From NCBI GenBank assembly GCA_000002435.2, contig CM018792.1: a stretch of 64,000 bases of DNA; one strand, 5' to 3'. The position numbers were made by a program, and so were the translations under genes. This document shows positions 1-64,000 of this stretch, piece after piece. Every line of letters begins with the position of its first letter. The stretch's first letter is position 1. Under the pieces are notes generated by a model, which did no database searches, had not been told where the DNA came from, and saw only the letters and a program-made list of their open reading frames with translations. This DNA is from Giardia intestinalis (Eukaryota).

Positions 1-1745
1 TCTATGCGGTCAAGCGAATGATTATACAAACTAGTGCTGCCCTTAAGGACTGCCTGATGGAGACTTATTACCACGTCTGCTTCAATAGTCATCCCAATGT
101 TGTCAAGCTCTACGCCGCCCGGATTGCAGGACACGAGACCCAGTTGTCTCCAAGTGCTGTTGCTGAACTTTGCAACGCACGCCTCCAAATTCCATCGGAA
201 ATTGTTCTTTTGATGGAGCTGTGCGTGGGAGGATCCATAGTCGATGTCATGCAGCGGGCACCGAACAGTAAGTTCACTGAAGACTTCATATGGAATGCCT
301 TTGGCCGTGTGGTTTCGGCCGTTTGCATGATGAGCTCTATGGGCATCATAAACCGCGACCTCAAAATCGAGAACCTTCTGATGTCTTATCCCCTCGACGA
401 GCATATTTCTCCGGGACAGCTTACGGCCAAGCACGCAGAGTATCTCAAGGTTTGTGACTTCGGGTCGTGTACCAAGGCCCAATACCCCGACGGGAGTGTG
501 TTTACAAAGGATCTGGCCCTGAGGACAGCCGTGGAAAACGAGATACAGAAAAAGACAACGCCGTCCTATCGTGCACCTGAAATGATTGATTTCTTTGCAA
601 AATTTCCAATTACCATTCGAAGTGATGTCTTTGCTCTTGGAGTGATGCTTTATCGAATGATGTACTTTACTCTTCCGTTCCCTGATGGCGAGGTTCTTGC
701 TAATTTTAACTGCAAGTACAGACTGCCTACGTCACCTGGGTACTCTGAAGATCTTAAGCGTTTAATCTCTGTCTCATTAGTTAAAGATCCTATGCAGCGC
801 GCCGACGTTTGGTACCTTGCTGAAGCAATCCAGGCCAAGACGGGGATTCAATTTACTCCTCGGCCGGCCGATCTGATGTCTCCACAGTTAATGACCCAGA
901 GTATTGGGTCTCCTCCTCAGGATATTCTTCTTTCTGCTCAACTGCCGCAACAACCCATGGGTTCAAATACCACGCCGGTCTTTGACTTCAGTGCCCTACC
1001 CCCGCAGAACCAGGGCCAGGGCTTGACGCGAGAGTCTTCCTGTGTCTCTGTTGCTTCCACCGAGGACACACCTCTCTTTGGCTTTGAAGCGATGGCTAAA
1101 AAGGATAGTCATGCTAAGGCCGGCGGGGGAGCCCCCAATAGCGGCGATACTTTTGGCTTGCAGGTTAAAAAGTCGTCCTTAGCCGCCGCGCAAGGTTTCC
1201 AGCTCTCTTCTGGATCCACTGCGCCCGCCTTTCGTGCTGGCGGAGGAGCTGGTAGCGCTGTACAGCCAGCGCTATCTCTCCCATCACCCTCCACAGCCAA
1301 AGGGCTGCCAAACTTCAACTTCAATGGAAAGCCTATGTTCTCGACACAACAGTCGCAAGCTCCTCCGCAACTTCAAGCTCAGCCTATGGCTTCTAGTCCA
1401 CCTGCTATGCTTAGCAATCCTCCGGTACCTGTTCCAAGTGTGCAGCCTAATATGAATTCCTTATTAGATTTCTTTAGCTCAGGATCTGAACCCTCACCTT
1501 CTCCGCAACAGCCCCCAGTTCAGCAACCACAGGTTCCCACCCAGAACCCAGGAAATCCAACGCTCGACTTGTTTGGATGGGGGAATCAGGCTACTCCGTT
1601 TACTCCTTTTGAACAACCAAAGATTCCGGCGCAGGATCAAGCTGTGTTCAATATGATGACGCCAGAACAGCAGAAGGTCTACACACAGCAGCTGCAAATG
1701 CAGCAGATGTTTTGTATGCCAAATGTGTCCCAAGGGAATAAATAG
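1..1745 (+). CDS. NAK-family (Ark1/Prk1/AAK1-like) Ser/Thr protein kinase, 5'-truncated at window edge (codon frame starts at nt 3; the VAIK-type lysine 'YAVKRM' is at the very start).
   Basis: Catalytic-loop 'INRDLKIENLLM', 'VCDFGS', and a 'YRAPEMIDFF' activation/P+1 segment typical of NAK kinases. After the kinase domain (~280 aa) comes a long Q/P/S-rich low-complexity tail. The frame is open upstream of the first Met, so the 5' end lies outside the window. Confidence 0.85.
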   Translation, partial: YAVKRMIIQTSAALKDCLMETYYHVCFNSHPNVVKLYAARIAGHETQLSPSAVAELCNARLQIPSEIVLLMELCVGGSIVDVMQRAPNSKFTEDFIWNAFGRVVSAVCMMSSMGIINRDLKIENLLMSYPLDEHISPGQLTAKHAEYLKVCDFGSCTKAQYPDGSVFTKDLALRTAVENEIQKKTTPSYRAPEMIDFFAKFPITIRSDVFALGVMLYRMMYFTLPFPDGEVLANFNCKYRLPTSPGYSEDLKRLISVSLVKDPMQRADVWYLAEAIQAKTGIQFTPRPADLMSPQLMTQSIGSPPQDILLSAQLPQQPMGSNTTPVFDFSALPPQNQGQGLTRESSCVSVASTEDTPLFGFEAMAKKDSHAKAGGGAPNSGDTFGLQVKKSSLAAAQGFQLSSGSTAPAFRAGGGAGSAVQPALSLPSPSTAKGLPNFNFNGKPMFSTQQSQAPPQLQAQPMASSPPAMLSNPPVPVPSVQPNMNSLLDFFSSGSEPSPSPQQPPVQQPQVPTQNPGNPTLDLFGWGNQATPFTPFEQPKIPAQDQAVFNMMTPEQQKVYTQQLQMQQMFCMPNVSQGNK

Positions 1746-1762
1746 CGCTTGTGTACACTGAT

Positions 1763-2449
1763 TTATTGGTTTACAGATAATAGTTCTGTAAATGTCGATG
1801 CAACGTGGATTGACAAATCGGGACGGTCAGTGGGTGGGCGCGGGCCCGTCAGCATAGCCACGGCCCTTGCCCCTGAGCGCCTAGCAGCCTCTAAGCCGTG
1901 GATGGAGTCCTCGAATATTAGAGCCTCAGATGCACTGATACTAAGCCTCTTGAAGCACTCCAAGTAAATGGCAGGGTCTGGTTTGCTGGCAGAAACATCG
2001 TCACAAGAGATAATCGCGTCGAAGAGGTCTCTGTCCTCTGGTCGTCCAGAGAAGAATGCATCAATGGCACCATGGGGACATGCGGTACCTATAGCGAGGA
2101 GCATGCCGCGACTCTTGGCAACACGCGCAAACTCAATTGCTCCAGGAGTATATGAAACCTGAGTTCTGAAGAGCTCAATGTATATATCTTTCCACTTGTC
2201 TGCAAGCTCCTCCGGTGTCACATCGTTGAAGTTATATTCCTTGACACAATATGTGGCAGCATCTATAGCTGTTTTCCCGCTAATTTTGTCCATAAAGTCG
2301 TCTGGATAGTCCATACCCCTAGTCAGAAAGGTACTACGATTAACTGTGTCCCATGCACCTGTTGAGTCTAGGAGAGTGCCGTCAAGGTCAAAGATGATCG
2401 CACGCACGCCGTCCAGCAGATCCCTTACGTCCTTGACTCCCAAGGACAT
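1763..2449 (-). CDS. HAD-superfamily (subfamily IA, beta-phosphoglucomutase / GS1-like) phosphatase, 228 aa
   Basis: Motif I 'AIIFDLDGTLLDS' and motif III/IV 'ASKPDP...IFEDSIHGLEAARRSGARAV'. The ORF-track start at 2470 is TTG; the first ATG is at 2449 ('MSLGVKDVRD'). Confidence 0.8.
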   Translation of the reverse strand: MSLGVKDVRDLLDGVRAIIFDLDGTLLDSTGAWDTVNRSTFLTRGMDYPDDFMDKISGKTAIDAATYCVKEYNFNDVTPEELADKWKDIYIELFRTQVSYTPGAIEFARVAKSRGMLLAIGTACPHGAIDAFFSGRPEDRDLFDAIISCDDVSASKPDPAIYLECFKRLSISASEALIFEDSIHGLEAARRSGARAVAMLTGPRPPTDRPDLSIHVASTFTELLSVNQ

Positions 2450-2466
2450 TTTATTCAGAGATTTAC

Positions 2467-3000
2467 TCAATTACGCAGAGTCAGAGCAAGCACCGAAAGC
2501 AATTCCTTAGGAATTGCTGGTGGAAGAGGGGCTTCCTGCAACTTTACGCCCCGGGTAAGCTCGGGAAACATAGCTCTAACTACGGCAGAGTCTGAGGCGG
2601 TACCTACAAACTTTAGCTTGCACCTCTTATCCGCCTGAACGATAAAAGGCTCCTTATCCTCCGGACTGTAACTGGCAGCTAAGACCGGTCTGTCTAAGGA
2701 GAAGTAAGCGCACGCATCATGCACCACATCAGATGGCACATGGTGCTCTTGACCGATAAATATTATTCCAACAGGAGTGAGATGGCTGTAAAAGGTTGAC
2801 TGAGCATCCACAGCATGCTTGAGTGCCTTTACAAGGCTAGGATCTTCTACATTGAAGTTGAGCCCCAAGACCTCGCAAAGCTCAATACAGTCGGCAGAAA
2901 TCTTTCCTAGAAGCATACCAAGGCACGAGTCAACTCGGGTACTAATCTTTACAAGCTTCATGTAGAGATAGGGTCCGATAGTTATGATGGGGTCCGTCAT
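2467..3000 (-). CDS. small MPN/Mov34-like domain protein (probably MPN-minus, CSN6/eIF3f/Rpn8-like), 177 aa
   Basis: 'VKISTRVDSCLGMLLGKISADCIELCEVLGLNF' fits the MPN core 'xxGxLLGKxxxxxIEVxxxFxL'. The later 'GQEHHVPSDVVHD' lacks a proper JAMM HxHx7Sx2D. Start re-anchored from TTG (3021) to ATG 3000 ('MTDPIITIG'). Confidence 0.4.
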   Translation of the reverse strand: MTDPIITIGPYLYMKLVKISTRVDSCLGMLLGKISADCIELCEVLGLNFNVEDPSLVKALKHAVDAQSTFYSHLTPVGIIFIGQEHHVPSDVVHDACAYFSLDRPVLAASYSPEDKEPFIVQADKRCKLKFVGTASDSAVVRAMFPELTRGVKLQEAPLPPAIPKELLSVLALTLRN

Positions 3001-3157
3001 TTTTATCTTTCCCAGCCTCAAACCTGGCTGGATCGCTCACTGGTCTCATTACTTGGAGCTATCCGGCCACATTCTTTTCTAGTGGCAGCAGGTACACAGG
3101 CTGTCTGGGCGCAGAGCGAGATCCGCGCAAAGAATAATCAATTTTCCAAAAAATACT

Positions 3158-4825
3158 ATGAGCTACGACCAGCAGTACTCTGCTCTGCTTTCACAGCAAA
3201 CGGCTGTGCAGAAAATCATCATTGACCTACAGGCTACACTAACCCGGACAGATCTCGATCTGGACGAGCGAAGTCAAACAGAAGCCATGCTGCAGAACGC
3301 CATCGCTCTGCTCAACTCCTACATTGGTTCTATCTCTTCTCTCCATACAGAGGTGCAGAATCAAATATCTAGCCCGACTCAAGGATCAGTGGGGATTGCA
3401 AATCCCTCCCAGTGTACATTCAGTGAAAGTGACCCAACTCTAATGGGGACTGGGAGTGGCATGCACCAGACCCGTACGGGGTCTCTTGTAGCAAAGAAGG
3501 TGGATGGGGAGCATAGATCCCCAGATATCCTCAGTAAAAACTATTTGTGCGGCCAGACAACAGTCAGCTGCGCACAGCTGCCGACATACGTGCAATCCAA
3601 TAACGCAACCCCTCAGCTTGCCCATTCTCAGTCAACAAAGACAGCATTTCTGGACCGGCCCAATAGCGAGCTCACTAACATCATCGTTGGCAATCCGCAC
3701 CTCCAGCACGTTCCTTCAAGAGAGACTGAGAGCGTCTCTTATTCTAGCTCTTTACCCTCTTTTGTGGCCACTCGGGTGTCTCCGCATTATGCCCCTAGAG
3801 AGCTGGTTCCACGGCACATTTCGAATTCCCTTCCCGAAGAGTCTTTGTCCGCAGGATCCATGCAATTAATATACAGTATCCCAAAGACGTACAAGTACGT
3901 CAAATCGGTTCCTAAGTATTACAGCACAACGGGCCAGTCTATGTGTCGCAAAGCCGTTGCCAAGGCAACCAACGACGACACGCCCAAGTGGAAGCACGTA
4001 CGTAAGATCTCTTGTGAAGTGTGGCACCACCCAGATATGGTCCAGATCGCCATCCATGAGATGACTGCGAACATATACTCCCAAATATCGAACAAGGAGT
4101 TCTCCAAACTGGAGATCTCTACTCTACTCCGGGCATACAACTCCCTCGCTGTGCTTTTACGCTTCTTGCAACTCTTACCACAAGGCATTAACAATAAGAT
4201 AGTTGATAGTATGCTTTCCGACATGCTGCACTTGATCACAGAGTCCACCAACCGCATGCGCGCAGGTCCTGGGCACAAAAGAGACATTACGAACGCGATA
4301 TCGTATGACTTTCAGGCCATGCTTCACCTCATCATTGCGTACATGTTCGTTCTGCAGTACCAATATGTTACCTCTACCCTCAGCTTCTCTCGGCAGATGG
4401 ATACTCTACTCATAACGGATGTCTTCCTCAAGCGATACCTTTGTCTCGGAGATTGCCTTGTGGTGACACTCAGCAGGCTCATTCATAGCCGGAGGGTGAC
4501 TCGAGGCGTGTTCTCTCAGTCGTGTATCCTGGCAATCTTCAGATTGGCAACAATATACGTGTCATCTATGGCACCTATATACACGTTTCTAGGCGAGCAG
4601 AACACTCCAGATGCTGATATCAAGCGCGTAGAGCTGGAGGACTTATATACAAGGTTGTGTAACAATTGGGAGGCAGCGTACGATTGCAAATCCGATAGTG
4701 CAGACGGAGACTTGCTTGATAACGTGAAGCCCACGATACCAGAGACAATTGGTGGTGTTGACTGGGCTGTAGAGATAGAGACTGATATCTTCTATGAGCG
4801 TGATAACGACGAAACTAGCGATTAG
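3158..4825 (+). CDS. hypothetical protein, 555 aa
   Basis: Long ORF with an ATG start and A/T-rich initiator ('ATTTTCCAAAAAATACTATG'). No family recognised. Confidence 0.6.
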   Translation: MSYDQQYSALLSQQTAVQKIIIDLQATLTRTDLDLDERSQTEAMLQNAIALLNSYIGSISSLHTEVQNQISSPTQGSVGIANPSQCTFSESDPTLMGTGSGMHQTRTGSLVAKKVDGEHRSPDILSKNYLCGQTTVSCAQLPTYVQSNNATPQLAHSQSTKTAFLDRPNSELTNIIVGNPHLQHVPSRETESVSYSSSLPSFVATRVSPHYAPRELVPRHISNSLPEESLSAGSMQLIYSIPKTYKYVKSVPKYYSTTGQSMCRKAVAKATNDDTPKWKHVRKISCEVWHHPDMVQIAIHEMTANIYSQISNKEFSKLEISTLLRAYNSLAVLLRFLQLLPQGINNKIVDSMLSDMLHLITESTNRMRAGPGHKRDITNAISYDFQAMLHLIIAYMFVLQYQYVTSTLSFSRQMDTLLITDVFLKRYLCLGDCLVVTLSRLIHSRRVTRGVFSQSCILAIFRLATIYVSSMAPIYTFLGEQNTPDADIKRVELEDLYTRLCNNWEAAYDCKSDSADGDLLDNVKPTIPETIGGVDWAVEIETDIFYERDNDETSD

Positions 4826-4973
4826 CAGGCCCGTGTAAATAGATTTATCAGTTTCCTTTTGAGAACACTTTTTTCTCTTTAGCTACCATGCCAGCGTCCT
4901 TCAGACACGATAGGTACCTCAGCTCAGCCGCCACTTAGCGTTTGTATCAGTCATTCTTCAAAATTCCCAAAAA

Positions 4974-7900
4974 ATGAGCAACTCGGCAGATGCCGCAGAG
5001 TCGATGCTTGCTCCATCTGCTCTTGGCCTGGGCTATTTAGAGGCGGGGAGCTCTACAAAGCGGTTGGCATCAATAATAGTGGAAACACTTCTATCAGACT
5101 ACTCGGCAGTAATTCTTAACTCCTTTTCACAGCTACGAGACAGTATTCACAACAGGCCTCTCTACATCATGATGGAACCATCTCTTGGCTGTGACCCCAT
5201 GCATGACCATGAGGCTCCAAAGGATGTGTCACCTCTTTTTGGCTCATACATCGACCGTGCGGAATCTCAAATCCTTACTTTGCCCACCTCTATTTTGAAG
5301 CTCAAACTGGAGGAGCAAATAGTCCAGTTACTCAAAGAGCTGTCGAGTGAAAATGCAGATTTGCAAAGACAACTAGACAATGTCAGATCTTTACTAACAG
5401 ATAGCCATGTGCAGGTAAGCAATAAGGACAGCCTCATGTCCTCGATCCTAAAATCGAAGTCAGATGAAAAGGTGCGTCTTCTGAGTGAGATTCAGCTCTT
5501 GCGCGAACAGCTCTATCAGAAGCGTATTCACGGAGGGGTTAACATATACAAGCCTGACTTTGGGCATACAGAAGGAGGACACGGAGACGCAGATGAGCGT
5601 GACGCTCGAGAGTTCTGGAATTTGCGGCTGAAGGACAAAGACGACGAGATTCTTCAGCTCAATAAACAGATTGTATCTCTGAAGGAAGAGGTGTCGGTTC
5701 TCAAGGGGTTCACAAAAGATTCCATGGACGAGGCAGAGAGACATAGACTTGAGGCATTGAGCAAAAGTAAGGCAAGCGTGAGTCTAGAGGACGAGAATGC
5801 TTTGTTGAAGAGGGATCTCGAGGAACTTCAGATGCGGTATCAGACAGATATGAACGCTGCTACAACGTCAATCGAGGCTTTGCGCACAGAGAATACAACC
5901 CTGAGTAAAGCAGCAGAAGAGCAAGAGGCAGACGCAAGCACCATGCGACATAAGATGGAGACCTTAGAGTCAAAGGCTCTGGTACTTGAGGCACAATTGA
6001 CAGAAGCTAAACAGCGGCATATGCAGGATACCGAGGTACTTCGTAGAGAGCTTGAAAGAGCTAACGCTGCAGCTACATCTGCTAAGGATGATTTAAAGAA
6101 GCACGCTATTATGACTGATCGATTGAAGGCGGAACTGGAGATGCTTATGAAAGAGAATGGAGAGAACTCCCTTGTCAGCGGTCTCAAGGATCAGATTGAA
6201 AAACAGCGGAAAGACATCTCGAAATTAGTGAGTGACATTAAAATCTATCGTGGCAAGCTCGCCCATGCCAACAACAAGATAGCAAAACTTACGGGGCGGC
6301 CAGTTCCTCAAAGGAAAGCACTTAATTCGGACGATTCAAACGACTTTACTGACGACGATCTATATGAAACCGAAGGCCATGGTGATACCGATAACCTGTA
6401 TGGTAGATCTACTCAAGATACCACTATAGAAGAAACTATAGAGTGTACATCTACTAGGTCCAGCTTGAGTAGTGCTCAATTAGAGAGGGCAGAAAATTCA
6501 AAGAAATCGGATGTGGACAAAATGGCGGCCTTAATTGGTAAGTATAGAGAGATAGTTTGTTGCTTAGCACGACTCCCAGATGCAAAGTTACCAAAAACAC
6601 TTGCTGGCCTATCTAAATTTCTTTCTAGTCGCATGAAGAAAGCAGATACTGCCAATATGGGTGGGGCGTTCGACCCTGCCAACGATTCTGACTCCGATTC
6701 TCATCCCAGGAAGAAGGAAAGAACAGCTAAGGCAAAGCAAGGAAAGAGTGGTAAAGGTATCAAGGGACCTAAGCTAGGAGGTAATGGAAAATCGGCTAGT
6801 GGGGGTAAGGGAGAGGTAGCGGTTAAGCGTAAAGGTACCGATAAGAATGTGACTCCAGCAAAGGCTTCTGGAAGCAAGAAGGAGCACACTGAAAACAGCG
6901 ACAGTGACTCTTATTATTACAGCTATAGCATAAGCTCAAATGACACCTATCTTCTTGAGGACAAGATAGATGACGACTTCTTTGGAGTAGGTGGCGATCC
7001 AAATGCAATGGTCCGCCGAGGTGACGTTGAGGAATACGTCTCTATGAAAATTCAGGCTGCTCTAGAGAACTTTAGAATGGAGTATGATAATGAGGCCGAG
7101 CTTCAGGCCATGGGGATTGCACATATGACAGCAAAGGCGATACTAGAGAACTATTCCCACAGATCTTGTCAGACATATGTAAGCTACCTCACAGATACAA
7201 TGCGGATACTTACAGACGCGGATATCATTGACGAGAATGATGGTCTATACCTTGATGATGCTGGAAATTGGCGGCGCATTGGCGACGTTGCTGTAAAGAG
7301 TGGCCTGCAACCTAAAGACATAGAGCTAAACCGACGGCGCTTGGATCTGTTTAATCACACGTCTATGACAAATCTTCCGCTGGCGGACCCCAATCATCCA
7401 CTGCACCGCAGAGATGCACAGTTGGCTATGACAGCCGCTGACAAGGTAATGAATCTACAAGCCACTGGAGCGAACTATCGCCTTCACCATAACTTAAAAG
7501 GAGAAGGCTTAACAACAGACCAAATCTTTGATCAACTCTACAACGACACTCAGCGAATGCGCCTTGAGGCCAATACGCGTCGTGAAAAGATGGACTCCAC
7601 CTCATTACAACAGCTAAAGCTACGCGAAACTCCCAGCCCCTACAGAGAAGTTGCTCAGGCAGACCATAAGATTGGTCTCTTTGGCTCTCTAATTGTCAAA
7701 GCATCAGTTGTGCCAGAAAATGCTACATCGCCATCACCTGCCCCTTTAAATGTTCAGCTAGATAAGAAAACTCCTGGTGCGCCATCTGCCGCGGCTGTTC
7801 CTTCAAAGAGCAACACTGCGACGAAATCAGGGGAGAGAGTAATTCAAACAATCAACAATGTGCTTGGTATGAATGTTGCCTCAGTCAAGGTGGATCATCC

Positions 7901-10900
7901 GGAGGAGCCTGCTAAACCCAAGAAGCCAATGCTCGTTCAGCAGCGTTTCGATCCTAGACAACGACGAGGAACCGGCACCAAGGAGGTCCGTAGCCACCAA
8001 TCAGATCGGGTGATCGAGACCTCCAAATCGCAGCAATATGAAGAGGATAAACCCAGATCACTGAGTCCTCTATCTCAGAATAACCTTGATACGCCTATTG
8101 AAAACATGGTCAACATCATATCCTCGGCCCGTTCTTTACATAGCCCGCTCACTGCTTGCAATGATACTCGCTCTGAGCCTCAGCAAGAAACTCCAGATCT
8201 AGGAACTCCTAGGGCATTTCGATTGGTCAATAATTCTGAAGCAGATGGTATTTATGTCCGCATGAGTAACGAGGGCGTCATCAATGGCCAGATAATTGTG
8301 TCTGATGGGTTTGTTACCAATATTAGTTATAAGAATATGTTCGGGGATAACCTTGACCGAGTTATATACTCTCACACGGACAGTCAATCCGGCGGTCAGC
8401 TGACCTCATCTCCAGGGGCTCCATCTCACAACAGCATTGCCATCACAAAGGGTACATGCTTGCCAAATAACATTATTCAATCTCCTGAGCTCAATATAGA
8501 CACCAGAGCTCAGCTTCCTAAATATGACGCTGATCAGGGAGTAAGCGTCCAGCCAACTCTCTTTATTGAAACTGTAGTGGAGGATGGCGATTCTGGAACC
8601 CTACGAACAACCGGGGATGATTCTATTCGGCCAAGCATTGACCTTACTCGTACACCTCTTCACAGACCCCCCTCTGGAGCAGCCACCGGGGCCCAGCGCA
8701 ATAAGTTATCTATAGCCTCAGAGATAGATATGGGGTCCATCTCAGAGATCCAAAAGCTCTCCATATCAGTTCCGTCCACGTTGGAGCATAACGATCTAGC
8801 AGACCAGCTACCGTTACGAGGATCTCTTATCAAGGAGGATCTGGAGCAAATCCATGTTGCAGATGTAACAACGCTTCTAGGCAAAAACGTAGTTGATTTC
8901 CAGCGAGCAGCAATGCTAGATCAGAGTGGACCTGATGTAGTACCGGTCTCAACGCAATTCTCCGAAGACAAAGGAGCGGTGCTTCTTGATGAAAGTCTTC
9001 TTCGCATTCTTTCTCTCTTACCAACAACACCGGCAGAGGACGAATTTCTTAGCCTTCCTAGGGCCAAGAGTTGCTATAAAAAGCAGCGAGAAAAAGACCT
9101 GCTGGCACCGGGTGCCGCTCTTCGGCTTGTCAAGATCACAGTTAAGCCGGGCCATGAGAGACTGATTGAAATAATCACAAAGCCAGACGACACTCCATAC
9201 TTTTATGACCCGAAAACCGAGTATAGGTACTCCGATATACACTCCCTTCAAGAGTCTCTACAGCAGGAGCAGCAAGTGGATTACCACCCGAACACAACTC
9301 AGCCAATAGACAGATCTCAAGCTCGTGAGGACTCCTCTGCGATGCACCCAGAGCTGGACAATTCGACAATGGGGTCAGAAGAGAACTCGAGGGTAAGTCT
9401 CCAATTGGAGCCAGATGGGCCTGAGATATCCATAAAGTCTCTTGCAAACACAGCTGATGAGCAGATACGGCAGTTATTCAAATTGACTGTCGACAAGCAC
9501 GGGCGTCCCAGGAGACTCACTGAGGCAGAACTCTATCTTCTTAGCAAGATTGGGGACTATAAATCCAACAGTACTGCAACCATCCGGCTTCAGCGCGGAA
9601 ATAACATTGGGCAACGTCCAACTATTGCCAATCTTGTTTCCATTAATGAGACATCAAATTTAAAGACACAGGATCTGTCAGAAAACGCTCACCTACGGAA
9701 GGATCCAGTGGCATCAGCTCCCCATTCAAAGACCAGTGTCGAGCTGACACCAGATGAGCTTGTGTCTCTATATTTAAAGAAGACAGAAGAAAAGCAAGCT
9801 GGACACTCAACCAGGGCCGTTGTAGGGCATGGATTACAAAGTAGACCAGTTAAGATTGCTCCTCAGGTAAGCAGTATTCCTGTTACTGCCAGACAATCCC
9901 TAGAAGGACCATCCGATAGCTCTTTCACTGGGAAATATGTGACCGTCGACGGAAAGGTGATAGAGTATACAGAGGAGGATCAATTCGTTACTGAATTGGA
10001 CAGGATTGTTAATTCTATGGTTAGCACGGCTTCTGCCACAAACAAGAAAAACGATGACTTAACCACAGATGATCTTATGGTACTGCAAACTAAGATACGC
10101 GACTCTGCTACTTTAGATTCTAAGCTTGAGAGCAGGATTCAATCTATTAGACATATACAGGAACAACTCACGAAGGGGGTCATTAAAGTAGTTCGTGCAG
10201 ATGACGGATCAAGGCTGTTCATGGACTCTAGGGGCTTTGTTCTCAACGGAGCAATTGTTGAAGATATGCTCAAGGAGGAGCCCGATAAGCTATGCACACA
10301 ATTGGACATACTAGCATCCTTAGCCAGTTCTGAATTACAGTCGCACGGACTGTTAAATGGCATAAAGGTGCGGAATAAGAATGGGACTATAGAGGCAGAT
10401 CTTCTTCTTCCGCGCATGCCAATCCAAACAATTAAGGAGTCAACGTCATCTACTCGTCTTCGATCTGATCATTCTACTGCACAACCCATTATGACAACAG
10501 ACGGCCTCTTTAACAGTTCGTATTATCTAGATCTTTCTACGAATAATTCAAAGCTCCAGACAACCCCTCCTGGGAACAGTCTCGTGTCCATGACTGTTTC
10601 TACCCTCACCGAAGACGGTCACATTGGAGTGCAGATGCCTCAGACACAGATTCCACATAGGGCTAGTACATCAGGCGCACAACCAGGTCAGTTCGTTGCT
10701 CGCAACATGACGCGATCCATAGTCCGCTCACAACTCGGCACTGCATTATCCACAGCAGCAAGTAGCGCACGAGGCAGCCCGGGTCAGATCCTCAAACCAT
10801 TGAGAAGCATAGAAGGGGTAACTACAGACGGCAACCAGCAGCCAATAACTACAGCTGGTCGAACCATCCCTATGCAGAGAGTCTCTGGAGAGTATCGCGA

Positions 10901-11471
10901 CTCTGACGGCCTCCGCTTTGTTAAATCCTCTGCTTCCAGTGCTCTCATCCGTGGCTCTAAGGGCTCCCTCGTCGACGACTCCGAGGCACATGCATATATC
11001 CGTGGCGGAGTAGTATCCCACGGGGTAGCTGAAATACTCTCTTACTCCAAGCAAAACAGCCATTCTCTTCAGCCAGGGGCTGTAGCACGGGAGGTAGGTC
11101 TTCCAGAAATCTCTCCCACTGCAGCGCACGCGCTAGAAGAAGCGATAATATGTCGGGGCATTTCTTTCAAACGATCCACGGAAAAGCCTTCAAGTACGGC
11201 TTCTTACCCGCTACTCAATAGTAATCCTACAGGAAAGCAGTATCAGTACAGCACTACTAACTCGATCAAGCCACATGGTGAGTTTGATTCTGATGGGCTA
11301 GATTCTAAGCTACTGACGTGCTCTATTATAATAGATTCCCCCATTTCCCCGGTAAAGTCGTACCGACAAACATCAGCCGTGGAAGCAAGGAGTCCGTTTG
11401 TTGCTGGTCCAGGAGCGGCCACAGAAAAAACCCAGGGTATTATCGAAGAAGTCTCGGATATCCAGGTGTGA
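4974..11471 (+). CDS. giant coiled-coil protein, paralogue 1 of a 4-member family (2165 aa)
   Basis: N-terminal 'NRPLYIMMEPSLGCDPMHDHEAPKDVSPLF' domain shared with genes at 14401, 17531 and 26553. Heptad-rich coiled coil from ~aa 100 to 450, a 'IYKPDF' motif, then a >1500-aa S/T/P-rich tail. A/T-rich initiator 'CAAAATTCCCAAAAAATG'. Confidence 0.8.
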   Translation: MSNSADAAESMLAPSALGLGYLEAGSSTKRLASIIVETLLSDYSAVILNSFSQLRDSIHNRPLYIMMEPSLGCDPMHDHEAPKDVSPLFGSYIDRAESQILTLPTSILKLKLEEQIVQLLKELSSENADLQRQLDNVRSLLTDSHVQVSNKDSLMSSILKSKSDEKVRLLSEIQLLREQLYQKRIHGGVNIYKPDFGHTEGGHGDADERDAREFWNLRLKDKDDEILQLNKQIVSLKEEVSVLKGFTKDSMDEAERHRLEALSKSKASVSLEDENALLKRDLEELQMRYQTDMNAATTSIEALRTENTTLSKAAEEQEADASTMRHKMETLESKALVLEAQLTEAKQRHMQDTEVLRRELERANAAATSAKDDLKKHAIMTDRLKAELEMLMKENGENSLVSGLKDQIEKQRKDISKLVSDIKIYRGKLAHANNKIAKLTGRPVPQRKALNSDDSNDFTDDDLYETEGHGDTDNLYGRSTQDTTIEETIECTSTRSSLSSAQLERAENSKKSDVDKMAALIGKYREIVCCLARLPDAKLPKTLAGLSKFLSSRMKKADTANMGGAFDPANDSDSDSHPRKKERTAKAKQGKSGKGIKGPKLGGNGKSASGGKGEVAVKRKGTDKNVTPAKASGSKKEHTENSDSDSYYYSYSISSNDTYLLEDKIDDDFFGVGGDPNAMVRRGDVEEYVSMKIQAALENFRMEYDNEAELQAMGIAHMTAKAILENYSHRSCQTYVSYLTDTMRILTDADIIDENDGLYLDDAGNWRRIGDVAVKSGLQPKDIELNRRRLDLFNHTSMTNLPLADPNHPLHRRDAQLAMTAADKVMNLQATGANYRLHHNLKGEGLTTDQIFDQLYNDTQRMRLEANTRREKMDSTSLQQLKLRETPSPYREVAQADHKIGLFGSLIVKASVVPENATSPSPAPLNVQLDKKTPGAPSAAAVPSKSNTATKSGERVIQTINNVLGMNVASVKVDHPEEPAKPKKPMLVQQRFDPRQRRGTGTKEVRSHQSDRVIETSKSQQYEEDKPRSLSPLSQNNLDTPIENMVNIISSARSLHSPLTACNDTRSEPQQETPDLGTPRAFRLVNNSEADGIYVRMSNEGVINGQIIVSDGFVTNISYKNMFGDNLDRVIYSHTDSQSGGQLTSSPGAPSHNSIAITKGTCLPNNIIQSPELNIDTRAQLPKYDADQGVSVQPTLFIETVVEDGDSGTLRTTGDDSIRPSIDLTRTPLHRPPSGAATGAQRNKLSIASEIDMGSISEIQKLSISVPSTLEHNDLADQLPLRGSLIKEDLEQIHVADVTTLLGKNVVDFQRAAMLDQSGPDVVPVSTQFSEDKGAVLLDESLLRILSLLPTTPAEDEFLSLPRAKSCYKKQREKDLLAPGAALRLVKITVKPGHERLIEIITKPDDTPYFYDPKTEYRYSDIHSLQESLQQEQQVDYHPNTTQPIDRSQAREDSSAMHPELDNSTMGSEENSRVSLQLEPDGPEISIKSLANTADEQIRQLFKLTVDKHGRPRRLTEAELYLLSKIGDYKSNSTATIRLQRGNNIGQRPTIANLVSINETSNLKTQDLSENAHLRKDPVASAPHSKTSVELTPDELVSLYLKKTEEKQAGHSTRAVVGHGLQSRPVKIAPQVSSIPVTARQSLEGPSDSSFTGKYVTVDGKVIEYTEEDQFVTELDRIVNSMVSTASATNKKNDDLTTDDLMVLQTKIRDSATLDSKLESRIQSIRHIQEQLTKGVIKVVRADDGSRLFMDSRGFVLNGAIVEDMLKEEPDKLCTQLDILASLASSELQSHGLLNGIKVRNKNGTIEADLLLPRMPIQTIKESTSSTRLRSDHSTAQPIMTTDGLFNSSYYLDLSTNNSKLQTTPPGNSLVSMTVSTLTEDGHIGVQMPQTQIPHRASTSGAQPGQFVARNMTRSIVRSQLGTALSTAASSARGSPGQILKPLRSIEGVTTDGNQQPITTAGRTIPMQRVSGEYRDSDGLRFVKSSASSALIRGSKGSLVDDSEAHAYIRGGVVSHGVAEILSYSKQNSHSLQPGAVAREVGLPEISPTAAHALEEAIICRGISFKRSTEKPSSTASYPLLNSNPTGKQYQYSTTNSIKPHGEFDSDGLDSKLLTCSIIIDSPISPVKSYRQTSAVEARSPFVAGPGAATEKTQGIIEEVSDIQV

Positions 11472-11571
11472 TAGCGACGATCTATCTCTCTTTAGTCAGG
11501 TGCTTGTAAACAGGCGTCTTTTTATCGTGTTTGTCTAACATTATCGTCTATACTTTGCAGATGCAACCCTG

Positions 11572-11586
11572 CCAAAAATTAAAACG
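11572..11586 (+). promoter_or_regulatory. A/T-rich initiator element immediately upstream of the V-ATPase B ATG
   Basis: 'AAAATTAAAACG' abutting the ATG. The same class of motif recurs at 4957-4973, 42089-42106(-), 47892-47905(-), 49478-49487, 56636-56649, 48874-48889 and 60294-60322(-). Confidence 0.5.
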
Positions 11587-13080
11587 ATGTCGCTGGCAAC
11601 TAACATAACTCCTACCCCCAAGATACACCCGCTTCCATGCTACAGCAGTATTTCTTCCATTAATGGTCCTATTGTTGTTGTGGACAAGGTGCAGAGACAG
11701 TGCTATGGGGAAATCGTGACGCTCCGTCTTGGAAACGGTGAAATCAGGACTGGGAAGGTTTTGGAGTGCCATGGGTCACAAGCTGTCCTGCAGGTTTTTG
11801 AAGGAACAGAGGGCCTTGACATTAAGCAGACATCTGCAAAGTTCACTGGAGAGGTCATGAAAGTTGGTGTCAGCCGTGCACTCTTGGGACGTACCCTCTC
11901 TGGATCCGGCGAAATCATCGATGGAGGTGCCCCTGTTCTTGCAGAAGAGATCCGGGACATTGAGGGGTCCTCTCTTAACCCCGTTAGTCGTGAATACCCG
12001 AAGAACTGCCTTGAGACAGGGATATCAACAATCGATATCCTTACCAGTATTTGCCAAGGTCAGAAGATCCTTCTCCTGAGCGGAAGCGGTTTACCTTACA
12101 ATCCCCTGCTCGCGCAAATCGCTAGAAACGCCCGCGTCTGTGTCTCGTGGGAGAAGGCTGTAACAGGTGAGGAGATAAAAACTTCCGAGGATGACAAGTT
12201 CATGATCGTCTTCGCAGGAATCGGTCTTTCTCATGAGCAGGCCATGTTTTTCAAGACGCAGTTTGAACAGACTGGCGCTCTTAATCGTTCGGTAATACTC
12301 CTTAATTTGGCTTCTGACCCCGTTGTACAGCGCATCAGCACACCAAGGATTGCTGTGACAATTGCAGAGTACTTTGCATATACTCTGGGGTATCACGTCC
12401 TTGTTCTTCTTTCGGATATCTTTAATTATGCGGACGCACTCCGCCAGATATCCTCTGCCAGAAACGAGGTACCCGGCAGAAAGGGATATCCACCGTATCT
12501 TTACTCTGACCTTTCGACAATTTACGAAAGAGCCGGACGCGTCCATGGGATCAAGGGGTCGATTACGCAGATCCCGCTAATCACTCTTCCAAACGATGAT
12601 ATCACACATATCATTGCAGATCTGTCAGCGTTCATTACAGAGGGCCAGATCTTTCAGGACCGCAAGTTGTTCAACAAGAACATCATCCCTGCGGTGGACC
12701 CCCTCCCCAGCCTTTCTCGTCTGCAGAAATCCGCTATAGGTAAGGGGAGAACCCGCGAAGACCACCCTGACGTAGCTAATCAGCTATATGCATCATACGC
12801 TATCGCAGTTGAGGTTTTAAGCCTTAAGTCCATCGTCGGTTCTGAAGGTCTCAGTGACAACGACCATAAGTATCTGAAGTTCTTGGAGGTCTTTGAGGAG
12901 CAGTTTCTGAAACAGGACTTCAACACCAGACGATCTATTTACGAGTCTCTCGACCTAGCTTGGAAGTGTCTGCGTGTTTTACCGATCAATCTGCTGAGCC
13001 GTATCTCGGATAGTATCCTTGAGAAGTACTATTACGTGCAGACTGACGCCGCTGAGCAGCCAGGAGCTAAGACTAAGTGA
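11587..13080 (+). CDS. ATP6V1B: V-type H+-ATPase subunit B (regulatory, V1 B)
   Basis: 'GISTIDILTSICQGQKILLLSGSGLPYNPLLAQIARNA' matches the V1-B motif 'GIS(A/T)IDxMNSIARGQKIP(I/L)FSAAGLPHNEIAAQI'. No P-loop is present (B, not A). 'PSLSRL' nucleotide-site region. Initiator 'AAAATTAAAACGATG'. Confidence 0.9.
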   Translation: MSLATNITPTPKIHPLPCYSSISSINGPIVVVDKVQRQCYGEIVTLRLGNGEIRTGKVLECHGSQAVLQVFEGTEGLDIKQTSAKFTGEVMKVGVSRALLGRTLSGSGEIIDGGAPVLAEEIRDIEGSSLNPVSREYPKNCLETGISTIDILTSICQGQKILLLSGSGLPYNPLLAQIARNARVCVSWEKAVTGEEIKTSEDDKFMIVFAGIGLSHEQAMFFKTQFEQTGALNRSVILLNLASDPVVQRISTPRIAVTIAEYFAYTLGYHVLVLLSDIFNYADALRQISSARNEVPGRKGYPPYLYSDLSTIYERAGRVHGIKGSITQIPLITLPNDDITHIIADLSAFITEGQIFQDRKLFNKNIIPAVDPLPSLSRLQKSAIGKGRTREDHPDVANQLYASYAIAVEVLSLKSIVGSEGLSDNDHKYLKFLEVFEEQFLKQDFNTRRSIYESLDLAWKCLRVLPINLLSRISDSILEKYYYVQTDAAEQPGAKTK

Positions 13081-13867
13081 ATCTTTGATCGCTTTCATTG
13101 CTTGTAGAAGATGCTAATACGAAAAAGCGGATAGGATAAAGATTGCTCGGCCAAGTTGGTTGCTCATCTATGGTCAGCACCGTCAAACCTGCTTGAGAAC
13201 AGAGGTCCTTTATCATATCAAGGCTACGGATTAAATTGATGTCTTCTTTATCCAAGAAGAAACCATCGTTAATGATGCAATTTTCTTTCATGATGATTCT
13301 ACCGGTTGATGGAGTTAGAAGATGATCCTTGGCAAATTTGAGGAACCTCACGACATCGCGGTCCACTAAGTGACCAATCACCCACTGGAGAAACACAACA
13401 TCGTAATTAATTCCGCGAAATTGCTGTTGTAAGGCTTCTATATCCTGCAGCTCCAAGTTGTAACGCGCTCTGATACTATTTCTGGCAAAATTCGTTGTCG
13501 ATGCTTGGACAAACAGCTCACAGCCTTCGATCATGTCAACATGCTGAAAGACGGGCTTCAAGGCATAGTGAGATACACGGCCTATACCTCCTCCGCAGTC
13601 GAGACAGGTGTTCGTTTTGATGGCCTTGTCTGAAGCCAACTGTTTGAGTCTTAGTGTGGTCCACTCAACCTCATCCTTGTGAACATAGGAGAGCCCTCCA
13701 AGCATACCGTCAATGGTGGGCTCCACAAGGGACGAGTACCACGTGGAGCAGGAGCCATACCACGCTGAGGTGCCCATCATGTTGATAATCTGGCGGTACT
13801 CTAGCTCTTCGCGGTCAGAAGTCACACCAATCACGTTCCCAAAAGCATCTAAGGGCTCGTCAGTCAT
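13073..13867 (-). CDS. NTMT1: alpha N-terminal (X-P-K) protein methyltransferase, NTMT1/METTL11A family
   Basis: 'PTIDGMLGG' (NTMT1 'PTVDGMLGG'), SAM motif I 'CLDCGGGIGRVS', 'HVDMIEGCELFVQAS', and 'YDVVFLQWVIGHLVDRDVVRFL' (human '[22 protein letters not shown]'). Its 3' end overlaps the V-ATPase B stop by 8 nt (convergent). Confidence 0.85.
   Translation of the reverse strand: MTDEPLDAFGNVIGVTSDREELEYRQIINMMGTSAWYGSCSTWYSSLVEPTIDGMLGGLSYVHKDEVEWTTLRLKQLASDKAIKTNTCLDCGGGIGRVSHYALKPVFQHVDMIEGCELFVQASTTNFARNSIRARYNLELQDIEALQQQFRGINYDVVFLQWVIGHLVDRDVVRFLKFAKDHLLTPSTGRIIMKENCIINDGFFLDKEDINLIRSLDMIKDLCSQAGLTVLTIDEQPTWPSNLYPIRFFVLASSTSNESDQRFT
13076..13082 (+). terminator. putative Giardia-type polyadenylation signal AGTGAAT overlapping the stop codon of the V-ATPase B gene
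   Basis: 'aagactAAGTGAATc': it matches the AGTRAAY consensus and sits at the stop, as is typical for Giardia. Confidence 0.4.
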
Positions 13868-13916
13868 ACTTTAATTGGAGAGTAAGAAAAACGCCTGGGC
13901 ACTCGTTCACTTACCG

Positions 13917-14411
13917 TTAATACTTGTACTTTTTCCTTTCTTTATAGCTTGATTGAGAGCCAGTAGCTCGAGTGGTTGCCTCTTGCATGTCTGTCAAATG
14001 CATCATGGGCTTTATGACAACTGACCAGAATCCATATGAGATAGACACCGGGATAAGCAAGTCGGCCCAGTAGATCTTGACTGTGATGGGTGATAACGTG
14101 AAGACCAGTAAAACAACGTAGAGTATGTCAAATGCAACATTGATTATTGTTCCAGAAAGCTCCGAGCCGCCATCGATCAGACGCCCCGTAGAATCGTATT
14201 TTTCTCGTGACAGATGCCGAAACATCTGATAGATGACTATCGCAAGACTATAGTGGACCATTGATACGCTAACTGAGGTTGCTGTGGCGTTTTCCCTATA
14301 GATGTACACAAGAAGCAAGTACACAGCAAGAGACCCTAGTAGTGCTACACGCACAGTCGTGAGGATCCTGCTATTCTTTCTCAGAGTCTTCTTGGCAGAG
14401 TCATTGGCCAT
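13917..14411 (-). CDS. small 4-TM membrane protein, hypothetical (164 aa)
   Basis: Four hydrophobic segments ('VALLGSLAVYLLLVYIY', 'VHYSLAIVIYQMF', 'IINVAFDILYVVLLVFTL', 'LIPVSISYGFWSVVI') and a K-rich C-terminus. Start taken at 'MANDS'; it overlaps the upstream gene's stop by 11 nt. Confidence 0.5.
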   Translation of the reverse strand: MANDSAKKTLRKNSRILTTVRVALLGSLAVYLLLVYIYRENATATSVSVSMVHYSLAIVIYQMFRHLSREKYDSTGRLIDGGSELSGTIINVAFDILYVVLLVFTLSPITVKIYWADLLIPVSISYGFWSVVIKPMMHLTDMQEATTRATGSQSSYKERKKYKY

Positions 14412-16788
14412 TTTTAAGAGGTAAGGATTTAACAGGCTTAGACTCAACAACTGCCTCCACTATGCCAGTTGTATTAAATTGTGGAAGTGGCCGCTTACTG
14501 ATCAGCTTAGATGCTGAAGTATTAGATCGTTGTATGTGCTCAATGGTATGAATTGGAGAGCGCGCAGAGAGGAAATTGTTACTTCGCCTCGGTGAAAGCC
14601 TTTCGTTTGGGCTATTTGGTAAGTGCCTAAAACTTTTCCCAGCAGACATGACACCATGGGACTTAGGTGCGCTGGAAGAGCTACGTATGAGAGGACGTCG
14701 AGGTGATGCTGAGGAAAGGAGAGCGCCTGAGGCTGCTCTTCTAGTAGATGGGGTATATGACGAAATAGTCCGTGCAGATGTCTTAGTTGGCCGAACTATT
14801 GAAGGCTCGTAAAGCATGCTGCTGTATTGAACTTTCTCAATGTGAATGTCACTTAAAGTATCATCAGAGTCTTCACAGTTGGGGTTTTCATAGTTGTATT
14901 CGTTATATGGTGTCCTTGCTTGCGAGAGAGCGTAGTTCTCAAAGATATTTTTCTTCAATACCCGGCGAACCTTTTGCATATATAGAATAGGATTGGTTCG
15001 GATTGATTCAGGGTAAAATGAATATGACTCACAGTCAGATATTTCACCAGAACACTGTATAGCTTTTGATTGGCAGGACGTAATGTCTGAGTGCGAACCT
15101 ACCCATCTTTTGGCAAATAGGTTTAGTGCTAAATCAATATTTTGCCACAGTTGCTCCGCTGTGAACAGGCCACCACTTAGTGTTTGAACAGCTTTATCGC
15201 TTACGTCAACTGACTGCCGGGAATGTGGACGTAGGCTGGTGGTAGGATCTTTGCTGACACCGCAACTTGTCATCAGAGGAGTCTTTCCTTCGCTTACAGT
15301 CTCACAAGCCACAGCAAAGGAAGAACTGTCCTCAGACTCGCAGGAAGAGAGTTTCTGATCACAAAGGTCATCCAAGGGCGTAGGAGCAGGCCTCTCAAAC
15401 AAGGTATCTTCCTTTACCGGTGAATGTATTCTCATAGAAAGCTCCCGCATGGTATGTGGTATCAGTGGAGAGAGAAGGGATGCACGGGTTAGAATATTAC
15501 TCGAAGGTGGAGGGTTGCTATGCAGTAAAGTAAACTCCCCAGCACTCCGGCAGTCAGGAACATAAGAGGATGCATCAAGCTGCAACGGAGGTACAGAGGA
15601 CCGTTCAAGAGGTTGCTCAAGGGATTGCCGATCTTCTACACATTGTGGGCTGCTATCAGGTTTGAAGCCCTTACTGGATGATAACGTAGCTAGGCCCATA
15701 TTGCTAGGCTTTATAGATTGTCGCTCAGTTTGCCACTTGCGTAAAATAGGACTAGAGAACTTGAAGATGGGTGGCACACACGATTGCCTTTTAGAATCCA
15801 GGAAACCGTCTCGCTCGTTTGCGCTGTGCTGAAGCTGTATCTCGGTCTCAGGTTTGCTCTCAGGTGACATTTTACCGAGATCTTGTACGCCACGAGGTGT
15901 GCTCATCAGTCCCAGTATCATGCTAGTGCTTCCGATAAAATCTTGGTCGGTGCTACAGGCAACGCTGTCGACGTGCTCGGAGCCAGCTGAAGTGGGATAA
16001 GGCCGGGTTGTGTGAACATCTGATGACTGCCTGGAGAAAGATCGTGTCAGGATACTGCGTGTTCGTGCCTTTGCTTCAGTTAGTTGATTGCTTAGGAGTT
16101 GCATCTTGCTCTTTAGAGCGGCAATGGTTACATTCTTGCTTTCGATTTCTCGCTGGAACTGCTCATTCTCCCTACCTTGTGCTAAAAGGGACGTATCTCT
16201 TAGTAACGTATAGTCAGCATCATAACTCTGAGAGGCTGTGTTCGATCTAGCATACCCACTGATAATATTGTTAAGCTCATGGATCTTCAACTGACTGCGC
16301 TTAGTCGACGTGGCCTTCTCTACTAGGATGGCCTGAAGAATTTCAGTTAGCTCGCCAATTCGGCGTGTCAGCGAGTAAATCTGTCTGCTCATTTTGTCAT
16401 GCTGGAGCTCCAGGTGGTCACGGACCTTAATGTACTCAAGAAGGTGGTCTCTGATCCCATCTTGCAATCGGGCCCGCATGTCTTTCATTCCGCGGTCCAT
16501 GATCATAAGCTCCGCTGTATCGATAGAGGCACTATAAATGGGGTATACATCTTTTGGTGCTTCGTGGTCTGTCTTTGGGTCGCAGGCCAACAGCTGCTCA
16601 AACATGACGTACAGCTTTCTGTTATGGATCTCGGCTCTTAAGTAGGAAAATGCTTGCCCGACGCTACTTGCTAGGGCCGTAGTCAACTGACCACTGATTC
16701 GCTCGGCCAGCATCTGAACAGAACTATCATGTGTCCTTGCACCTGCAGGAGACAAGGCCAGACCAAGCTCAGATGCTGTCAGCGGCAT
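14401..16788 (-). CDS. coiled-coil protein, paralogue 2 (short member, 795 aa) of the 4-member family
   Basis: N-terminal 'NRKLYVMFEQLLACDPKTDHEAPKDVYPIY' domain, then coiled coil, then a S/P-rich tail. ATG confirmed at 16788. Confidence 0.8.
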   Translation of the reverse strand: MPLTASELGLALSPAGARTHDSSVQMLAERISGQLTTALASSVGQAFSYLRAEIHNRKLYVMFEQLLACDPKTDHEAPKDVYPIYSASIDTAELMIMDRGMKDMRARLQDGIRDHLLEYIKVRDHLELQHDKMSRQIYSLTRRIGELTEILQAILVEKATSTKRSQLKIHELNNIISGYARSNTASQSYDADYTLLRDTSLLAQGRENEQFQREIESKNVTIAALKSKMQLLSNQLTEAKARTRSILTRSFSRQSSDVHTTRPYPTSAGSEHVDSVACSTDQDFIGSTSMILGLMSTPRGVQDLGKMSPESKPETEIQLQHSANERDGFLDSKRQSCVPPIFKFSSPILRKWQTERQSIKPSNMGLATLSSSKGFKPDSSPQCVEDRQSLEQPLERSSVPPLQLDASSYVPDCRSAGEFTLLHSNPPPSSNILTRASLLSPLIPHTMRELSMRIHSPVKEDTLFERPAPTPLDDLCDQKLSSCESEDSSSFAVACETVSEGKTPLMTSCGVSKDPTTSLRPHSRQSVDVSDKAVQTLSGGLFTAEQLWQNIDLALNLFAKRWVGSHSDITSCQSKAIQCSGEISDCESYSFYPESIRTNPILYMQKVRRVLKKNIFENYALSQARTPYNEYNYENPNCEDSDDTLSDIHIEKVQYSSMLYEPSIVRPTKTSARTISSYTPSTRRAASGALLSSASPRRPLIRSSSSAPKSHGVMSAGKSFRHLPNSPNERLSPRRSNNFLSARSPIHTIEHIQRSNTSASKLISKRPLPQFNTTGIVEAVVESKPVKSLPLKNGQ

Positions 16789-16895
16789 AGTCTTTTTAGG
16801 GATCCGACATTCATAAAGGCGTCAGGTCATAGAGCAAAGGAGTGATAATTCACAAGTGTATTTGACTGTGAGCAAATGCTTATATAAAGCAAGCA

Positions 16896-17435
16896 TTAGA
16901 TTCCACGGTCAAAACCGACAGAGGTCGTCATCACAATCCCGCTGATGAGACCGATAAGTGCAATCGCCTCCGCAAAAATTTCTGAAATAAAGAGCTTGAC
17001 GAAAAGCGACGAGTCGCCGCAGTGGGAGACAGCAACAGAGCTCCCCAGAACACCCACGGTGATTGCAGCAGCAAAGTTAGAAAACCCAACAGAGAGACCA
17101 GCAGCCCCATAGCCATACCCAGCTTTCAGGACTTCTTGCTTAGTAACATAATCTCTGGTAAGAGACCTCTCAGCTCCCTCCTTAATGGCAGTAAGTATTA
17201 TAATCGACATGATGACGCCGTAAAGAGCAATAGCCTCGCAAAACAGGATAGACAGAAGGTTCTTGGATCGTATTTCAGGGTGCGCAACCGTGGACGTCAC
17301 CAAGGTGGCACCAGTGTTGAAGATCCCGATGGCAGAGCCCAGGATGGAGAAGCCAAGGACAACATAGATCCCCATTTCTGCAAAAAAGTACGGGGAAAGA
17401 AGCTCAAGAGCCTCCTGGAGCGCTTCTAACGTCAT
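16896..17435 (-). CDS. ATP6V0B: V-type H+-ATPase V0 proteolipid subunit c'' (Vma16 / ATP6V0B-like), 179 aa
   Basis: 'SPYFFAEMGIYVVLGFSILGSAIGIFNTG' and 'EIRSKNLLSILFCEAIALYGVIMSIIIL' match Vma16 'SPYMWANLGIA...GAAWGIFITG' and 'RITTKNLISIIFCEVVAIYGLI'. The second half carries the 'ISEIFAEAIALIGLI' glutamate helix. ORF-track start 17477 is TTG; ATG at 17435. The protein appears to lack the dispensable TM1 of c''. Confidence 0.8.
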   Translation of the reverse strand: MTLEALQEALELLSPYFFAEMGIYVVLGFSILGSAIGIFNTGATLVTSTVAHPEIRSKNLLSILFCEAIALYGVIMSIIILTAIKEGAERSLTRDYVTKQEVLKAGYGYGAAGLSVGFSNFAAAITVGVLGSSVAVSHCGDSSLFVKLFISEIFAEAIALIGLISGIVMTTSVGFDRGI

Positions 17436-17530
17436 TTGGGTCTTTATCTTTGCTTCATCTTTGGCATTTATTTTCAATTGCTAATGGCCAGATTTTGAAA
17501 AGCCACAAAGGATTTGCTCGGCTTCCCTGC

Positions 17531-20500
17531 ATGGAAGATTCCGCCACTTTCCAGACAGGAATAGGCTACGACCAAGACACCCTGTTTGGCGGAGAAAGTA
17601 CTAGTCAGCCTAGTGGGGTGGAATTCTTCATTCGTTCATCGGTCTCTCCAGCGAATCCAATACGGCTCGTCGACGCAGGGGACATTTCTGCAGATGAAAG
17701 GCGCGCATCCATCTATGCGTATCTCGACAAGGACTTTCGGGAGCACACCAGCAATCTGGTTACCTCTCTCAATGGGTATATGACACAAATGATATCAGGG
17801 CTCTTTCAGGAGCTACGGACAGATATACAGAGCCGAAAGCTATACGTTCTCTTTGAACAAGCCCTGGGGTGTGACCCCATGACAGACCATCTTGCTGCCA
17901 AAGATGTCCTTCCAATATATGCACCCTACATCGACAAAGCGGAAAAAACGTTTCGCCGGTTAACTCTTCATAAGTTCAAGCATGACATAGAGACGGAGTT
18001 TTGTGCCGCCATAATATCCGAATTGCGCGCGCGCCTCAAGATAGAAGACACTAATATGAACATCTCCACTGAGCTCGAAAAACTGCGGCTTCACTGCAAG
18101 TCTCTCTTAGACGAGAATATTCGTATCTCGAGCCAATGGCAACAGGAGCGTGAAAAGCTACTTCAACAGATAGGCACATTATCGGAACAACTGGTGCAAA
18201 AGAAGAGGGCAGGCAATATCTATAAGCCAGACTTTATGGCATCTGGGTCATCGTGGGATGCAGAGGCCCCTGTACCTGATTTCACCAGGGTCCCATCCAA
18301 GGGTGTGAAGGAGCTCCTTGAGCTGGAGACGAAGCTAGCTAATGAAGCAGCAGAGAAGGAGCGGCTTAAGATGGAACTGGATGCTACCTCTATGAAGTAC
18401 CAGCACCTCCTAGAACAATGCAAACAGATACCAGAACTGCAGAATCAAATTGACGAACTTAACCAGCGCATAGAGGAACTTCTTCGCCGCATAGCAGAGC
18501 AGGATGATACGATTGTAGAACAACAAAAGGAAATAGCTGACCTCTTGGACCAGTTGGCATCCCTTAAGAAAGCTTACGATGGATTAGATAGCGATCACCT
18601 TGCGCTGCAAAACACAGTGGATACTCTTAATATGGAGAAAGGAGAAAGTGCAGCGGAGAATGAGAAGCTTAAAAGGCAAATAGCAGACCTTCTCAAGCGA
18701 GTAGCTGCAGCAGAAGCAGAGAGGGACAGATACAAGCAACAGATCACAAAGGGGGATTCTGACCGCAATATTTCCCTAGTAGATATCAATAATAACACAG
18801 TCAAAAGCGCCCGGCTTCCCGGAAGCCCTGACGACGCTGGGTTTGACAACAGGACCCTGCTTTCTGTTAAGCAGCTTCTCTATGAGCTTACTGGATTCAA
18901 TCTGCTAGGTCATCAAGATGGCTTCACAGAGGCTTATGTTGGCGACAAAGGTTTGCCACAAGACGGGGAATCGCGAACACGTTTTTCATGTCCTACTCCA
19001 GGCAAGGAATCAAAGCCGACCCTGCCCGATATGGGCCCTCGAACAGGATCCAGAGCCCTATCCAGGAAAGGAACACCCAAGTCTACAGCTATGAAGGAGG
19101 ACCCTGCATCAATAAGGGTACGGCTGCAGGGTCAAAGGCCAAGCGTTGGAAGCATCGAAGCTGCTCTAGTAGCTGCTACTACCTCTAGCCCATGGAATGC
19201 AGCTAGAAGCATCTCCGGTAGGAGATCTTCCAAGAATGTCGTTAGCGAACGAATAGACACGGATGGCGTCTCTAGGAATACAGAGGTCACACCGTGTAGA
19301 GGCTCCAGGTATAAATTTATAGACACAGGATTAAATCCAGCGTATTTCAACCCGGGAGTAGAGAACCCTTATGATAATGTAGTGTCCGGCTTTTACAAGG
19401 ATCGAGACATCTGTTTATCGAAGCTGACAGACAGATTAGGCATTGAACACGCTCAATTAAGAACTGTCCGTGATCTAGTTGGTCGCTTCTTCTCCGGAGA
19501 CCCTGTCTATGCAGAGCTTTTACGGTTACTTGCCGAAGGAAGTATCTCTCCTGACCTAGTAGCCAAAATCCTTGCAGGCATGCACACAGGGGAACTTCAG
19601 GCATTTTTAGAAGACCTTCTGAAAGTGGATGAGAATGGAAATCTTGTCCGCAATGGAGATAAACAGTACATTGCAGGAAGGGGTGTGGTCGAGGATGAAC
19701 CCTTGAGCAGTGAAGCGGCGAGCTTGTCTGACTATACTCAAAGCAAGAAGAGCCGTGGAGAAAGATACTTACGGAACGGCGCACAGAGACAGCCTGATGA
19801 CCAAGGTCCCAGAGAGGATTATGACGGAGTTCCTTTAGCATTACCGCTCCCCAGGGGATCCGATAACTATAATAAACTTAAGCCTGACATCGATAGTCAC
19901 AGAAGTGTGGCCTCTAATCTAGATGAGCTCTCTGCAGGCGGTACCGAAACATTGCCCAGTGGCCTGCTAGGGTTCTGGAAGCAAACGCAGACTATATTGG
20001 GTATGGACGACATGGAAGAGCTCATGGCTCTTCGGGAACTCATGTTGGACAAAGGAACGAACACCGACGCGTCTAAGAAAAATAAAAAGGGTGGATACTC
20101 GAGCGTTAGCCGATCTTCTTCAACACGGAATCTATATGGAAGTGACGGACATGTTAGTAAAGATGATGGATCAACGGACCCTAGCAGTGCACGGGGCATT
20201 CCTCCAGATATTCTCAAGGATAAGCAGATAGCAACATACATAGATGAGCGGCTGCAAATAGAGCGGGAACGCGTTCGCGATGAAGTGACAGCAGAGCAAG
20301 AATTGGATAATATTGAGAAGATAAAGGTTGCCGTGGAAGTGGCTGCAAATACAATGGACTTTTGGTGCCAGGTCAACTATGATGATAGTGAATCCGATGA
20401 CTATGGCACTAAGAAGGGGGGAGCAGTCATGCAAAAGGTGCAGAACGCCATAGATCGATTTTCAAAGCCAGGAAAGCCGGGATTTCAAATTAAGTACGAT

Positions 20501-23500
20501 AGAACGCCCAGGGATTGGACCGTAAAGGGTGTCTTTGCCCGTCTCTATCAAAATGCAGAAGAAATCCGAGCACGACTCAATATGAAACGGGCGGAGCATC
20601 AGAAGCGAGAGGCTCTTCTTTATGCAAAGTATCTTCGTAGTCAGAATTCCATTCTAAAGGACGACGGTCTTCTGGTGGCAGCGTCGGAGTATGATAACGT
20701 GTCCAAACGATACGCCCAAGAGGCACAAAAGTGGAACGACGAGGTAAAGAAGTTATCTGCATACGACAGTAAGCAAGAAGATTTTAGTAAGACCCCTCAG
20801 CTTTCTGGCTCTAACGTTAGGGGAGAAGATGCGCTTATGAAGACAGGAAAAATGACCACTGCGGACCTAATCGAGGAGGTTAATTCACGCTCATCTAAAG
20901 AGCACTTGATCAGGATCACTTCTGTATCAACTAAGTCGCCAGACATGGACGATATAATAGTTAACACGTCTGGCATCAGGAGTGCACCACGAGGTCTCAT
21001 GGGGAAGCAGCGGGACAGGATAACAACGGTATTTGACATGGAGGGGTCATCGATTCGGGGAACACCTAGAAGTTCTATGACTGGCTCTTCGTACAGAAAC
21101 TTAAACAACACACCGAGAGAAAGCATCAGTGGCTCCCAAGATGCATATGTGACGGGAACACCAGGTGCTCCCAAGAATATGTTTAGTACTCTCAATACTG
21201 GTGGAAGGAAGCTACCAGGGATGCAGCTTACCATAAAGGATCACTCTACACACCACTCACTTAAGCAGCAAGGACCTGGCCAGATAGCATATGGAGCAGA
21301 ATTAGTGACTATGAACTTATCAAATGGTTATAGTGGCTCTAAGGGTAGCAAGCCCATTCTGATAGCATCCGGAAACAGTGGAAACCCGCTTCCTTATATC
21401 AGTAAAAAGAGCAACACAGACACGCCAGGATCCACAGTCGTGGATGCTTTCCACGAATCCGATATTAAGCTGACTCAAAGTATTGATAACTCTAACGTAT
21501 CTATCGCACCAGTAAGTAGTAGTACAAGCTGCGAGCCAAGCACAAACTTATTAAAATCTGGCAAAATTCTACAACCGCTTACTTCAACTCCTGAGCACAT
21601 CCGACCGTTCTCTGGAAAAGGTTTTGGGAGTGGGAAAATAGTTTATGACCAGTACGGAAAACCCATGCCAGCACAAGAGATACAAGATATTATCGCATAC
21701 AAGTACATATTCGGGAACGCCTCTATGCTTAAGGTTAAAGATATGGGGCGACGCCTTCTCGTCTCTGTGCCAGATAGCTCGCAATTGATAGAGGTATCTA
21801 AGGAGACGCTGCGCACGATCAAGGAGAATGTAGACAAGCTGGTGGAATACTTTAAGGTGCCAGGGATATCAAATTTGTATGGAAATGATGTCGTGGGACG
21901 CGCAACTAGCGCAAAAAGAGATTCCAATTCTGCTAAGTTAAATACTCTACCTAGAGATCCGCCTATTGATGATAGACTGGATTGTCCAGCTGTTTCTATC
22001 AATAGAGATGCTTTATCGACTACGGATGAATTAGTGCAGGAAGAGAAGAGAGCTCTGCTAGAGTTTGACAGACCCGACTTATCTGCTATCCCTGGTACAC
22101 CGATTGCTCTTCAGACAGACGTAACCAGGTCTGCATCTGTATTAAATATTGAGCCAGACCCACAGCAATCCTTTACTGATAAGGAGAACGTTGATACTGA
22201 TTTTCTTATTCCTTCAACGATAGCCTCGAGCGCGATGAAGAAAGACAGGTACGGGGTTGAAAAAGAGTTAGAAGATAACTTGGCGACAGTGCTCAGAAAA
22301 AGCGTAGAGGCGCTAGAAAGTTTCACGCCTCCACTGCGATTATCAGAAGACCAAGATTTAAGCAAGCAACGCAAAGGCAAAGAGCTAGTCTTATCTGATC
22401 TTGATCTTCAAATAGCCAGTATTAAGGATCCGTATGCAGAAAAGATAAACCATCTAGACGAGGAAGGAAGCATCACTCCGAATAGCCTAGAGTATGGACT
22501 CAGTGTCGTTGAGGTGACACCAAACACAGAATTTAACCAGCAACGTGAAGAAACTATCACCCTTAACAGCTTTCGAGGCAAACATAGCGATCGCACTAAG
22601 TATCGGAGAGAGAGTAGCAACTGCATATCCGATGATGGCTCAATAGACCTCACCAGTCATAGCAGCGGTCAAAATCAAATAGACGATCGTTCTACTCATT
22701 TCGAGGATCTAGTCGAAAACGCACTTGAAGATCCAACAAAACAAGCGTCTCAAATAAGAGTTAGCACCACTGTAATAGCATCAACAGAATCACTCAACGC
22801 TAATCAGGTGACTGCACCAGAACCCAGTTCAGCATATACACAAGGTAATACCATACGGAGAAGCATCGTTAGGGGAATAGAAGTAGCAGACAGTGCCGTA
22901 TCAACACACTCAACAAGGACCAACACCCCATCTCAGGGTATGCTATCATTAGATGAACAGATTTCTCTACGACTGGCCGATCAAAGCCGTACAGCGACCG
23001 CTATTAACATAGAGTCCCCGCTTTCTGGCTATGAGAGGGACAGTATCAATCGGATGGACCCCGGTGCTATTCCAGAGTTTCTGACTGGAACAACATCCAT
23101 ACATATAGGTGGACGTCGGCTCTCAGATGACGACCGCCATAGTTTAGAAGGTACTCTTAGCATTCCTGGACCGGGTGAATTAGACCGATATGATACTGCC
23201 CATTCGGGATATGAACACCATAGGCTGCCATCATATAATCCACAGGATTCCAATTTTGTGGCTTCTTCTTTACATATGAAGGCAAAGCCAGGCGCTATTA
23301 ACCATATAAATACTTTTATCCAATTTGAGAATCCACAGGCTCGTGCAGGAACACAACACGCCGTTACAACTTCATTAAATAGCGACGATCCGCACGCTTT
23401 TGGGGATACCAGCGAGAAAACGACTTCATCTCCGAATGTGGCAGGAGCTGTGCGTCATACGGTTGTCCAAAAGCAGTCATCTACTTCCAAGCATGGTTTT

Positions 23501-23809
23501 GTACCAAACAACTATCTTATTGGAAAGATACTGCCGCAGGAGCCTTTTATTAAAGGCCCGTCAGGACCCATTAATATGGGAGAACCAGGTCTTTTAGCCA
23601 GCGCAAGTGAGTCGCTAGTTATCAGAAAACGCTCAGCCGAAATCTCTGGAGCGAAGGAACCGACCACAAGCGGCGGTCAAAATGCAGATTCCGACACGCC
23701 AAGTCAATCGAATATCTTTTCTCAGCCAAAGCTGTACATGAGTAGATTGCATCAAGATCTTAAAAAGGCTCGCGATGCTGATGGAAGTTCGCTATTTGGT
23801 AAGAAATAA
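17531..23809 (+). CDS. giant coiled-coil protein, paralogue 3 (2092 aa)
   Basis: 'SRKLYVLFEQALGCDPMTDHLAAKDVLPIY' domain, coiled coil, and 'NIYKPDF'. ORF-track start 17450 is TTG; the first ATG is 17531 ('MEDSATF'). It shares a 95-bp divergent spacer with the c'' gene. Confidence 0.75.
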   Translation: MEDSATFQTGIGYDQDTLFGGESTSQPSGVEFFIRSSVSPANPIRLVDAGDISADERRASIYAYLDKDFREHTSNLVTSLNGYMTQMISGLFQELRTDIQSRKLYVLFEQALGCDPMTDHLAAKDVLPIYAPYIDKAEKTFRRLTLHKFKHDIETEFCAAIISELRARLKIEDTNMNISTELEKLRLHCKSLLDENIRISSQWQQEREKLLQQIGTLSEQLVQKKRAGNIYKPDFMASGSSWDAEAPVPDFTRVPSKGVKELLELETKLANEAAEKERLKMELDATSMKYQHLLEQCKQIPELQNQIDELNQRIEELLRRIAEQDDTIVEQQKEIADLLDQLASLKKAYDGLDSDHLALQNTVDTLNMEKGESAAENEKLKRQIADLLKRVAAAEAERDRYKQQITKGDSDRNISLVDINNNTVKSARLPGSPDDAGFDNRTLLSVKQLLYELTGFNLLGHQDGFTEAYVGDKGLPQDGESRTRFSCPTPGKESKPTLPDMGPRTGSRALSRKGTPKSTAMKEDPASIRVRLQGQRPSVGSIEAALVAATTSSPWNAARSISGRRSSKNVVSERIDTDGVSRNTEVTPCRGSRYKFIDTGLNPAYFNPGVENPYDNVVSGFYKDRDICLSKLTDRLGIEHAQLRTVRDLVGRFFSGDPVYAELLRLLAEGSISPDLVAKILAGMHTGELQAFLEDLLKVDENGNLVRNGDKQYIAGRGVVEDEPLSSEAASLSDYTQSKKSRGERYLRNGAQRQPDDQGPREDYDGVPLALPLPRGSDNYNKLKPDIDSHRSVASNLDELSAGGTETLPSGLLGFWKQTQTILGMDDMEELMALRELMLDKGTNTDASKKNKKGGYSSVSRSSSTRNLYGSDGHVSKDDGSTDPSSARGIPPDILKDKQIATYIDERLQIERERVRDEVTAEQELDNIEKIKVAVEVAANTMDFWCQVNYDDSESDDYGTKKGGAVMQKVQNAIDRFSKPGKPGFQIKYDRTPRDWTVKGVFARLYQNAEEIRARLNMKRAEHQKREALLYAKYLRSQNSILKDDGLLVAASEYDNVSKRYAQEAQKWNDEVKKLSAYDSKQEDFSKTPQLSGSNVRGEDALMKTGKMTTADLIEEVNSRSSKEHLIRITSVSTKSPDMDDIIVNTSGIRSAPRGLMGKQRDRITTVFDMEGSSIRGTPRSSMTGSSYRNLNNTPRESISGSQDAYVTGTPGAPKNMFSTLNTGGRKLPGMQLTIKDHSTHHSLKQQGPGQIAYGAELVTMNLSNGYSGSKGSKPILIASGNSGNPLPYISKKSNTDTPGSTVVDAFHESDIKLTQSIDNSNVSIAPVSSSTSCEPSTNLLKSGKILQPLTSTPEHIRPFSGKGFGSGKIVYDQYGKPMPAQEIQDIIAYKYIFGNASMLKVKDMGRRLLVSVPDSSQLIEVSKETLRTIKENVDKLVEYFKVPGISNLYGNDVVGRATSAKRDSNSAKLNTLPRDPPIDDRLDCPAVSINRDALSTTDELVQEEKRALLEFDRPDLSAIPGTPIALQTDVTRSASVLNIEPDPQQSFTDKENVDTDFLIPSTIASSAMKKDRYGVEKELEDNLATVLRKSVEALESFTPPLRLSEDQDLSKQRKGKELVLSDLDLQIASIKDPYAEKINHLDEEGSITPNSLEYGLSVVEVTPNTEFNQQREETITLNSFRGKHSDRTKYRRESSNCISDDGSIDLTSHSSGQNQIDDRSTHFEDLVENALEDPTKQASQIRVSTTVIASTESLNANQVTAPEPSSAYTQGNTIRRSIVRGIEVADSAVSTHSTRTNTPSQGMLSLDEQISLRLADQSRTATAINIESPLSGYERDSINRMDPGAIPEFLTGTTSIHIGGRRLSDDDRHSLEGTLSIPGPGELDRYDTAHSGYEHHRLPSYNPQDSNFVASSLHMKAKPGAINHINTFIQFENPQARAGTQHAVTTSLNSDDPHAFGDTSEKTTSSPNVAGAVRHTVVQKQSSTSKHGFVPNNYLIGKILPQEPFIKGPSGPINMGEPGLLASASESLVIRKRSAEISGAKEPTTSGGQNADSDTPSQSNIFSQPKLYMSRLHQDLKKARDADGSSLFGKK

Positions 23810-23830
23810 ATAGAGGACATACCAGAGACT

Positions 23831-26449
23831 CTAAACCACAGGTTGTCTAAGTGGGGCAAGAGTCTGAACGGAAAGCCGTACCATCCGTAATGCAATTTGC
23901 TGCTCGGGAGTCACTAGAGATTCTTCATCATCATTGGACATTATCCTAGTTGTGATCTTCTTTAGTACCTGAGATAGTATTGTTATAAATATCTCATAAA
24001 TCTTATCATTAGTGACCATTATTAATTCTGTAAGAGATGATACCAATGCGCGCTGGCTCACCTTATCAGCAACTACCCTCACTAGTGTCAAGATGACAGG
24101 AAGAAGGCAACTTGTCTCGATCTCTCCAGTGAATTCTTTTATAGTTTGTAAGAGAGTTTGTACAGAAGATACGAGGTTCTCAAAACTGCGCTTGTCAAAA
24201 TAGTCTCCTACTGCTTTGGTCAAGTCAAGAAGGGCAGAAATTAGGATACATCCGCCAGAGTACTCATCCGAGGTAGACCTGTCAACGTCGTGAAGAACGG
24301 GGGCCAAAAATAATGCAGCTGTACCTACAAACGGAAACATCACAGCAGGATACACACACAACAACAGTAATGTTAAAAGAGAATGATCGTACGGACGCAC
24401 AAGGAAAGAGCCAAAGCTTGTAGCATAAGACTCTCGAAGAAATTCTTCTACAGCGGCAGGCGTTTCATGAACAAGTTCTCCTGACTCAAATAAGTCAATA
24501 TCTGACAGTGCAATAGAAGCCAGCTGTGTACAGGGAGTATCATACCAGCCAATGCCGAATAGTTGCGCAAGAGAGTACGAAAGGGTTATCTGGTCTTTAA
24601 GCTCCGTGGAACTGGCGCCTATGTAGCTTGCGATGAGATCTAGCATAGAGTCAACTGAACTGAATGGTCCCACTAGTTCTGCACTCATCGTATTGAGGGA
24701 GCGGGGTGACAAATCCAGAGTAGAAAGGCTTAGGTTAGCTGTGGAAAGGTGTAACGGAGTATCTTGCGGCCCTCCTGTCAATGAGATATTAACCACTGAA
24801 TTTGAGCGCTGCTTCATCTCAGGATGGTTTCTAACGATAGCCTCTACAACTACTTCATCTCGGTCCCTGTCTGCTACCACAGCGGGGATGAACTCAGCAG
24901 TTGAACGACGAGGTGGTGATATTGCAGGGCACTCAACAGAAACATGAGGGGAAGTACCTATACTGTACGTAGAAGATGCAAATACCTGGACTTCTTTGTC
25001 TGTAAAGGTTGTAGCTAAAATCCGTTGTTGTTCAGGGTGACGATCAGTAAGACAACAGGATATGGCCTTGTCAACGAGGTTCATGCATTCATAAGTTGGT
25101 TTGCGCACAAGTGTGCTGGAAGATTGGGGAAGCAAGAGTGACCCGTTCAAGGAAGAAGCTGCGTCACAACCTTGCAAGCAGCCAGCTTTCTCAGAGATAA
25201 AAGCTTGTAGCTTGGCTGTCTTTTCCATTTCTTTGTTAAGTTGCATGGTGACATTGTCCAACTCATGGACTACAAAGTCGTGGCTTTGCATCAATTTTGA
25301 GTTCAGTTCTCGTAAATTTGCCAACTCATCTTGGGCTGTACTAAGTGTGAGGATAGTGCTGGCTTGTAGTGTTCGGTGAGCTGGCCCGTCTCCGCCAGAC
25401 TCAGATTGATCAAGGCAGATAGAAGGCTCTGTTTGGGCAGTCTGTGTCGATGAATCGTTGGTTAGTGAGGGCTCATTTGAGAGACCAGCAGCCAGATGTA
25501 GATAGTAGTCTAAGCCAGGCATAGATACAGCGGTTTCATTAGCATCAGTAGCTAAGTGGGGTGTCTTTACTTCTGCTTTGGGCTTGAGCCGCTTCTTGAG
25601 TCTTCTTTTTGATGGCTTTATGGTCTTAACTGGTGAGGATTCTGTACATGGAAGTGCAAGAGGAGTATGCGACGTGCTTGGGCGGAGAATATCAACTAAT
25701 TTTTCTCGAACCTCAGCGCTCTTTAGGGACGTGCACATCGAATTTAAGGCCGCGTTATAAGGAAATAGAGAGAGGATCTTGTTCAAATCGCAAAAGTTAC
25801 GGTGCTTTAGCGCAAGTAGTAGAGATAGAAGCTCATCATACTCAGATACAGAAACAGTTTCCGGTGTCAGTCCGAGTTTTGCAAGAAACTCTCGGGCAGA
25901 TTGCCTTTCTATGTGAGTAGATTTATGGTTTGTAGAGGCCTTTCCTCGATGTCCATGCCCATGTGCTCTATCTTTTTGTGCTTGAGGGGTGCTTTTTTTA
26001 TTGATGGGCTGTCTACTCGGTGTTCCAAGTGCACTGTACGATAGAAAAGAGCGATCCACCTTACCAATATGGGCTGAGTCGCGTTGAAACCTGACCATAA
26101 TATCGGAGTCTCGCTGGTACTGACGTTTGGGCGCCAGTACTGGTGTTGTCATACGGCCATGCTTCGCCGATCCCTGAGAATTATTATGCAAGCGTGTTTG
26201 TAAAGAACTCGACCTAGATTCGGGTGTTGAACAAACTTCGTAAGCGTCCTGAGACGTCGCTGATAAGTAAACATCTGCAATAAGATCTGCACGGTGAGGT
26301 GATGAAACAACTGGTGTCCTGCCAGCAGAAAGTGCAAGGGCAGAGTTGTAGGCTTCGGTGCTGAGATCCAATGCACCAGAGCTTATTATCTGTTTGATTG
26401 CTTCCTGGTATGCGGCATCAATGGAAATATCCAGGTTTTGAGGATACAT
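23831..26449 (-). CDS. hypothetical protein, 872 aa
   Basis: ATG confirmed. S/T-rich N-terminal half with a hydrophobic segment near the C-terminus ('LLTLLLLCVYPAVMFPFVGTAALFLAPVL'). No family recognised. Confidence 0.6.
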   Translation of the reverse strand: MYPQNLDISIDAAYQEAIKQIISSGALDLSTEAYNSALALSAGRTPVVSSPHRADLIADVYLSATSQDAYEVCSTPESRSSSLQTRLHNNSQGSAKHGRMTTPVLAPKRQYQRDSDIMVRFQRDSAHIGKVDRSFLSYSALGTPSRQPINKKSTPQAQKDRAHGHGHRGKASTNHKSTHIERQSAREFLAKLGLTPETVSVSEYDELLSLLLALKHRNFCDLNKILSLFPYNAALNSMCTSLKSAEVREKLVDILRPSTSHTPLALPCTESSPVKTIKPSKRRLKKRLKPKAEVKTPHLATDANETAVSMPGLDYYLHLAAGLSNEPSLTNDSSTQTAQTEPSICLDQSESGGDGPAHRTLQASTILTLSTAQDELANLRELNSKLMQSHDFVVHELDNVTMQLNKEMEKTAKLQAFISEKAGCLQGCDAASSLNGSLLLPQSSSTLVRKPTYECMNLVDKAISCCLTDRHPEQQRILATTFTDKEVQVFASSTYSIGTSPHVSVECPAISPPRRSTAEFIPAVVADRDRDEVVVEAIVRNHPEMKQRSNSVVNISLTGGPQDTPLHLSTANLSLSTLDLSPRSLNTMSAELVGPFSSVDSMLDLIASYIGASSTELKDQITLSYSLAQLFGIGWYDTPCTQLASIALSDIDLFESGELVHETPAAVEEFLRESYATSFGSFLVRPYDHSLLTLLLLCVYPAVMFPFVGTAALFLAPVLHDVDRSTSDEYSGGCILISALLDLTKAVGDYFDKRSFENLVSSVQTLLQTIKEFTGEIETSCLLPVILTLVRVVADKVSQRALVSSLTELIMVTNDKIYEIFITILSQVLKKITTRIMSNDDEESLVTPEQQIALRMVRLSVQTLAPLRQPVV

Positions 26450-26552
26450 TAAGGCGTTGTTGATTGGGCTGGTTGCTTTTGCTTTATTTGCGTTTGTGCA
26501 AAGCCATAATGTATTAAAAGCTTAGGCATTAGAAACAGATTTTGGCAGCTCA

Positions 26553-29500
26553 ATGATGGCAACAGATCCTCTGGGCCTTGACATGGCCGAACTGGGGATT
26601 GTCATTAACCACGGCGACTTGCAAGATGTGCATTCAGGTTGCCTTAAGTATACCCCAGAGGCCTTGGCCCTCGTGAACGAACTGACCGCTAACATTGCCA
26701 CCATCCTCACAGACTCCATCACAGCGGTATTTACTACACTCAAAGATCGCATACACGAACGTCCGCTCTATGTCCTTTTCGAGCCTCAACTAGGTTGTGA
26801 TCCTCTTACGGATCATCAGACCCCAAAAGATGTATATCCAGTATTCAGTGAAGCAATCTCATCGGCAGAAAAAAGGCTGAGCGAGACATCTATTGTAATG
26901 ATAGCGGATGAGCTGCGAGCAAAGATTGTCACCATGTTGAATTTAGAAGTTAGTAAGACCAACGCCCTTAAAGCACAGGCAGAGGATGCCCTTGGAGAGC
27001 TAGCTACTCTGAAAGCTAAGCTACTCATGAAGGACAAGTTCATTCAGCAGATCATGCAGTCCAAATCCGAAGACCATAGCAAGTTCATATCAGAAATAAC
27101 CGTTCTCAGAGAGCAAGCCTTTATGAAGCGGCGCTTTGGAGATAGGTACAAGCCAGATAATATTGACAAAGCAGCAGATGATGGCCAGCAGCAAGGCCTC
27201 GGCGGATCCCTTTTGGGGAGCACAGGAGAGTTCGCTGTAGGCCAAGGAAACCAGGCTAACAAGCTGATTCGTGACCAGCTAGCAGCTACAGTAGCAGAGA
27301 ATAAAGAGCTGAAGCTTAAGCTGGAGGCAACAGGGCTTGCACACAAAAAAGTAGAGGAGCTGGAGGAGGAGTGCACCGCACTAAGGCTCAACATTCAAAA
27401 CTTGGAGTCATCTCACACAGAAACAATAGCCAAACTTGAAAGCAGTCTCAAGGAAAAGAATTTGCTCATATCAACCTATCAGGACAATGAACGGGCACTC
27501 AATACATCTGTTCAAGAGCTTACAAAGCAACTGCGCTCGTTGGAGAAAAGGCGGCCCACTTCTTCAGATATTACTTCTCGTACAGACACAGATTTATTTA
27601 GAGAAAATACTGAGCTAAAATCTAGAGTCTTTGAACTGCAAGAGCAGCTCATGACTAATCAGCTAGAGAAAAAGCAGGACCCTACAGAAGATGCGAGCCT
27701 AGCAGAGACTCTTTCCAATCTACAGAAGGAGCTTCAAGAGAAAACTGCTGAGGCAAGCCTTTATAGGCAAAAGCTAGAAGAGGCTGGCCTTTTGAACGCA
27801 CCGGTTGACGCATTTATCAAGCTCGCTGATCATAATACGGCTGTGGCTGCATTCACCTCTCAGATTGACGAGCTTGAGGCTCAGAACCAGGCTCTCGTAG
27901 AGCTCTCAGAAAAACTTCAACGTCAAGTAGATCAGCTTATAGAAAATGAAGCCGCCGAGATAAATAATGTCCTTGAGGCTAACGAAATCTTACACAAGCA
28001 GAAGCTGAAAAACGCAGTTGAGGCTGCCGTTTGTATCGACAGTTTCAACGAGTCTATTCAGGCAGCCAAGCGAGCTATCACAAACTTTGATGACTTCGGG
28101 TGTCAGGTCCCAGATAAGCGCGCTCGTAAAAGTGCTCTACGATCTGGCGAAGGGGATGACCTGGATGTGCAGGATGATGAGGGCTGTAAAGAAGACGCTG
28201 AAGCATCTCGCATTCGTCGCGCCATTGATGCAGCTAGGAAAATATATGCCAGCCGTCTTCCCGCGATGAACGAGCCTACATTGTCCTATGACGTGAGCAG
28301 TGTTGACGAGGTCTTTAAACAGTTATTCGACACGGCAAAGACAGCCAAGACGCAGCTCATGAAAAAGCATCACGAGACGCTGAAAAATGAAGCGCAAACA
28401 CTGATGAGAAACTTAAACCTTCATGATCGCATTGCCCGTACAATTTCACATTATACTAACTTTGTTGACCAACCAGCTAAGGACCCGTTGAAACTACTGT
28501 CTAAAGAGCAGCTACGCGATGTGCTCTGCGAGAATATAGACGTAGGCCCCTTTGACGACTCGTCTCCTGAACAGGATGAGATGTTAGCTAGACTGCCTGA
28601 TGCATCACATGAGATGCAAGACGAAGCTTCGAATAGAGACTCAGCTGTAAAGGAACCTCATGACTCGCCTCCTGCAAAACCTGATGGTCCCGCTCCTAGA
28701 AGTCGTAAGCGCCGTGCCTCTCCTTCTAAGGTTAGGGGCGGCAGATCTACCCTTTCCACACCAATCTCTTCCACTACAAGACCAGCAACCCGAAAGAGCG
28801 GAACTACACTGAGCGGTACAACAACCTCACGTGCTTCTGAGTTAGAAGAGCTCGACGGCGAAAAGGACTTTTTTCGTGCCTCAGTCCCAGACAGCCCCGT
28901 CAGAGAGACCTTCAGCGTACGAACCCCAGCATCTCGAGGTATAGAGAGCGATAGAGATTCAGACGACCAGGTGGCTTATGCGCTAGCAGACAACGGTAAG
29001 CGTATAGCGCCCATGAAACACGTTCGTGTACCACGTTTGAAAAGTAGTGGACGAGGCCCAAGGCTATTAATTCGACTATTAAAAGACAAACTCACTGGAG
29101 AAATCCGCGATGAACTGGGAAGGCTGGTATCTTCAGAAAACCTATATATGTACGGGTATTGCCTGGACATTAGAGGCGACCTAGTCTACTATGGTGATTG
29201 CAGTGTCAATAAAAAGGCTTCAGATGACCCAGATACCATTGTACGGAGATTTCTGGCCGGTGACGAAGGTGAGTTGCTACTGCCTAACGGACAGCGCATT
29301 TTCCGAGAGGATGCACTGCGCTTTGGATATAAGGGTCCTGCACGTAATGGAACTTACATTTTCATTGGCCAACCTCTTGACCTATATGATCAGGTTATGC
29401 GACTATCACCGGATGGTGTTTCTGCTATGGTGACTAAGATCTTAGGACAAGATATAGAATATGACGATATCATTGCTGACTTTACCTTCAAGCTGGATTT

Positions 29501-32500
29501 AGACGAAGTGACCCAAAAGCCATACGTCTGTATCGACACTGATGCCACCTCTTTACAAGACTCTACACAGGATGCATTCCATGTATTTACGCACGCAAGA
29601 GCAACTGAGTTTCTCCATAGGGTTGATCCAGAAAGCCTGAAGATTCCAGAGGAAGATGCTTTCAAGATCGGCATTTTGCCTGATGCCGGCGGGGTATATC
29701 GTTATGCACGACCAGCGCTCCACCTATCACAAGCAGACGATTTGCTAGTAACGGATCCACAGGGAAATGAAATTAAGGTCGAAGATGCCCTTGAAGCAGG
29801 ATATGCAGGGCCGTTCGGTTCACAACAGGAGTATTACTATTTCTCCCCAGCTCTTCCTGGAGAAACAAGGGCTTGTGAGGTAATTTCCAATGGTTCAAAA
29901 TTACGCATAATCACCAACAATGACGAAAACACTGCTTATGAAGTTGCTGTAGCTGATGCATACAAATATGGATTTCTTCCTGCGCTTAATGGTACATACC
30001 ACTACGCAGGAGATCTGCCATATCTTAGAGAGCTCGATACAGAATCTAACGTTCTATATGACCTCTTGGATAAGCCTGTTAACCGTGAAGACGCAGAACA
30101 ACACGGATACTTGCGTCATAGCGATGGGAAGTACTATTACATAGGCTTATCTAACCTACCTCAGAAACAAAGTCCTCCATCAACCGTACGGCTATCATCT
30201 TCTATCGACATTTGCGACTCTTCGTTTGATAGTCAATTGGAAAATGACGGTATTAACATCGCAAATGCTGACATAACATTGCTATACGATAAGTATATTG
30301 ACGTATTCATAGAAAAGGATACAGGATACGTCGTTGACAATAAGGCTATGCTTAAAGAGTATGGGTACCTGATCGATAATACAAACACTCCTCATTTTGT
30401 AGGGATAAACAATTTGGGAGAGGTTCTTCCACGTGATGCAGATTTGGATGCTATAGACCAGTCGAAAACCATAATCACCGGTTATAATAACAAAATATAT
30501 GTTTATGATCAGAAAAACATTGATACATATTATGAAAATAACGTTGCAATTGTACCTAAGAAGATTGATATTATAAAACTTCAAAAGCGGCTTGAAACCA
30601 TTAATGATCCAAACCAAGTGAGAAAGCTGGCGGAGCATATGCAGCGTTTGGACAAGCGGCAGTTGGAAGCTTCTCAGCCTCCTGCTCGTGACATCAGCTC
30701 TTGTAGCAGTGAAAAGGTGAGCATACTGATTGATGACGGCATTGGAAAAAGCACCATTCTAAACGTTAAAAGTAACGAGCTACAGAATGTTGCATCTAGT
30801 ACCTCACCAAAAGTAGAAGCCACTATCACTCAACGTGAACATAGACAGCCAAAGGATGTAGCTAATGATCTCATTGTAGAGGAACTCGTAAATACACAAG
30901 CGCAACTTCATGACCATTTGCCGGCGTGTGAACTAACTGGAGAAATAAGCAGCAGTGTAGTGCATGTTGAACCAACTGGTCATGCTTCAAGAAATCCGAT
31001 CGATACCCTTGATAATTGTACAATCATCGATAATACTTCTTTAGGAGCTGGGTTGGGCCATGCATCGACAGTACGCAAGGTTACCACTCTCTGCAGCCAT
31101 AACATTGATCGAGAGCTTTTGGGACACCAGGGGGGCTATTTCTACTCTCCTGGTCATGCCGTCTTTAAACGACACGGACCAGGATTAGTTGTTACAACTT
31201 ACGGTTCTGTCGATGACACCTTTGTACATGTGAAAAGCCCAAACTATAGGACTCATATGTTGACTCCGTCCAGAAAGGGCCGCATTGTTATTCAGAACAT
31301 CATTAAGCCGTCACCTAATACCAGTATACGGCCATTGTTCGATCGAGAGGCTGGAATTGTCTTCGATGAGCAAACAAATGAGATTTTGGGCCACGTCAAC
31401 GAAACAACTGGTGACATCGAAGACACCACTGGGCGCACAATTGGACATAGCGAGCTCAGATCTCGAACTATTAAGTATGTTAGCACAGAGAGCTCTCTAA
31501 AGCAGGCGTCAATACATAGGCTGCGCTCGACAACTGTGGCTTCTACTACCACTTCACTACAACGTAGCCGCTCCCACGATCCTCGGCATTCCGTAGAACT
31601 AGGACAAGAGAACTATATCTTTGGTGAATTTGTAGAAACACCCATGCGTGTTGTAAGCACTAAAGCATACATAGCAATGAATACACCCACACAGATGAAG
31701 GATCCAAGCGTTCCCCTGCTTTCTTCAAGCGTAACAGGGCTATCTTCTCGCCGAAATCTTATCGATTCTAAGTCTGGAAGGACAACGCAGGGCCTCACTA
31801 AATCAAGCATGGTGCTGGTAACTCTTCACGATCCTGATGCTCCTCTGGACTTGGATCCACACGCCATTACAGCGTTCCAAGTCAATACGCATACGGAGAC
31901 TGTCCTTCGTGGAGGTTCTGCTCCAGCAAGGGGGTCCTTCGGACTGTCAGATACTGGGTTCAAAGAGGACAGTATTGTCTCTATGCACGATGGGATGTTT
32001 CCTGGTATTGAGGATCGTACCCAGTTGGGGGTGACTCCGACTGAGCTCGTACGAGCCACGTCCCATCGTGCAATTGGACGCAGTCCATCAATAATACCTG
32101 GAATGCATAACCCTGCACCTCCATCGCTTAATACGTTATACAGAGAAGGAAAGACTCTGAATGCTCTGTCTAACGCTTTGCCAGTTACCCCTCAGAAGCC
32201 CCCTGATTCCGCCCTCCATCGTGCCTCTTCAAAACGTGATATGTCTATTGGTTATCCTATATGCCAAAGGTCTGTACGCCGAGCGCAATCAATGCGATAT
32301 ATGACAGGTCACATGCTTCCATCGATGATACTTCCACATGAGCTGCTTCGGCGTCCCTATTACAAGGACGCAACATCTAAATGGATTCCTTACACTCAAG
32401 TCACGCTGGTGCCAGACGATTCAAAGATGCTTTCAGAGTCACACTCTGCTCCTCTTAGCATCTTGCAAAGCCTTGCCTATCGTACACTGCAGCACGGTGT

Positions 32501-33314
32501 CCTGTCTACAAAGCCCCTTCGTCCACATACGACAAACGATGCATCAGAAGCTACCTCCACTACAAGCCGTGTAGCCCTAGCTTCTGATGATGAAGATTTA
32601 ATTGAAGCAGATATAGGGTGTAGCAAGCCACCTCAAGTGCTTCCCTCAATGCGATGCCTAAACAAGTTTGTCGCTATGAAAGACTCAACAACCACGCACA
32701 TAAAGGGTAGTGAAGGTCGGGCTTTGAATCCGCATAACAAAGACACAGGCACAGTATTGAGAGGGGCCAGCAACCCAGTTGTTTCCGAACGAATATCTTA
32801 CAATCTTTCCCAAGAAGCCCGTGCAAAGTCGTCTTGTTTGGCTAAAGAATCTGAATATCAGTTTGTGCAGGTGGGCTCTCTGCCGCCCTCTAGCCTCCCA
32901 GCCACATTTCCACTGGTAACTAGCGCGATGGAAAGCACTGAAGCGCTTTCATCTCTTTGTCAGAAACACGAACGCAGCCCAATGCATGTGCATTCACTTA
33001 CTAAAACTGAAAAACCTAAGGAGACTCCGCTTTGCGACGTTGCTCCACCTTCGCCTGAGACAAAACAGTGTGATAATGTCCACCGGCCTAGAAACCTAGT
33101 TACATCGCGCAGGTTGCTGTCAGCTCAGCTAAAAGGATCTAGTTCTCAACAGGCCCGCCAACCCCGCATAATACAGATCATTCAGAACGATCTAAACACA
33201 TCTGCATCGTCTAGAACACACGGCCTTCAAGCGCACTCCGCCTCAGATGCTGCAAAAAAACTGGAAACAAGTGGCCTTGCTATCAATACCTCTCCTCGCA
33301 GACGTTGCCGGTAA
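26553..33314 (+). CDS. giant coiled-coil protein, paralogue 4 (2253 aa) with internal Y/G-rich repeats
   Basis: 'ERPLYVLFEPQLGCDPLTDHQTPKDVYPVF' domain, ~400 aa of coiled coil, 'DRYKPDN', six 'EDAxxxGYxGP..nGtYyYxG..LP' repeats, and a ~1000-aa S/T-rich tail. Confidence 0.8.
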   Translation: MMATDPLGLDMAELGIVINHGDLQDVHSGCLKYTPEALALVNELTANIATILTDSITAVFTTLKDRIHERPLYVLFEPQLGCDPLTDHQTPKDVYPVFSEAISSAEKRLSETSIVMIADELRAKIVTMLNLEVSKTNALKAQAEDALGELATLKAKLLMKDKFIQQIMQSKSEDHSKFISEITVLREQAFMKRRFGDRYKPDNIDKAADDGQQQGLGGSLLGSTGEFAVGQGNQANKLIRDQLAATVAENKELKLKLEATGLAHKKVEELEEECTALRLNIQNLESSHTETIAKLESSLKEKNLLISTYQDNERALNTSVQELTKQLRSLEKRRPTSSDITSRTDTDLFRENTELKSRVFELQEQLMTNQLEKKQDPTEDASLAETLSNLQKELQEKTAEASLYRQKLEEAGLLNAPVDAFIKLADHNTAVAAFTSQIDELEAQNQALVELSEKLQRQVDQLIENEAAEINNVLEANEILHKQKLKNAVEAAVCIDSFNESIQAAKRAITNFDDFGCQVPDKRARKSALRSGEGDDLDVQDDEGCKEDAEASRIRRAIDAARKIYASRLPAMNEPTLSYDVSSVDEVFKQLFDTAKTAKTQLMKKHHETLKNEAQTLMRNLNLHDRIARTISHYTNFVDQPAKDPLKLLSKEQLRDVLCENIDVGPFDDSSPEQDEMLARLPDASHEMQDEASNRDSAVKEPHDSPPAKPDGPAPRSRKRRASPSKVRGGRSTLSTPISSTTRPATRKSGTTLSGTTTSRASELEELDGEKDFFRASVPDSPVRETFSVRTPASRGIESDRDSDDQVAYALADNGKRIAPMKHVRVPRLKSSGRGPRLLIRLLKDKLTGEIRDELGRLVSSENLYMYGYCLDIRGDLVYYGDCSVNKKASDDPDTIVRRFLAGDEGELLLPNGQRIFREDALRFGYKGPARNGTYIFIGQPLDLYDQVMRLSPDGVSAMVTKILGQDIEYDDIIADFTFKLDLDEVTQKPYVCIDTDATSLQDSTQDAFHVFTHARATEFLHRVDPESLKIPEEDAFKIGILPDAGGVYRYARPALHLSQADDLLVTDPQGNEIKVEDALEAGYAGPFGSQQEYYYFSPALPGETRACEVISNGSKLRIITNNDENTAYEVAVADAYKYGFLPALNGTYHYAGDLPYLRELDTESNVLYDLLDKPVNREDAEQHGYLRHSDGKYYYIGLSNLPQKQSPPSTVRLSSSIDICDSSFDSQLENDGINIANADITLLYDKYIDVFIEKDTGYVVDNKAMLKEYGYLIDNTNTPHFVGINNLGEVLPRDADLDAIDQSKTIITGYNNKIYVYDQKNIDTYYENNVAIVPKKIDIIKLQKRLETINDPNQVRKLAEHMQRLDKRQLEASQPPARDISSCSSEKVSILIDDGIGKSTILNVKSNELQNVASSTSPKVEATITQREHRQPKDVANDLIVEELVNTQAQLHDHLPACELTGEISSSVVHVEPTGHASRNPIDTLDNCTIIDNTSLGAGLGHASTVRKVTTLCSHNIDRELLGHQGGYFYSPGHAVFKRHGPGLVVTTYGSVDDTFVHVKSPNYRTHMLTPSRKGRIVIQNIIKPSPNTSIRPLFDREAGIVFDEQTNEILGHVNETTGDIEDTTGRTIGHSELRSRTIKYVSTESSLKQASIHRLRSTTVASTTTSLQRSRSHDPRHSVELGQENYIFGEFVETPMRVVSTKAYIAMNTPTQMKDPSVPLLSSSVTGLSSRRNLIDSKSGRTTQGLTKSSMVLVTLHDPDAPLDLDPHAITAFQVNTHTETVLRGGSAPARGSFGLSDTGFKEDSIVSMHDGMFPGIEDRTQLGVTPTELVRATSHRAIGRSPSIIPGMHNPAPPSLNTLYREGKTLNALSNALPVTPQKPPDSALHRASSKRDMSIGYPICQRSVRRAQSMRYMTGHMLPSMILPHELLRRPYYKDATSKWIPYTQVTLVPDDSKMLSESHSAPLSILQSLAYRTLQHGVLSTKPLRPHTTNDASEATSTTSRVALASDDEDLIEADIGCSKPPQVLPSMRCLNKFVAMKDSTTTHIKGSEGRALNPHNKDTGTVLRGASNPVVSERISYNLSQEARAKSSCLAKESEYQFVQVGSLPPSSLPATFPLVTSAMESTEALSSLCQKHERSPMHVHSLTKTEKPKETPLCDVAPPSPETKQCDNVHRPRNLVTSRRLLSAQLKGSSSQQARQPRIIQIIQNDLNTSASSRTHGLQAHSASDAAKKLETSGLAINTSPRRRCR
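29280..30430 (+). repeat. six divergent protein-level repeats (~35-40 aa each) inside paralogue 4; weak resemblance to plakin/plectin repeats
   Basis: The six units are 'LLPNGQRIFREDALRFGYKGPARNGTYIFIGQPLD', 'EEDAFKIGILPDAGGVYRYARPALHL', 'VTDPQGNEIKVEDALEAGYAGPFGSQQEYYYFSPALPGE', 'VADAYKYGFLPALNGTYHYAGDLPYL', 'VNREDAEQHGYLRHSDGKYYYIGLSNLP' and 'AMLKEYGYLIDNTNTPHFVGINNLGEVLP'. Confidence 0.5.
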
Positions 33315-33718
33315 GTCCTTTTCCATCATGAATTGGATATTTTCACTGCGAGTAAACTAATAGTCTAGCTTAGAGGAGCGTTTGTGGATACTGCCAAACG
33401 CAGCAGAATAGCCGCATCAGATGAGCATGTAGTTTATCGATACAGATGATATCACGAAGGCATCTAATGCTAGAAGAGCTGATGAACACCGTACGGTATC
33501 ACTTGACCTTCTGTTATCATGTCTTGCATCTCTATTGTCAGGTCTCCTAAAAGCTCACCATGGTCCAATATTTCTCGGACTTGGAAGGGCTTTTTGATAA
33601 GTTCTTACAAAGAGCCCCACAATAGTGTTTAAAAGAAGCCGTCTTAAGACACTGCCCAAGTACTTAGAACGATACACTGAAATCAACACTAAAAATACTG
33701 AATTGTGAGTTTTAATTA

Positions 33719-34552
33719 TCAAGCATTCTCGAGATGCATATTAGGATCCATTGAGTTAATTCCTACGGGGAGACACATCTGCCCTCCATAGCCCGCAGGG
33801 GGGAAGCATGGCACGCATGCGAATGCAACGGGCGACCCGAGGAGACCCTGGCCCGTCTGAAGCGGGAGGACGCCGGGCCCAGGAACGACCCCGGGCGGGA
33901 GGGCGAGGACGAGGCACCCCGGCGCGTGCGGGGGCAGAAGCGCAGAGACCGCGCCCGGGGCCACAAAGACCGGCCCCCCGACGGGCGGCACCAGCGGAGG
34001 CGTGGCGCAACCAAGAACGCAGGGGGGCGGGGGAGAGGCCGTCACAGGAGATGCCTCCTCCTCCTGCTTGGCCGCCCTCGGGCCGTATGTGCGGCGCGGC
34101 AGCACCACCCCGTGCTCCTCCAGGGCGGCGCGGACGTCCTGGGTGCGGAGCGCGTTGTTGTACGTCATCCGCAGCTCCTGGCGCGGATACTTCGCCCCGA
34201 AGCGCTCGTGGACCCTGCGGTAGAAGTCCGGGCCCAGGATGCTCCGGTCCCTGACCCCGGCGATGATCATCGCCTTGATGGCCCTGCGGTCCTCGCCGGT
34301 CATCTTCACGTTGAGGATGCTCCGCGAGTGCGTCTCGCGGTACCAGTGGTAGATCCTGCTCCGGTCCTCGGACAGGGCGCGGGCGATCTTCTTCCAGTCG
34401 ATGGCCGTCCGGAGCACGTGCCGGTGGAGGAGCAGCGGCCGCCGCGCGAGGCTCTCGGCCGTCTCCCCCAGCCGCCGGGCAGCGACGACCTGCTTCGCGA
34501 GCTCGAGCAGAACGGAGGCGCGCGTCTCCGCCGTCATTGCCCCAGAGCCCAT
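33719..34552 (-). CDS. GC-rich (about 95% GC3) gene for a 277-aa protein with a Myb/SANT-like N-terminus and a P/G/V-rich (elastin-like) C-terminal tail; possibly of foreign or mobile origin
   Basis: The coding frame is clear from extreme third-position GC ('ctg ctc gag ctc gcg aag cag gtc gtc...'). 'DWKKIARALSEDRSRIYHWYRETH' shows W-x17-W-x2-Y Myb-like spacing. The tail reads 'PPPPCVLGCATPPLVPPVGGPVFVAPGAV...PPGVVPGPGVLPL'. ATG at 34552. Confidence 0.6.
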   Translation of the reverse strand: MGSGAMTAETRASVLLELAKQVVAARRLGETAESLARRPLLLHRHVLRTAIDWKKIARALSEDRSRIYHWYRETHSRSILNVKMTGEDRRAIKAMIIAGVRDRSILGPDFYRRVHERFGAKYPRQELRMTYNNALRTQDVRAALEEHGVVLPRRTYGPRAAKQEEEASPVTASPPPPCVLGCATPPLVPPVGGPVFVAPGAVSALLPPHAPGCLVLALPPGVVPGPGVLPLQTGQGLLGSPVAFACVPCFPPAGYGGQMCLPVGINSMDPNMHLENA

Positions 34553-35160
34553 CCGATAGAAGCGGCGATAAAACTAAAAACAGACCAACGAATAATGTGA
34601 AATTAAATATGTACAGGCCTTGCACAAAAGCTTTAGCGGGTGTTTGTTGCCTGCCTGCCCCGGTCCGTCGGGCGAGCAGGGCGCCCTCACCCGGGCCATC
34701 GCCGCAGTACGAGTTGGCTTAGGCCGCCACACAGAACAGACTGCTTTGCACACGGCGGCGCCGGGGCTGATGTATTGATCGGAGGTTTTTGGTATTGCCG
34801 GGGATCCCCGCCCTCGGCCGCCAGGGAGAGCCGCGCCCTGCGCAGCCCCGGTTTGTCTGCAGATGCCCAGAGCTCTACGGAGGCGGGCAGGCTGGGGCCG
34901 TCCCCTTCGTTCGGGGCATCGCCGACGACGAGCTGCTGCCTGCGGCCTGCGGGGTCTTCCGCTCTGAGAGGGGCAACCGAGTGTCGTGGGCCGCAGCGCT
35001 CTGCAAGGCCTGCACACGACCAGGGGCTGCCAAGTTTTTTGAGCAGCTGGCTCTGACGCAGATTCTGCGGACGCCTGCTGCCGGCCCGGTCTACAGGGGC
35101 GCCCGCGTGTCTACTGTGACGACTTCCCTCATAGTGCAAAGAGTCCCTGCTTAGCCCTTT
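33760..35160. other. compositional island: ~1.4 kb at ~70% GC embedded in ~49% GC sequence. It contains the CDS above plus ~600 bp of GC-rich sequence with no ATG-initiated ORF.
   Basis: There are abrupt shifts at both borders. Overlapping ORFs appear in five frames, which is a signature of high GC. All the +strand and other -strand ORFs here start at TTG/GTG in the ORF track. It is flanked by ORF-free AT-rich spacers at 33315-33718 and 35161-35842. Confidence 0.7.
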
Positions 35161-35842
35161 CTGGGCATTTATGCGCTAATTGTATTCTCAAGTAGGCACT
35201 GTCTGTTTTCAGCTGCAGTTTTGAGCCAACCCAAAATGACAGTTGTGCTCTACTATTACCCTGTAACTTAATAATAGCGCAGCTGTGTCTACTGCATCGT
35301 TGATACTGGTCCGCTCCACAATTTTCCCATCAACATGCAGACTCATTGATTATATGCAATCCTGCTTATCACGTCGATAAGATGATATCGGTTTTTAAGG
35401 TTAGACGTTGACTATCTGTAGTATGATCACTACCAGTAAGTTCCTGTGACGTGCCTCAAAAGATATCAATGTTCTGTCCTAAAACTGGCTATATCAACTC
35501 GCGCGGTATTTGGCCTAAATATACAACCTGGGTTAGTATGCTGAGGCCCAACTGATATGCACGCAAATGTTTGATGCAAGGTAGCGGTACTTTGCTTTTG
35601 TCCATGTCAAAGTTGTAGTTTTAGGGGTGTTATCCTATCATCGCATTTGTAAGGGGACCTGGCCATAACAATTGGTGCCATACCGAAAAGTCCATGCAAT
35701 CAGAGCTGAGTCTTTGTTCAACCTTGTCACAATAGATTGTGACACTAACGTGCTTACTATTCTCGACACTACCAGCCAGACTTCACCGGGAAAAGCGCCC
35801 GTTATACTGTATATAGCTTGGTTGTACAGTATATTTACTCAG

Positions 35843-38374
35843 CTATTCGCTATACAACTGTACAAGATGTCTTATTTCAGCAGAAGAGCTTAGAGCATCT
35901 GGTGAGATCGTAGGCCTATACCCTAGCTTGGCTTCTTTCCCTAATAATACCCTTACGCAGTCGATCGAACCGTACATGCATGCAAAACATAGGGCTGTTA
36001 GACCTTCCTTGTTAGGGTGTCCCTCGCTTGTCCGCAGACCTGCTTCGCCAAGGAGCAACTCACAGGTTGAAGGCCTATTGTTCTTAGCAGCCCGCATAAG
36101 AGCCGTCTCTCCATATATATCGGTCATCCCCGCCTCTGTACCTACCAACACGCAAACGAGCGCATCGAGGCCCCTTTCAGCAGCAAGCATAAGTGCTGTG
36201 GTTCCATTCTCATCTTGTAGGCATCCCTGATAGGGTAGCATTGCCTTAACGCAGATGATGTCATTTCTTACAACGGCGTCCATCAGCTCTGTGAAGCGGC
36301 CTGTCGCACAATTTACCATTTGGCTTGTAAAGGAGTAGTTTCCAGTGTATTCTGGAATGACTCTCTTGTAGCTACTCTCTAGGATCTTTCCATTGACGCT
36401 TGGACGTTGAATACCTGCCTGTAGTACGTGTTTCTCTACAGTGCCGTGGGAAAACTGCCCCGAAAGAATCATGCTGGTCAGCTCCTTTCCCATTCCGTTA
36501 AATGATTGGGTGCTAAAGTCGGTGTGACCCCCACGGGATTCACGTTCAGTGGTGGGTACATTTGGAGGGCAGTACTCTTCTGCAGAGCGGCGTTGTATCG
36601 ACTCGAAGATAGGATCGGTAGAAAGGATTCCATGTGGGTCTGCGTGCGGAGGGACATCTCCGGCATCGTTTGCGGCTATGTTTGAATCGTACACCTCTCT
36701 GAGGTCTTCTGCTTTCTTTGTAGTCGTGGTTGGTAGTGGTGTTATATATGTATTTGTGTTAGAGTTTGCTAGGATAAGGCTCTTGTCTGCTCCATCTCTG
36801 TGTACAAGTGGTTCAGAGCTAGCTACTAATTGAGTATCCGAAGAAACGAGGGCAGGCATGTAGGGCACGGCGTATTGCTGGTCCTTCGCTTGTTCAACGA
36901 GTCTTGTCTCAATACCTTCCACGTCCACGCTTCTAGAATCCAGCAGCTCTCTGTCTGCAACCACGGAAGAAGAGCGCCCTAGGTGCTCCTCTGCCACTTT
37001 AACCTTTTCCTCAGTAAACTCCACTGCACTGCAGATTAGGCTATTCATTTCATCGACGGTCTTGTCCTTATAGGTTTCTATGGCCTGAGAGAGGGCAACT
37101 GACTCTCTGTCCAATTGCAGTGACTGTTGCAGGATGTTCGTAGACTGCTCCAGGATAGTATTGGCAGCTGACAGCTTTTTAACGGTTGCTGCGAAGATTG
37201 TAGGCTGATCAGCATCCAAACCCAACTCTTCATCGAGTGGATTGGCGGCTCTAGAATGGTTATCAGGAGACTCCCTTACCTTTGTCAAGGCGTCAACAAC
37301 AAGGTCGTGCGCATCCCTGATCACATCAACAGCTCGCTGGATTTCCTGCTCATGCGCTGTAGACGCTTTACATGAGATGGTCAGGTGGTCGAAGTCTTGA
37401 GCCGATGAGGTGGAATACTCGCTCCTGTCGACGACAGCCTTGCTCCTACTGATTGATTGAGAATACTCCAAGTATTCGTCGATAGAAATTTTCTTTGGTT
37501 CAGTGCATGCAAGGGTCGGAGGAAAAGTGGGATGACCCAGGTGGCGAGATTCATTCATGGGTCTGATTTCGTTCTTCTTGTATTCGGGCTTTTTAGACAC
37601 GTAATTGGCAGACAAGACAGATGCGTCAACCTCATCCTTAACTATGGAAGTAGCATCGATGCAAGGCCCCGTGGTGGATCTGGTTCTGGGTGCAACGACG
37701 TCTGCAGGGCTTAGAGGAATAACCTTGACATTACTGCTAGGGGTGTGGACCACAGAGTTGCTCACTGACATGGAGCTGTTACCGGGTTGGAAGAAAGAAT
37801 CTACGTGTTCGGCTTGATATGCGGCAATCTCTTTAAGGGTGGAGCACATTACCGTGTCACCCCGCCTCAGGGCTATCTCGGTGCAGGCAGTAAGCACATC
37901 CTTTGGAATAGGTATTTCGTGGCCAATCATAGCTGCGAGAGCATGGTTTCCGAGAGAGACAGCGTGTGCCAGGACGGAGAATCCGCGCTTGTCATACCAC
38001 TGTGTAGGATAACGGAGCAAATAACTGCAGAGCGTAGTATTCGCTGCATTTATTGCTAGCATAAGGGATGTATTTCCTTCTCTAGTGTAAATGTGCCCCT
38101 CAAAGGGCATCAAAAGCTGGACTATCTCCAGGTAGCCGTGCTTGACAGCCATGTGCATTGCACACTCTCCATCATTGTTTAGCAATGTAGCCTCCCTTTG
38201 CAGAAGGAAAGAAACAACATCTGCTTGATTTCCACGAGTTGCCACCATCAGGGCGGTTTCTCCAGAATCGTTTCTTCGTCCAGCACACTTGTCAACTAGG
38301 GAACTCATTCTGTCCTTATCTCCTACAAAAGCGCATTTAAACCACGTATCGATGAGGAGCCCCGCCGATTCCAT
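35843..38374 (-). CDS. ankyrin-repeat protein (Protein 21.1-like): N-terminal ANK, central coiled coil, C-terminal ANK; 843 aa
   Basis: 'GETALMVATRGNQADVVSFLL', 'NTSLMLAINAAN', and C-terminal 'GTTALMLAAERGLDALVCVLV', 'GETALMRAAKNNRPSTCELLL', 'LTALCFACMYGSIDCVRVLL'. Confidence 0.85.
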   Translation of the reverse strand: MESAGLLIDTWFKCAFVGDKDRMSSLVDKCAGRRNDSGETALMVATRGNQADVVSFLLQREATLLNNDGECAMHMAVKHGYLEIVQLLMPFEGHIYTREGNTSLMLAINAANTTLCSYLLRYPTQWYDKRGFSVLAHAVSLGNHALAAMIGHEIPIPKDVLTACTEIALRRGDTVMCSTLKEIAAYQAEHVDSFFQPGNSSMSVSNSVVHTPSSNVKVIPLSPADVVAPRTRSTTGPCIDATSIVKDEVDASVLSANYVSKKPEYKKNEIRPMNESRHLGHPTFPPTLACTEPKKISIDEYLEYSQSISRSKAVVDRSEYSTSSAQDFDHLTISCKASTAHEQEIQRAVDVIRDAHDLVVDALTKVRESPDNHSRAANPLDEELGLDADQPTIFAATVKKLSAANTILEQSTNILQQSLQLDRESVALSQAIETYKDKTVDEMNSLICSAVEFTEEKVKVAEEHLGRSSSVVADRELLDSRSVDVEGIETRLVEQAKDQQYAVPYMPALVSSDTQLVASSEPLVHRDGADKSLILANSNTNTYITPLPTTTTKKAEDLREVYDSNIAANDAGDVPPHADPHGILSTDPIFESIQRRSAEEYCPPNVPTTERESRGGHTDFSTQSFNGMGKELTSMILSGQFSHGTVEKHVLQAGIQRPSVNGKILESSYKRVIPEYTGNYSFTSQMVNCATGRFTELMDAVVRNDIICVKAMLPYQGCLQDENGTTALMLAAERGLDALVCVLVGTEAGMTDIYGETALMRAAKNNRPSTCELLLGEAGLRTSEGHPNKEGLTALCFACMYGSIDCVRVLLGKEAKLGYRPTISPDALSSSAEIRHLVQLYSE

Positions 38375-38470
38375 GAAAGGCTTCTGAAAAATTCTTTAAA
38401 ATGCGCAGCTTCCCCTTTGAGGCTGTTTACTTTAATTCTTTCCCGCAAGAAGTGCTAGAAAGAAGCTGCA

Positions 38471-40828
38471 TCAATCCTGAAGAGATCTCAAGTAGTCATA
38501 TATTTCTGGATACGTCGCTCGCTTGCATTTCATCAACGCCGTGGCACCCCCCTTCAACGTGAGATCCATTTCTATTGGAGCCAGGATTTTCACGGCATCC
38601 AGGTTTCCATGCTCTATAGCCTTGATAAGGGCTGTTGTGCCATCCTTGGTCTGCCGTCTGGCTTCATGATCAATCAGAAGCTTTACAATCTCCAAGTGGT
38701 TATTACGCGCAGCGCTCATCAACGCAGTCCATCCGTCTTTTCGAGACATCCCAGCTTCGTGAGGAATTAGAAGCTTGCATACATCGAGGTGACCATTGAG
38801 GGCAGCCGACATAAGAGCTGTTTTTCCTGAGTATGTGGCCTTCCCCACTTGCTTATCCAACAGAGCACAAACAACTTCCAAATGGCCGTTTTCTGCTGCT
38901 TTCATAAGAGCAGTTTCTCCCATCGTATTGGTGACCTTTTCTTGATATGGAACCAAAGAAAGAACCGTGCTAATGTCTCCTATAGCAGCAGCTAGAATAA
39001 GGGCTGTATTCCCGTCCTTATCTCTGAATGCGGTAGACTTTGTGAGTGTGTTATCTACGACAACTGCTTGTGCATCTTCACGAAGACTTTCAAGCAATCT
39101 GCTCGGTGCAGATGTATCCGCTGCAAACGCCGCATACCCGACTTGGGAAGGAGCAACTGGCATGTTGGTAGATGATAGCAATTGAGAAGTGCTCAGCTTA
39201 CTACCATCTATTGTACTATTAGACTGTGTAATAGACGGCGCAGTACCAAGGCCATCGAAACGCTGCGTTCCTGGACTCCCATGATAGCCACTTAGGTGCA
39301 TCTTTTCCAGATTGTCATGTGTAGAGGCCCGCACATTCCCTGCTGTGCCAGATGTCTGAGGATAATCTTCAGTACTATCAAGAATTCCACTCTGAACCAT
39401 TGTCAATTGCTTTCTTAACTCTAGTATCTCTGTATTCTTAGATCCCATTTGCTCTTCCAATTCAGCAATCCTCTTGGATGAAGTTGCATTATCACTCGAA
39501 AATTGAGCCATCCGAGTATTAAGGTCAGTGATGGTCTTTAGCAAATTAGTGTTTTGCTCCTGTGCTGCTGTCTGACTTTGTACCAAAGAATCAACTGCAG
39601 ACTGAGATGCTGCCAGCTTGGCCACAAGTTCAACGTTCTCTGTTTCCAACCGAGAAACTCGCCCCTGCAGGAACGTGCGCTCCTCCTGCTGAGACGCCAA
39701 CTGGTTTGCAACAACAGTTGCGCGGGCGTTGATTGCGTTTTCCGTCATGCGAATTATCTCTGTTGTGTTTTCTTCTAGTTCAGCTACCTTTGCCCTCAGC
39801 ATTTTGATCTCCTCATCTTTCAAGTGCAATTCGCTTTGGAGAGAGTTGACATGAGTACTCGATGTTGATACCTGTAGCATGAGTGCCGTAGATTCGCTGG
39901 AGGAGCTTCTCACTAATGCCTTCTGCTTCTCAAGCTCGGCCTCAAGCCTAGCAATCGTTGACTGACTCTCTGTTATCTGTGCCATGAAGTTGGAGTTAGC
40001 GTTCTGCGTTGATGCCACCGCCTCCATGGCAGTTTGATACTGTGAGAGCAGAGATGCATTTTGCTCCTTGACGCGGTTCAGTTCTGCTGAAAGCTCATTA
40101 TTTTGTCGAGTGAGCTTGGCACAGTTATCACACAAAGATGCATGGCCTATTTGGCTGGTGATAGTGGGTCCTGAGGAGAAGGATGGCGATGAAACTGAAA
40201 ATACCGGGGCAGGCGTAGGTGCTGTGGCAGCAGAAAAGGGCGCTACTGGCTGTGCCACTGGTTGTACCACTGGTTGCGGAATAGTGGTCTGCAAACATGG
40301 AGGTACAATCTGTTGTAGCCCGGGAGCCACAGAAGCAGCTGAAATCGCAGGAAATGGTGTGGTAGCTACAGGAGCAGGCACAACTGTCCCTAACAAGGGA
40401 AGTAGATCTGTATATCCCAAGTTCTGAGCAAGCTGTGCAGCAGTCAATCCATCATTATTTTTCAGCAGGCCAAATTGCACAAGAAGTTTTGGTATACATG
40501 ACTTTGCACGAACCCGAACTGCCCAATGTAAAAGAGTATCTCCTGCCGCGTTCCTAACAGAAGCCTCATAGGGAAGCATCAAAGAAACGATATCCCAATT
40601 GTCCGAGTCCAATCCAAAATGTATTGCTGCCTTACCAGAACCTGTCGTACACCCCTGTTCGTGAGCGCAAAGCTCCTGCACCACTGCGATATGTCCGCAA
40701 CATGCGCTGATCATCAAAGCCGTCATTCCGTCCGTGGTTGTAGCAGTACGGAAAACGGCACAATTGGCTCGGATGAATTGTGAGTCCCCGCTTTCTGCCG
40801 CTTTGAACCAATCTTGGACAGTTGGCAT
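38471..40828 (-). CDS. ankyrin-repeat / coiled-coil protein (Protein 21.1-like), 785 aa
   Basis: N-terminal 'GMTALMISACCGHIAVVQEL'. A central ~250-aa heptad coiled coil. C-terminal 'ETALMKAAENGHLEVVCALL', 'KTALMSAALNGHLDVCKLLI', 'WTALMSAARNNHLEIVKLLI', 'TTALIKAIEHGNLDAVKIL'. Confidence 0.85.
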   Translation of the reverse strand: MPTVQDWFKAAESGDSQFIRANCAVFRTATTTDGMTALMISACCGHIAVVQELCAHEQGCTTGSGKAAIHFGLDSDNWDIVSLMLPYEASVRNAAGDTLLHWAVRVRAKSCIPKLLVQFGLLKNNDGLTAAQLAQNLGYTDLLPLLGTVVPAPVATTPFPAISAASVAPGLQQIVPPCLQTTIPQPVVQPVAQPVAPFSAATAPTPAPVFSVSSPSFSSGPTITSQIGHASLCDNCAKLTRQNNELSAELNRVKEQNASLLSQYQTAMEAVASTQNANSNFMAQITESQSTIARLEAELEKQKALVRSSSSESTALMLQVSTSSTHVNSLQSELHLKDEEIKMLRAKVAELEENTTEIIRMTENAINARATVVANQLASQQEERTFLQGRVSRLETENVELVAKLAASQSAVDSLVQSQTAAQEQNTNLLKTITDLNTRMAQFSSDNATSSKRIAELEEQMGSKNTEILELRKQLTMVQSGILDSTEDYPQTSGTAGNVRASTHDNLEKMHLSGYHGSPGTQRFDGLGTAPSITQSNSTIDGSKLSTSQLLSSTNMPVAPSQVGYAAFAADTSAPSRLLESLREDAQAVVVDNTLTKSTAFRDKDGNTALILAAAIGDISTVLSLVPYQEKVTNTMGETALMKAAENGHLEVVCALLDKQVGKATYSGKTALMSAALNGHLDVCKLLIPHEAGMSRKDGWTALMSAARNNHLEIVKLLIDHEARRQTKDGTTALIKAIEHGNLDAVKILAPIEMDLTLKGGATALMKCKRATYPEIYDYLRSLQD

Positions 40829-40870
40829 CTGAAGTTGCAGTTTTTTGAAAATCTAGATTTAGAAGTGTCT

Positions 40871-42088
40871 CTATGTTTGGTCCTGCATTTGGCTAAACTC
40901 TTCTAGATCAACCTTCCACTCCTCAATGTGTGCTCTGCACATGGGGCAGTTGCGACGATTCAAGTCCACTAGCTTTTCTGAGCACGCAATACATGCACAT
41001 CTGTGACCACAAGGAATACACGTCATAATGCAAAGATCAGAGAGACAAATGGTGCATACTCCTAGTACATCCTCCTTATCTTTATATTGAATGGAAATAA
41101 GGTATTGAAGGCCATCGCCAGCTAAAAGGGCACGGGTTTCATCGTCTCTAATGCGCTTTGCAAGGTTCCGGATCGAGTACTTACCTTTGTCCCTTATAGT
41201 GTACTCTAAGGGAAGAAGGATCTTGATGCAATCTGTGAATTCCGCATAGATAGCATATGCCAGCGCACACCAACCCCCGGAGTCCAAAATGCATGCCTCA
41301 TGCTCTGCGAGCAGCCTCACGCACTTGACATTGTTGCGCATGGTCGCCCGGATGAGTGCAGTGTAGCCTTCCTTGTCTTGCATGCGCGCCTCCTTCCCGT
41401 CTTGCAGAAGGAGCCGAACACATTCCTCCGAGCCAGCTGAGGCTGCATACATCAGAGCGGTGACACCGTTGCTATCAGACTTTCCAGAGTCCCGCGCGAT
41501 GCACTCGGCCACTTGAGACGTCGCATTGGCAGCAGCAGCACTCATAAGAGGGGTAATGCCCTCCAGAGGCATCTCTCGGTCAGCTAGCTTGTTAACTGCG
41601 TGTACATTCTTGCGTGAAATTGCGTGCTGCAAGGCAGTAGAGCCTTTGTTGTCACACAGCGTGGCCTCTACCTCCACTAGCTTGTCTGTTGGGCACATAT
41701 CATGCGCACAAGCGTACATAAGAGCTGTCCACCCTTCTGTGTCTTTCATTTTCCCCTCCGCGTCAACAAGTAGATCAACACAATCTGCGTGACCAAGCAT
41801 TGCAGATATCATTAAAGCCGTGCGTCCAAAGGAATCTACGAGCCTCGCCTCATGCTCACGCAGCACCTTTACTACCTCGGATTGGTTGAACATCGCTGCA
41901 GCCATCAATGCCGTCGAGCTATTTGTTGTCCGCAGACCTGTCTGGCTAAGGTTTTTCTTAACGGCTTCAACATCTCCTTTAGCCGCCGCTTCCACCAAAT
42001 CCGTGTCTGCCCCAGTTCGTACATACACGGGTGGCTTGGGTGTCCTCAATTGAATCCTCTGCAGAGGCAACACTTGCGGTGTGGGCAT
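40871..42088 (-). CDS. ankyrin-repeat protein with C-terminal zf-C3HC4_3 RING (putative E3 ubiquitin ligase), 405 aa
   Basis: ANK units ('STALMAAAMFNQSEVVKVL', 'RTALMISAMLGHADCVDLL', 'WTALMYACAHD', 'VTALMYAASAGSEECVRLLL', 'YTALIRATMRNNVKCVRLL'). RING 'CTICLSDLCIMTCIPCGHRCACIACSEKLVDLNRRNCPMCR'. ORF-track start 42160 is TTG; the preferred ATG is 42088 ('MPTPQV'), preceded by 'TTTTAAAAAGATG'. Alternative ATGs at 42127 and 42148 would overlap the upstream gene. Confidence 0.8.
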   Translation of the reverse strand: MPTPQVLPLQRIQLRTPKPPVYVRTGADTDLVEAAAKGDVEAVKKNLSQTGLRTTNSSTALMAAAMFNQSEVVKVLREHEARLVDSFGRTALMISAMLGHADCVDLLVDAEGKMKDTEGWTALMYACAHDMCPTDKLVEVEATLCDNKGSTALQHAISRKNVHAVNKLADREMPLEGITPLMSAAAANATSQVAECIARDSGKSDSNGVTALMYAASAGSEECVRLLLQDGKEARMQDKEGYTALIRATMRNNVKCVRLLAEHEACILDSGGWCALAYAIYAEFTDCIKILLPLEYTIRDKGKYSIRNLAKRIRDDETRALLAGDGLQYLISIQYKDKEDVLGVCTICLSDLCIMTCIPCGHRCACIACSEKLVDLNRRNCPMCRAHIEEWKVDLEEFSQMQDQT

Positions 42089-42110
42089 CTTTTTAAAACG
42101 TTTACTCAGC

Positions 42111-45100
42111 TCAGCCTTGAAAAGCATCAAGGAGGTTTCTGATCTCATCTGTCTTTGCAAAATCGCGGGCAGTCATCCCGTTAGAACATACCATGCCGTT
42201 TTCCTTTCGTATCAGAATGTGGACGCAGTCCAGGTGGCCCTCGTGGGCTGCAAGCATCAGCGCCGTGAGACCAGCACTTTCTCCGTTTTCATCACCCTTG
42301 GTCGCCATGCCACCTTCATAGTCCACAAGAACAGAGACTATGTCCGTGTGCCCATTGCATGCAGCATCCATGAGGGCAGTAGTCCCAAAGTGAGTCTGAA
42401 TGCGAGCCTCCTTCTGCATTAGTGCCTTCACAATCTCAATGTGGCCCTTCTGCGCAGCATACATGAGAGCCGTCTTACCTTCCTCATCCTGAAGCCCTGC
42501 TTGGTAATTGAGGTACTTCCAGACGTGAGCGGAGTCTCCCGCTTCTGCCGCTTCCATGAGGTCTGTCTTTCTGTTGTTCGCAGTGGATATGCACGTCGTA
42601 TCCAAGTTCTCCCTCATCGAAAGAATCTGTTGAGCAGACATGTGAGGCGGTATAAGGGTCAGCGACAAGAACTTTGTTCTTGACACTGGACGGGTCGTAT
42701 GTTCGGCCTTGTCGGCAGCATAGTCGCGCAAAGCCGTTCCACTGTTGGATGCATTTCCCACAGAGTCTCCTTGGCTGGTGTACAGATACTTTTTCTCGCC
42801 TGATCGAGACATGGCCAGATTGCTTCCGCTGCGCTTGCCATTCTGACTCCTAGCGAGAACACTCGCCTGGGCAGCAGCAGAGGCCTTCAGCTCTGAACGA
42901 GATCGAGTAGCGAACTCCTCGTACAGGCTCTGCGTTTCCCCGCGCAGATTGGTGGGCGGGCCACGCTTATTCTGGGCAGCAGAGCTACTCTTCTTGCCAC
43001 CGGTAGTGCCAAACTTAGTAGCACCTCCAGTGCTTGCAAGTTTGGCTTGGAGTTCCTCTATTTGGGCTTGCTGGTTGCCAACCAGAGTATTAAGTGACTC
43101 GATGTCCATCTGAGCGCGTAGTAGGTCATCTTCACGTGCTGTAAGTGTTTCACGAAGACGCTTCTCCTCTGAATTACTGGTGTTTATAACATTTCGACTA
43201 GATAGCTCGTCAACCACGTTGTTTAGGTCGGCAATCTGAGCATGAGCCTCCTGAAGCTGGGCAGCCAGCCGAGAAACATCGTGCTTAAGGTCCCCGCCGT
43301 CATGTTGCATGTCAGATAATTGGGAAATTAGGTTTTCATTCTCGCTGATGAGGATCCTGTTGGCTTCTTCCAACTCGCTTACCTTACGCTTATCGCTCTG
43401 GTCATCACCTCGCATCTGGAGTTCAAACCCTTCCTTTAATTCAAGCATCTCTTCCTGCAGCTCAAGAAGCTTCTCTTCGACAGCCAGTTTCTCCTTCATA
43501 ACATCAGTCTTCTGAGCGTTCGCCTGCTCTACCTGGGTCTGGTACTCCATGGCCTTGTCGTTTATTTCACTGATCTGTCTCTCAAGACGATCCTTCATGT
43601 CAATGGCTGAAGACGCCTCCCTGGATGCTTTGGCCAAGTCCTCCTGCAATCGCCTAACTTCCTCTCGAAGCTTCTTCTCGATAGACTGCTGCTGACGCTC
43701 AACGCTCCGGGACCTATCTTCCTGGTGAGAATTAACGGACGTGGACTCTGCCTCTATCGAGCTAGCCGTGCGGTACTCTGCAGAGGGCTGCGCATCCTCG
43801 GTGCTGGGTCGCCTTTTGTCATAAATCTGATCTTCAGAGCCAGAATTAGATCCTCGACCGAAATTGGCGAACCTCTGGGCATTTCTGGCCATTATCGCGT
43901 TATCCTCCTTAAGCTTTTGGAGGGCCTCGGTCAAGTTATTAACGCAGACGTCCAAGGTGCGCCTCTCGTCTTCAAGCTTCTTCACCTCGTCCCTCAGCAG
44001 CTCGGCATCTCTAACAGCCTTTTTCATCTCAGTCAACTGTTCTGGAGAAATCTCCTCACCTTCTGAGGTGATTAGGCGCCCAGGTTTCCTGTGATGCAGC
44101 GCGGGCCCATCAGCCTGCTCGATGACAGTCGCTGGAGAGACGCTTCTACGAGGCACCGTGGAGGCTATGTTTTCCATCTGAATCTTCTCATGAACTGCGC
44201 GATCGTAGTCCATGTGGAGGTTTGCTACATACTTCTGCAGTTGGTTAATCAGAGGCGAACTCCTCAGGTCTGTCACGTTTTTCAACTGCTCGAAAAGATC
44301 CCTCACCTCAGCATTCTTCTGGATAGTCTGATATTCTACGGCTGAGAGTACTGAGTTGGCGTTTGGAACGGCAAGCTCGCCTGGCTGTGTCCTTTCGCGC
44401 AAATTAGAACCGGGGCTCAACGATCGTAATTGGCTAGACCCTACAACGCTTCCCGAAAGGCTTGCCTGCATGTTCATAACGGCAGTACTGTTGTTTAGTC
44501 CAGAAGCGCTAACGACCCTGGCAGTGGGAGAGTGGAACGTATTGTTGGAGTACTGGGAATGCTTGGGATAGCTGGGACTGTGCCCAGTCTGAGCTCTCAT
44601 AACCGTCTGAGATTTCTGATTGGACCGTGCACGAATCTCATTGCGATTGAGCGTGGCCTTCATGGGCGTGCTTCCGCTGCGGTGGAGTGGAGCGTGAGAG
44701 GCACGAACGGCGCAAGAATTAGCCACTGTTGCAGAAGTAGCATTTATCACTTCAACCTCTTGTTCCTCTGCTTTCTGTGTCTGCTTTCTGAGAGCCATCT
44801 GAAGATAAGTGTAAATATCGCTCCTACCGTCGCGCTCCGCCAGATTCATTGCAAACTGAAAATCCTCTTGACTATGACGGACAAGATCTACAATCGCCCG
44901 AGTGCACGCAATGTTATTTGAAATGACAGAGTAGTCGAGCGCCGTATAGCCGGAGGGGTCGCGCTCCACAGGAAACTCACGTGCCAGGGCCAAGCAAGCA
45001 TTCATGGCGCCTGCCTCTGCAGCAATCATCAGGGCGTTGCGACCGTCCTTGTAGTAAATGGTCTTTTCCAGCGGTGCCAAGATCTCGCATATCTTTGGAT

Positions 45101-45335
45101 GATCTAGCTGAGCAGCTATGATGAGCGCAGTCTCGTCGTTCTTGTTAACCAATCCTGCCTCCTGGACGGCGAGAATCGTGGCCAACTCGGGATCATCGAT
45201 CCTTGCGGCAACCATCAATCCGGTGTCCTGCGCACTGTTACGGAAACCCTTGTAAATGTCCAGAAGCTCGCGGACCTGCGTGTAGCGCCGTGCCCCTATT
45301 GCAGTGAACCATTCCTTAGAATCAGCTTTGGACAT
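42111..45335 (-). CDS. ankyrin-repeat / long coiled-coil protein (Protein 21.1-like), 1074 aa
   Basis: N-terminal ANK ('DTGLMVAARIDDPELATIL', 'ETALIIAAQLDHPKICEIL', 'RNALMIAAEAGAMNACLAL'), a ~400-aa coiled coil, and C-terminal ANK ('KTALMYAAQKGHIEIVKALM', 'TTALMDAACNGHTDIVSVLV', 'LTALMLAAHEGHLDCVHILI'). ATG 45335 with an A-rich leader. Confidence 0.85.
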   Translation of the reverse strand: MSKADSKEWFTAIGARRYTQVRELLDIYKGFRNSAQDTGLMVAARIDDPELATILAVQEAGLVNKNDETALIIAAQLDHPKICEILAPLEKTIYYKDGRNALMIAAEAGAMNACLALAREFPVERDPSGYTALDYSVISNNIACTRAIVDLVRHSQEDFQFAMNLAERDGRSDIYTYLQMALRKQTQKAEEQEVEVINATSATVANSCAVRASHAPLHRSGSTPMKATLNRNEIRARSNQKSQTVMRAQTGHSPSYPKHSQYSNNTFHSPTARVVSASGLNNSTAVMNMQASLSGSVVGSSQLRSLSPGSNLRERTQPGELAVPNANSVLSAVEYQTIQKNAEVRDLFEQLKNVTDLRSSPLINQLQKYVANLHMDYDRAVHEKIQMENIASTVPRRSVSPATVIEQADGPALHHRKPGRLITSEGEEISPEQLTEMKKAVRDAELLRDEVKKLEDERRTLDVCVNNLTEALQKLKEDNAIMARNAQRFANFGRGSNSGSEDQIYDKRRPSTEDAQPSAEYRTASSIEAESTSVNSHQEDRSRSVERQQQSIEKKLREEVRRLQEDLAKASREASSAIDMKDRLERQISEINDKAMEYQTQVEQANAQKTDVMKEKLAVEEKLLELQEEMLELKEGFELQMRGDDQSDKRKVSELEEANRILISENENLISQLSDMQHDGGDLKHDVSRLAAQLQEAHAQIADLNNVVDELSSRNVINTSNSEEKRLRETLTAREDDLLRAQMDIESLNTLVGNQQAQIEELQAKLASTGGATKFGTTGGKKSSSAAQNKRGPPTNLRGETQSLYEEFATRSRSELKASAAAQASVLARSQNGKRSGSNLAMSRSGEKKYLYTSQGDSVGNASNSGTALRDYAADKAEHTTRPVSRTKFLSLTLIPPHMSAQQILSMRENLDTTCISTANNRKTDLMEAAEAGDSAHVWKYLNYQAGLQDEEGKTALMYAAQKGHIEIVKALMQKEARIQTHFGTTALMDAACNGHTDIVSVLVDYEGGMATKGDENGESAGLTALMLAAHEGHLDCVHILIRKENGMVCSNGMTARDFAKTDEIRNLLDAFQG

Positions 45336-45476
45336 GTCTTTTTTGATCTCGTTTTTTTTCCCCTTTGGGCGGAATTAATCTTGTGCGCCTTAAGTGACCA
45401 AAGGCCAGGAGTCCCCTGAAGCAAAGCGTCCGTGAGACCCCAGCTATCTAGATGAGCAGAGAAAAGACACCTTTAC

Positions 45477-55000: not shown

Positions 55001-56482
55001 GTGGCCAAGTACTACAGCGGTGGCATATTGTAAACACTTGTCCTGGGTCAACGAAGAGAGCTCATTCCCGAAGAAGATGTCATGAGCCAGGGTAATCAGG
55101 TTGGAAAGAGATAGCTCCGGCAGTATACCAAAAAGGTCGAGATTGGAAATCTTCCTCACGGTCTCAACCGGGTCCTGATCTTCAGGAGGTGGTGAAGGCA
55201 GACTTGAAGAAGCGTTGTTCCGTGATTCCAAGCAGATAGAAGAAAATGCAAACTTGAGAGACGCTTCTTTATCTGAGGGAGTGAGGGTTGAGAAATTCGT
55301 GGCATGGTCGCTCAGAAACTTTTTCACTGTAAGGCGACTATCCGGCAAAGAGATAATATTAAAACAAGAAGCAGTACTTAGGCGACTCATTTGAAGACCT
55401 GCCGCTATTTCTGTTATGGGAATTAATGGAGGAGCAGTCCCACGAGCATATATTATCTCCGCTACCATATTGGTTTTTAATGATGAGAAAAGATCTGTAG
55501 AGCTGCACGCAAATTTCCATCCTGGTGATATAAATAAGGTATTAGAAAACAATAGAGGGGCGACGGAAAAATCTAAAAAGGATTTTGAACCATTTATGAC
55601 ATTAATGGGAGACAAGGCATTAGACCTCAAGAATGATCTGTTTGCTACATGTGGAGAATAGAAAGCATGGCCATGCAATATAAGTGGTGGATCAAGTGTT
55701 TCAGTAGACCCTCTCCGCGCGCCCGGATAAGCTGGCGGAAGGCCGATTGCTGTAGAAGTATAGCGTAGGCTAGGCTCTAACACGCCATCTTCCTGCTCTG
55801 CTTCACTAGACCCACTGTCTTGGCTAGTTTCTGTCGATGACGACATGCTTATTAGAGTGGCGGGATCAGCTGATCCTGCAGGACTACTAGACATACTGAA
55901 CTCAAGAGTATTTTCACTATTGTTGGGTGTAGACAGGGAATGCTCCCCCAACTCGTGATTAGGCTGGACAACGGTGGCTTCTAAAGTAGACTCAGTGAGC
56001 ATATCTATAACGGTGGGAGCCTCGTTAGTATTAGATCTAAGTGTCTGCTGAGTGGATGGATTTGTATGGCCCCTTGTGGACTGATTGAGGGACTCAATTA
56101 TGTCCTGTCTGTCGCTAATAGAATGGGGCTCATGCTGGCAGCTCAGTATTATCTGCGCGGCCTGGTAATTCTGATGAAAAATAGCATATGTCAATGCCGT
56201 GTAGCCGTGATTATCAGCAATTGAGTGTTCAACCGGGGCTAGGACTTTAACAGCGTCGAGAAAGCCGGAGGAGGCAGCAAACATCAGCGCAGTCATCCCA
56301 TTAGCATCTCGCGTACCTGCCTCCAAAGGAATAAGGCTTTCAATGAGCCACAATTTTCTCATATAAACGGCGTAAAAAAGGCCCGATCGGCCAAACTCGT
56401 CGCAGTCTTTTGGTGAGGTCCGTAGGAGCTCGGTTATCTTCTCGTCTGATGCCACGGCGATGCATCTTGGCCAAGCGTGCAT
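52049..56482 (-). CDS. large ankyrin-repeat protein with C-terminal zf-C3HC4_3 RING (putative E3 ligase), 1477 aa
   Basis: ANK units near the N-terminus and in the middle ('[20 protein letters not shown]', '[21 protein letters not shown]', '[12 protein letters not shown]', '[20 protein letters not shown]'). RING '[42 protein letters not shown]'. ORF-track start 56581 is GTG; the first ATG is 56482 ('MHAWPRC'). Confidence 0.75.
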   Translation of the reverse strand: [1477 protein letters not shown]

Positions 56483-56649
56483 GGTATTAGATAACTTTTT
56501 GACGGGGCAATAAAAAAGTGAAACGGATTTGTGACTATTCAATCCTATTAGTGATTTTCTCGGTTCCAGCCATATTGACACAAGGCTGGGAGGGCTACCA
56601 GCTTTGTAAATTTAAATTCTCCTTGTCGTTTTCGGTTTCTTTTAAAGGC

Positions 56650-57822
56650 ATGGATGCACCAACTCCGACTCAGTGGCTCCCTTCTGCAGATTTCTTGTTG
56701 AGCAAAGATGGTGCTAACTTGATTCCAGAGAGACCCCTTCTAAACACTGTTGGCAATCTCAATTCCACTCGTCTTCACACACGAGATCACGCCCCCAGTG
56801 TTCCTTTAAGTATGAACCTTCTTGACGCAGCCACTTCCTTCTCTATTCATAGTCTGCCTGTATCTTCAAACCTAACTGCCACCAAGCATATACATGATAT
56901 TTTCTTGTCTGGCGTCCAGGATTCTAATTTGGCAGAGACCACTGAGGCGCCAGCGTCATCTCGATCGCCTAATATAAACATGCATCAAGATACTAAGTCC
57001 GCTGACCCTAGTTTGTTCTCGAAGTTGACAGCTGCACTGCACGCAAACGAAAGCCTTGCCGCAGATGTACAGATGCTCAGGGAGGAAAATCAGACCTTAA
57101 GAAATGCTTCTGTCTTGACCGCAGGTCTCGCAGAACCACGGAAGGACTTCAACGCAACAAGCATCAATCTTCTAGAAGCACTTGCAGAAGATGAGCAATC
57201 CAAAGATCGGATGATTATTTCGTTGAGAGTGACGGCTACTAGTCTTGAGAAGCAGAACAGAGAGTTGGAGGGTCAGGTCAAAGATATGCAGGAGCAACTT
57301 TCCCTCTTAGCACTGGCCAAGCAAGATGATAATTTGGAGATGTCTGAGGCATCTGCTACAGCAGCAAGTCTTCACTGGAAACTAGAAGCCGCAACTAAGC
57401 AGATAGCTGCGTTAACAAACGAACTCCGGGTGAAGGATGCGACCATAGACGCATTACAGAAGAATGTCGACAATTTGACGGCGCAAGTGCAGCGGTTCAT
57501 AGGCGTTAACTCGACCCTGACGCGCTGTATTTCTGAGGCCACGGTTCCAGAATCTTCTCTTAGCTCCGTGAGTACCGCCGACTTACAAGGAAAGTTAGAA
57601 ATGTATCGGCTCATGAATAGGCAATATGAGATGGGCATGGAGACTTTAGTCGCTGAGCAGAAGGCGACAGATGAGATGCTCTCTCTATTGATGGATCGTG
57701 CAACGGCGATGAGCTCACGTCTCGATCATATAGAGAGCTCCGTCGTCGCAGTCTCTCGTGACAGGCTGGTTGACATTTATCGACGGCGGCTGGAGGCTGC
57801 AAACCTTCATGTAAATGGATAA
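56650..57822 (+). CDS. coiled-coil hypothetical protein, 390 aa
   Basis: ORF-track start 56518 is GTG; ATG at 56650 ('MDAPTPTQW') is preceded by 'TTTTAAAGGCATG'. Heptads occur over aa ~150-330. Confidence 0.6.
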   Translation: MDAPTPTQWLPSADFLLSKDGANLIPERPLLNTVGNLNSTRLHTRDHAPSVPLSMNLLDAATSFSIHSLPVSSNLTATKHIHDIFLSGVQDSNLAETTEAPASSRSPNINMHQDTKSADPSLFSKLTAALHANESLAADVQMLREENQTLRNASVLTAGLAEPRKDFNATSINLLEALAEDEQSKDRMIISLRVTATSLEKQNRELEGQVKDMQEQLSLLALAKQDDNLEMSEASATAASLHWKLEAATKQIAALTNELRVKDATIDALQKNVDNLTAQVQRFIGVNSTLTRCISEATVPESSLSSVSTADLQGKLEMYRLMNRQYEMGMETLVAEQKATDEMLSLLMDRATAMSSRLDHIESSVVAVSRDRLVDIYRRRLEAANLHVNG

Positions 57823-57989
57823 ATAGCCGGCTATCTTTACATGACTTTTACTCCGGAATGCGTGGAGGAAATGGCGCAAGATAAAGTCGCAATGATACAC
57901 TCACTACCACGCTTTCCGCTACTTAGTGCATTAGACAAAGAAGCAGCAGAACTTAATAAAACAGGCTCGGATATCATCAGTTTTTGCCG

Positions 57990-59168
57990 ATGGCTGATCG
58001 TTTGAAATCGATAATGGAACATGCCCCGGCTTGCAACGCTGCAGAGGAGCCTTCTGTTCTGGAAAACGTCCCTGGGTATGGATCTGTCCTAAAGCAGACC
58101 AGATCTTTTCTTGACCGGCGGACACGACGGTCTCCATATCGACCAGAAACAGCTAGACTTTACTCACATCGGCAGAGAGATGGGCTGATTATCCCTCTAT
58201 CGAGCGGCCCTGATCAAGCCACTAGCCCATCTACTAACACCCCCAAGTCCAACAGGCCCAGCTCAGCAGCATCTGTTTTGCCCCCTGATGTCGAGGCCTC
58301 TCTTACCTGTCTCCTTGCAGCTGCCAAGTCTTTCAGTACAGTTATGACACACTATGACATTAACGACCTGACCAGAATTCGCGAGGCTTCTGCGAGCTTC
58401 AAGGATATTAAGCATGAGGACATAAGCACTGGTGCCTTATACAAGCGACATATGGAGACCACACGTGACCTTTCTCTGTCCAATTTGTATCCCACAAAAT
58501 GTTCTGCAAACTCAGACGGCAAGCTAAGTTTGAGTCGTCCAACACATACTTTTAGCTTACTACGGGCATCTAGTAAGTACCATGCCGATAACAAAAGCCA
58601 TACACAATTGGAAGCCCTACAATATGAGATTGATCAATCCACAAAGAAGTGTAAGAGCGACTTTCAAGCGTTAGTACTGCCCACAGACAAGACCGAAATA
58701 GAAAGCCGGCACTTTCCGGCCATAAGTTTTTCCTTGACAAGTGCCTCATCCACAGAAGCGTCAGATATGGCCAAAATGGAACGGCTAGGCACCTTGCTCC
58801 TATCTGAGCGTGTACCAGCCATTATTTTGGGAAGACATGACTTCTCACTCGCACGGAAATTGGTTGCCCTTGAGCTGGATACTGTTTCCATGGACTGCCA
58901 GATCCTAATTTATACACTGAAAACACAGACAAAGATGGGCTCCGTTAAACTCTATGAGGTGGTAACCCCCCAGCGAGCGTTAAATGACACCAGTATAGAT
59001 TTACTGGGCACATATGGCGTATCACTCTTCGATCTTAACGTCATGAAAACACCTGACATGACTGAGCTCATAGAGTTTAAAGGGTCGGGCTCTATGTTTG
59101 CTCTCCTGCTCTCTGGACAACATGCCAGATTGTTACTTACTATGCTTGATAAGGTTCTAGTTAAATAG
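57990..59168 (+). CDS. hypothetical protein, 392 aa
   Basis: ORF-track start 57984 is TTG; ATG at 57990 ('MADRLKS'). No family recognised. Confidence 0.55.
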   Translation: MADRLKSIMEHAPACNAAEEPSVLENVPGYGSVLKQTRSFLDRRTRRSPYRPETARLYSHRQRDGLIIPLSSGPDQATSPSTNTPKSNRPSSAASVLPPDVEASLTCLLAAAKSFSTVMTHYDINDLTRIREASASFKDIKHEDISTGALYKRHMETTRDLSLSNLYPTKCSANSDGKLSLSRPTHTFSLLRASSKYHADNKSHTQLEALQYEIDQSTKKCKSDFQALVLPTDKTEIESRHFPAISFSLTSASSTEASDMAKMERLGTLLLSERVPAIILGRHDFSLARKLVALELDTVSMDCQILIYTLKTQTKMGSVKLYEVVTPQRALNDTSIDLLGTYGVSLFDLNVMKTPDMTELIEFKGSGSMFALLLSGQHARLLLTMLDKVLVK

Positions 59169-60293
59169 ATCCCGCTCTTCAATGGAGATGCGCCACATGT
59201 TAATATAGCCATCATCACCTCCGCTGCACACAACAATATGTCCATCGGTGCCGGCGAATTGCGTGACATCACAGACAGCATTAACCTCACCGTCATGTGC
59301 GCCAGTAATGCAAACTATCGGGGCTGCGGTCCCCGTGGCGATGTTTATGACAGAGAGACAAACCGCACCATCTTGTCCTACTGTGGCAACATATGTACTA
59401 AGTGCTTTTGACGTGCTCTTCGGCTCCGCCAAGGATATGTCATAAATTGGCCGCTGCCCGTGCAGGATAGTGCATCCTGTCTGTTTAACACCACCCTCAA
59501 CGATACTATAACAGCGAACACATCCATTTCCATCAACTGTTAGTATAGAGTTACCGTTAGCTGTGAAGATTGCAGTCCAAACGGTGTGGCAAGAGGACTT
59601 GGATGCCAGTATTTCGGAATCGGGTGCATTTAGTTCACAAGAGTTCAGATCAAGTTCAGATTTGGTTGCTCCTGCTAACACCCATGATTCTATCTCTTCT
59701 TCCCCAAGTTCGTCTGCCACCTCTATGCAACGTTTGTAGAGACAGATATTGTTGTCATAGGATGCAGAAACTAGATAAGTTCCATTTCTATTAAAACGAA
59801 CACACTTGATGTCTTCTGTGTGGTTGTTGAAAAGACCTATGCAGTCATAATCTGGGGAGTCGGAGCACGGCCGCCAAAACGACACGAAGCGGTCTCTGCT
59901 GCAAGTCGCCACCGTTCCCTCTTTAGATATATCAATTGACTTGATCTCCTTCTCGTGTGCATTGGCTATAACAGCTGTAGGCTGAAACGGATCGTCCTGA
60001 GTCAGTTCGTTAACTAAATCATACACATATATGGATCCGTCGTAGGCAGCGACAACCAGATGCTGATCGTTAGCAGAGAAAGCGCAATCCCGGACAGTGA
60101 TTGGGTCACCGTGACCGGGTCGTAGACGTTGCACTGGCTGCAGAGATAGGTCCTTTGACACCCTCCATATCGCTACACTGCCGTCCGAGGAGCATGACGC
60201 TACAAGCTCTCCGGTGTGCGAAGCCCGCAGCCTCCAAATTCTGTCGGTATGGGCAGCAGTATGGTTCAAGAGAGAAACTCTATCACTCACCAT
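59157..60293 (-). CDS. CIAO1: CIAO1/Cia1 homologue (cytosolic Fe-S cluster assembly WD40 protein), 378 aa
   Basis: 'GELVASCSSDGSVAIWRV', 'TVATCSRDRFVSFWRP' (CIAO1 'LATCSRDKSVWVWEV'), 'YLVSASYDNNICLYKR' ('LLASASYDDTVKLYRE'), 'HTVWTAIFTANG' ('HESTVWSLAFDPSG'), and a terminal 'CSGGDDGYINMWRI'. ATG 60293 has an A/T-rich leader. Confidence 0.8.
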   Translation of the reverse strand: MVSDRVSLLNHTAAHTDRIWRLRASHTGELVASCSSDGSVAIWRVSKDLSLQPVQRLRPGHGDPITVRDCAFSANDQHLVVAAYDGSIYVYDLVNELTQDDPFQPTAVIANAHEKEIKSIDISKEGTVATCSRDRFVSFWRPCSDSPDYDCIGLFNNHTEDIKCVRFNRNGTYLVSASYDNNICLYKRCIEVADELGEEEIESWVLAGATKSELDLNSCELNAPDSEILASKSSCHTVWTAIFTANGNSILTVDGNGCVRCYSIVEGGVKQTGCTILHGQRPIYDISLAEPKSTSKALSTYVATVGQDGAVCLSVINIATGTAAPIVCITGAHDGEVNAVCDVTQFAGTDGHIVVCSGGDDGYINMWRISIEERDLFN

Positions 60294-60365
60294 TCTTTGT
60301 CAACAAATTTTAAGTTTTAAAATTTATTGCAATTTAGCATTACCCTATCAGCTGACATAAAGGAT

Positions 60366-61391
60366 ATGTCTTGCTCCGCCTTTGGCATGGGACAAGCCGA
60401 TGGTAGCTCCTCTTTGGCATCTTTGTCCTTGCAAGGGGACTCCCAATTAAGCCTACCACGCCCGAACCATGCACAAAGATCGCAAAGAGCTCTGGAACTT
60501 GCAGAGCCGGAAGGACAGACGGAGTCATTCCATCCATCATCTGAAGCTTGCGGAGAAGTGGATGACGCCTTATTAGGCATTTCATCTTACTGCTTTGCAA
60601 GAATAGAGAGACTCCAGCAGGAGCTCACTAGTACTCAGAAGCGTCTCTACGCTGCCGATTCACAACTAGAAAACACGCAGAGGGAGCTCACTACTGCACT
60701 CCACAATCTAGAGCACCAAAAGCAAATGCGAGAACACCAACAGCGCGTCATGGACCGCATTGTGGAGTCCAAAGTAGCTCTGGAAGCCAAGCTAGATGAG
60801 CTAGAGTCGCTTCTCGACGAGGACATAGGCATGTATATCCGATTTCGGCAACAGACAACGCGGTGTATCCTCGCATTTGAAGAGGAGGTACACTCGCTGA
60901 AATCGGAGCTCTTAAAAGTTAAACAAGATAACATATTTTGTCGATGGAAGAACCTGACCCTTTCTGACGAGGTTGTCCATCTTACCGCCATGAATTCCCT
61001 TCTCAAACAGAAAATAGTTGCCCTAGAAAATCAGGCTGTGGACCATGATATGCAGCACAGTGCATTGGAAGTCCACAAGAAAAAGGAAGTGAGAGCCTAC
61101 CAATCGACGATCAATACTCTTGAGAAGCAATGTTTTTACTTCAAATCAAAGTACACCGAAATTGAGAGACAGCATGCTAAGGCAAGTCTGGATCTAACTG
61201 TGATGAAAAGCATCATAAAGGGAAAGGATGCAGAGATCAAGAAGCTAACAGAAAAATTGCAGTCCGCTATAATGACAAGGACCAATTGGGTGCAAACAGT
61301 TGACAAGAAGAAGATACATACTGCCACTAATGACGCTCTTGCTCAATTGCAAATATCTAAAGAGTTGTTGGCTAAAATACTAAAGAAGTGA
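60366..61391 (+). CDS. coiled-coil hypothetical protein, 341 aa
   Basis: ORF-track start 60327 is TTG; ATG at 60366 ('MSCSAFG'). The coiled coil is nearly continuous ('RIERLQQELTSTQKRLYAADSQLENTQRELTTALHNLEHQKQM...'). Confidence 0.6.
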   Translation: MSCSAFGMGQADGSSSLASLSLQGDSQLSLPRPNHAQRSQRALELAEPEGQTESFHPSSEACGEVDDALLGISSYCFARIERLQQELTSTQKRLYAADSQLENTQRELTTALHNLEHQKQMREHQQRVMDRIVESKVALEAKLDELESLLDEDIGMYIRFRQQTTRCILAFEEEVHSLKSELLKVKQDNIFCRWKNLTLSDEVVHLTAMNSLLKQKIVALENQAVDHDMQHSALEVHKKKEVRAYQSTINTLEKQCFYFKSKYTEIERQHAKASLDLTVMKSIIKGKDAEIKKLTEKLQSAIMTRTNWVQTVDKKKIHTATNDALAQLQISKELLAKILKK

Positions 61392-61399
61392 GGAAGGGG

Positions 61400-63982
61400 T
61401 TAGGCGTCAGCTCCACCATTCGTTTGGGTGGTGCTATCGCTGGAGTCACTGTCCTCTATATTGCCGTCACCAAATGTCGCTTGTGGGGAAAAGAACAGGG
61501 TATCCATTTCTGGCACAGCAGCATTTGGCTTGAGGACATCAATTGTGGGTATCGCACTGACAGCCTCATTCTTTTCTATGCCCATCGAGTTGTCCACGCC
61601 CCCAACTGGATCATTTGTCTGGTTTGTTTCTTGTCTGTGACCAAGAAATGCTCCTATGGTGAGGCTGGGAGGAACCGGAACCGGAGCTGGAGCTTGGGCA
61701 TTGGCGGATGTTCGTGACTGCTCATTAATTAGAGCTGTTTTTTCATGACTGAACAACGCCATGCTTAGGCATGGCTTTGACAAGGTCTTGTTGTCCATAC
61801 CGAGCATGGCACGCGATTGAGACTTGGGCATGTACTTCACAAGGCTATCATCACTGGATGTGTTTATAGTTTCCCTACTAATGGACAGGTTCGACATCGC
61901 ATGTGGTAGTGACGCGTCAGGCACAATGTTGTCTTGGTGCGCGCACCCAACGGAGCCTCCTCCCGCAAGTTGTCCCGTTGCCATGGTAGGAATCCCGTCT
62001 GGGCTCATGCTATCAATTCCCACTATTCTAGGGGCACCAGGTAGATGGGGCAGGTCCATACTGAGGCGTAAGTTAGCGAAGGACTTCCTACTCTCTGAAC
62101 TCACGAGGCCCTTCTGGTTAAATTCTCCCAAGAACCGCATTGACAACATGTTTCGTTGATGATCTAGCGCGTCTGGGGCTGCTATCTCTAAATTTAGCTT
62201 CTGTGCAAGGAGGTGCCGCTCTCCAGGGGGTAGCTCTGCTAACACATCACGTGCTCTCTCTTCCTCGCCGGCTGCTAGAAGCGATTGAATTTCGTTCAGG
62301 GCATCTTGGCGTTTCCGTAGTAGGAGATCATCAACTTCCTTTTGCATGTCTCGCTCCATCTTGTCTTCCTCCTCAGCGATGAGCATGAGCTTCTTCATTA
62401 TTTCCCCCTCGTTTGTTATCTTTTTGCGCAGAAACGCTTTTTGCAGCGCGCCGTCGAACTTTTGCACAAATCGATCCCAAGAGTTGATCATCCCCTTGTT
62501 CCAGCCAATAGCGTCTATGGATAGGAGTGTCTGTTGGAACACTAGGTCCATTGTCAGGATCGAGAGGTCTATTCGGTGGCCGTCAAGGGGTGTGTTGAAT
62601 GGGTATTCGCGCTCTCTAGCAATGCGCAGCTTCTTGATAAAGAAGCCCAACGGAAGCCCTTGTATCACTATTGTAAACAAAATAATGATGCTGGTGATGA
62701 AGATAATATTGTTTTGCACGTTGATTGCGTTGGTGAGGTCTTGCCCGGTGGTCCCCTCAGGTATTGTGACGAGTGCAGTGGACAACGCAAATGAAATGGC
62801 TCCTCGCAGCCCGGCCATGATCATAATGAATTGTTCCTTCAGCGGAATCATTTCGTTTCTCATCTTTCGCCGTATGTTCAGGAGGGCTGTCAGGAGCAGT
62901 ACTGACAGAATCCTGGCAACAAGCACCAGCCCCAATGCAATGAGCAGGAAGACGTAGTCGATTTTGCTTTTCCCAACGATCTTGTCCCTGGTCAAGAAGG
63001 AGATTTGCATGCCCATGTCGAAGAAAATAAGGGCCTCAAACGAAGAAGCAAACATCTTCATGGTTATATGCATGGTCTCAACTGAGCTATGAGCCCAGTT
63101 CGGCTCTGAGTAGCGCGAGAGCAGCAGGCCAGAAATTATAATACTGATGATCCCGCTAAAGAGTAGAGAGTCTGCAAGCTGAAATGTTCCATATGCGCAG
63201 ATAAGGGCAAGGAATGGCTCCAAGTACCGAAGCCTGTTTTTCTTATACTTTAGAATAATGCATGCAAGAAATGTGATTGACGCACCTACAAGCATTGCAA
63301 ACGTGACAGAAACTATAAACTTCAGAATACCAATTCCAACAATTTGCAGATTGCTGTAGTGATGCTCCTTGAGCTGGTCAAGGTTGGAAAAGAGACTGTA
63401 GAGCACAATACTTACACCATCATTGAGGACCGATTCTCCGAAGGACATGTTGTAGAGGTTCCTGTTCACCTTGAGATCGAGCATGACTGCCATCACAGAC
63501 ACAGGGTCGACGGCAGATATCAGTGCTGCAAAGGCAAATATTTGGCTAGTCGTGTAGAGCTGCAGGACAAAGTAGCGCTTCAAAGCGTGCAGCAAGAAGG
63601 CAATGAAGAGGGTGTTCATGAGGGTGCCGACGACGGCGTAAACCATGATCTCAGCGAAGTTGTGGAAGAACGAGGTCTTGTCTAGGGTGTATGCCGACTC
63701 GAAAATGATGATGGGGACCAGCAGGAAGAGAAAAATATCATGGCTGAACTTGAAGAGGTTTTCCAGATACGTGGCCTCGGCGCTGGAAATTGCCGAAATA
63801 ATAACTCCAAGACCCACGCCGAGGAAGACAAGAAAGGTTGATTCCGGGACATACCGCGAGGCCTTGGGGTGCGATGTGTAGAACATTCTCACCACCGTGA
63901 GGAGCGCGAAGATACCGACTATGAAGAGAATGGCGCCCGAGACGGGGGTGACGTGCCAGCCGAAGTACTTGAAGCCAGACAT
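61400..63982 (-). CDS. Na+/H+ exchanger (CPA1/NHE family), 860 aa
   Basis: ~12 TM helices in the N-terminal ~450 aa, with the NHE-typical 'FFLFLLPPIIFESAY'-like segment 'IFLFLLVPIIIFESAYTL', 'GESVLNDGVSIVLY' (NHE 'GESLLNDAVTVVLY') and 'ALLLSAIDPVSV'-like 'AALISAVDPVSVMAVM'. Long hydrophilic C-terminal regulatory tail. ATG 63982. Confidence 0.85.
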   Translation of the reverse strand: MSGFKYFGWHVTPVSGAILFIVGIFALLTVVRMFYTSHPKASRYVPESTFLVFLGVGLGVIISAISSAEATYLENLFKFSHDIFLFLLVPIIIFESAYTLDKTSFFHNFAEIMVYAVVGTLMNTLFIAFLLHALKRYFVLQLYTTSQIFAFAALISAVDPVSVMAVMLDLKVNRNLYNMSFGESVLNDGVSIVLYSLFSNLDQLKEHHYSNLQIVGIGILKFIVSVTFAMLVGASITFLACIILKYKKNRLRYLEPFLALICAYGTFQLADSLLFSGIISIIISGLLLSRYSEPNWAHSSVETMHITMKMFASSFEALIFFDMGMQISFLTRDKIVGKSKIDYVFLLIALGLVLVARILSVLLLTALLNIRRKMRNEMIPLKEQFIMIMAGLRGAISFALSTALVTIPEGTTGQDLTNAINVQNNIIFITSIIILFTIVIQGLPLGFFIKKLRIAREREYPFNTPLDGHRIDLSILTMDLVFQQTLLSIDAIGWNKGMINSWDRFVQKFDGALQKAFLRKKITNEGEIMKKLMLIAEEEDKMERDMQKEVDDLLLRKRQDALNEIQSLLAAGEEERARDVLAELPPGERHLLAQKLNLEIAAPDALDHQRNMLSMRFLGEFNQKGLVSSESRKSFANLRLSMDLPHLPGAPRIVGIDSMSPDGIPTMATGQLAGGGSVGCAHQDNIVPDASLPHAMSNLSISRETINTSSDDSLVKYMPKSQSRAMLGMDNKTLSKPCLSMALFSHEKTALINEQSRTSANAQAPAPVPVPPSLTIGAFLGHRQETNQTNDPVGGVDNSMGIEKNEAVSAIPTIDVLKPNAAVPEMDTLFFSPQATFGDGNIEDSDSSDSTTQTNGGADA

Positions 63983-64000
63983 AGCTTTTTCCGCGCTGCG

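Follow-up and report, generated by a model that had tools for sequence, protein, structure and literature searches.

The stretch of Giardia intestinalis WB DNA analysed here (the window, 64,000 nucleotides of contig CM018792.1, assembly GCA_000002435.2) contains four open reading frames, genes A to D, whose products share a collinear N-terminal region. All four lie at the coordinates given in the initial annotation of this DNA, and the strings quoted there are present. Their features are listed below in window positions, the gene extents being taken from the ORF list and its translations.

4974..11471, plus strand: gene A, 2165 aa
5058..5330, plus strand: head of gene A, aa 29-119 (HMM score 121.6 bits; AF2)
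5154-5240, plus strand: core motif of gene A, aa 61-89, within the apex loop of the head
5547..5561, plus strand: hinge motif YKPDF of gene A, aa 192-196, 112 aa past the invariant D-H
5586..6353, plus strand: canonical coiled coil of gene A, about aa 205-460 (hydrophobic periodicity 3.50; AF2 helix from aa 205)
7413..7589, plus strand: weak partial copy of the third shared module in gene A, aa 814-872, DQIFDQLYNDTQRMR (hmmsearch domain E = 1.5e-4)
14401..16788, minus strand: gene B, 795 aa
16444..16716, minus strand: head of gene B, aa 25-115 (HMM score 135.9 bits)
16534-16620, minus strand: core motif of gene B, aa 57-85, within the head
16210..16224, minus strand: degenerate hinge motif YDADY of gene B, aa 189-193, 113 aa past D-H
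17531..23809, plus strand: gene C, 2092 aa
17738..18010, plus strand: head of gene C, aa 70-160 (HMM score 119.7 bits)
17834-17920, plus strand: core motif of gene C, aa 102-130, within the head
18221..18235, plus strand: hinge motif YKPDF of gene C, aa 231-235, 110 aa past D-H
20270..20641, plus strand: third shared module of gene C, aa 914-1037 (iterative HMM search, E = 1.7e-48)
26553..33314, plus strand: gene D, 2253 aa
26664..26936, plus strand: head of gene D, aa 38-128 (HMM score 132.5 bits)
26760-26846, plus strand: core motif of gene D, aa 70-98, within the head
27147..27161, plus strand: hinge motif YKPDN of gene D, aa 199-203, 110 aa past D-H
28002..28421, plus strand: third shared module of gene D, aa 484-623 (hmmsearch E = 5e-39)
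29100..30152, plus strand: six copies of a repeat of about 35 aa in gene D, aa 850-1200, 'D..G..I..EDA...GY.....G.Y.Y.G' (repeat HMM, per-copy E 3e-11 to 3e-17)

The product of gene A is identical (100%) to GL50803_12217 (XP_001705681.1), which is annotated as a hypothetical protein. Gene B, the short member, evolves fastest: beyond its N-terminal ~265 aa it shares only 48% identity with the nearest homologue in the collection (P0003, Logan assembly). The ORF of gene C starts with a TTG at 17450, its first ATG being that at 17531; its orthologues, annotated as 'Coiled-coil protein', are P0004 (assemblage B, tail identity 74%) and G. muris TNJ30573. Those of gene D are P0005 (tail identity 64%) and P0008.

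The N-terminal similarity of the four genes lies far beyond chance and far below E = 0.01, with pairwise BLASTP E-values (computed with a database size of 3 Mb) of 1.4e-14 for A-B, 1.2e-18 for A-C, 3.6e-27 for A-D, 2.3e-12 for B-C, 1.6e-14 for B-D and 1e-19 for C-D. The common region is collinear as first described but longer than the 120 aa then assigned to it, since BLASTP extends it over about 200 aa in all four proteins and over 300-400 in A, C and D. A profile of the head domain matches four of the 449 six-frame ORFs of the window, and these are A, B, C and D only. All four score 119-136 bits against the domain HMM with an intact loop motif (E-x-x-L-x-C-[DN]-P-x-T-D-H-x-x-P-K-x-V-x-P), and thus carry the family signature.

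The N-terminal module is predicted to comprise about 200 aa, in which an amphipathic helix of 30 residues folds back, via an ordered apex loop of 26 residues, onto the start of a second helix. The AF2 model of the 90-aa head, built with a 50-sequence alignment, has a helix at residues 2-30, an ordered loop with a beta-bridge at 31-56 and a further helix at 57-89 (pLDDT 94.8; the two models covering the gene A head have pLDDT 94.8 and 87.7). The model of aa 1-260 of gene A places a helix at 26-59, the loop at 60-85, an unbroken helix at 86-186 (pLDDT >90), a low-confidence break at 187-204 and a helix at 205-259, so that the head of this protein consists of helix 1, the conserved apex loop and the start of helix 2. 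The amphipathic helix noted earlier upstream of the core motif corresponds to helix 1 of this predicted hairpin. The core motif itself, recovered in all four proteins, falls in the apex loop, the most conserved part of the module (R-P/K-L-Y-V-M-F-E-x-x-L-x-C-D/N-P-x-T-D-H-x-x-P-K-x-V-x-P-x-F). Its D-H is invariant in independent alignments, and across 114 sequences the column frequencies reach 98% for E, 96% for L, 97% for C, 92% for K and 94% for P; Thr replaces the loop Cys in two members.

Helix 2 is about 100 residues long and adopts heptads after its first ~30, its hydrophobic periodicity being 3.9 where it packs on helix 1 and about 3.5 further on. It ends in a conserved non-helical hinge (L-R-E-Q-L-x-Q-K-x-R-x-G-x-x-Y-K-P-D-F) at a near-invariant distance from the loop: D-H and the hinge Y are 110 aa apart in 24 of 52 members, including those of Kipferlia, with a range of 98-115. 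In gene A, YKPDF sits in the low-confidence break at aa 187-204. The YKPD motif of the initial annotation is conserved family-wide; within the window, G-x-x-[YF]-x-P-D is found some 110 aa past D-H in A, C and D, and in a degenerate form, at the expected spacing, in B. Past the hinge follow 160-260 residues of canonical coiled coil, as had been claimed, with a periodicity of 3.50 residues in A 205-460, C 270-430 and D 240-480.

A third conserved module (D-F-G-C-Q-V ... V-F-x-R-L-Y) follows the coiled coil in most members and is common to several paralogue groups (HMM search). Gene C presents it as '..DFWCQV..', an acidic linker and '..VKGVFARLYQNAEEIRARL..', and gene D as '..DDFGCQVPD..', an acidic linker and '..VDEVFKQLFDTAKTAKTQL..'; in gene A, the region at 656-871 matches P0019 by BLASTP (E = 4.6e-4). 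A weak Pfam GAT match, under the family cut-off, occurs at aa 583-639 of gene D. The ~35-aa repeat of gene D is conserved in its orthologues P0005 and P0008, but A, B and C lack it. The tails had been described as S/T/P/Q-rich low complexity, a description that does not hold: these residues make up 27-29% of the A, C and D tails versus 24.8% of the other window ORFs (gene B alone is high, at 35.7%), local sequence entropy equals the background (3.66 versus 3.70 bits), and conserved modules lie within the tails. They are better described as long, hydrophobic-depleted, paralogue-specific and fast-evolving, with 48-74% identity to the closest non-WB homologues, and the C-termini of the four proteins have no mutual relationship.

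An exhaustive HMM search returned 112 cluster representatives at E <= 1e-3, 45 of them at E <= 1e-10. The domain is always N-terminal, starting within the first ~135 residues in every genuine match, and many of the proteins have 600-2250 aa. All 25 representatives that were checked by name and proved to carry one belong to G. intestinalis, G. muris, Spironucleus salmonicida, Hexamita inflata or Kipferlia bialata. Within the reach of HMMER, with a four-sequence profile and the names of 25 of the 112 matches, the family thus appears restricted to Fornicata, though there may be members too remote for this search. Database names include 'Chromosome segregation protein SMC' for some assemblage entries and 'spindle pole protein, putative' for several paralogues.

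The cluster of four genes within 30 kb is real, but the local duplication read from it is not recent and the family exceeds four members. G. intestinalis genomes encode at least seven paralogue types, at least three of them elsewhere (GL50803_112784 of WB, EET01335 of isolate GS and EFO63047 of isolate P15). The four copies share only ~27-47% identity in their aligned N-terminal regions, G. muris has separate orthologues of A and C under near-adjacent accessions (TNJ30575 and TNJ30573), and in a rough NJ tree, drawn without support values, the four genes are not each other's nearest relatives; any tandem duplication must therefore be ancient. The ventral disc and median body had been suggested, with the axoneme, as sites for these proteins. 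Spironucleus, Hexamita and Kipferlia are not known to have a ventral disc or median body, and the presence of the family in them argues against those structures as its ancestral site, and so against an ancestral disc-specific role.

Pfam and PDB searches place the head in none of the well-known families considered. No Hook match was obtained from Pfam with the four full proteins (E <= 1) or with 50 head domains (E <= 10); there is no HOOK or HOOK_N (calponin-homology-like) domain, and the predicted fold is a two-helix hairpin. Pfam likewise gives no kinesin motor or kinesin-associated match, and the PDB matches to KIF3B and a kinesin heavy-chain coiled coil (E = 0.08-0.6) cover the coiled-coil part only. 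At E <= 1, none of the four proteins contains an SMC_N, SMC hinge or ABC ATPase domain, nor the CM1 (Cnn_1N), PACT, calmodulin-binding C-terminal or Spc110 domains of spindle-pole and centrosome tethers; a weak MPS2 match (E = 0.24), far under cut-off, lies in the coiled coil. SF-assemblin/beta-giardin striated-fibre proteins were rejected for want of an SF-assemblin match in Pfam, and the Rad50-type zinc hook for want of a Rad50_zn_hook match in the four proteins or the 50 heads; the only Cys of the loop stands ahead of D-P-x-T-D-H and forms no CxxC.

Among the closest known systems are the helical-hairpin heads of kinetochore MIND/Mis12-complex subunits (PDB 5t59, 5wwl). The Giardia head-stalk proteins (among them the Protein 21.1 family, GASP-180 and HPSR2; Elmendorf et al. 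2005, as cited in PMC3243723) are likewise a lineage-expanded family with an N-terminal head and a coiled-coil stalk, thought to be cytoskeletal. Their head, however, is an array of ankyrin repeats, whereas the present one is a 90-aa hairpin: Pfam finds no ankyrin match in the four proteins, while neighbouring genes score E = 1e-27 to 1e-149 in the same library. Several of these head-stalk (ankyrin) genes adjoin the cluster, at 35.8-56.6 kb. With Hook, BICD and Spindly, or Spc110 and pericentrin, the family shares long coiled coils (dimeric in those proteins, and probably here), small conserved elements set at defined intervals in the N-terminal part and C-terminal targeting regions that vary, but none of their defining domains or motifs is found in Pfam, and no structural match to motor adaptors or centrosome tethers was found. 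Rad50 also bears conserved Cys-containing residues at a helical-hairpin apex, at the far end of a coiled coil; there, however, the ligands are a CxxC on a very long antiparallel coiled coil, whereas the present head is a short hairpin with candidate ligands C...D-H and a stalk that is probably parallel.

Our preferred reading, held tentatively and with confidence a little short of even, is that these are rod-shaped scaffold proteins whose head docks on a fornicate-wide component, likely in cytoskeletal anchoring. The rods would be parallel coiled-coil dimers with two hairpins capping the N-terminal tip; the conserved loop and the hinge, ~15 nm apart, would attach this end to that shared component, most plausibly part of the microtubular flagellar, basal-body or spindle-pole cytoskeleton, and the divergent tails would provide partners or locations specific to each paralogue. 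We infer the cytoskeletal role from the shape of the proteins and from database names that say little; the literature searched yielded no data on the localisation, interactions or phenotype of any member. A report that gives no gene identifiers (PMC7743719) describes lysine methylation of seven putative spindle-pole proteins alongside other cytoskeletal coiled-coil proteins; with the 'spindle pole protein' names of paralogues, this constitutes a weak link to the cytoskeleton.

Those names could be taken at their word, the proteins being tethers of a microtubule-organising centre whose head, like the N-terminal CM1 of Spc110, pericentrin and CDK5RAP2, recruits gamma-tubulin complexes or holds the rod to basal bodies or spindle poles. 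A conserved N-terminal element, a long coiled coil and a divergent C-terminus are indeed the layout of such tethers, and PMC6526219 reports G2 up-regulation of a putative spindle pole gene without giving its identifier. However, nothing links that gene to the head family, similarity between coiled coils is most probably the sole source of the names, and Pfam detects no CM1, PACT or Spc110 domain at E <= 1; we regard a tether as unlikely.

We consider it distinctly unlikely that the proteins are motor-cargo adaptors, with an N-terminal module like that of the dynein and kinesin coiled-coil adaptors (BICD, Hook, Spindly, TRAK). Two places on a motor complex, a fixed distance apart, would then be contacted by the loop of the head and by the YKPDF hinge, while cargo would be bound by the variable tails. 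The rigid helix of conserved length between the two conserved elements fits this arrangement, as does a long coiled coil with a variable C-terminus, and the L-Y-V-M-F-E segment of the loop bears a superficial resemblance to the Spindly motif L-F-x-E. That segment, however, is modelled not as a helical peptide but as an extended stretch, with a single beta-bridge (DSSP), inside an ordered loop; Pfam detects neither HOOK nor BicD nor any other adaptor domain, and eight or more paralogues with tails of at least 1500 aa are unusual for adaptors.

The conserved loop could instead serve folding or oligomerisation and not partner binding. The head might act without an external partner, as a cap that fixes the coiled-coil register or links rods end to end, and filaments or networks would result. 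A metal ion could be coordinated between two apex loops by their near-invariant Cys and His, after the fashion of the Rad50 zinc hook. The conserved residues lie in the apex loop, at the very end of the hairpin, and C, the invariant D-H and E, all within 12 residues, are typical metal ligands. Such self-assembly nonetheless seems improbable to us: two members carry Thr for Cys, there is no CxxC, the loop is modelled confidently without any ligand, and the conserved hinge at a fixed distance is left unexplained. A reading as SMC-like proteins of chromosome segregation, which the GenBank names of some entries suggest, is refuted because the defining ATPase head and hinge are absent, the N-terminus being a 90-aa helical hairpin and not a nucleotide-binding head, and the C-termini being mutually unrelated.

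Beyond the preferred scaffold reading, it is conceivable, at a low probability, that head, helix and hinge form a molecular ruler of fixed length that reads or sets a 16-nm periodicity on fornicate-specific microtubule arrays, or that rods are joined end to end by a Cys/His metal bridge at the apex loop. As a ruler, the ~100-residue helix, of ~15 nm, would together with the head span about two 8-nm tubulin dimers and separate the two conserved contact points. The N-terminal head, undescribed before, marks a protein family in Giardia and its relatives; if the ruler or the metal-bridge reading were true, it would represent a lineage-specific way to build the diplomonad microtubular cytoskeleton, with no counterpart in model eukaryotes.

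The N-terminal region shared by four long genes of the window defines a genuine and previously undescribed protein-domain family. These genes, referred to as A to D, are the following:

4974-11471, plus strand: gene A, ORF of 2165 aa
14401-16788, minus strand: gene B, ORF of 795 aa
17531 (first ATG) to 23809, plus strand: gene C, ORF of 2092 aa
26553-33314, plus strand: gene D, ORF of 2253 aa

All four ORFs appear in the ORF list of the window at the positions proposed in the initial annotation, and the strings quoted there are present in their translations. Gene A is XP_001705681.1 (GL50803_12217; 100% identity over 2165 aa), a 'hypothetical protein' of the WB isolate. When aligned, the four N-termini show the common core R-[PK]-L-Y-[VI]-[LM]-[FM]-E-x-x-L-x-C-D-P-x-x-D-H-x-x-[PA]-K-D-V-x-P-[ILV]-[YF]. 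Pairwise BLASTP comparisons gave E-values of 2e-12 to 4e-27 (database size, 3 Mb), all well below 0.01, and, among the full set of 449 ORFs from a six-frame translation of the window, an 82-column core profile matched only A-D (120-136 bits, the next ORF reaching 3.8 bits), so that the similarity initially noticed by inspection is real and far above chance. The BLASTP alignments span approximately 75-130 residues in pairs with B and 300-420 among A, C and D, while the C-terminal two thirds of the proteins give no alignment between paralogues. Ahead of the shared domain, hereafter the head, an 'LGL' motif is present at the far N-terminal end of A, B and D, and not in C; in A (aa 16-23) it lies in a short helix predicted by AF2 with low confidence:

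5010-5042, plus strand: 'PSALGLGY' in A
16752-16775, minus strand: 'ASELGLAL' in B
26562-26585, plus strand: 'TDPLGLDM' in D

The family is wider than these four genes. With a four-sequence head profile, an HMM search run exhaustively over 1.84 billion cluster representatives retrieved 112 proteins at E <= 1e-3, 45 of them at E <= 1e-10, many being 600-2250 aa long. The head match falls inside the first ~220 residues in every one of them except P0108, which was rejected as a spurious repeat match. According to cluster look-ups, the named matches belong to G. intestinalis assemblages A, B and E, to G. muris (TNJ30575, the orthologue of A; TNJ30573, the orthologue of C; TNJ29063; and TNJ28245, an additional paralogue type), to Spironucleus salmonicida (at least six members), to Hexamita inflata (many) and to the free-living Kipferlia bialata (GCA62278), and none of the named ones lies outside Fornicata, to which the family appears confined as far as HMMER can see. 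At least three further paralogue types exist in G. intestinalis outside the window, represented by GL50803_112784 (2132 aa, WB), EET01335 (1808 aa, isolate GS) and EFO63047 (2240 aa, isolate P15). A word-indexed protein search returned only a fragment of gene A with the four-sequence profile and two short ENA fragments with a 50-sequence profile; this tool misses nearly all family members, present in the same collection and retrieved only by the exhaustive search, and its blanks do not amount to absence.

The initial annotation could not place the domain in any characterised family, and profile searches agree. Pfam contains no model of the head, full-length A-D give only sub-threshold coiled-coil noise, and 50 isolated heads matched nothing consistent in Pfam, while PDB sequence searches with the 4- and 50-sequence profiles found nothing below E = 0.04. 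In databases, members carry the names 'hypothetical', 'coiled-coil protein', 'spindle pole protein, putative' or 'chromosome segregation protein SMC'; no domain match backs any of these names, and the last two are unsupported by domain content. An SMC identity is excluded, since the ATPase head and hinge of those proteins are absent according to Pfam.

From the structural point of view, the head is predicted with high confidence as a helical hairpin. The AF2 model of the 90-residue head of A, built on a 50-sequence alignment (mean pLDDT 94.8), consists of a helix (2-30), an ordered non-helical segment with a beta-bridge (31-56) and a second helix (57-89), and in this model the conserved motif is exactly the segment joining the two helices, that is, the apex of the hairpin. 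Across 114 family sequences the motif columns are occupied by R (77%), V (86%), F (76%), E (98%), L (96%), C (97%), D/N (97%), T (75%), P (86%), K (92%) and P (94%), and the D-H pair is invariant across independently built alignments. A second motif, E-I-x-x-L-[RK]-E-Q-L-x-Q-K-x-R-x-G-x-x-[YF]-[KR]-P-D-F, here called the hinge, is kept family-wide, Kipferlia included. The distance from D-H to the hinge tyrosine is 110 residues in 24 of the 52 scorable members and 98-115 in all 52; in the window it is 112 in A, 113 in B (where the hinge is a degenerate YDADY) and 110 in both C and D. A larger model of A (aa 1-260, 38 sequences, mean pLDDT 87.7) shows a helix at 26-59, a loop at 60-85 and one unbroken helix at 86-186 (pLDDT > 90), followed by a low-confidence break (187-204) that contains YKPDF and by a further helix starting at 205; Foldseek again gave no match with it. 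Averaged hydrophobic periodicity is ~3.9 over the initial 30 residues of helix 2, which are packed on helix 1, and ~3.5 beyond, and it equals 3.50 in A 205-460, C 270-430 and D 240-480, in support of the coiled coil initially proposed past the domain. The nearly constant spacing, the AF2 helix and the periodicity together argue that head, fixed-length stalk and hinge form a single conserved unit. A fold-back of the long helix that would bring YKPDF to the head was rejected because AF2 predicts one continuous helix over aa 86-186, and a stathmin-like tubulin-binding helix of ~100 residues because it has no Pfam or PDB support and the periodicity past the hairpin is heptad. The N-terminal module, as modelled, is confidently predicted, compact and experimentally tractable, with the loop E, C, D-H and K-x-V-x-P and the hinge Y-K-P-D as residues to mutate.

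Past the stalk, the proteins diverge. Their tails had been described as S/T/P/Q-rich low complexity, which does not hold: S+T+P+Q amounts to 27-29% (35.7% in B), against 24.8% in the other ORFs of the window, and windowed entropy is close to background (3.65-3.67 vs 3.70 bits). With a hydrophobic content of 25-27% vs 31.5% in those ORFs, the tails are probably largely disordered, yet they are not low complexity. They also evolve fast: once the N-terminal ~265-310 residues are set aside, identity is 74% between C and its assemblage-B orthologue, 64% between D and P0005, and 48% between B and P0003, the last two being cluster representatives from Logan assemblies and the nearest non-WB relatives of D and B in the collection searched. 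Even so, the G. muris proteins have long collinear tail blocks in common with those of the window. A third module of ~128 aa (D-F-G-C-Q-V, an acidic linker and V-D-D-V-F-x-R-L-Y-x-x-A-x-x-I-R), defined by an iterative HMM seeded on C 886-1050, is found in GL50803_112784 and most other long members, at widely varying distances from the N-terminus, and is absent from B in the HMM search. D additionally carries a repeat that A, B and C lack and that its orthologues P0005 and P0008 retain; this repeat has no Pfam match, and the word-indexed search, which misses known relatives, retrieved no homologue. These elements lie as follows:

20270-20641, plus strand: third module in C (aa 914-1037), E = 2e-48
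28002-28421, plus strand: third module in D (aa 484-623), E = 5e-39
7413-7589, plus strand: third module in A (aa 814-872), weak, E = 1.5e-4
29100-30152, plus strand: six ~35-aa repeats in D (aa 850-1200), 'D..G..I..EDA...GY.....G.Y.Y.G'

B has the highest head score of the four (135.9 bits), yet the protein is short, with a degenerate hinge and no third module; judging from its sequence, B may be diverging or may have subfunctionalised.

The clustering of the four genes stands, but the local duplication that the initial annotation read from it is not a recent one. In a rough NJ tree of the 235-aa N-terminal region, computed with no support values, each gene groups with its own orthologues and not with its neighbours, and some Hexamitinae sequences are nearer to individual Giardia paralogues. 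Since, in addition, identity between A-D in the aligned N-terminal regions is only ~27-47% and the G. muris orthologues of C and A have nearly adjacent accessions (TNJ30573 and TNJ30575), the data point to old duplications with retained linkage and away from recent amplification in place. In another, GC-rich organism, the members P0048 and P0100 each lie on a 22,347-bp contig, perhaps the same one, in which case clustering may be recurrent.

As for the surroundings, the V-ATPase B subunit (GL50803_12216; PMC3483818) and the N-terminal methyltransferase NTM1 (GL_12215; PMC7743719) are encoded between A and B. Two ORFs in or beside the cluster, 3158-4825 (plus strand, 555 aa) and 23831-26449 (minus strand, 872 aa), have neither a Pfam match nor a head. 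The remaining genes encode a kinase, a HAD hydrolase, a Na/H exchanger, a WD40 protein and seven Protein 21.1-type ankyrin-repeat proteins. The latter (35843-56581) constitute a second paralogue cluster adjoining the first; three of them (40871-42160, 49479-51737 and 52049-56581) have a C-terminal C3HC4 RING finger, and another (38471-40828) has a coiled coil. The interval 33400-35800, with a GC content of up to 0.565, holds overlapping ORFs of 120-290 aa on both strands that have no Pfam or Rfam match, the sole protein-like one (33719-34552, minus strand; 'IDWKKIARAL..RIYHWYRETH') being possibly Myb/SANT-like. Rfam and tandem-repeat scans of the whole window gave no matches.

In overall anatomy, the proteins begin with the hairpin head and its invariant apex loop, which a helix of fixed length connects to the hinge; canonical coiled coil follows, then the third module, and last the tails, which diverge. 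Such proteins would be parallel coiled-coil dimers displaying two copies of the loop at their N-terminal tip. Loop and hinge, ~100 helical residues (roughly 15 nm) apart, would bind a partner kept in all fornicates, and the tails would diversify partners or location. The most economical partner would be the microtubular flagellar, basal-body or spindle-pole cytoskeleton common to these organisms. A role as a gamma-tubulin tether is improbable, one as a motor adaptor slightly more so, and least probable is self-assembly or a metal-bridged hook through the Cys/His loop. To our knowledge, the ventral disc and the median body exist only in Giardia, and for this reason the family is unlikely to have had its ancestral place at either structure; single paralogues may nevertheless have relocated to them within Giardia. 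The searchable literature yielded no localisation, interaction or phenotype data on members; GL50803_12217, GL50803_112784 and their accessions are not mentioned in the paper texts searched, and the two genes are not listed in the disc-proteome supplements. Lysine methylation is reported for seven putative spindle-pole proteins (PMC7743719) and G2 induction for one (PMC6526219), in both cases with no gene identifiers, and these statements are only loosely related to the family. The family would thereby belong to a familiar kind, the extended coiled-coil scaffolds that carry a targeting element at one end, and would not be a new kind of system.

Much of the Giardia cytoskeleton, with its ventral disc, median body, funis and eight differently routed axonemes, consists of lineage-specific proteins of unknown function, and giant 'hypothetical' coiled-coil proteins are usually ignored. 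Four anonymous genes, at least three further paralogue types and dozens of proteins from Spironucleus, Hexamita and Kipferlia now form one defined family, and its being older than the ventral disc suggests a cytoskeletal component that all fornicates share. Although unsurprising in principle, the finding is of value for diplomonad cell biology. The family can serve as an entry point for pull-down and localisation work, and it may include a parasite-specific target.

Follow-up and report, generated by a model that had tools for sequence, protein, structure and literature searches.

A giant protein of Giardia intestinalis WB contains, in the middle of its sequence, an undescribed structural repeat that is restricted to Giardia. 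The array is probably best explained as a series of seven or eight small, predicted folded modules within a cytosolic coiled-coil protein, GL50803_21897. The repeat was analysed in a window of 64,000 nucleotides, i.e. the whole stretch of DNA under study, and an exact sequence look-up identified GL50803_21897, encoded by the ORF 26553-33314 on the plus strand, as the host gene. The protein is arranged in the order N-terminal family domain, coiled coil, basic S/T/P-rich segment, repeat array and a long, poorly conserved tail. Its N-terminus shows no obvious signal sequence, and the coiled coil is long. The host gene and the regions flanking the array are as follows:

26553..33314, plus strand: GL50803_21897 (XP_001705673 / A8BPU2), a 'hypothetical protein' of 2,253 aa, defined by the ORF list, the sequence look-up and the orthologue identity profile.
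26706..26918, plus strand: N-terminal family domain (aa 52-122, ...RPLYVLFEPQLGCDPLTDHQTPKDVYPVF...), defined by BLAST among the window ORFs and containing 15 invariant alignment columns.
28620..29087, plus strand: basic S/T/P-rich low-complexity segment (aa 690-845), located directly upstream of the array and recognised by composition.

The N-terminal family domain is the sole part that GL50803_21897 has in common with three neighbouring paralogues (4974-11471 and 17450-23809 on the plus strand, 14401-16788 on the minus strand), and BLAST similarity among the paralogues is confined to their N-terminal 130-400 aa. The domain gave no Pfam match and only noise against the PDB, with a CdiA toxin fragment as best match (E = 0.023). 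Related single repeat units, which the original prediction had placed in paralogue 1 (~7240-7330) and paralogue 3 (~21650-21730), were rejected due to negative scores of -2.5 and -4.7 bits, respectively, against a profile of 21 units.

For GL50803_21897 itself, six units beginning at aa 906, 1021, 1064, 1123, 1166 and 1248 had been proposed within the interval 29280-30430, which is in frame with the ORF and corresponds to aa 909-1292. The Tyr and Gly richness noted for this block is real, with Tyr accounting for 7.6% of its residues versus 2.8% across the protein, and Gly for 7.1% versus 5.1%. The proposed extent was too narrow, because the array includes an additional unit upstream and a degenerate unit downstream of the interval:

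29103..29198, plus strand: unit 0 (aa 851-882, IRDELGRLVSSENLYMYGYCLDIRGDLVYYGD), the additional copy 5' of the originally proposed start.
29277..29375, plus strand: unit 1 (aa 909-941, LLPNGQRIFREDALRFGYKGPARNGTYIFIGQP), supported by the shuffle test and a leave-one-out E-value of 1.5e-4.
29622..29717, plus strand: unit 2 (aa 1024-1055, VDPESLKIPEEDAFKIGILPDAGGVYRYARPA), supported by the shuffle test and the whole-protein scan; helix and hairpin predicted by AF2.
29751..29849, plus strand: unit 3 (aa 1067-1099, TDPQGNEIKVEDALEAGYAGPFGSQQEYYYFSP), supported by the shuffle test; strand-turn-strand, helix, strand-turn-strand predicted by AF2.
29931..30023, plus strand: unit 4 (aa 1127-1157, TAYEVAVADAYKYGFLPALNGTYHYAGDLPY), supported by a leave-one-out E-value of 4e-9, the shuffle test and the scan.
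30060..30152, plus strand: unit 5 (aa 1170-1200, DLLDKPVNREDAEQHGYLRHSDGKYYYIGLS), supported by a leave-one-out E-value of 1.3e-4, the shuffle test and the scan.
30312..30407, plus strand: unit 6 (aa 1254-1285, EKDTGYVVDNKAMLKEYGYLIDNTNTPHFVGI), divergent and resembling units 4 and 5 only.
30459..30542, plus strand: unit 7 (aa 1303-1330, QSKTIITGYNNKIYVYDQKNIDTYYENN), a degenerate eighth copy placed by the orthologue and double-unit alignments.

The array thus comprises 7 or 8 units with a core length of ~31-33 aa, and the consensus x-x-v-D-p-x-G-x-x-V-x-x-E-D-A-x-x-x-G-Y-L-x(3-6)-G-x-Y-x-Y-x-G occurs in several copies in GL50803_21897. When compared with shuffled sequences of preserved composition, all ten pairs formed by units 1-5 were significantly similar (p <= 0.033, most p < 0.002), and the mean pair score of the units was 15 SD above the shuffles (set-level z = 15). 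A scan of all 2,253 aa returned units 1-5 as the five highest peaks and unit 0 as the sixth-best. The six proposed copies are real; unit 6 is weak alone and is aligned in register in a distant orthologue, where it is 42% identical. Leave-one-unit-out HMMs, from which every orthologous copy of the omitted unit was also removed, recovered the omitted unit as the best non-training match among all window ORFs in six of seven cases. Units 1, 4 and 5 were individually significant, units 0, 2 and 3 were weakly recovered without reaching significance, and unit 6 was missed. The 21-unit profile detected seven domains at 37-48 bits in the WB protein and scored at most 0.3 bits with any other window ORF; the 37 bits of unit 0 refer to a copy that is part of the training set. 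In the alignment of these 21 copies from three species, one Gly is invariant, and columns with D, G, V, D-A, Y, G, Y and Y are conserved.

These data bear on the alternative that a folded repeat is absent and that the likeness reflects a Tyr/Gly/Asp-rich composition or a chance pattern picked by eye. No tandem repeat was found at the DNA level, pairwise unit identities are just 11-36%, and the leave-one-out HMMs failed for unit 6 and were weak for units 0, 2 and 3, all of which would be in line with such an explanation. However, preserving the composition in the shuffles did not preserve the similarity, the peaks of the whole-protein scan coincide with the units, and the D, G, hydrophobic, E-D-A, invariant G, Y and G-x-Y-x-Y-x-G columns align in all copies of the three species. 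Because the DNA lacks a tandem repeat, the unit copies must be old.

An exhaustive single-sequence phmmer search against 1.84 billion representatives, on which the lineage restriction rests, matched the repeat block to just two proteins at E <= 0.001. Both are full-length orthologues in Giardia-like assemblies, P0031 with 71% identity to GL50803_21897 and the more distant P0032 with 31%. All units hold their position in both orthologues, and the best match in P0032 is the positional counterpart for six of seven WB units. The identity to P0032 is 39% for the units versus 22% for the linkers; it reaches 50% in unit 0 and 52% in unit 2, and is lowest (12%) at aa 701-800, within the basic S/T/P-rich segment. 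Unit 7 is weakly supported, with 21% identity to P0032; WB has lost the first hairpin and helix of this unit, which the distant orthologue retains. Between WB and P0031, synonymous sites are saturated (pS about 0.7-0.8) and only dN is comparable across regions; it is 0.125 in the units and 0.21 in the linkers, against a whole-protein value of 0.233. Within GL50803_21897, constraint is strongest in the unit cores, and both their higher conservation relative to the linkers and their dN, the lowest in the protein, argue against a purely compositional origin. Sequence comparison also shows that each unit copy is maintained by purifying selection. The duplications are older than the split of G. intestinalis from the distant Giardia-like species, and selection has retained each copy since.

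The units are not evenly distributed. The spacing is 43 aa for units 2 to 3 and for units 4 to 5 and irregular between the pairs, and four double units of ~85 aa each align with one another:

29088-29396, plus strand: double unit A, aligning with the other double units.
29607..29870, plus strand: double unit B (aa 1019-1106), consisting of units 2 and 3 and their ordered 11-aa linker; the segment modelled by AF2.
29913-30176, plus strand: double unit C, aligning with the other double units.
30300-30557, plus strand: double unit D, aligning with the other double units.

The AF2 model of double unit B, calculated from a 12-row alignment in which orthologous and paralogous double units were mixed, reached a pLDDT of 75.7 and a pTM of 0.59, with two of the five models at pLDDT 55-58. 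Each unit is predicted to consist of a hairpin, a single helix of 6-7 residues and a second hairpin. In unit 3, where the pLDDT is 85-92, these elements correspond to strands 47-49 and 55-57, helix 58-63 and strands 66-70 and 75-78; the inter-unit linker has a pLDDT of 92. The E-E-H-E-E pattern was seen again in a single-sequence AlphaFold model of aa 880-1309, which is of low confidence (pLDDT 34.7) and too poor for a fold search. This low value could be taken as a sign of chance similarity, but the confidence attained with the repeat alignment speaks against it, and together with the shuffles, the scan and the conservation it makes a compositional or chance explanation very improbable. A fold search with the model of double unit B retrieved no matching solved structure. 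Based on this moderate-confidence model, we infer both the unit fold and the pairing of units. The beta-hairpin repeat that had been proposed is thereby refined: the unit is not purely a beta-hairpin, as a short helix is predicted between two hairpins, and the units are arranged in pairs.

The predicted order of elements resembles the GYF domain, a binder of proline-rich peptides in which a beta-beta-alpha-beta-beta topology is combined with a G-Y-F motif behind the helix. The units could accordingly be miniature GYF-type domains, and the array could read, in a multivalent manner, the proline-rich segments abundant in Giardia coiled-coil proteins. In both cases, a strand-strand-helix-strand-strand arrangement is closed after the helix by a Gly-aromatic motif, predicted as G-[YF]-hydrophobic in the Giardia unit, and 'GYFPDGVYCRKL' of CD2BP2 (1gyf_A) locally resembles 'GILPDAGGVYRYARP' of unit 2. 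Nevertheless, no sequence relationship was detectable: the CD2BP2 GYF domain scored -1.7 bits with the unit HMM, which is within the shuffled distribution, hhalign aligned only 5 columns with a probability of 0.4%, the Pfam GYF family gave no match, and the fold matches included no GYF structure. The GYF signature is W-x-Y-x(6-11)-G-P-F-x4-M-x2-W-x3-G-Y-F; its conserved Trp and GPF are missing from the Giardia units, which fall ~20 aa short of the length of a GYF domain. They are also tandemly repeated, and we know of no GYF domain for which this is the case. A GYF-like mini-domain was therefore rejected as a most unlikely candidate.

Other aromatic repeats, including RHS/YD, choline-binding, MORN, WW and similar repeats, were dismissed because Pfam searches were empty and their motif order differs from that of the units. 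Choline-binding/cell-wall-binding and RHS/YD repeats of bacterial surface proteins likewise contain Tyr/Gly-rich hairpins with alternating aromatics (G-x-Y-x-Y), but they are helix-free and extracellular, in contrast to the coiled-coil Giardia host without a recognisable signal sequence. Cell-wall-binding repeats are ~20 aa long and YD repeats follow a contiguous Y-x-Y-D-x-x-G pattern; neither was matched by a Pfam scan of the protein, the block or the single units.

A loose resemblance to the plakin repeat had also been noted. The plakin motif consists of a hairpin and two helices, and about 4.5 repeats of 38 aa form one globule, which holds intermediate filaments through a basic groove that binds acidic patches (PMC4782060). 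The resemblance lies in one brief stretch, D-P-x-G-x-x-[IV]-x-x-E-[DA]-A-x-x-x-G-[YL]. When the unit profile was aligned by hhalign with 14 real desmoplakin and envoplakin repeats from 5dzz and 4qmd, columns 4-25 matched plakin columns 11-33 in the register noted earlier (probability 3.8%, P = 0.011, 22 columns), and unit 3 is the copy closest in appearance to a plakin repeat in this register. The match joins D-P, the turn G, a hydrophobic strand, the E-A helix start and G plus a hydrophobic residue, and only two of 300 column-shuffled profiles, a null that includes one outlier with a score of 133, reached the observed score. Considering also that plakins, like GL50803_21897, carry short repeated modules within giant coiled-coil proteins, the units could be extremely diverged true plakin repeats, and their host a plakin-like cytolinker that binds some filament system.

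Apart from this marginal profile alignment, all plakin tests fail. Pfam Plectin (PF00681) matched neither the whole protein nor the 383-aa block at E <= 1, and scanning the six units one by one yielded nothing at E <= 10, although HMMER filters may hide matches above about 0.1. A PDB profile search with the units gave no match at E <= 10, plakin chains included, and the hhalign probability decreased to 1.9% with the double-unit profile. The aligned ~22 residues, in which both repeats share a hairpin-then-helix pattern (D-P-x-x-G-x-x-[ILV]-x-x-x-E-A-x-x-x-G-[LY]), cover the hairpin and the first helix only; where the plakin repeat continues with a second helix, the Giardia unit is predicted to end in a Tyr-rich hairpin. 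Irregular, paired spacing replaces the compact 4.5 x 38 aa run, and no fold likeness to 1LM5, 1LM7, 4QMD or the 4.5-repeat globule was found for the AF2 model. Charge, used as a proxy for the basic groove of plakin domains (PMC4782060), also differs, as the block has an acidic pI of 4.41 and the net charge is negative for all eight units except unit 1 (+3) and unit 7 (0). The Giardia unit is, moreover, known in Giardia-like genomes only. Plakin membership was rejected on these grounds, and we give the true-plakin reading very little credence; a lineage-specific repeat, the explanation preferred from the start, is supported by these results and by the two-orthologue distribution. Equally far-fetched is a true, though extremely distant, kinship between plakin repeats and the hairpin and helix half of the unit, by which a plakin-type cytolinker module would predate animals and a Tyr hairpin would have replaced its second helix to dock the protein onto other filaments; to our knowledge, Giardia has no intermediate filaments. 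A milder reading, in which the double unit is a new small alpha/beta fold found only in Giardia, is likelier than this, but still tentative.

Within the favoured array of small folded modules, each module would consist of a beta-hairpin (D-P-x-G-x-x-[IV]), a short helix (E-D-A-x-x-x), an invariant glycine followed by an aromatic residue (G-Y/F) and a Tyr-rich hairpin (G-x-Y-x-Y-x-G). The conserved positions would mostly be turn glycines, helix-capping acids and alternating aromatics, and for this reason a miniature hydrophobic core appears likelier than a ligand site. Two modules and their ordered linker of 11-12 aa would build a domain of ~85 aa, and four such double units would be joined by linkers that vary in length and are poorly conserved. 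The array (pI 4.4) lies beside the S/T/P-rich segment (pI 10.5), and this context suggests that the array is a folded docking or spacer platform, acidic and aromatic in character and adjoining a very basic, disordered stretch of a cytoskeleton-type coiled-coil protein. The platform may mediate protein-protein contacts in the Giardia cytoskeleton. Its mode would be unlike that of plakin repeat domains, which grip intermediate filaments by a basic groove. Literature and supplement searches for GL50803_21897 and GL50803_12217, which covered a localisation atlas of 608 proteins, the ventral-disc proteome and the actin interactome, retrieved nothing, including any localisation, interaction or expression data for GL50803_21897; the proposed function therefore derives from the architecture. 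The array is probably a folded interaction scaffold.

About 40% of the Giardia proteome lacks an assigned function (PMC13322205). Taken alone, the array adds a further repeat of a single lineage, located in a hypothetical protein, and its general importance will be modest unless a function is found. Nonetheless, a tempting yet unsupported annotation as 'plakin outside animals' is removed. Many of the giant coiled-coil proteins of Giardia are assumed to be building blocks of its unusual cytoskeleton, and for one such protein a conserved module, predicted to be foldable, is now delimited. The domain boundaries can guide experiments such as truncation, tagging, pull-down or structure determination, and the unit profile can be used for searching other diplomonads.

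The open reading frame at 26553-33314 on the plus strand is identical to GL50803_0021897 (XP_001705673, UniProt A8BPU2; here GL50803_21897) of Giardia intestinalis WB clone C6 (WB), which encodes a 2,253 amino acid 'hypothetical protein'. In the annotation of another isolate it carries the name 'chromosome segregation protein SMC', a label that most likely has the coiled coil alone behind it, and a Pfam scan revealed no SMC domain and no other domain above threshold. The surrounding window has a G+C content of 45-52% and long ORFs without introns on both strands. The repeat region at 29280-30430 is in frame with GL50803_21897 and corresponds to residues 909-1292.

Six repeat units had been predicted in this protein, and they are arranged as follows (residues of GL50803_21897):

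Units 1-6, plus strand: repeat units starting at residues 906, 1021, 1064, 1123, 1166 and 1248
Residues 846-948, 1019-1106, 1121-1208 and 1250-1335, plus strand: four double units, mutually alignable

The six units are real, as judged by Smith-Waterman comparison against shuffles that keep the composition. All ten pairs among units 1-5 reached p <= 0.033, most of them p < 0.002, and the average score of a pair exceeds that of the shuffled sets by 15 SD. Unit 6 is similar to units 4 and 5 only. When all 40-mers of the protein were scored against units 1-5, these units formed the five top peaks, followed by a copy at about residues 844-885 that was absent from the original prediction, and by unit 6. 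In a leave-one-out test, in which the profile excluded a given unit and its orthologous copies and all ORFs of the window served as targets, the omitted unit was the top non-training match in six of seven cases, with units 1, 4 and 5 reaching significance individually. Alignment of 21 copies yields the consensus x-x-v-D-p-x-G-x-x-V-x-x-E-D-A-x-x-x-G-Y-L-x(3-6)-G-x-Y-x-Y-x-G, in which a single glycine never varies. No DNA-level repeat was found, and the copies are therefore ancient.

An exhaustive phmmer search with residues 841-1420 against 1.84 billion cluster representatives (E <= 0.001) retrieved just two proteins, both orthologues: P0031 (2,247 amino acids, 71% identity, on a syntenic contig; run SRR17450160) and the distant P0032 (2,204 amino acids, 31% identity; run SRR31929897). 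In the three-way alignment each unit, including the extra upstream copy and unit 6, is position-matched in both orthologues, while the linkers vary freely in length and sequence; a 31-residue stretch preceding unit 2 is missing in P0032. The positional counterpart in P0032 is the best match for six of the seven WB units, and the array is therefore older than the split of these lineages. Identity to P0032 is 39% in the unit cores versus 22% in the linkers. Between WB and P0031, dN is 0.125 for the units, the lowest value within the protein, compared to 0.21 for the linkers, 0.233 overall and 0.337 for the tail; synonymous sites are saturated. This array of small modules is conserved and confined to Giardia-like genomes.

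The P0032 gene (10001-16615 on its contig, L005) is very G+C-rich, with 0.69 at 10-15 kb, 0.60 in the adjoining 5-10 kb and 0.52-0.54 over most of the contig, and Ala, Gly and Arg are abundant in its product. Its immediate neighbours, a kinesin, a flavodoxin-like gene and a nucleoside transporter, are not the ones present in the WB window. Within the C-terminal tail of GL50803_21897, which otherwise evolves fast, residues 1596-1640 (31338-31472) form a conserved island, FDREAGIVFDEQTNEILGHVNETTGDIEDTTGRTIGH. P0032 retains this island as VFDAETGKVFDRESGREIGSVHEMTGVLTDASGVVLGNV, and it resembles a series of three or four short hairpin-like mini-repeats of the form D/N-x-x-T/S-G-x-[IV].

A loose likeness to the plakin repeat had also been proposed. 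This repeat is a 38-residue motif with an 11-residue hairpin and an antiparallel helix pair, and about 4.5 repeats pack into one globular domain with a basic groove that binds intermediate filaments (PMC4782060). A reference profile of 14 real repeats from desmoplakin (5dzz) and envoplakin (4qmd) was drawn from a PDB search. By using hhalign, the proposed register was recovered, with Giardia columns 4-25 pairing with plakin columns 11-33 (probability 3.8%, P = 0.011); 2 of 300 column shuffles equalled this score, and the double-unit profile gave a probability of 1.9%. Yet Pfam Plectin did not match the units, and PDB searches with 6-copy and 21-copy profiles returned nothing at E <= 10. The likeness is a real short motif, consisting of a hairpin, an acidic helix start and a Gly-hydrophobic helix end, yet it falls far short of indicating homology. 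A plakin repeat is contradicted by the remainder of the unit, by the spacing, by the predicted fold and by the charge, the array being acidic (pI 4.4) in contrast to the basic plakin groove. These results support the original preference for a lineage-specific repeat.

Its description as a beta-hairpin repeat holds in part. Units 2 and 3, like units 4 and 5, are spaced by 43 residues; in WB, the eighth copy has become degenerate. AlphaFold with a single sequence was unusable (pLDDT 34.7), but a strand-strand-helix-strand-strand pattern recurred nonetheless. With a 12-row double-unit alignment, which is shallow and mixes paralogous units, residues 1019-1106 were modelled at pLDDT 75.7 and pTM 0.59 (67 of 88 residues >= 70), although the quality was low in two of the five models. 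In unit 3, a strand (LVT), a turn (DPQGN) and a strand (EIK) are predicted, followed by a helix (VEDALE), a Gly, a strand (YAGPF), a turn and a strand (EYYY); two hairpins are predicted, with a helix between them. The linker between the units is predicted as an ordered strand, and nowhere in the model is the confidence higher. We also tested whether the unit could be a GYF-like module, with strand-strand-helix-strand-strand order and a G-Y-F motif, and rejected this reading.

The single units proposed for paralogues 1 and 3 were not confirmed, with profile scores of -2.5 and -4.7 bits. Similarity among the four paralogues of the window is limited to an N-terminal domain and the beginning of the coiled coil. 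This domain and other features of the window lie as follows:

26706-26918, 5120-5330 and about 17840-18050, plus strand, and about 16480-16690, minus strand: N-terminal domain of about 70 residues in four neighbouring genes (ORFs 26553-33314+, 4974-11471+ (GL50803_0012217), 17450-23809+ and 14401-16788-)
11587-13080 and 13073-13867, opposite strands: two housekeeping ORFs between the giant paralogues, a V/A-type ATPase alpha/beta-family subunit and an N-terminal proline (NTM1-type) methyltransferase, ends overlapping by 8 nt with stop codons counted
35843-38374, 38471-40828, 40871-42160, 42111-45335 and 45477-47909, minus strand, and 49479-51737, plus strand: six mutually similar ankyrin-repeat ORFs
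52049-56581, minus strand: 1,510 amino acid ankyrin protein with a C-terminal RING finger

The N-terminal domain has 15 invariant positions (R-x-x-Y...E...L-x-C-x-P-x-x-D-H-x-x-x-K-D-x-x-P), precedes the coiled coil and matched neither a Pfam family nor a protein in the PDB. The paralogues look like a Giardia-specific giant coiled-coil family clustered within 30 kb. The mechanical ORF of paralogue 3 begins at TTG (17450-17530); the first in-frame ATG (MEDSATFQ...), 27 codons downstream, is the more likely start in a eukaryote. Local G+C peaks at 0.565, versus about 0.47 around it, at 33719-35139, where ORFs of 224-289 amino acids overlap on both strands; the 288-residue minus-strand ORF has no Pfam match. 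The ankyrin cluster extends over 35843-56581, and its ORFs presumably belong to Giardia's large ankyrin ('21.1') family.

Judging by the model together with the pattern of conservation, two units and their linker would form a domain of about 85 residues, and four such domains may be strung on flexible linkers. The core of each mini-domain would comprise the turn Gly and Asp-Pro, the helix-capping Glu-Asp, the invariant Gly and alternating Tyr/Phe. The array is acidic (pI 4.4) and aromatic; ahead of it lie a long coiled coil and an S/T/P-rich segment that is strongly basic (pI 10.5). Cytoskeletal scaffold proteins typically have such a layout. From this context, the array is probably a folded docking or spacer platform; the literature yielded no localisation or interaction data for GL50803_21897. 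The array, for which we found no Pfam entry and no description in the searchable literature, is real and conserved. It is not a plakin repeat but a structural repeat specific to its lineage, carried by a hypothetical protein, ordinary in kind and of modest interest.
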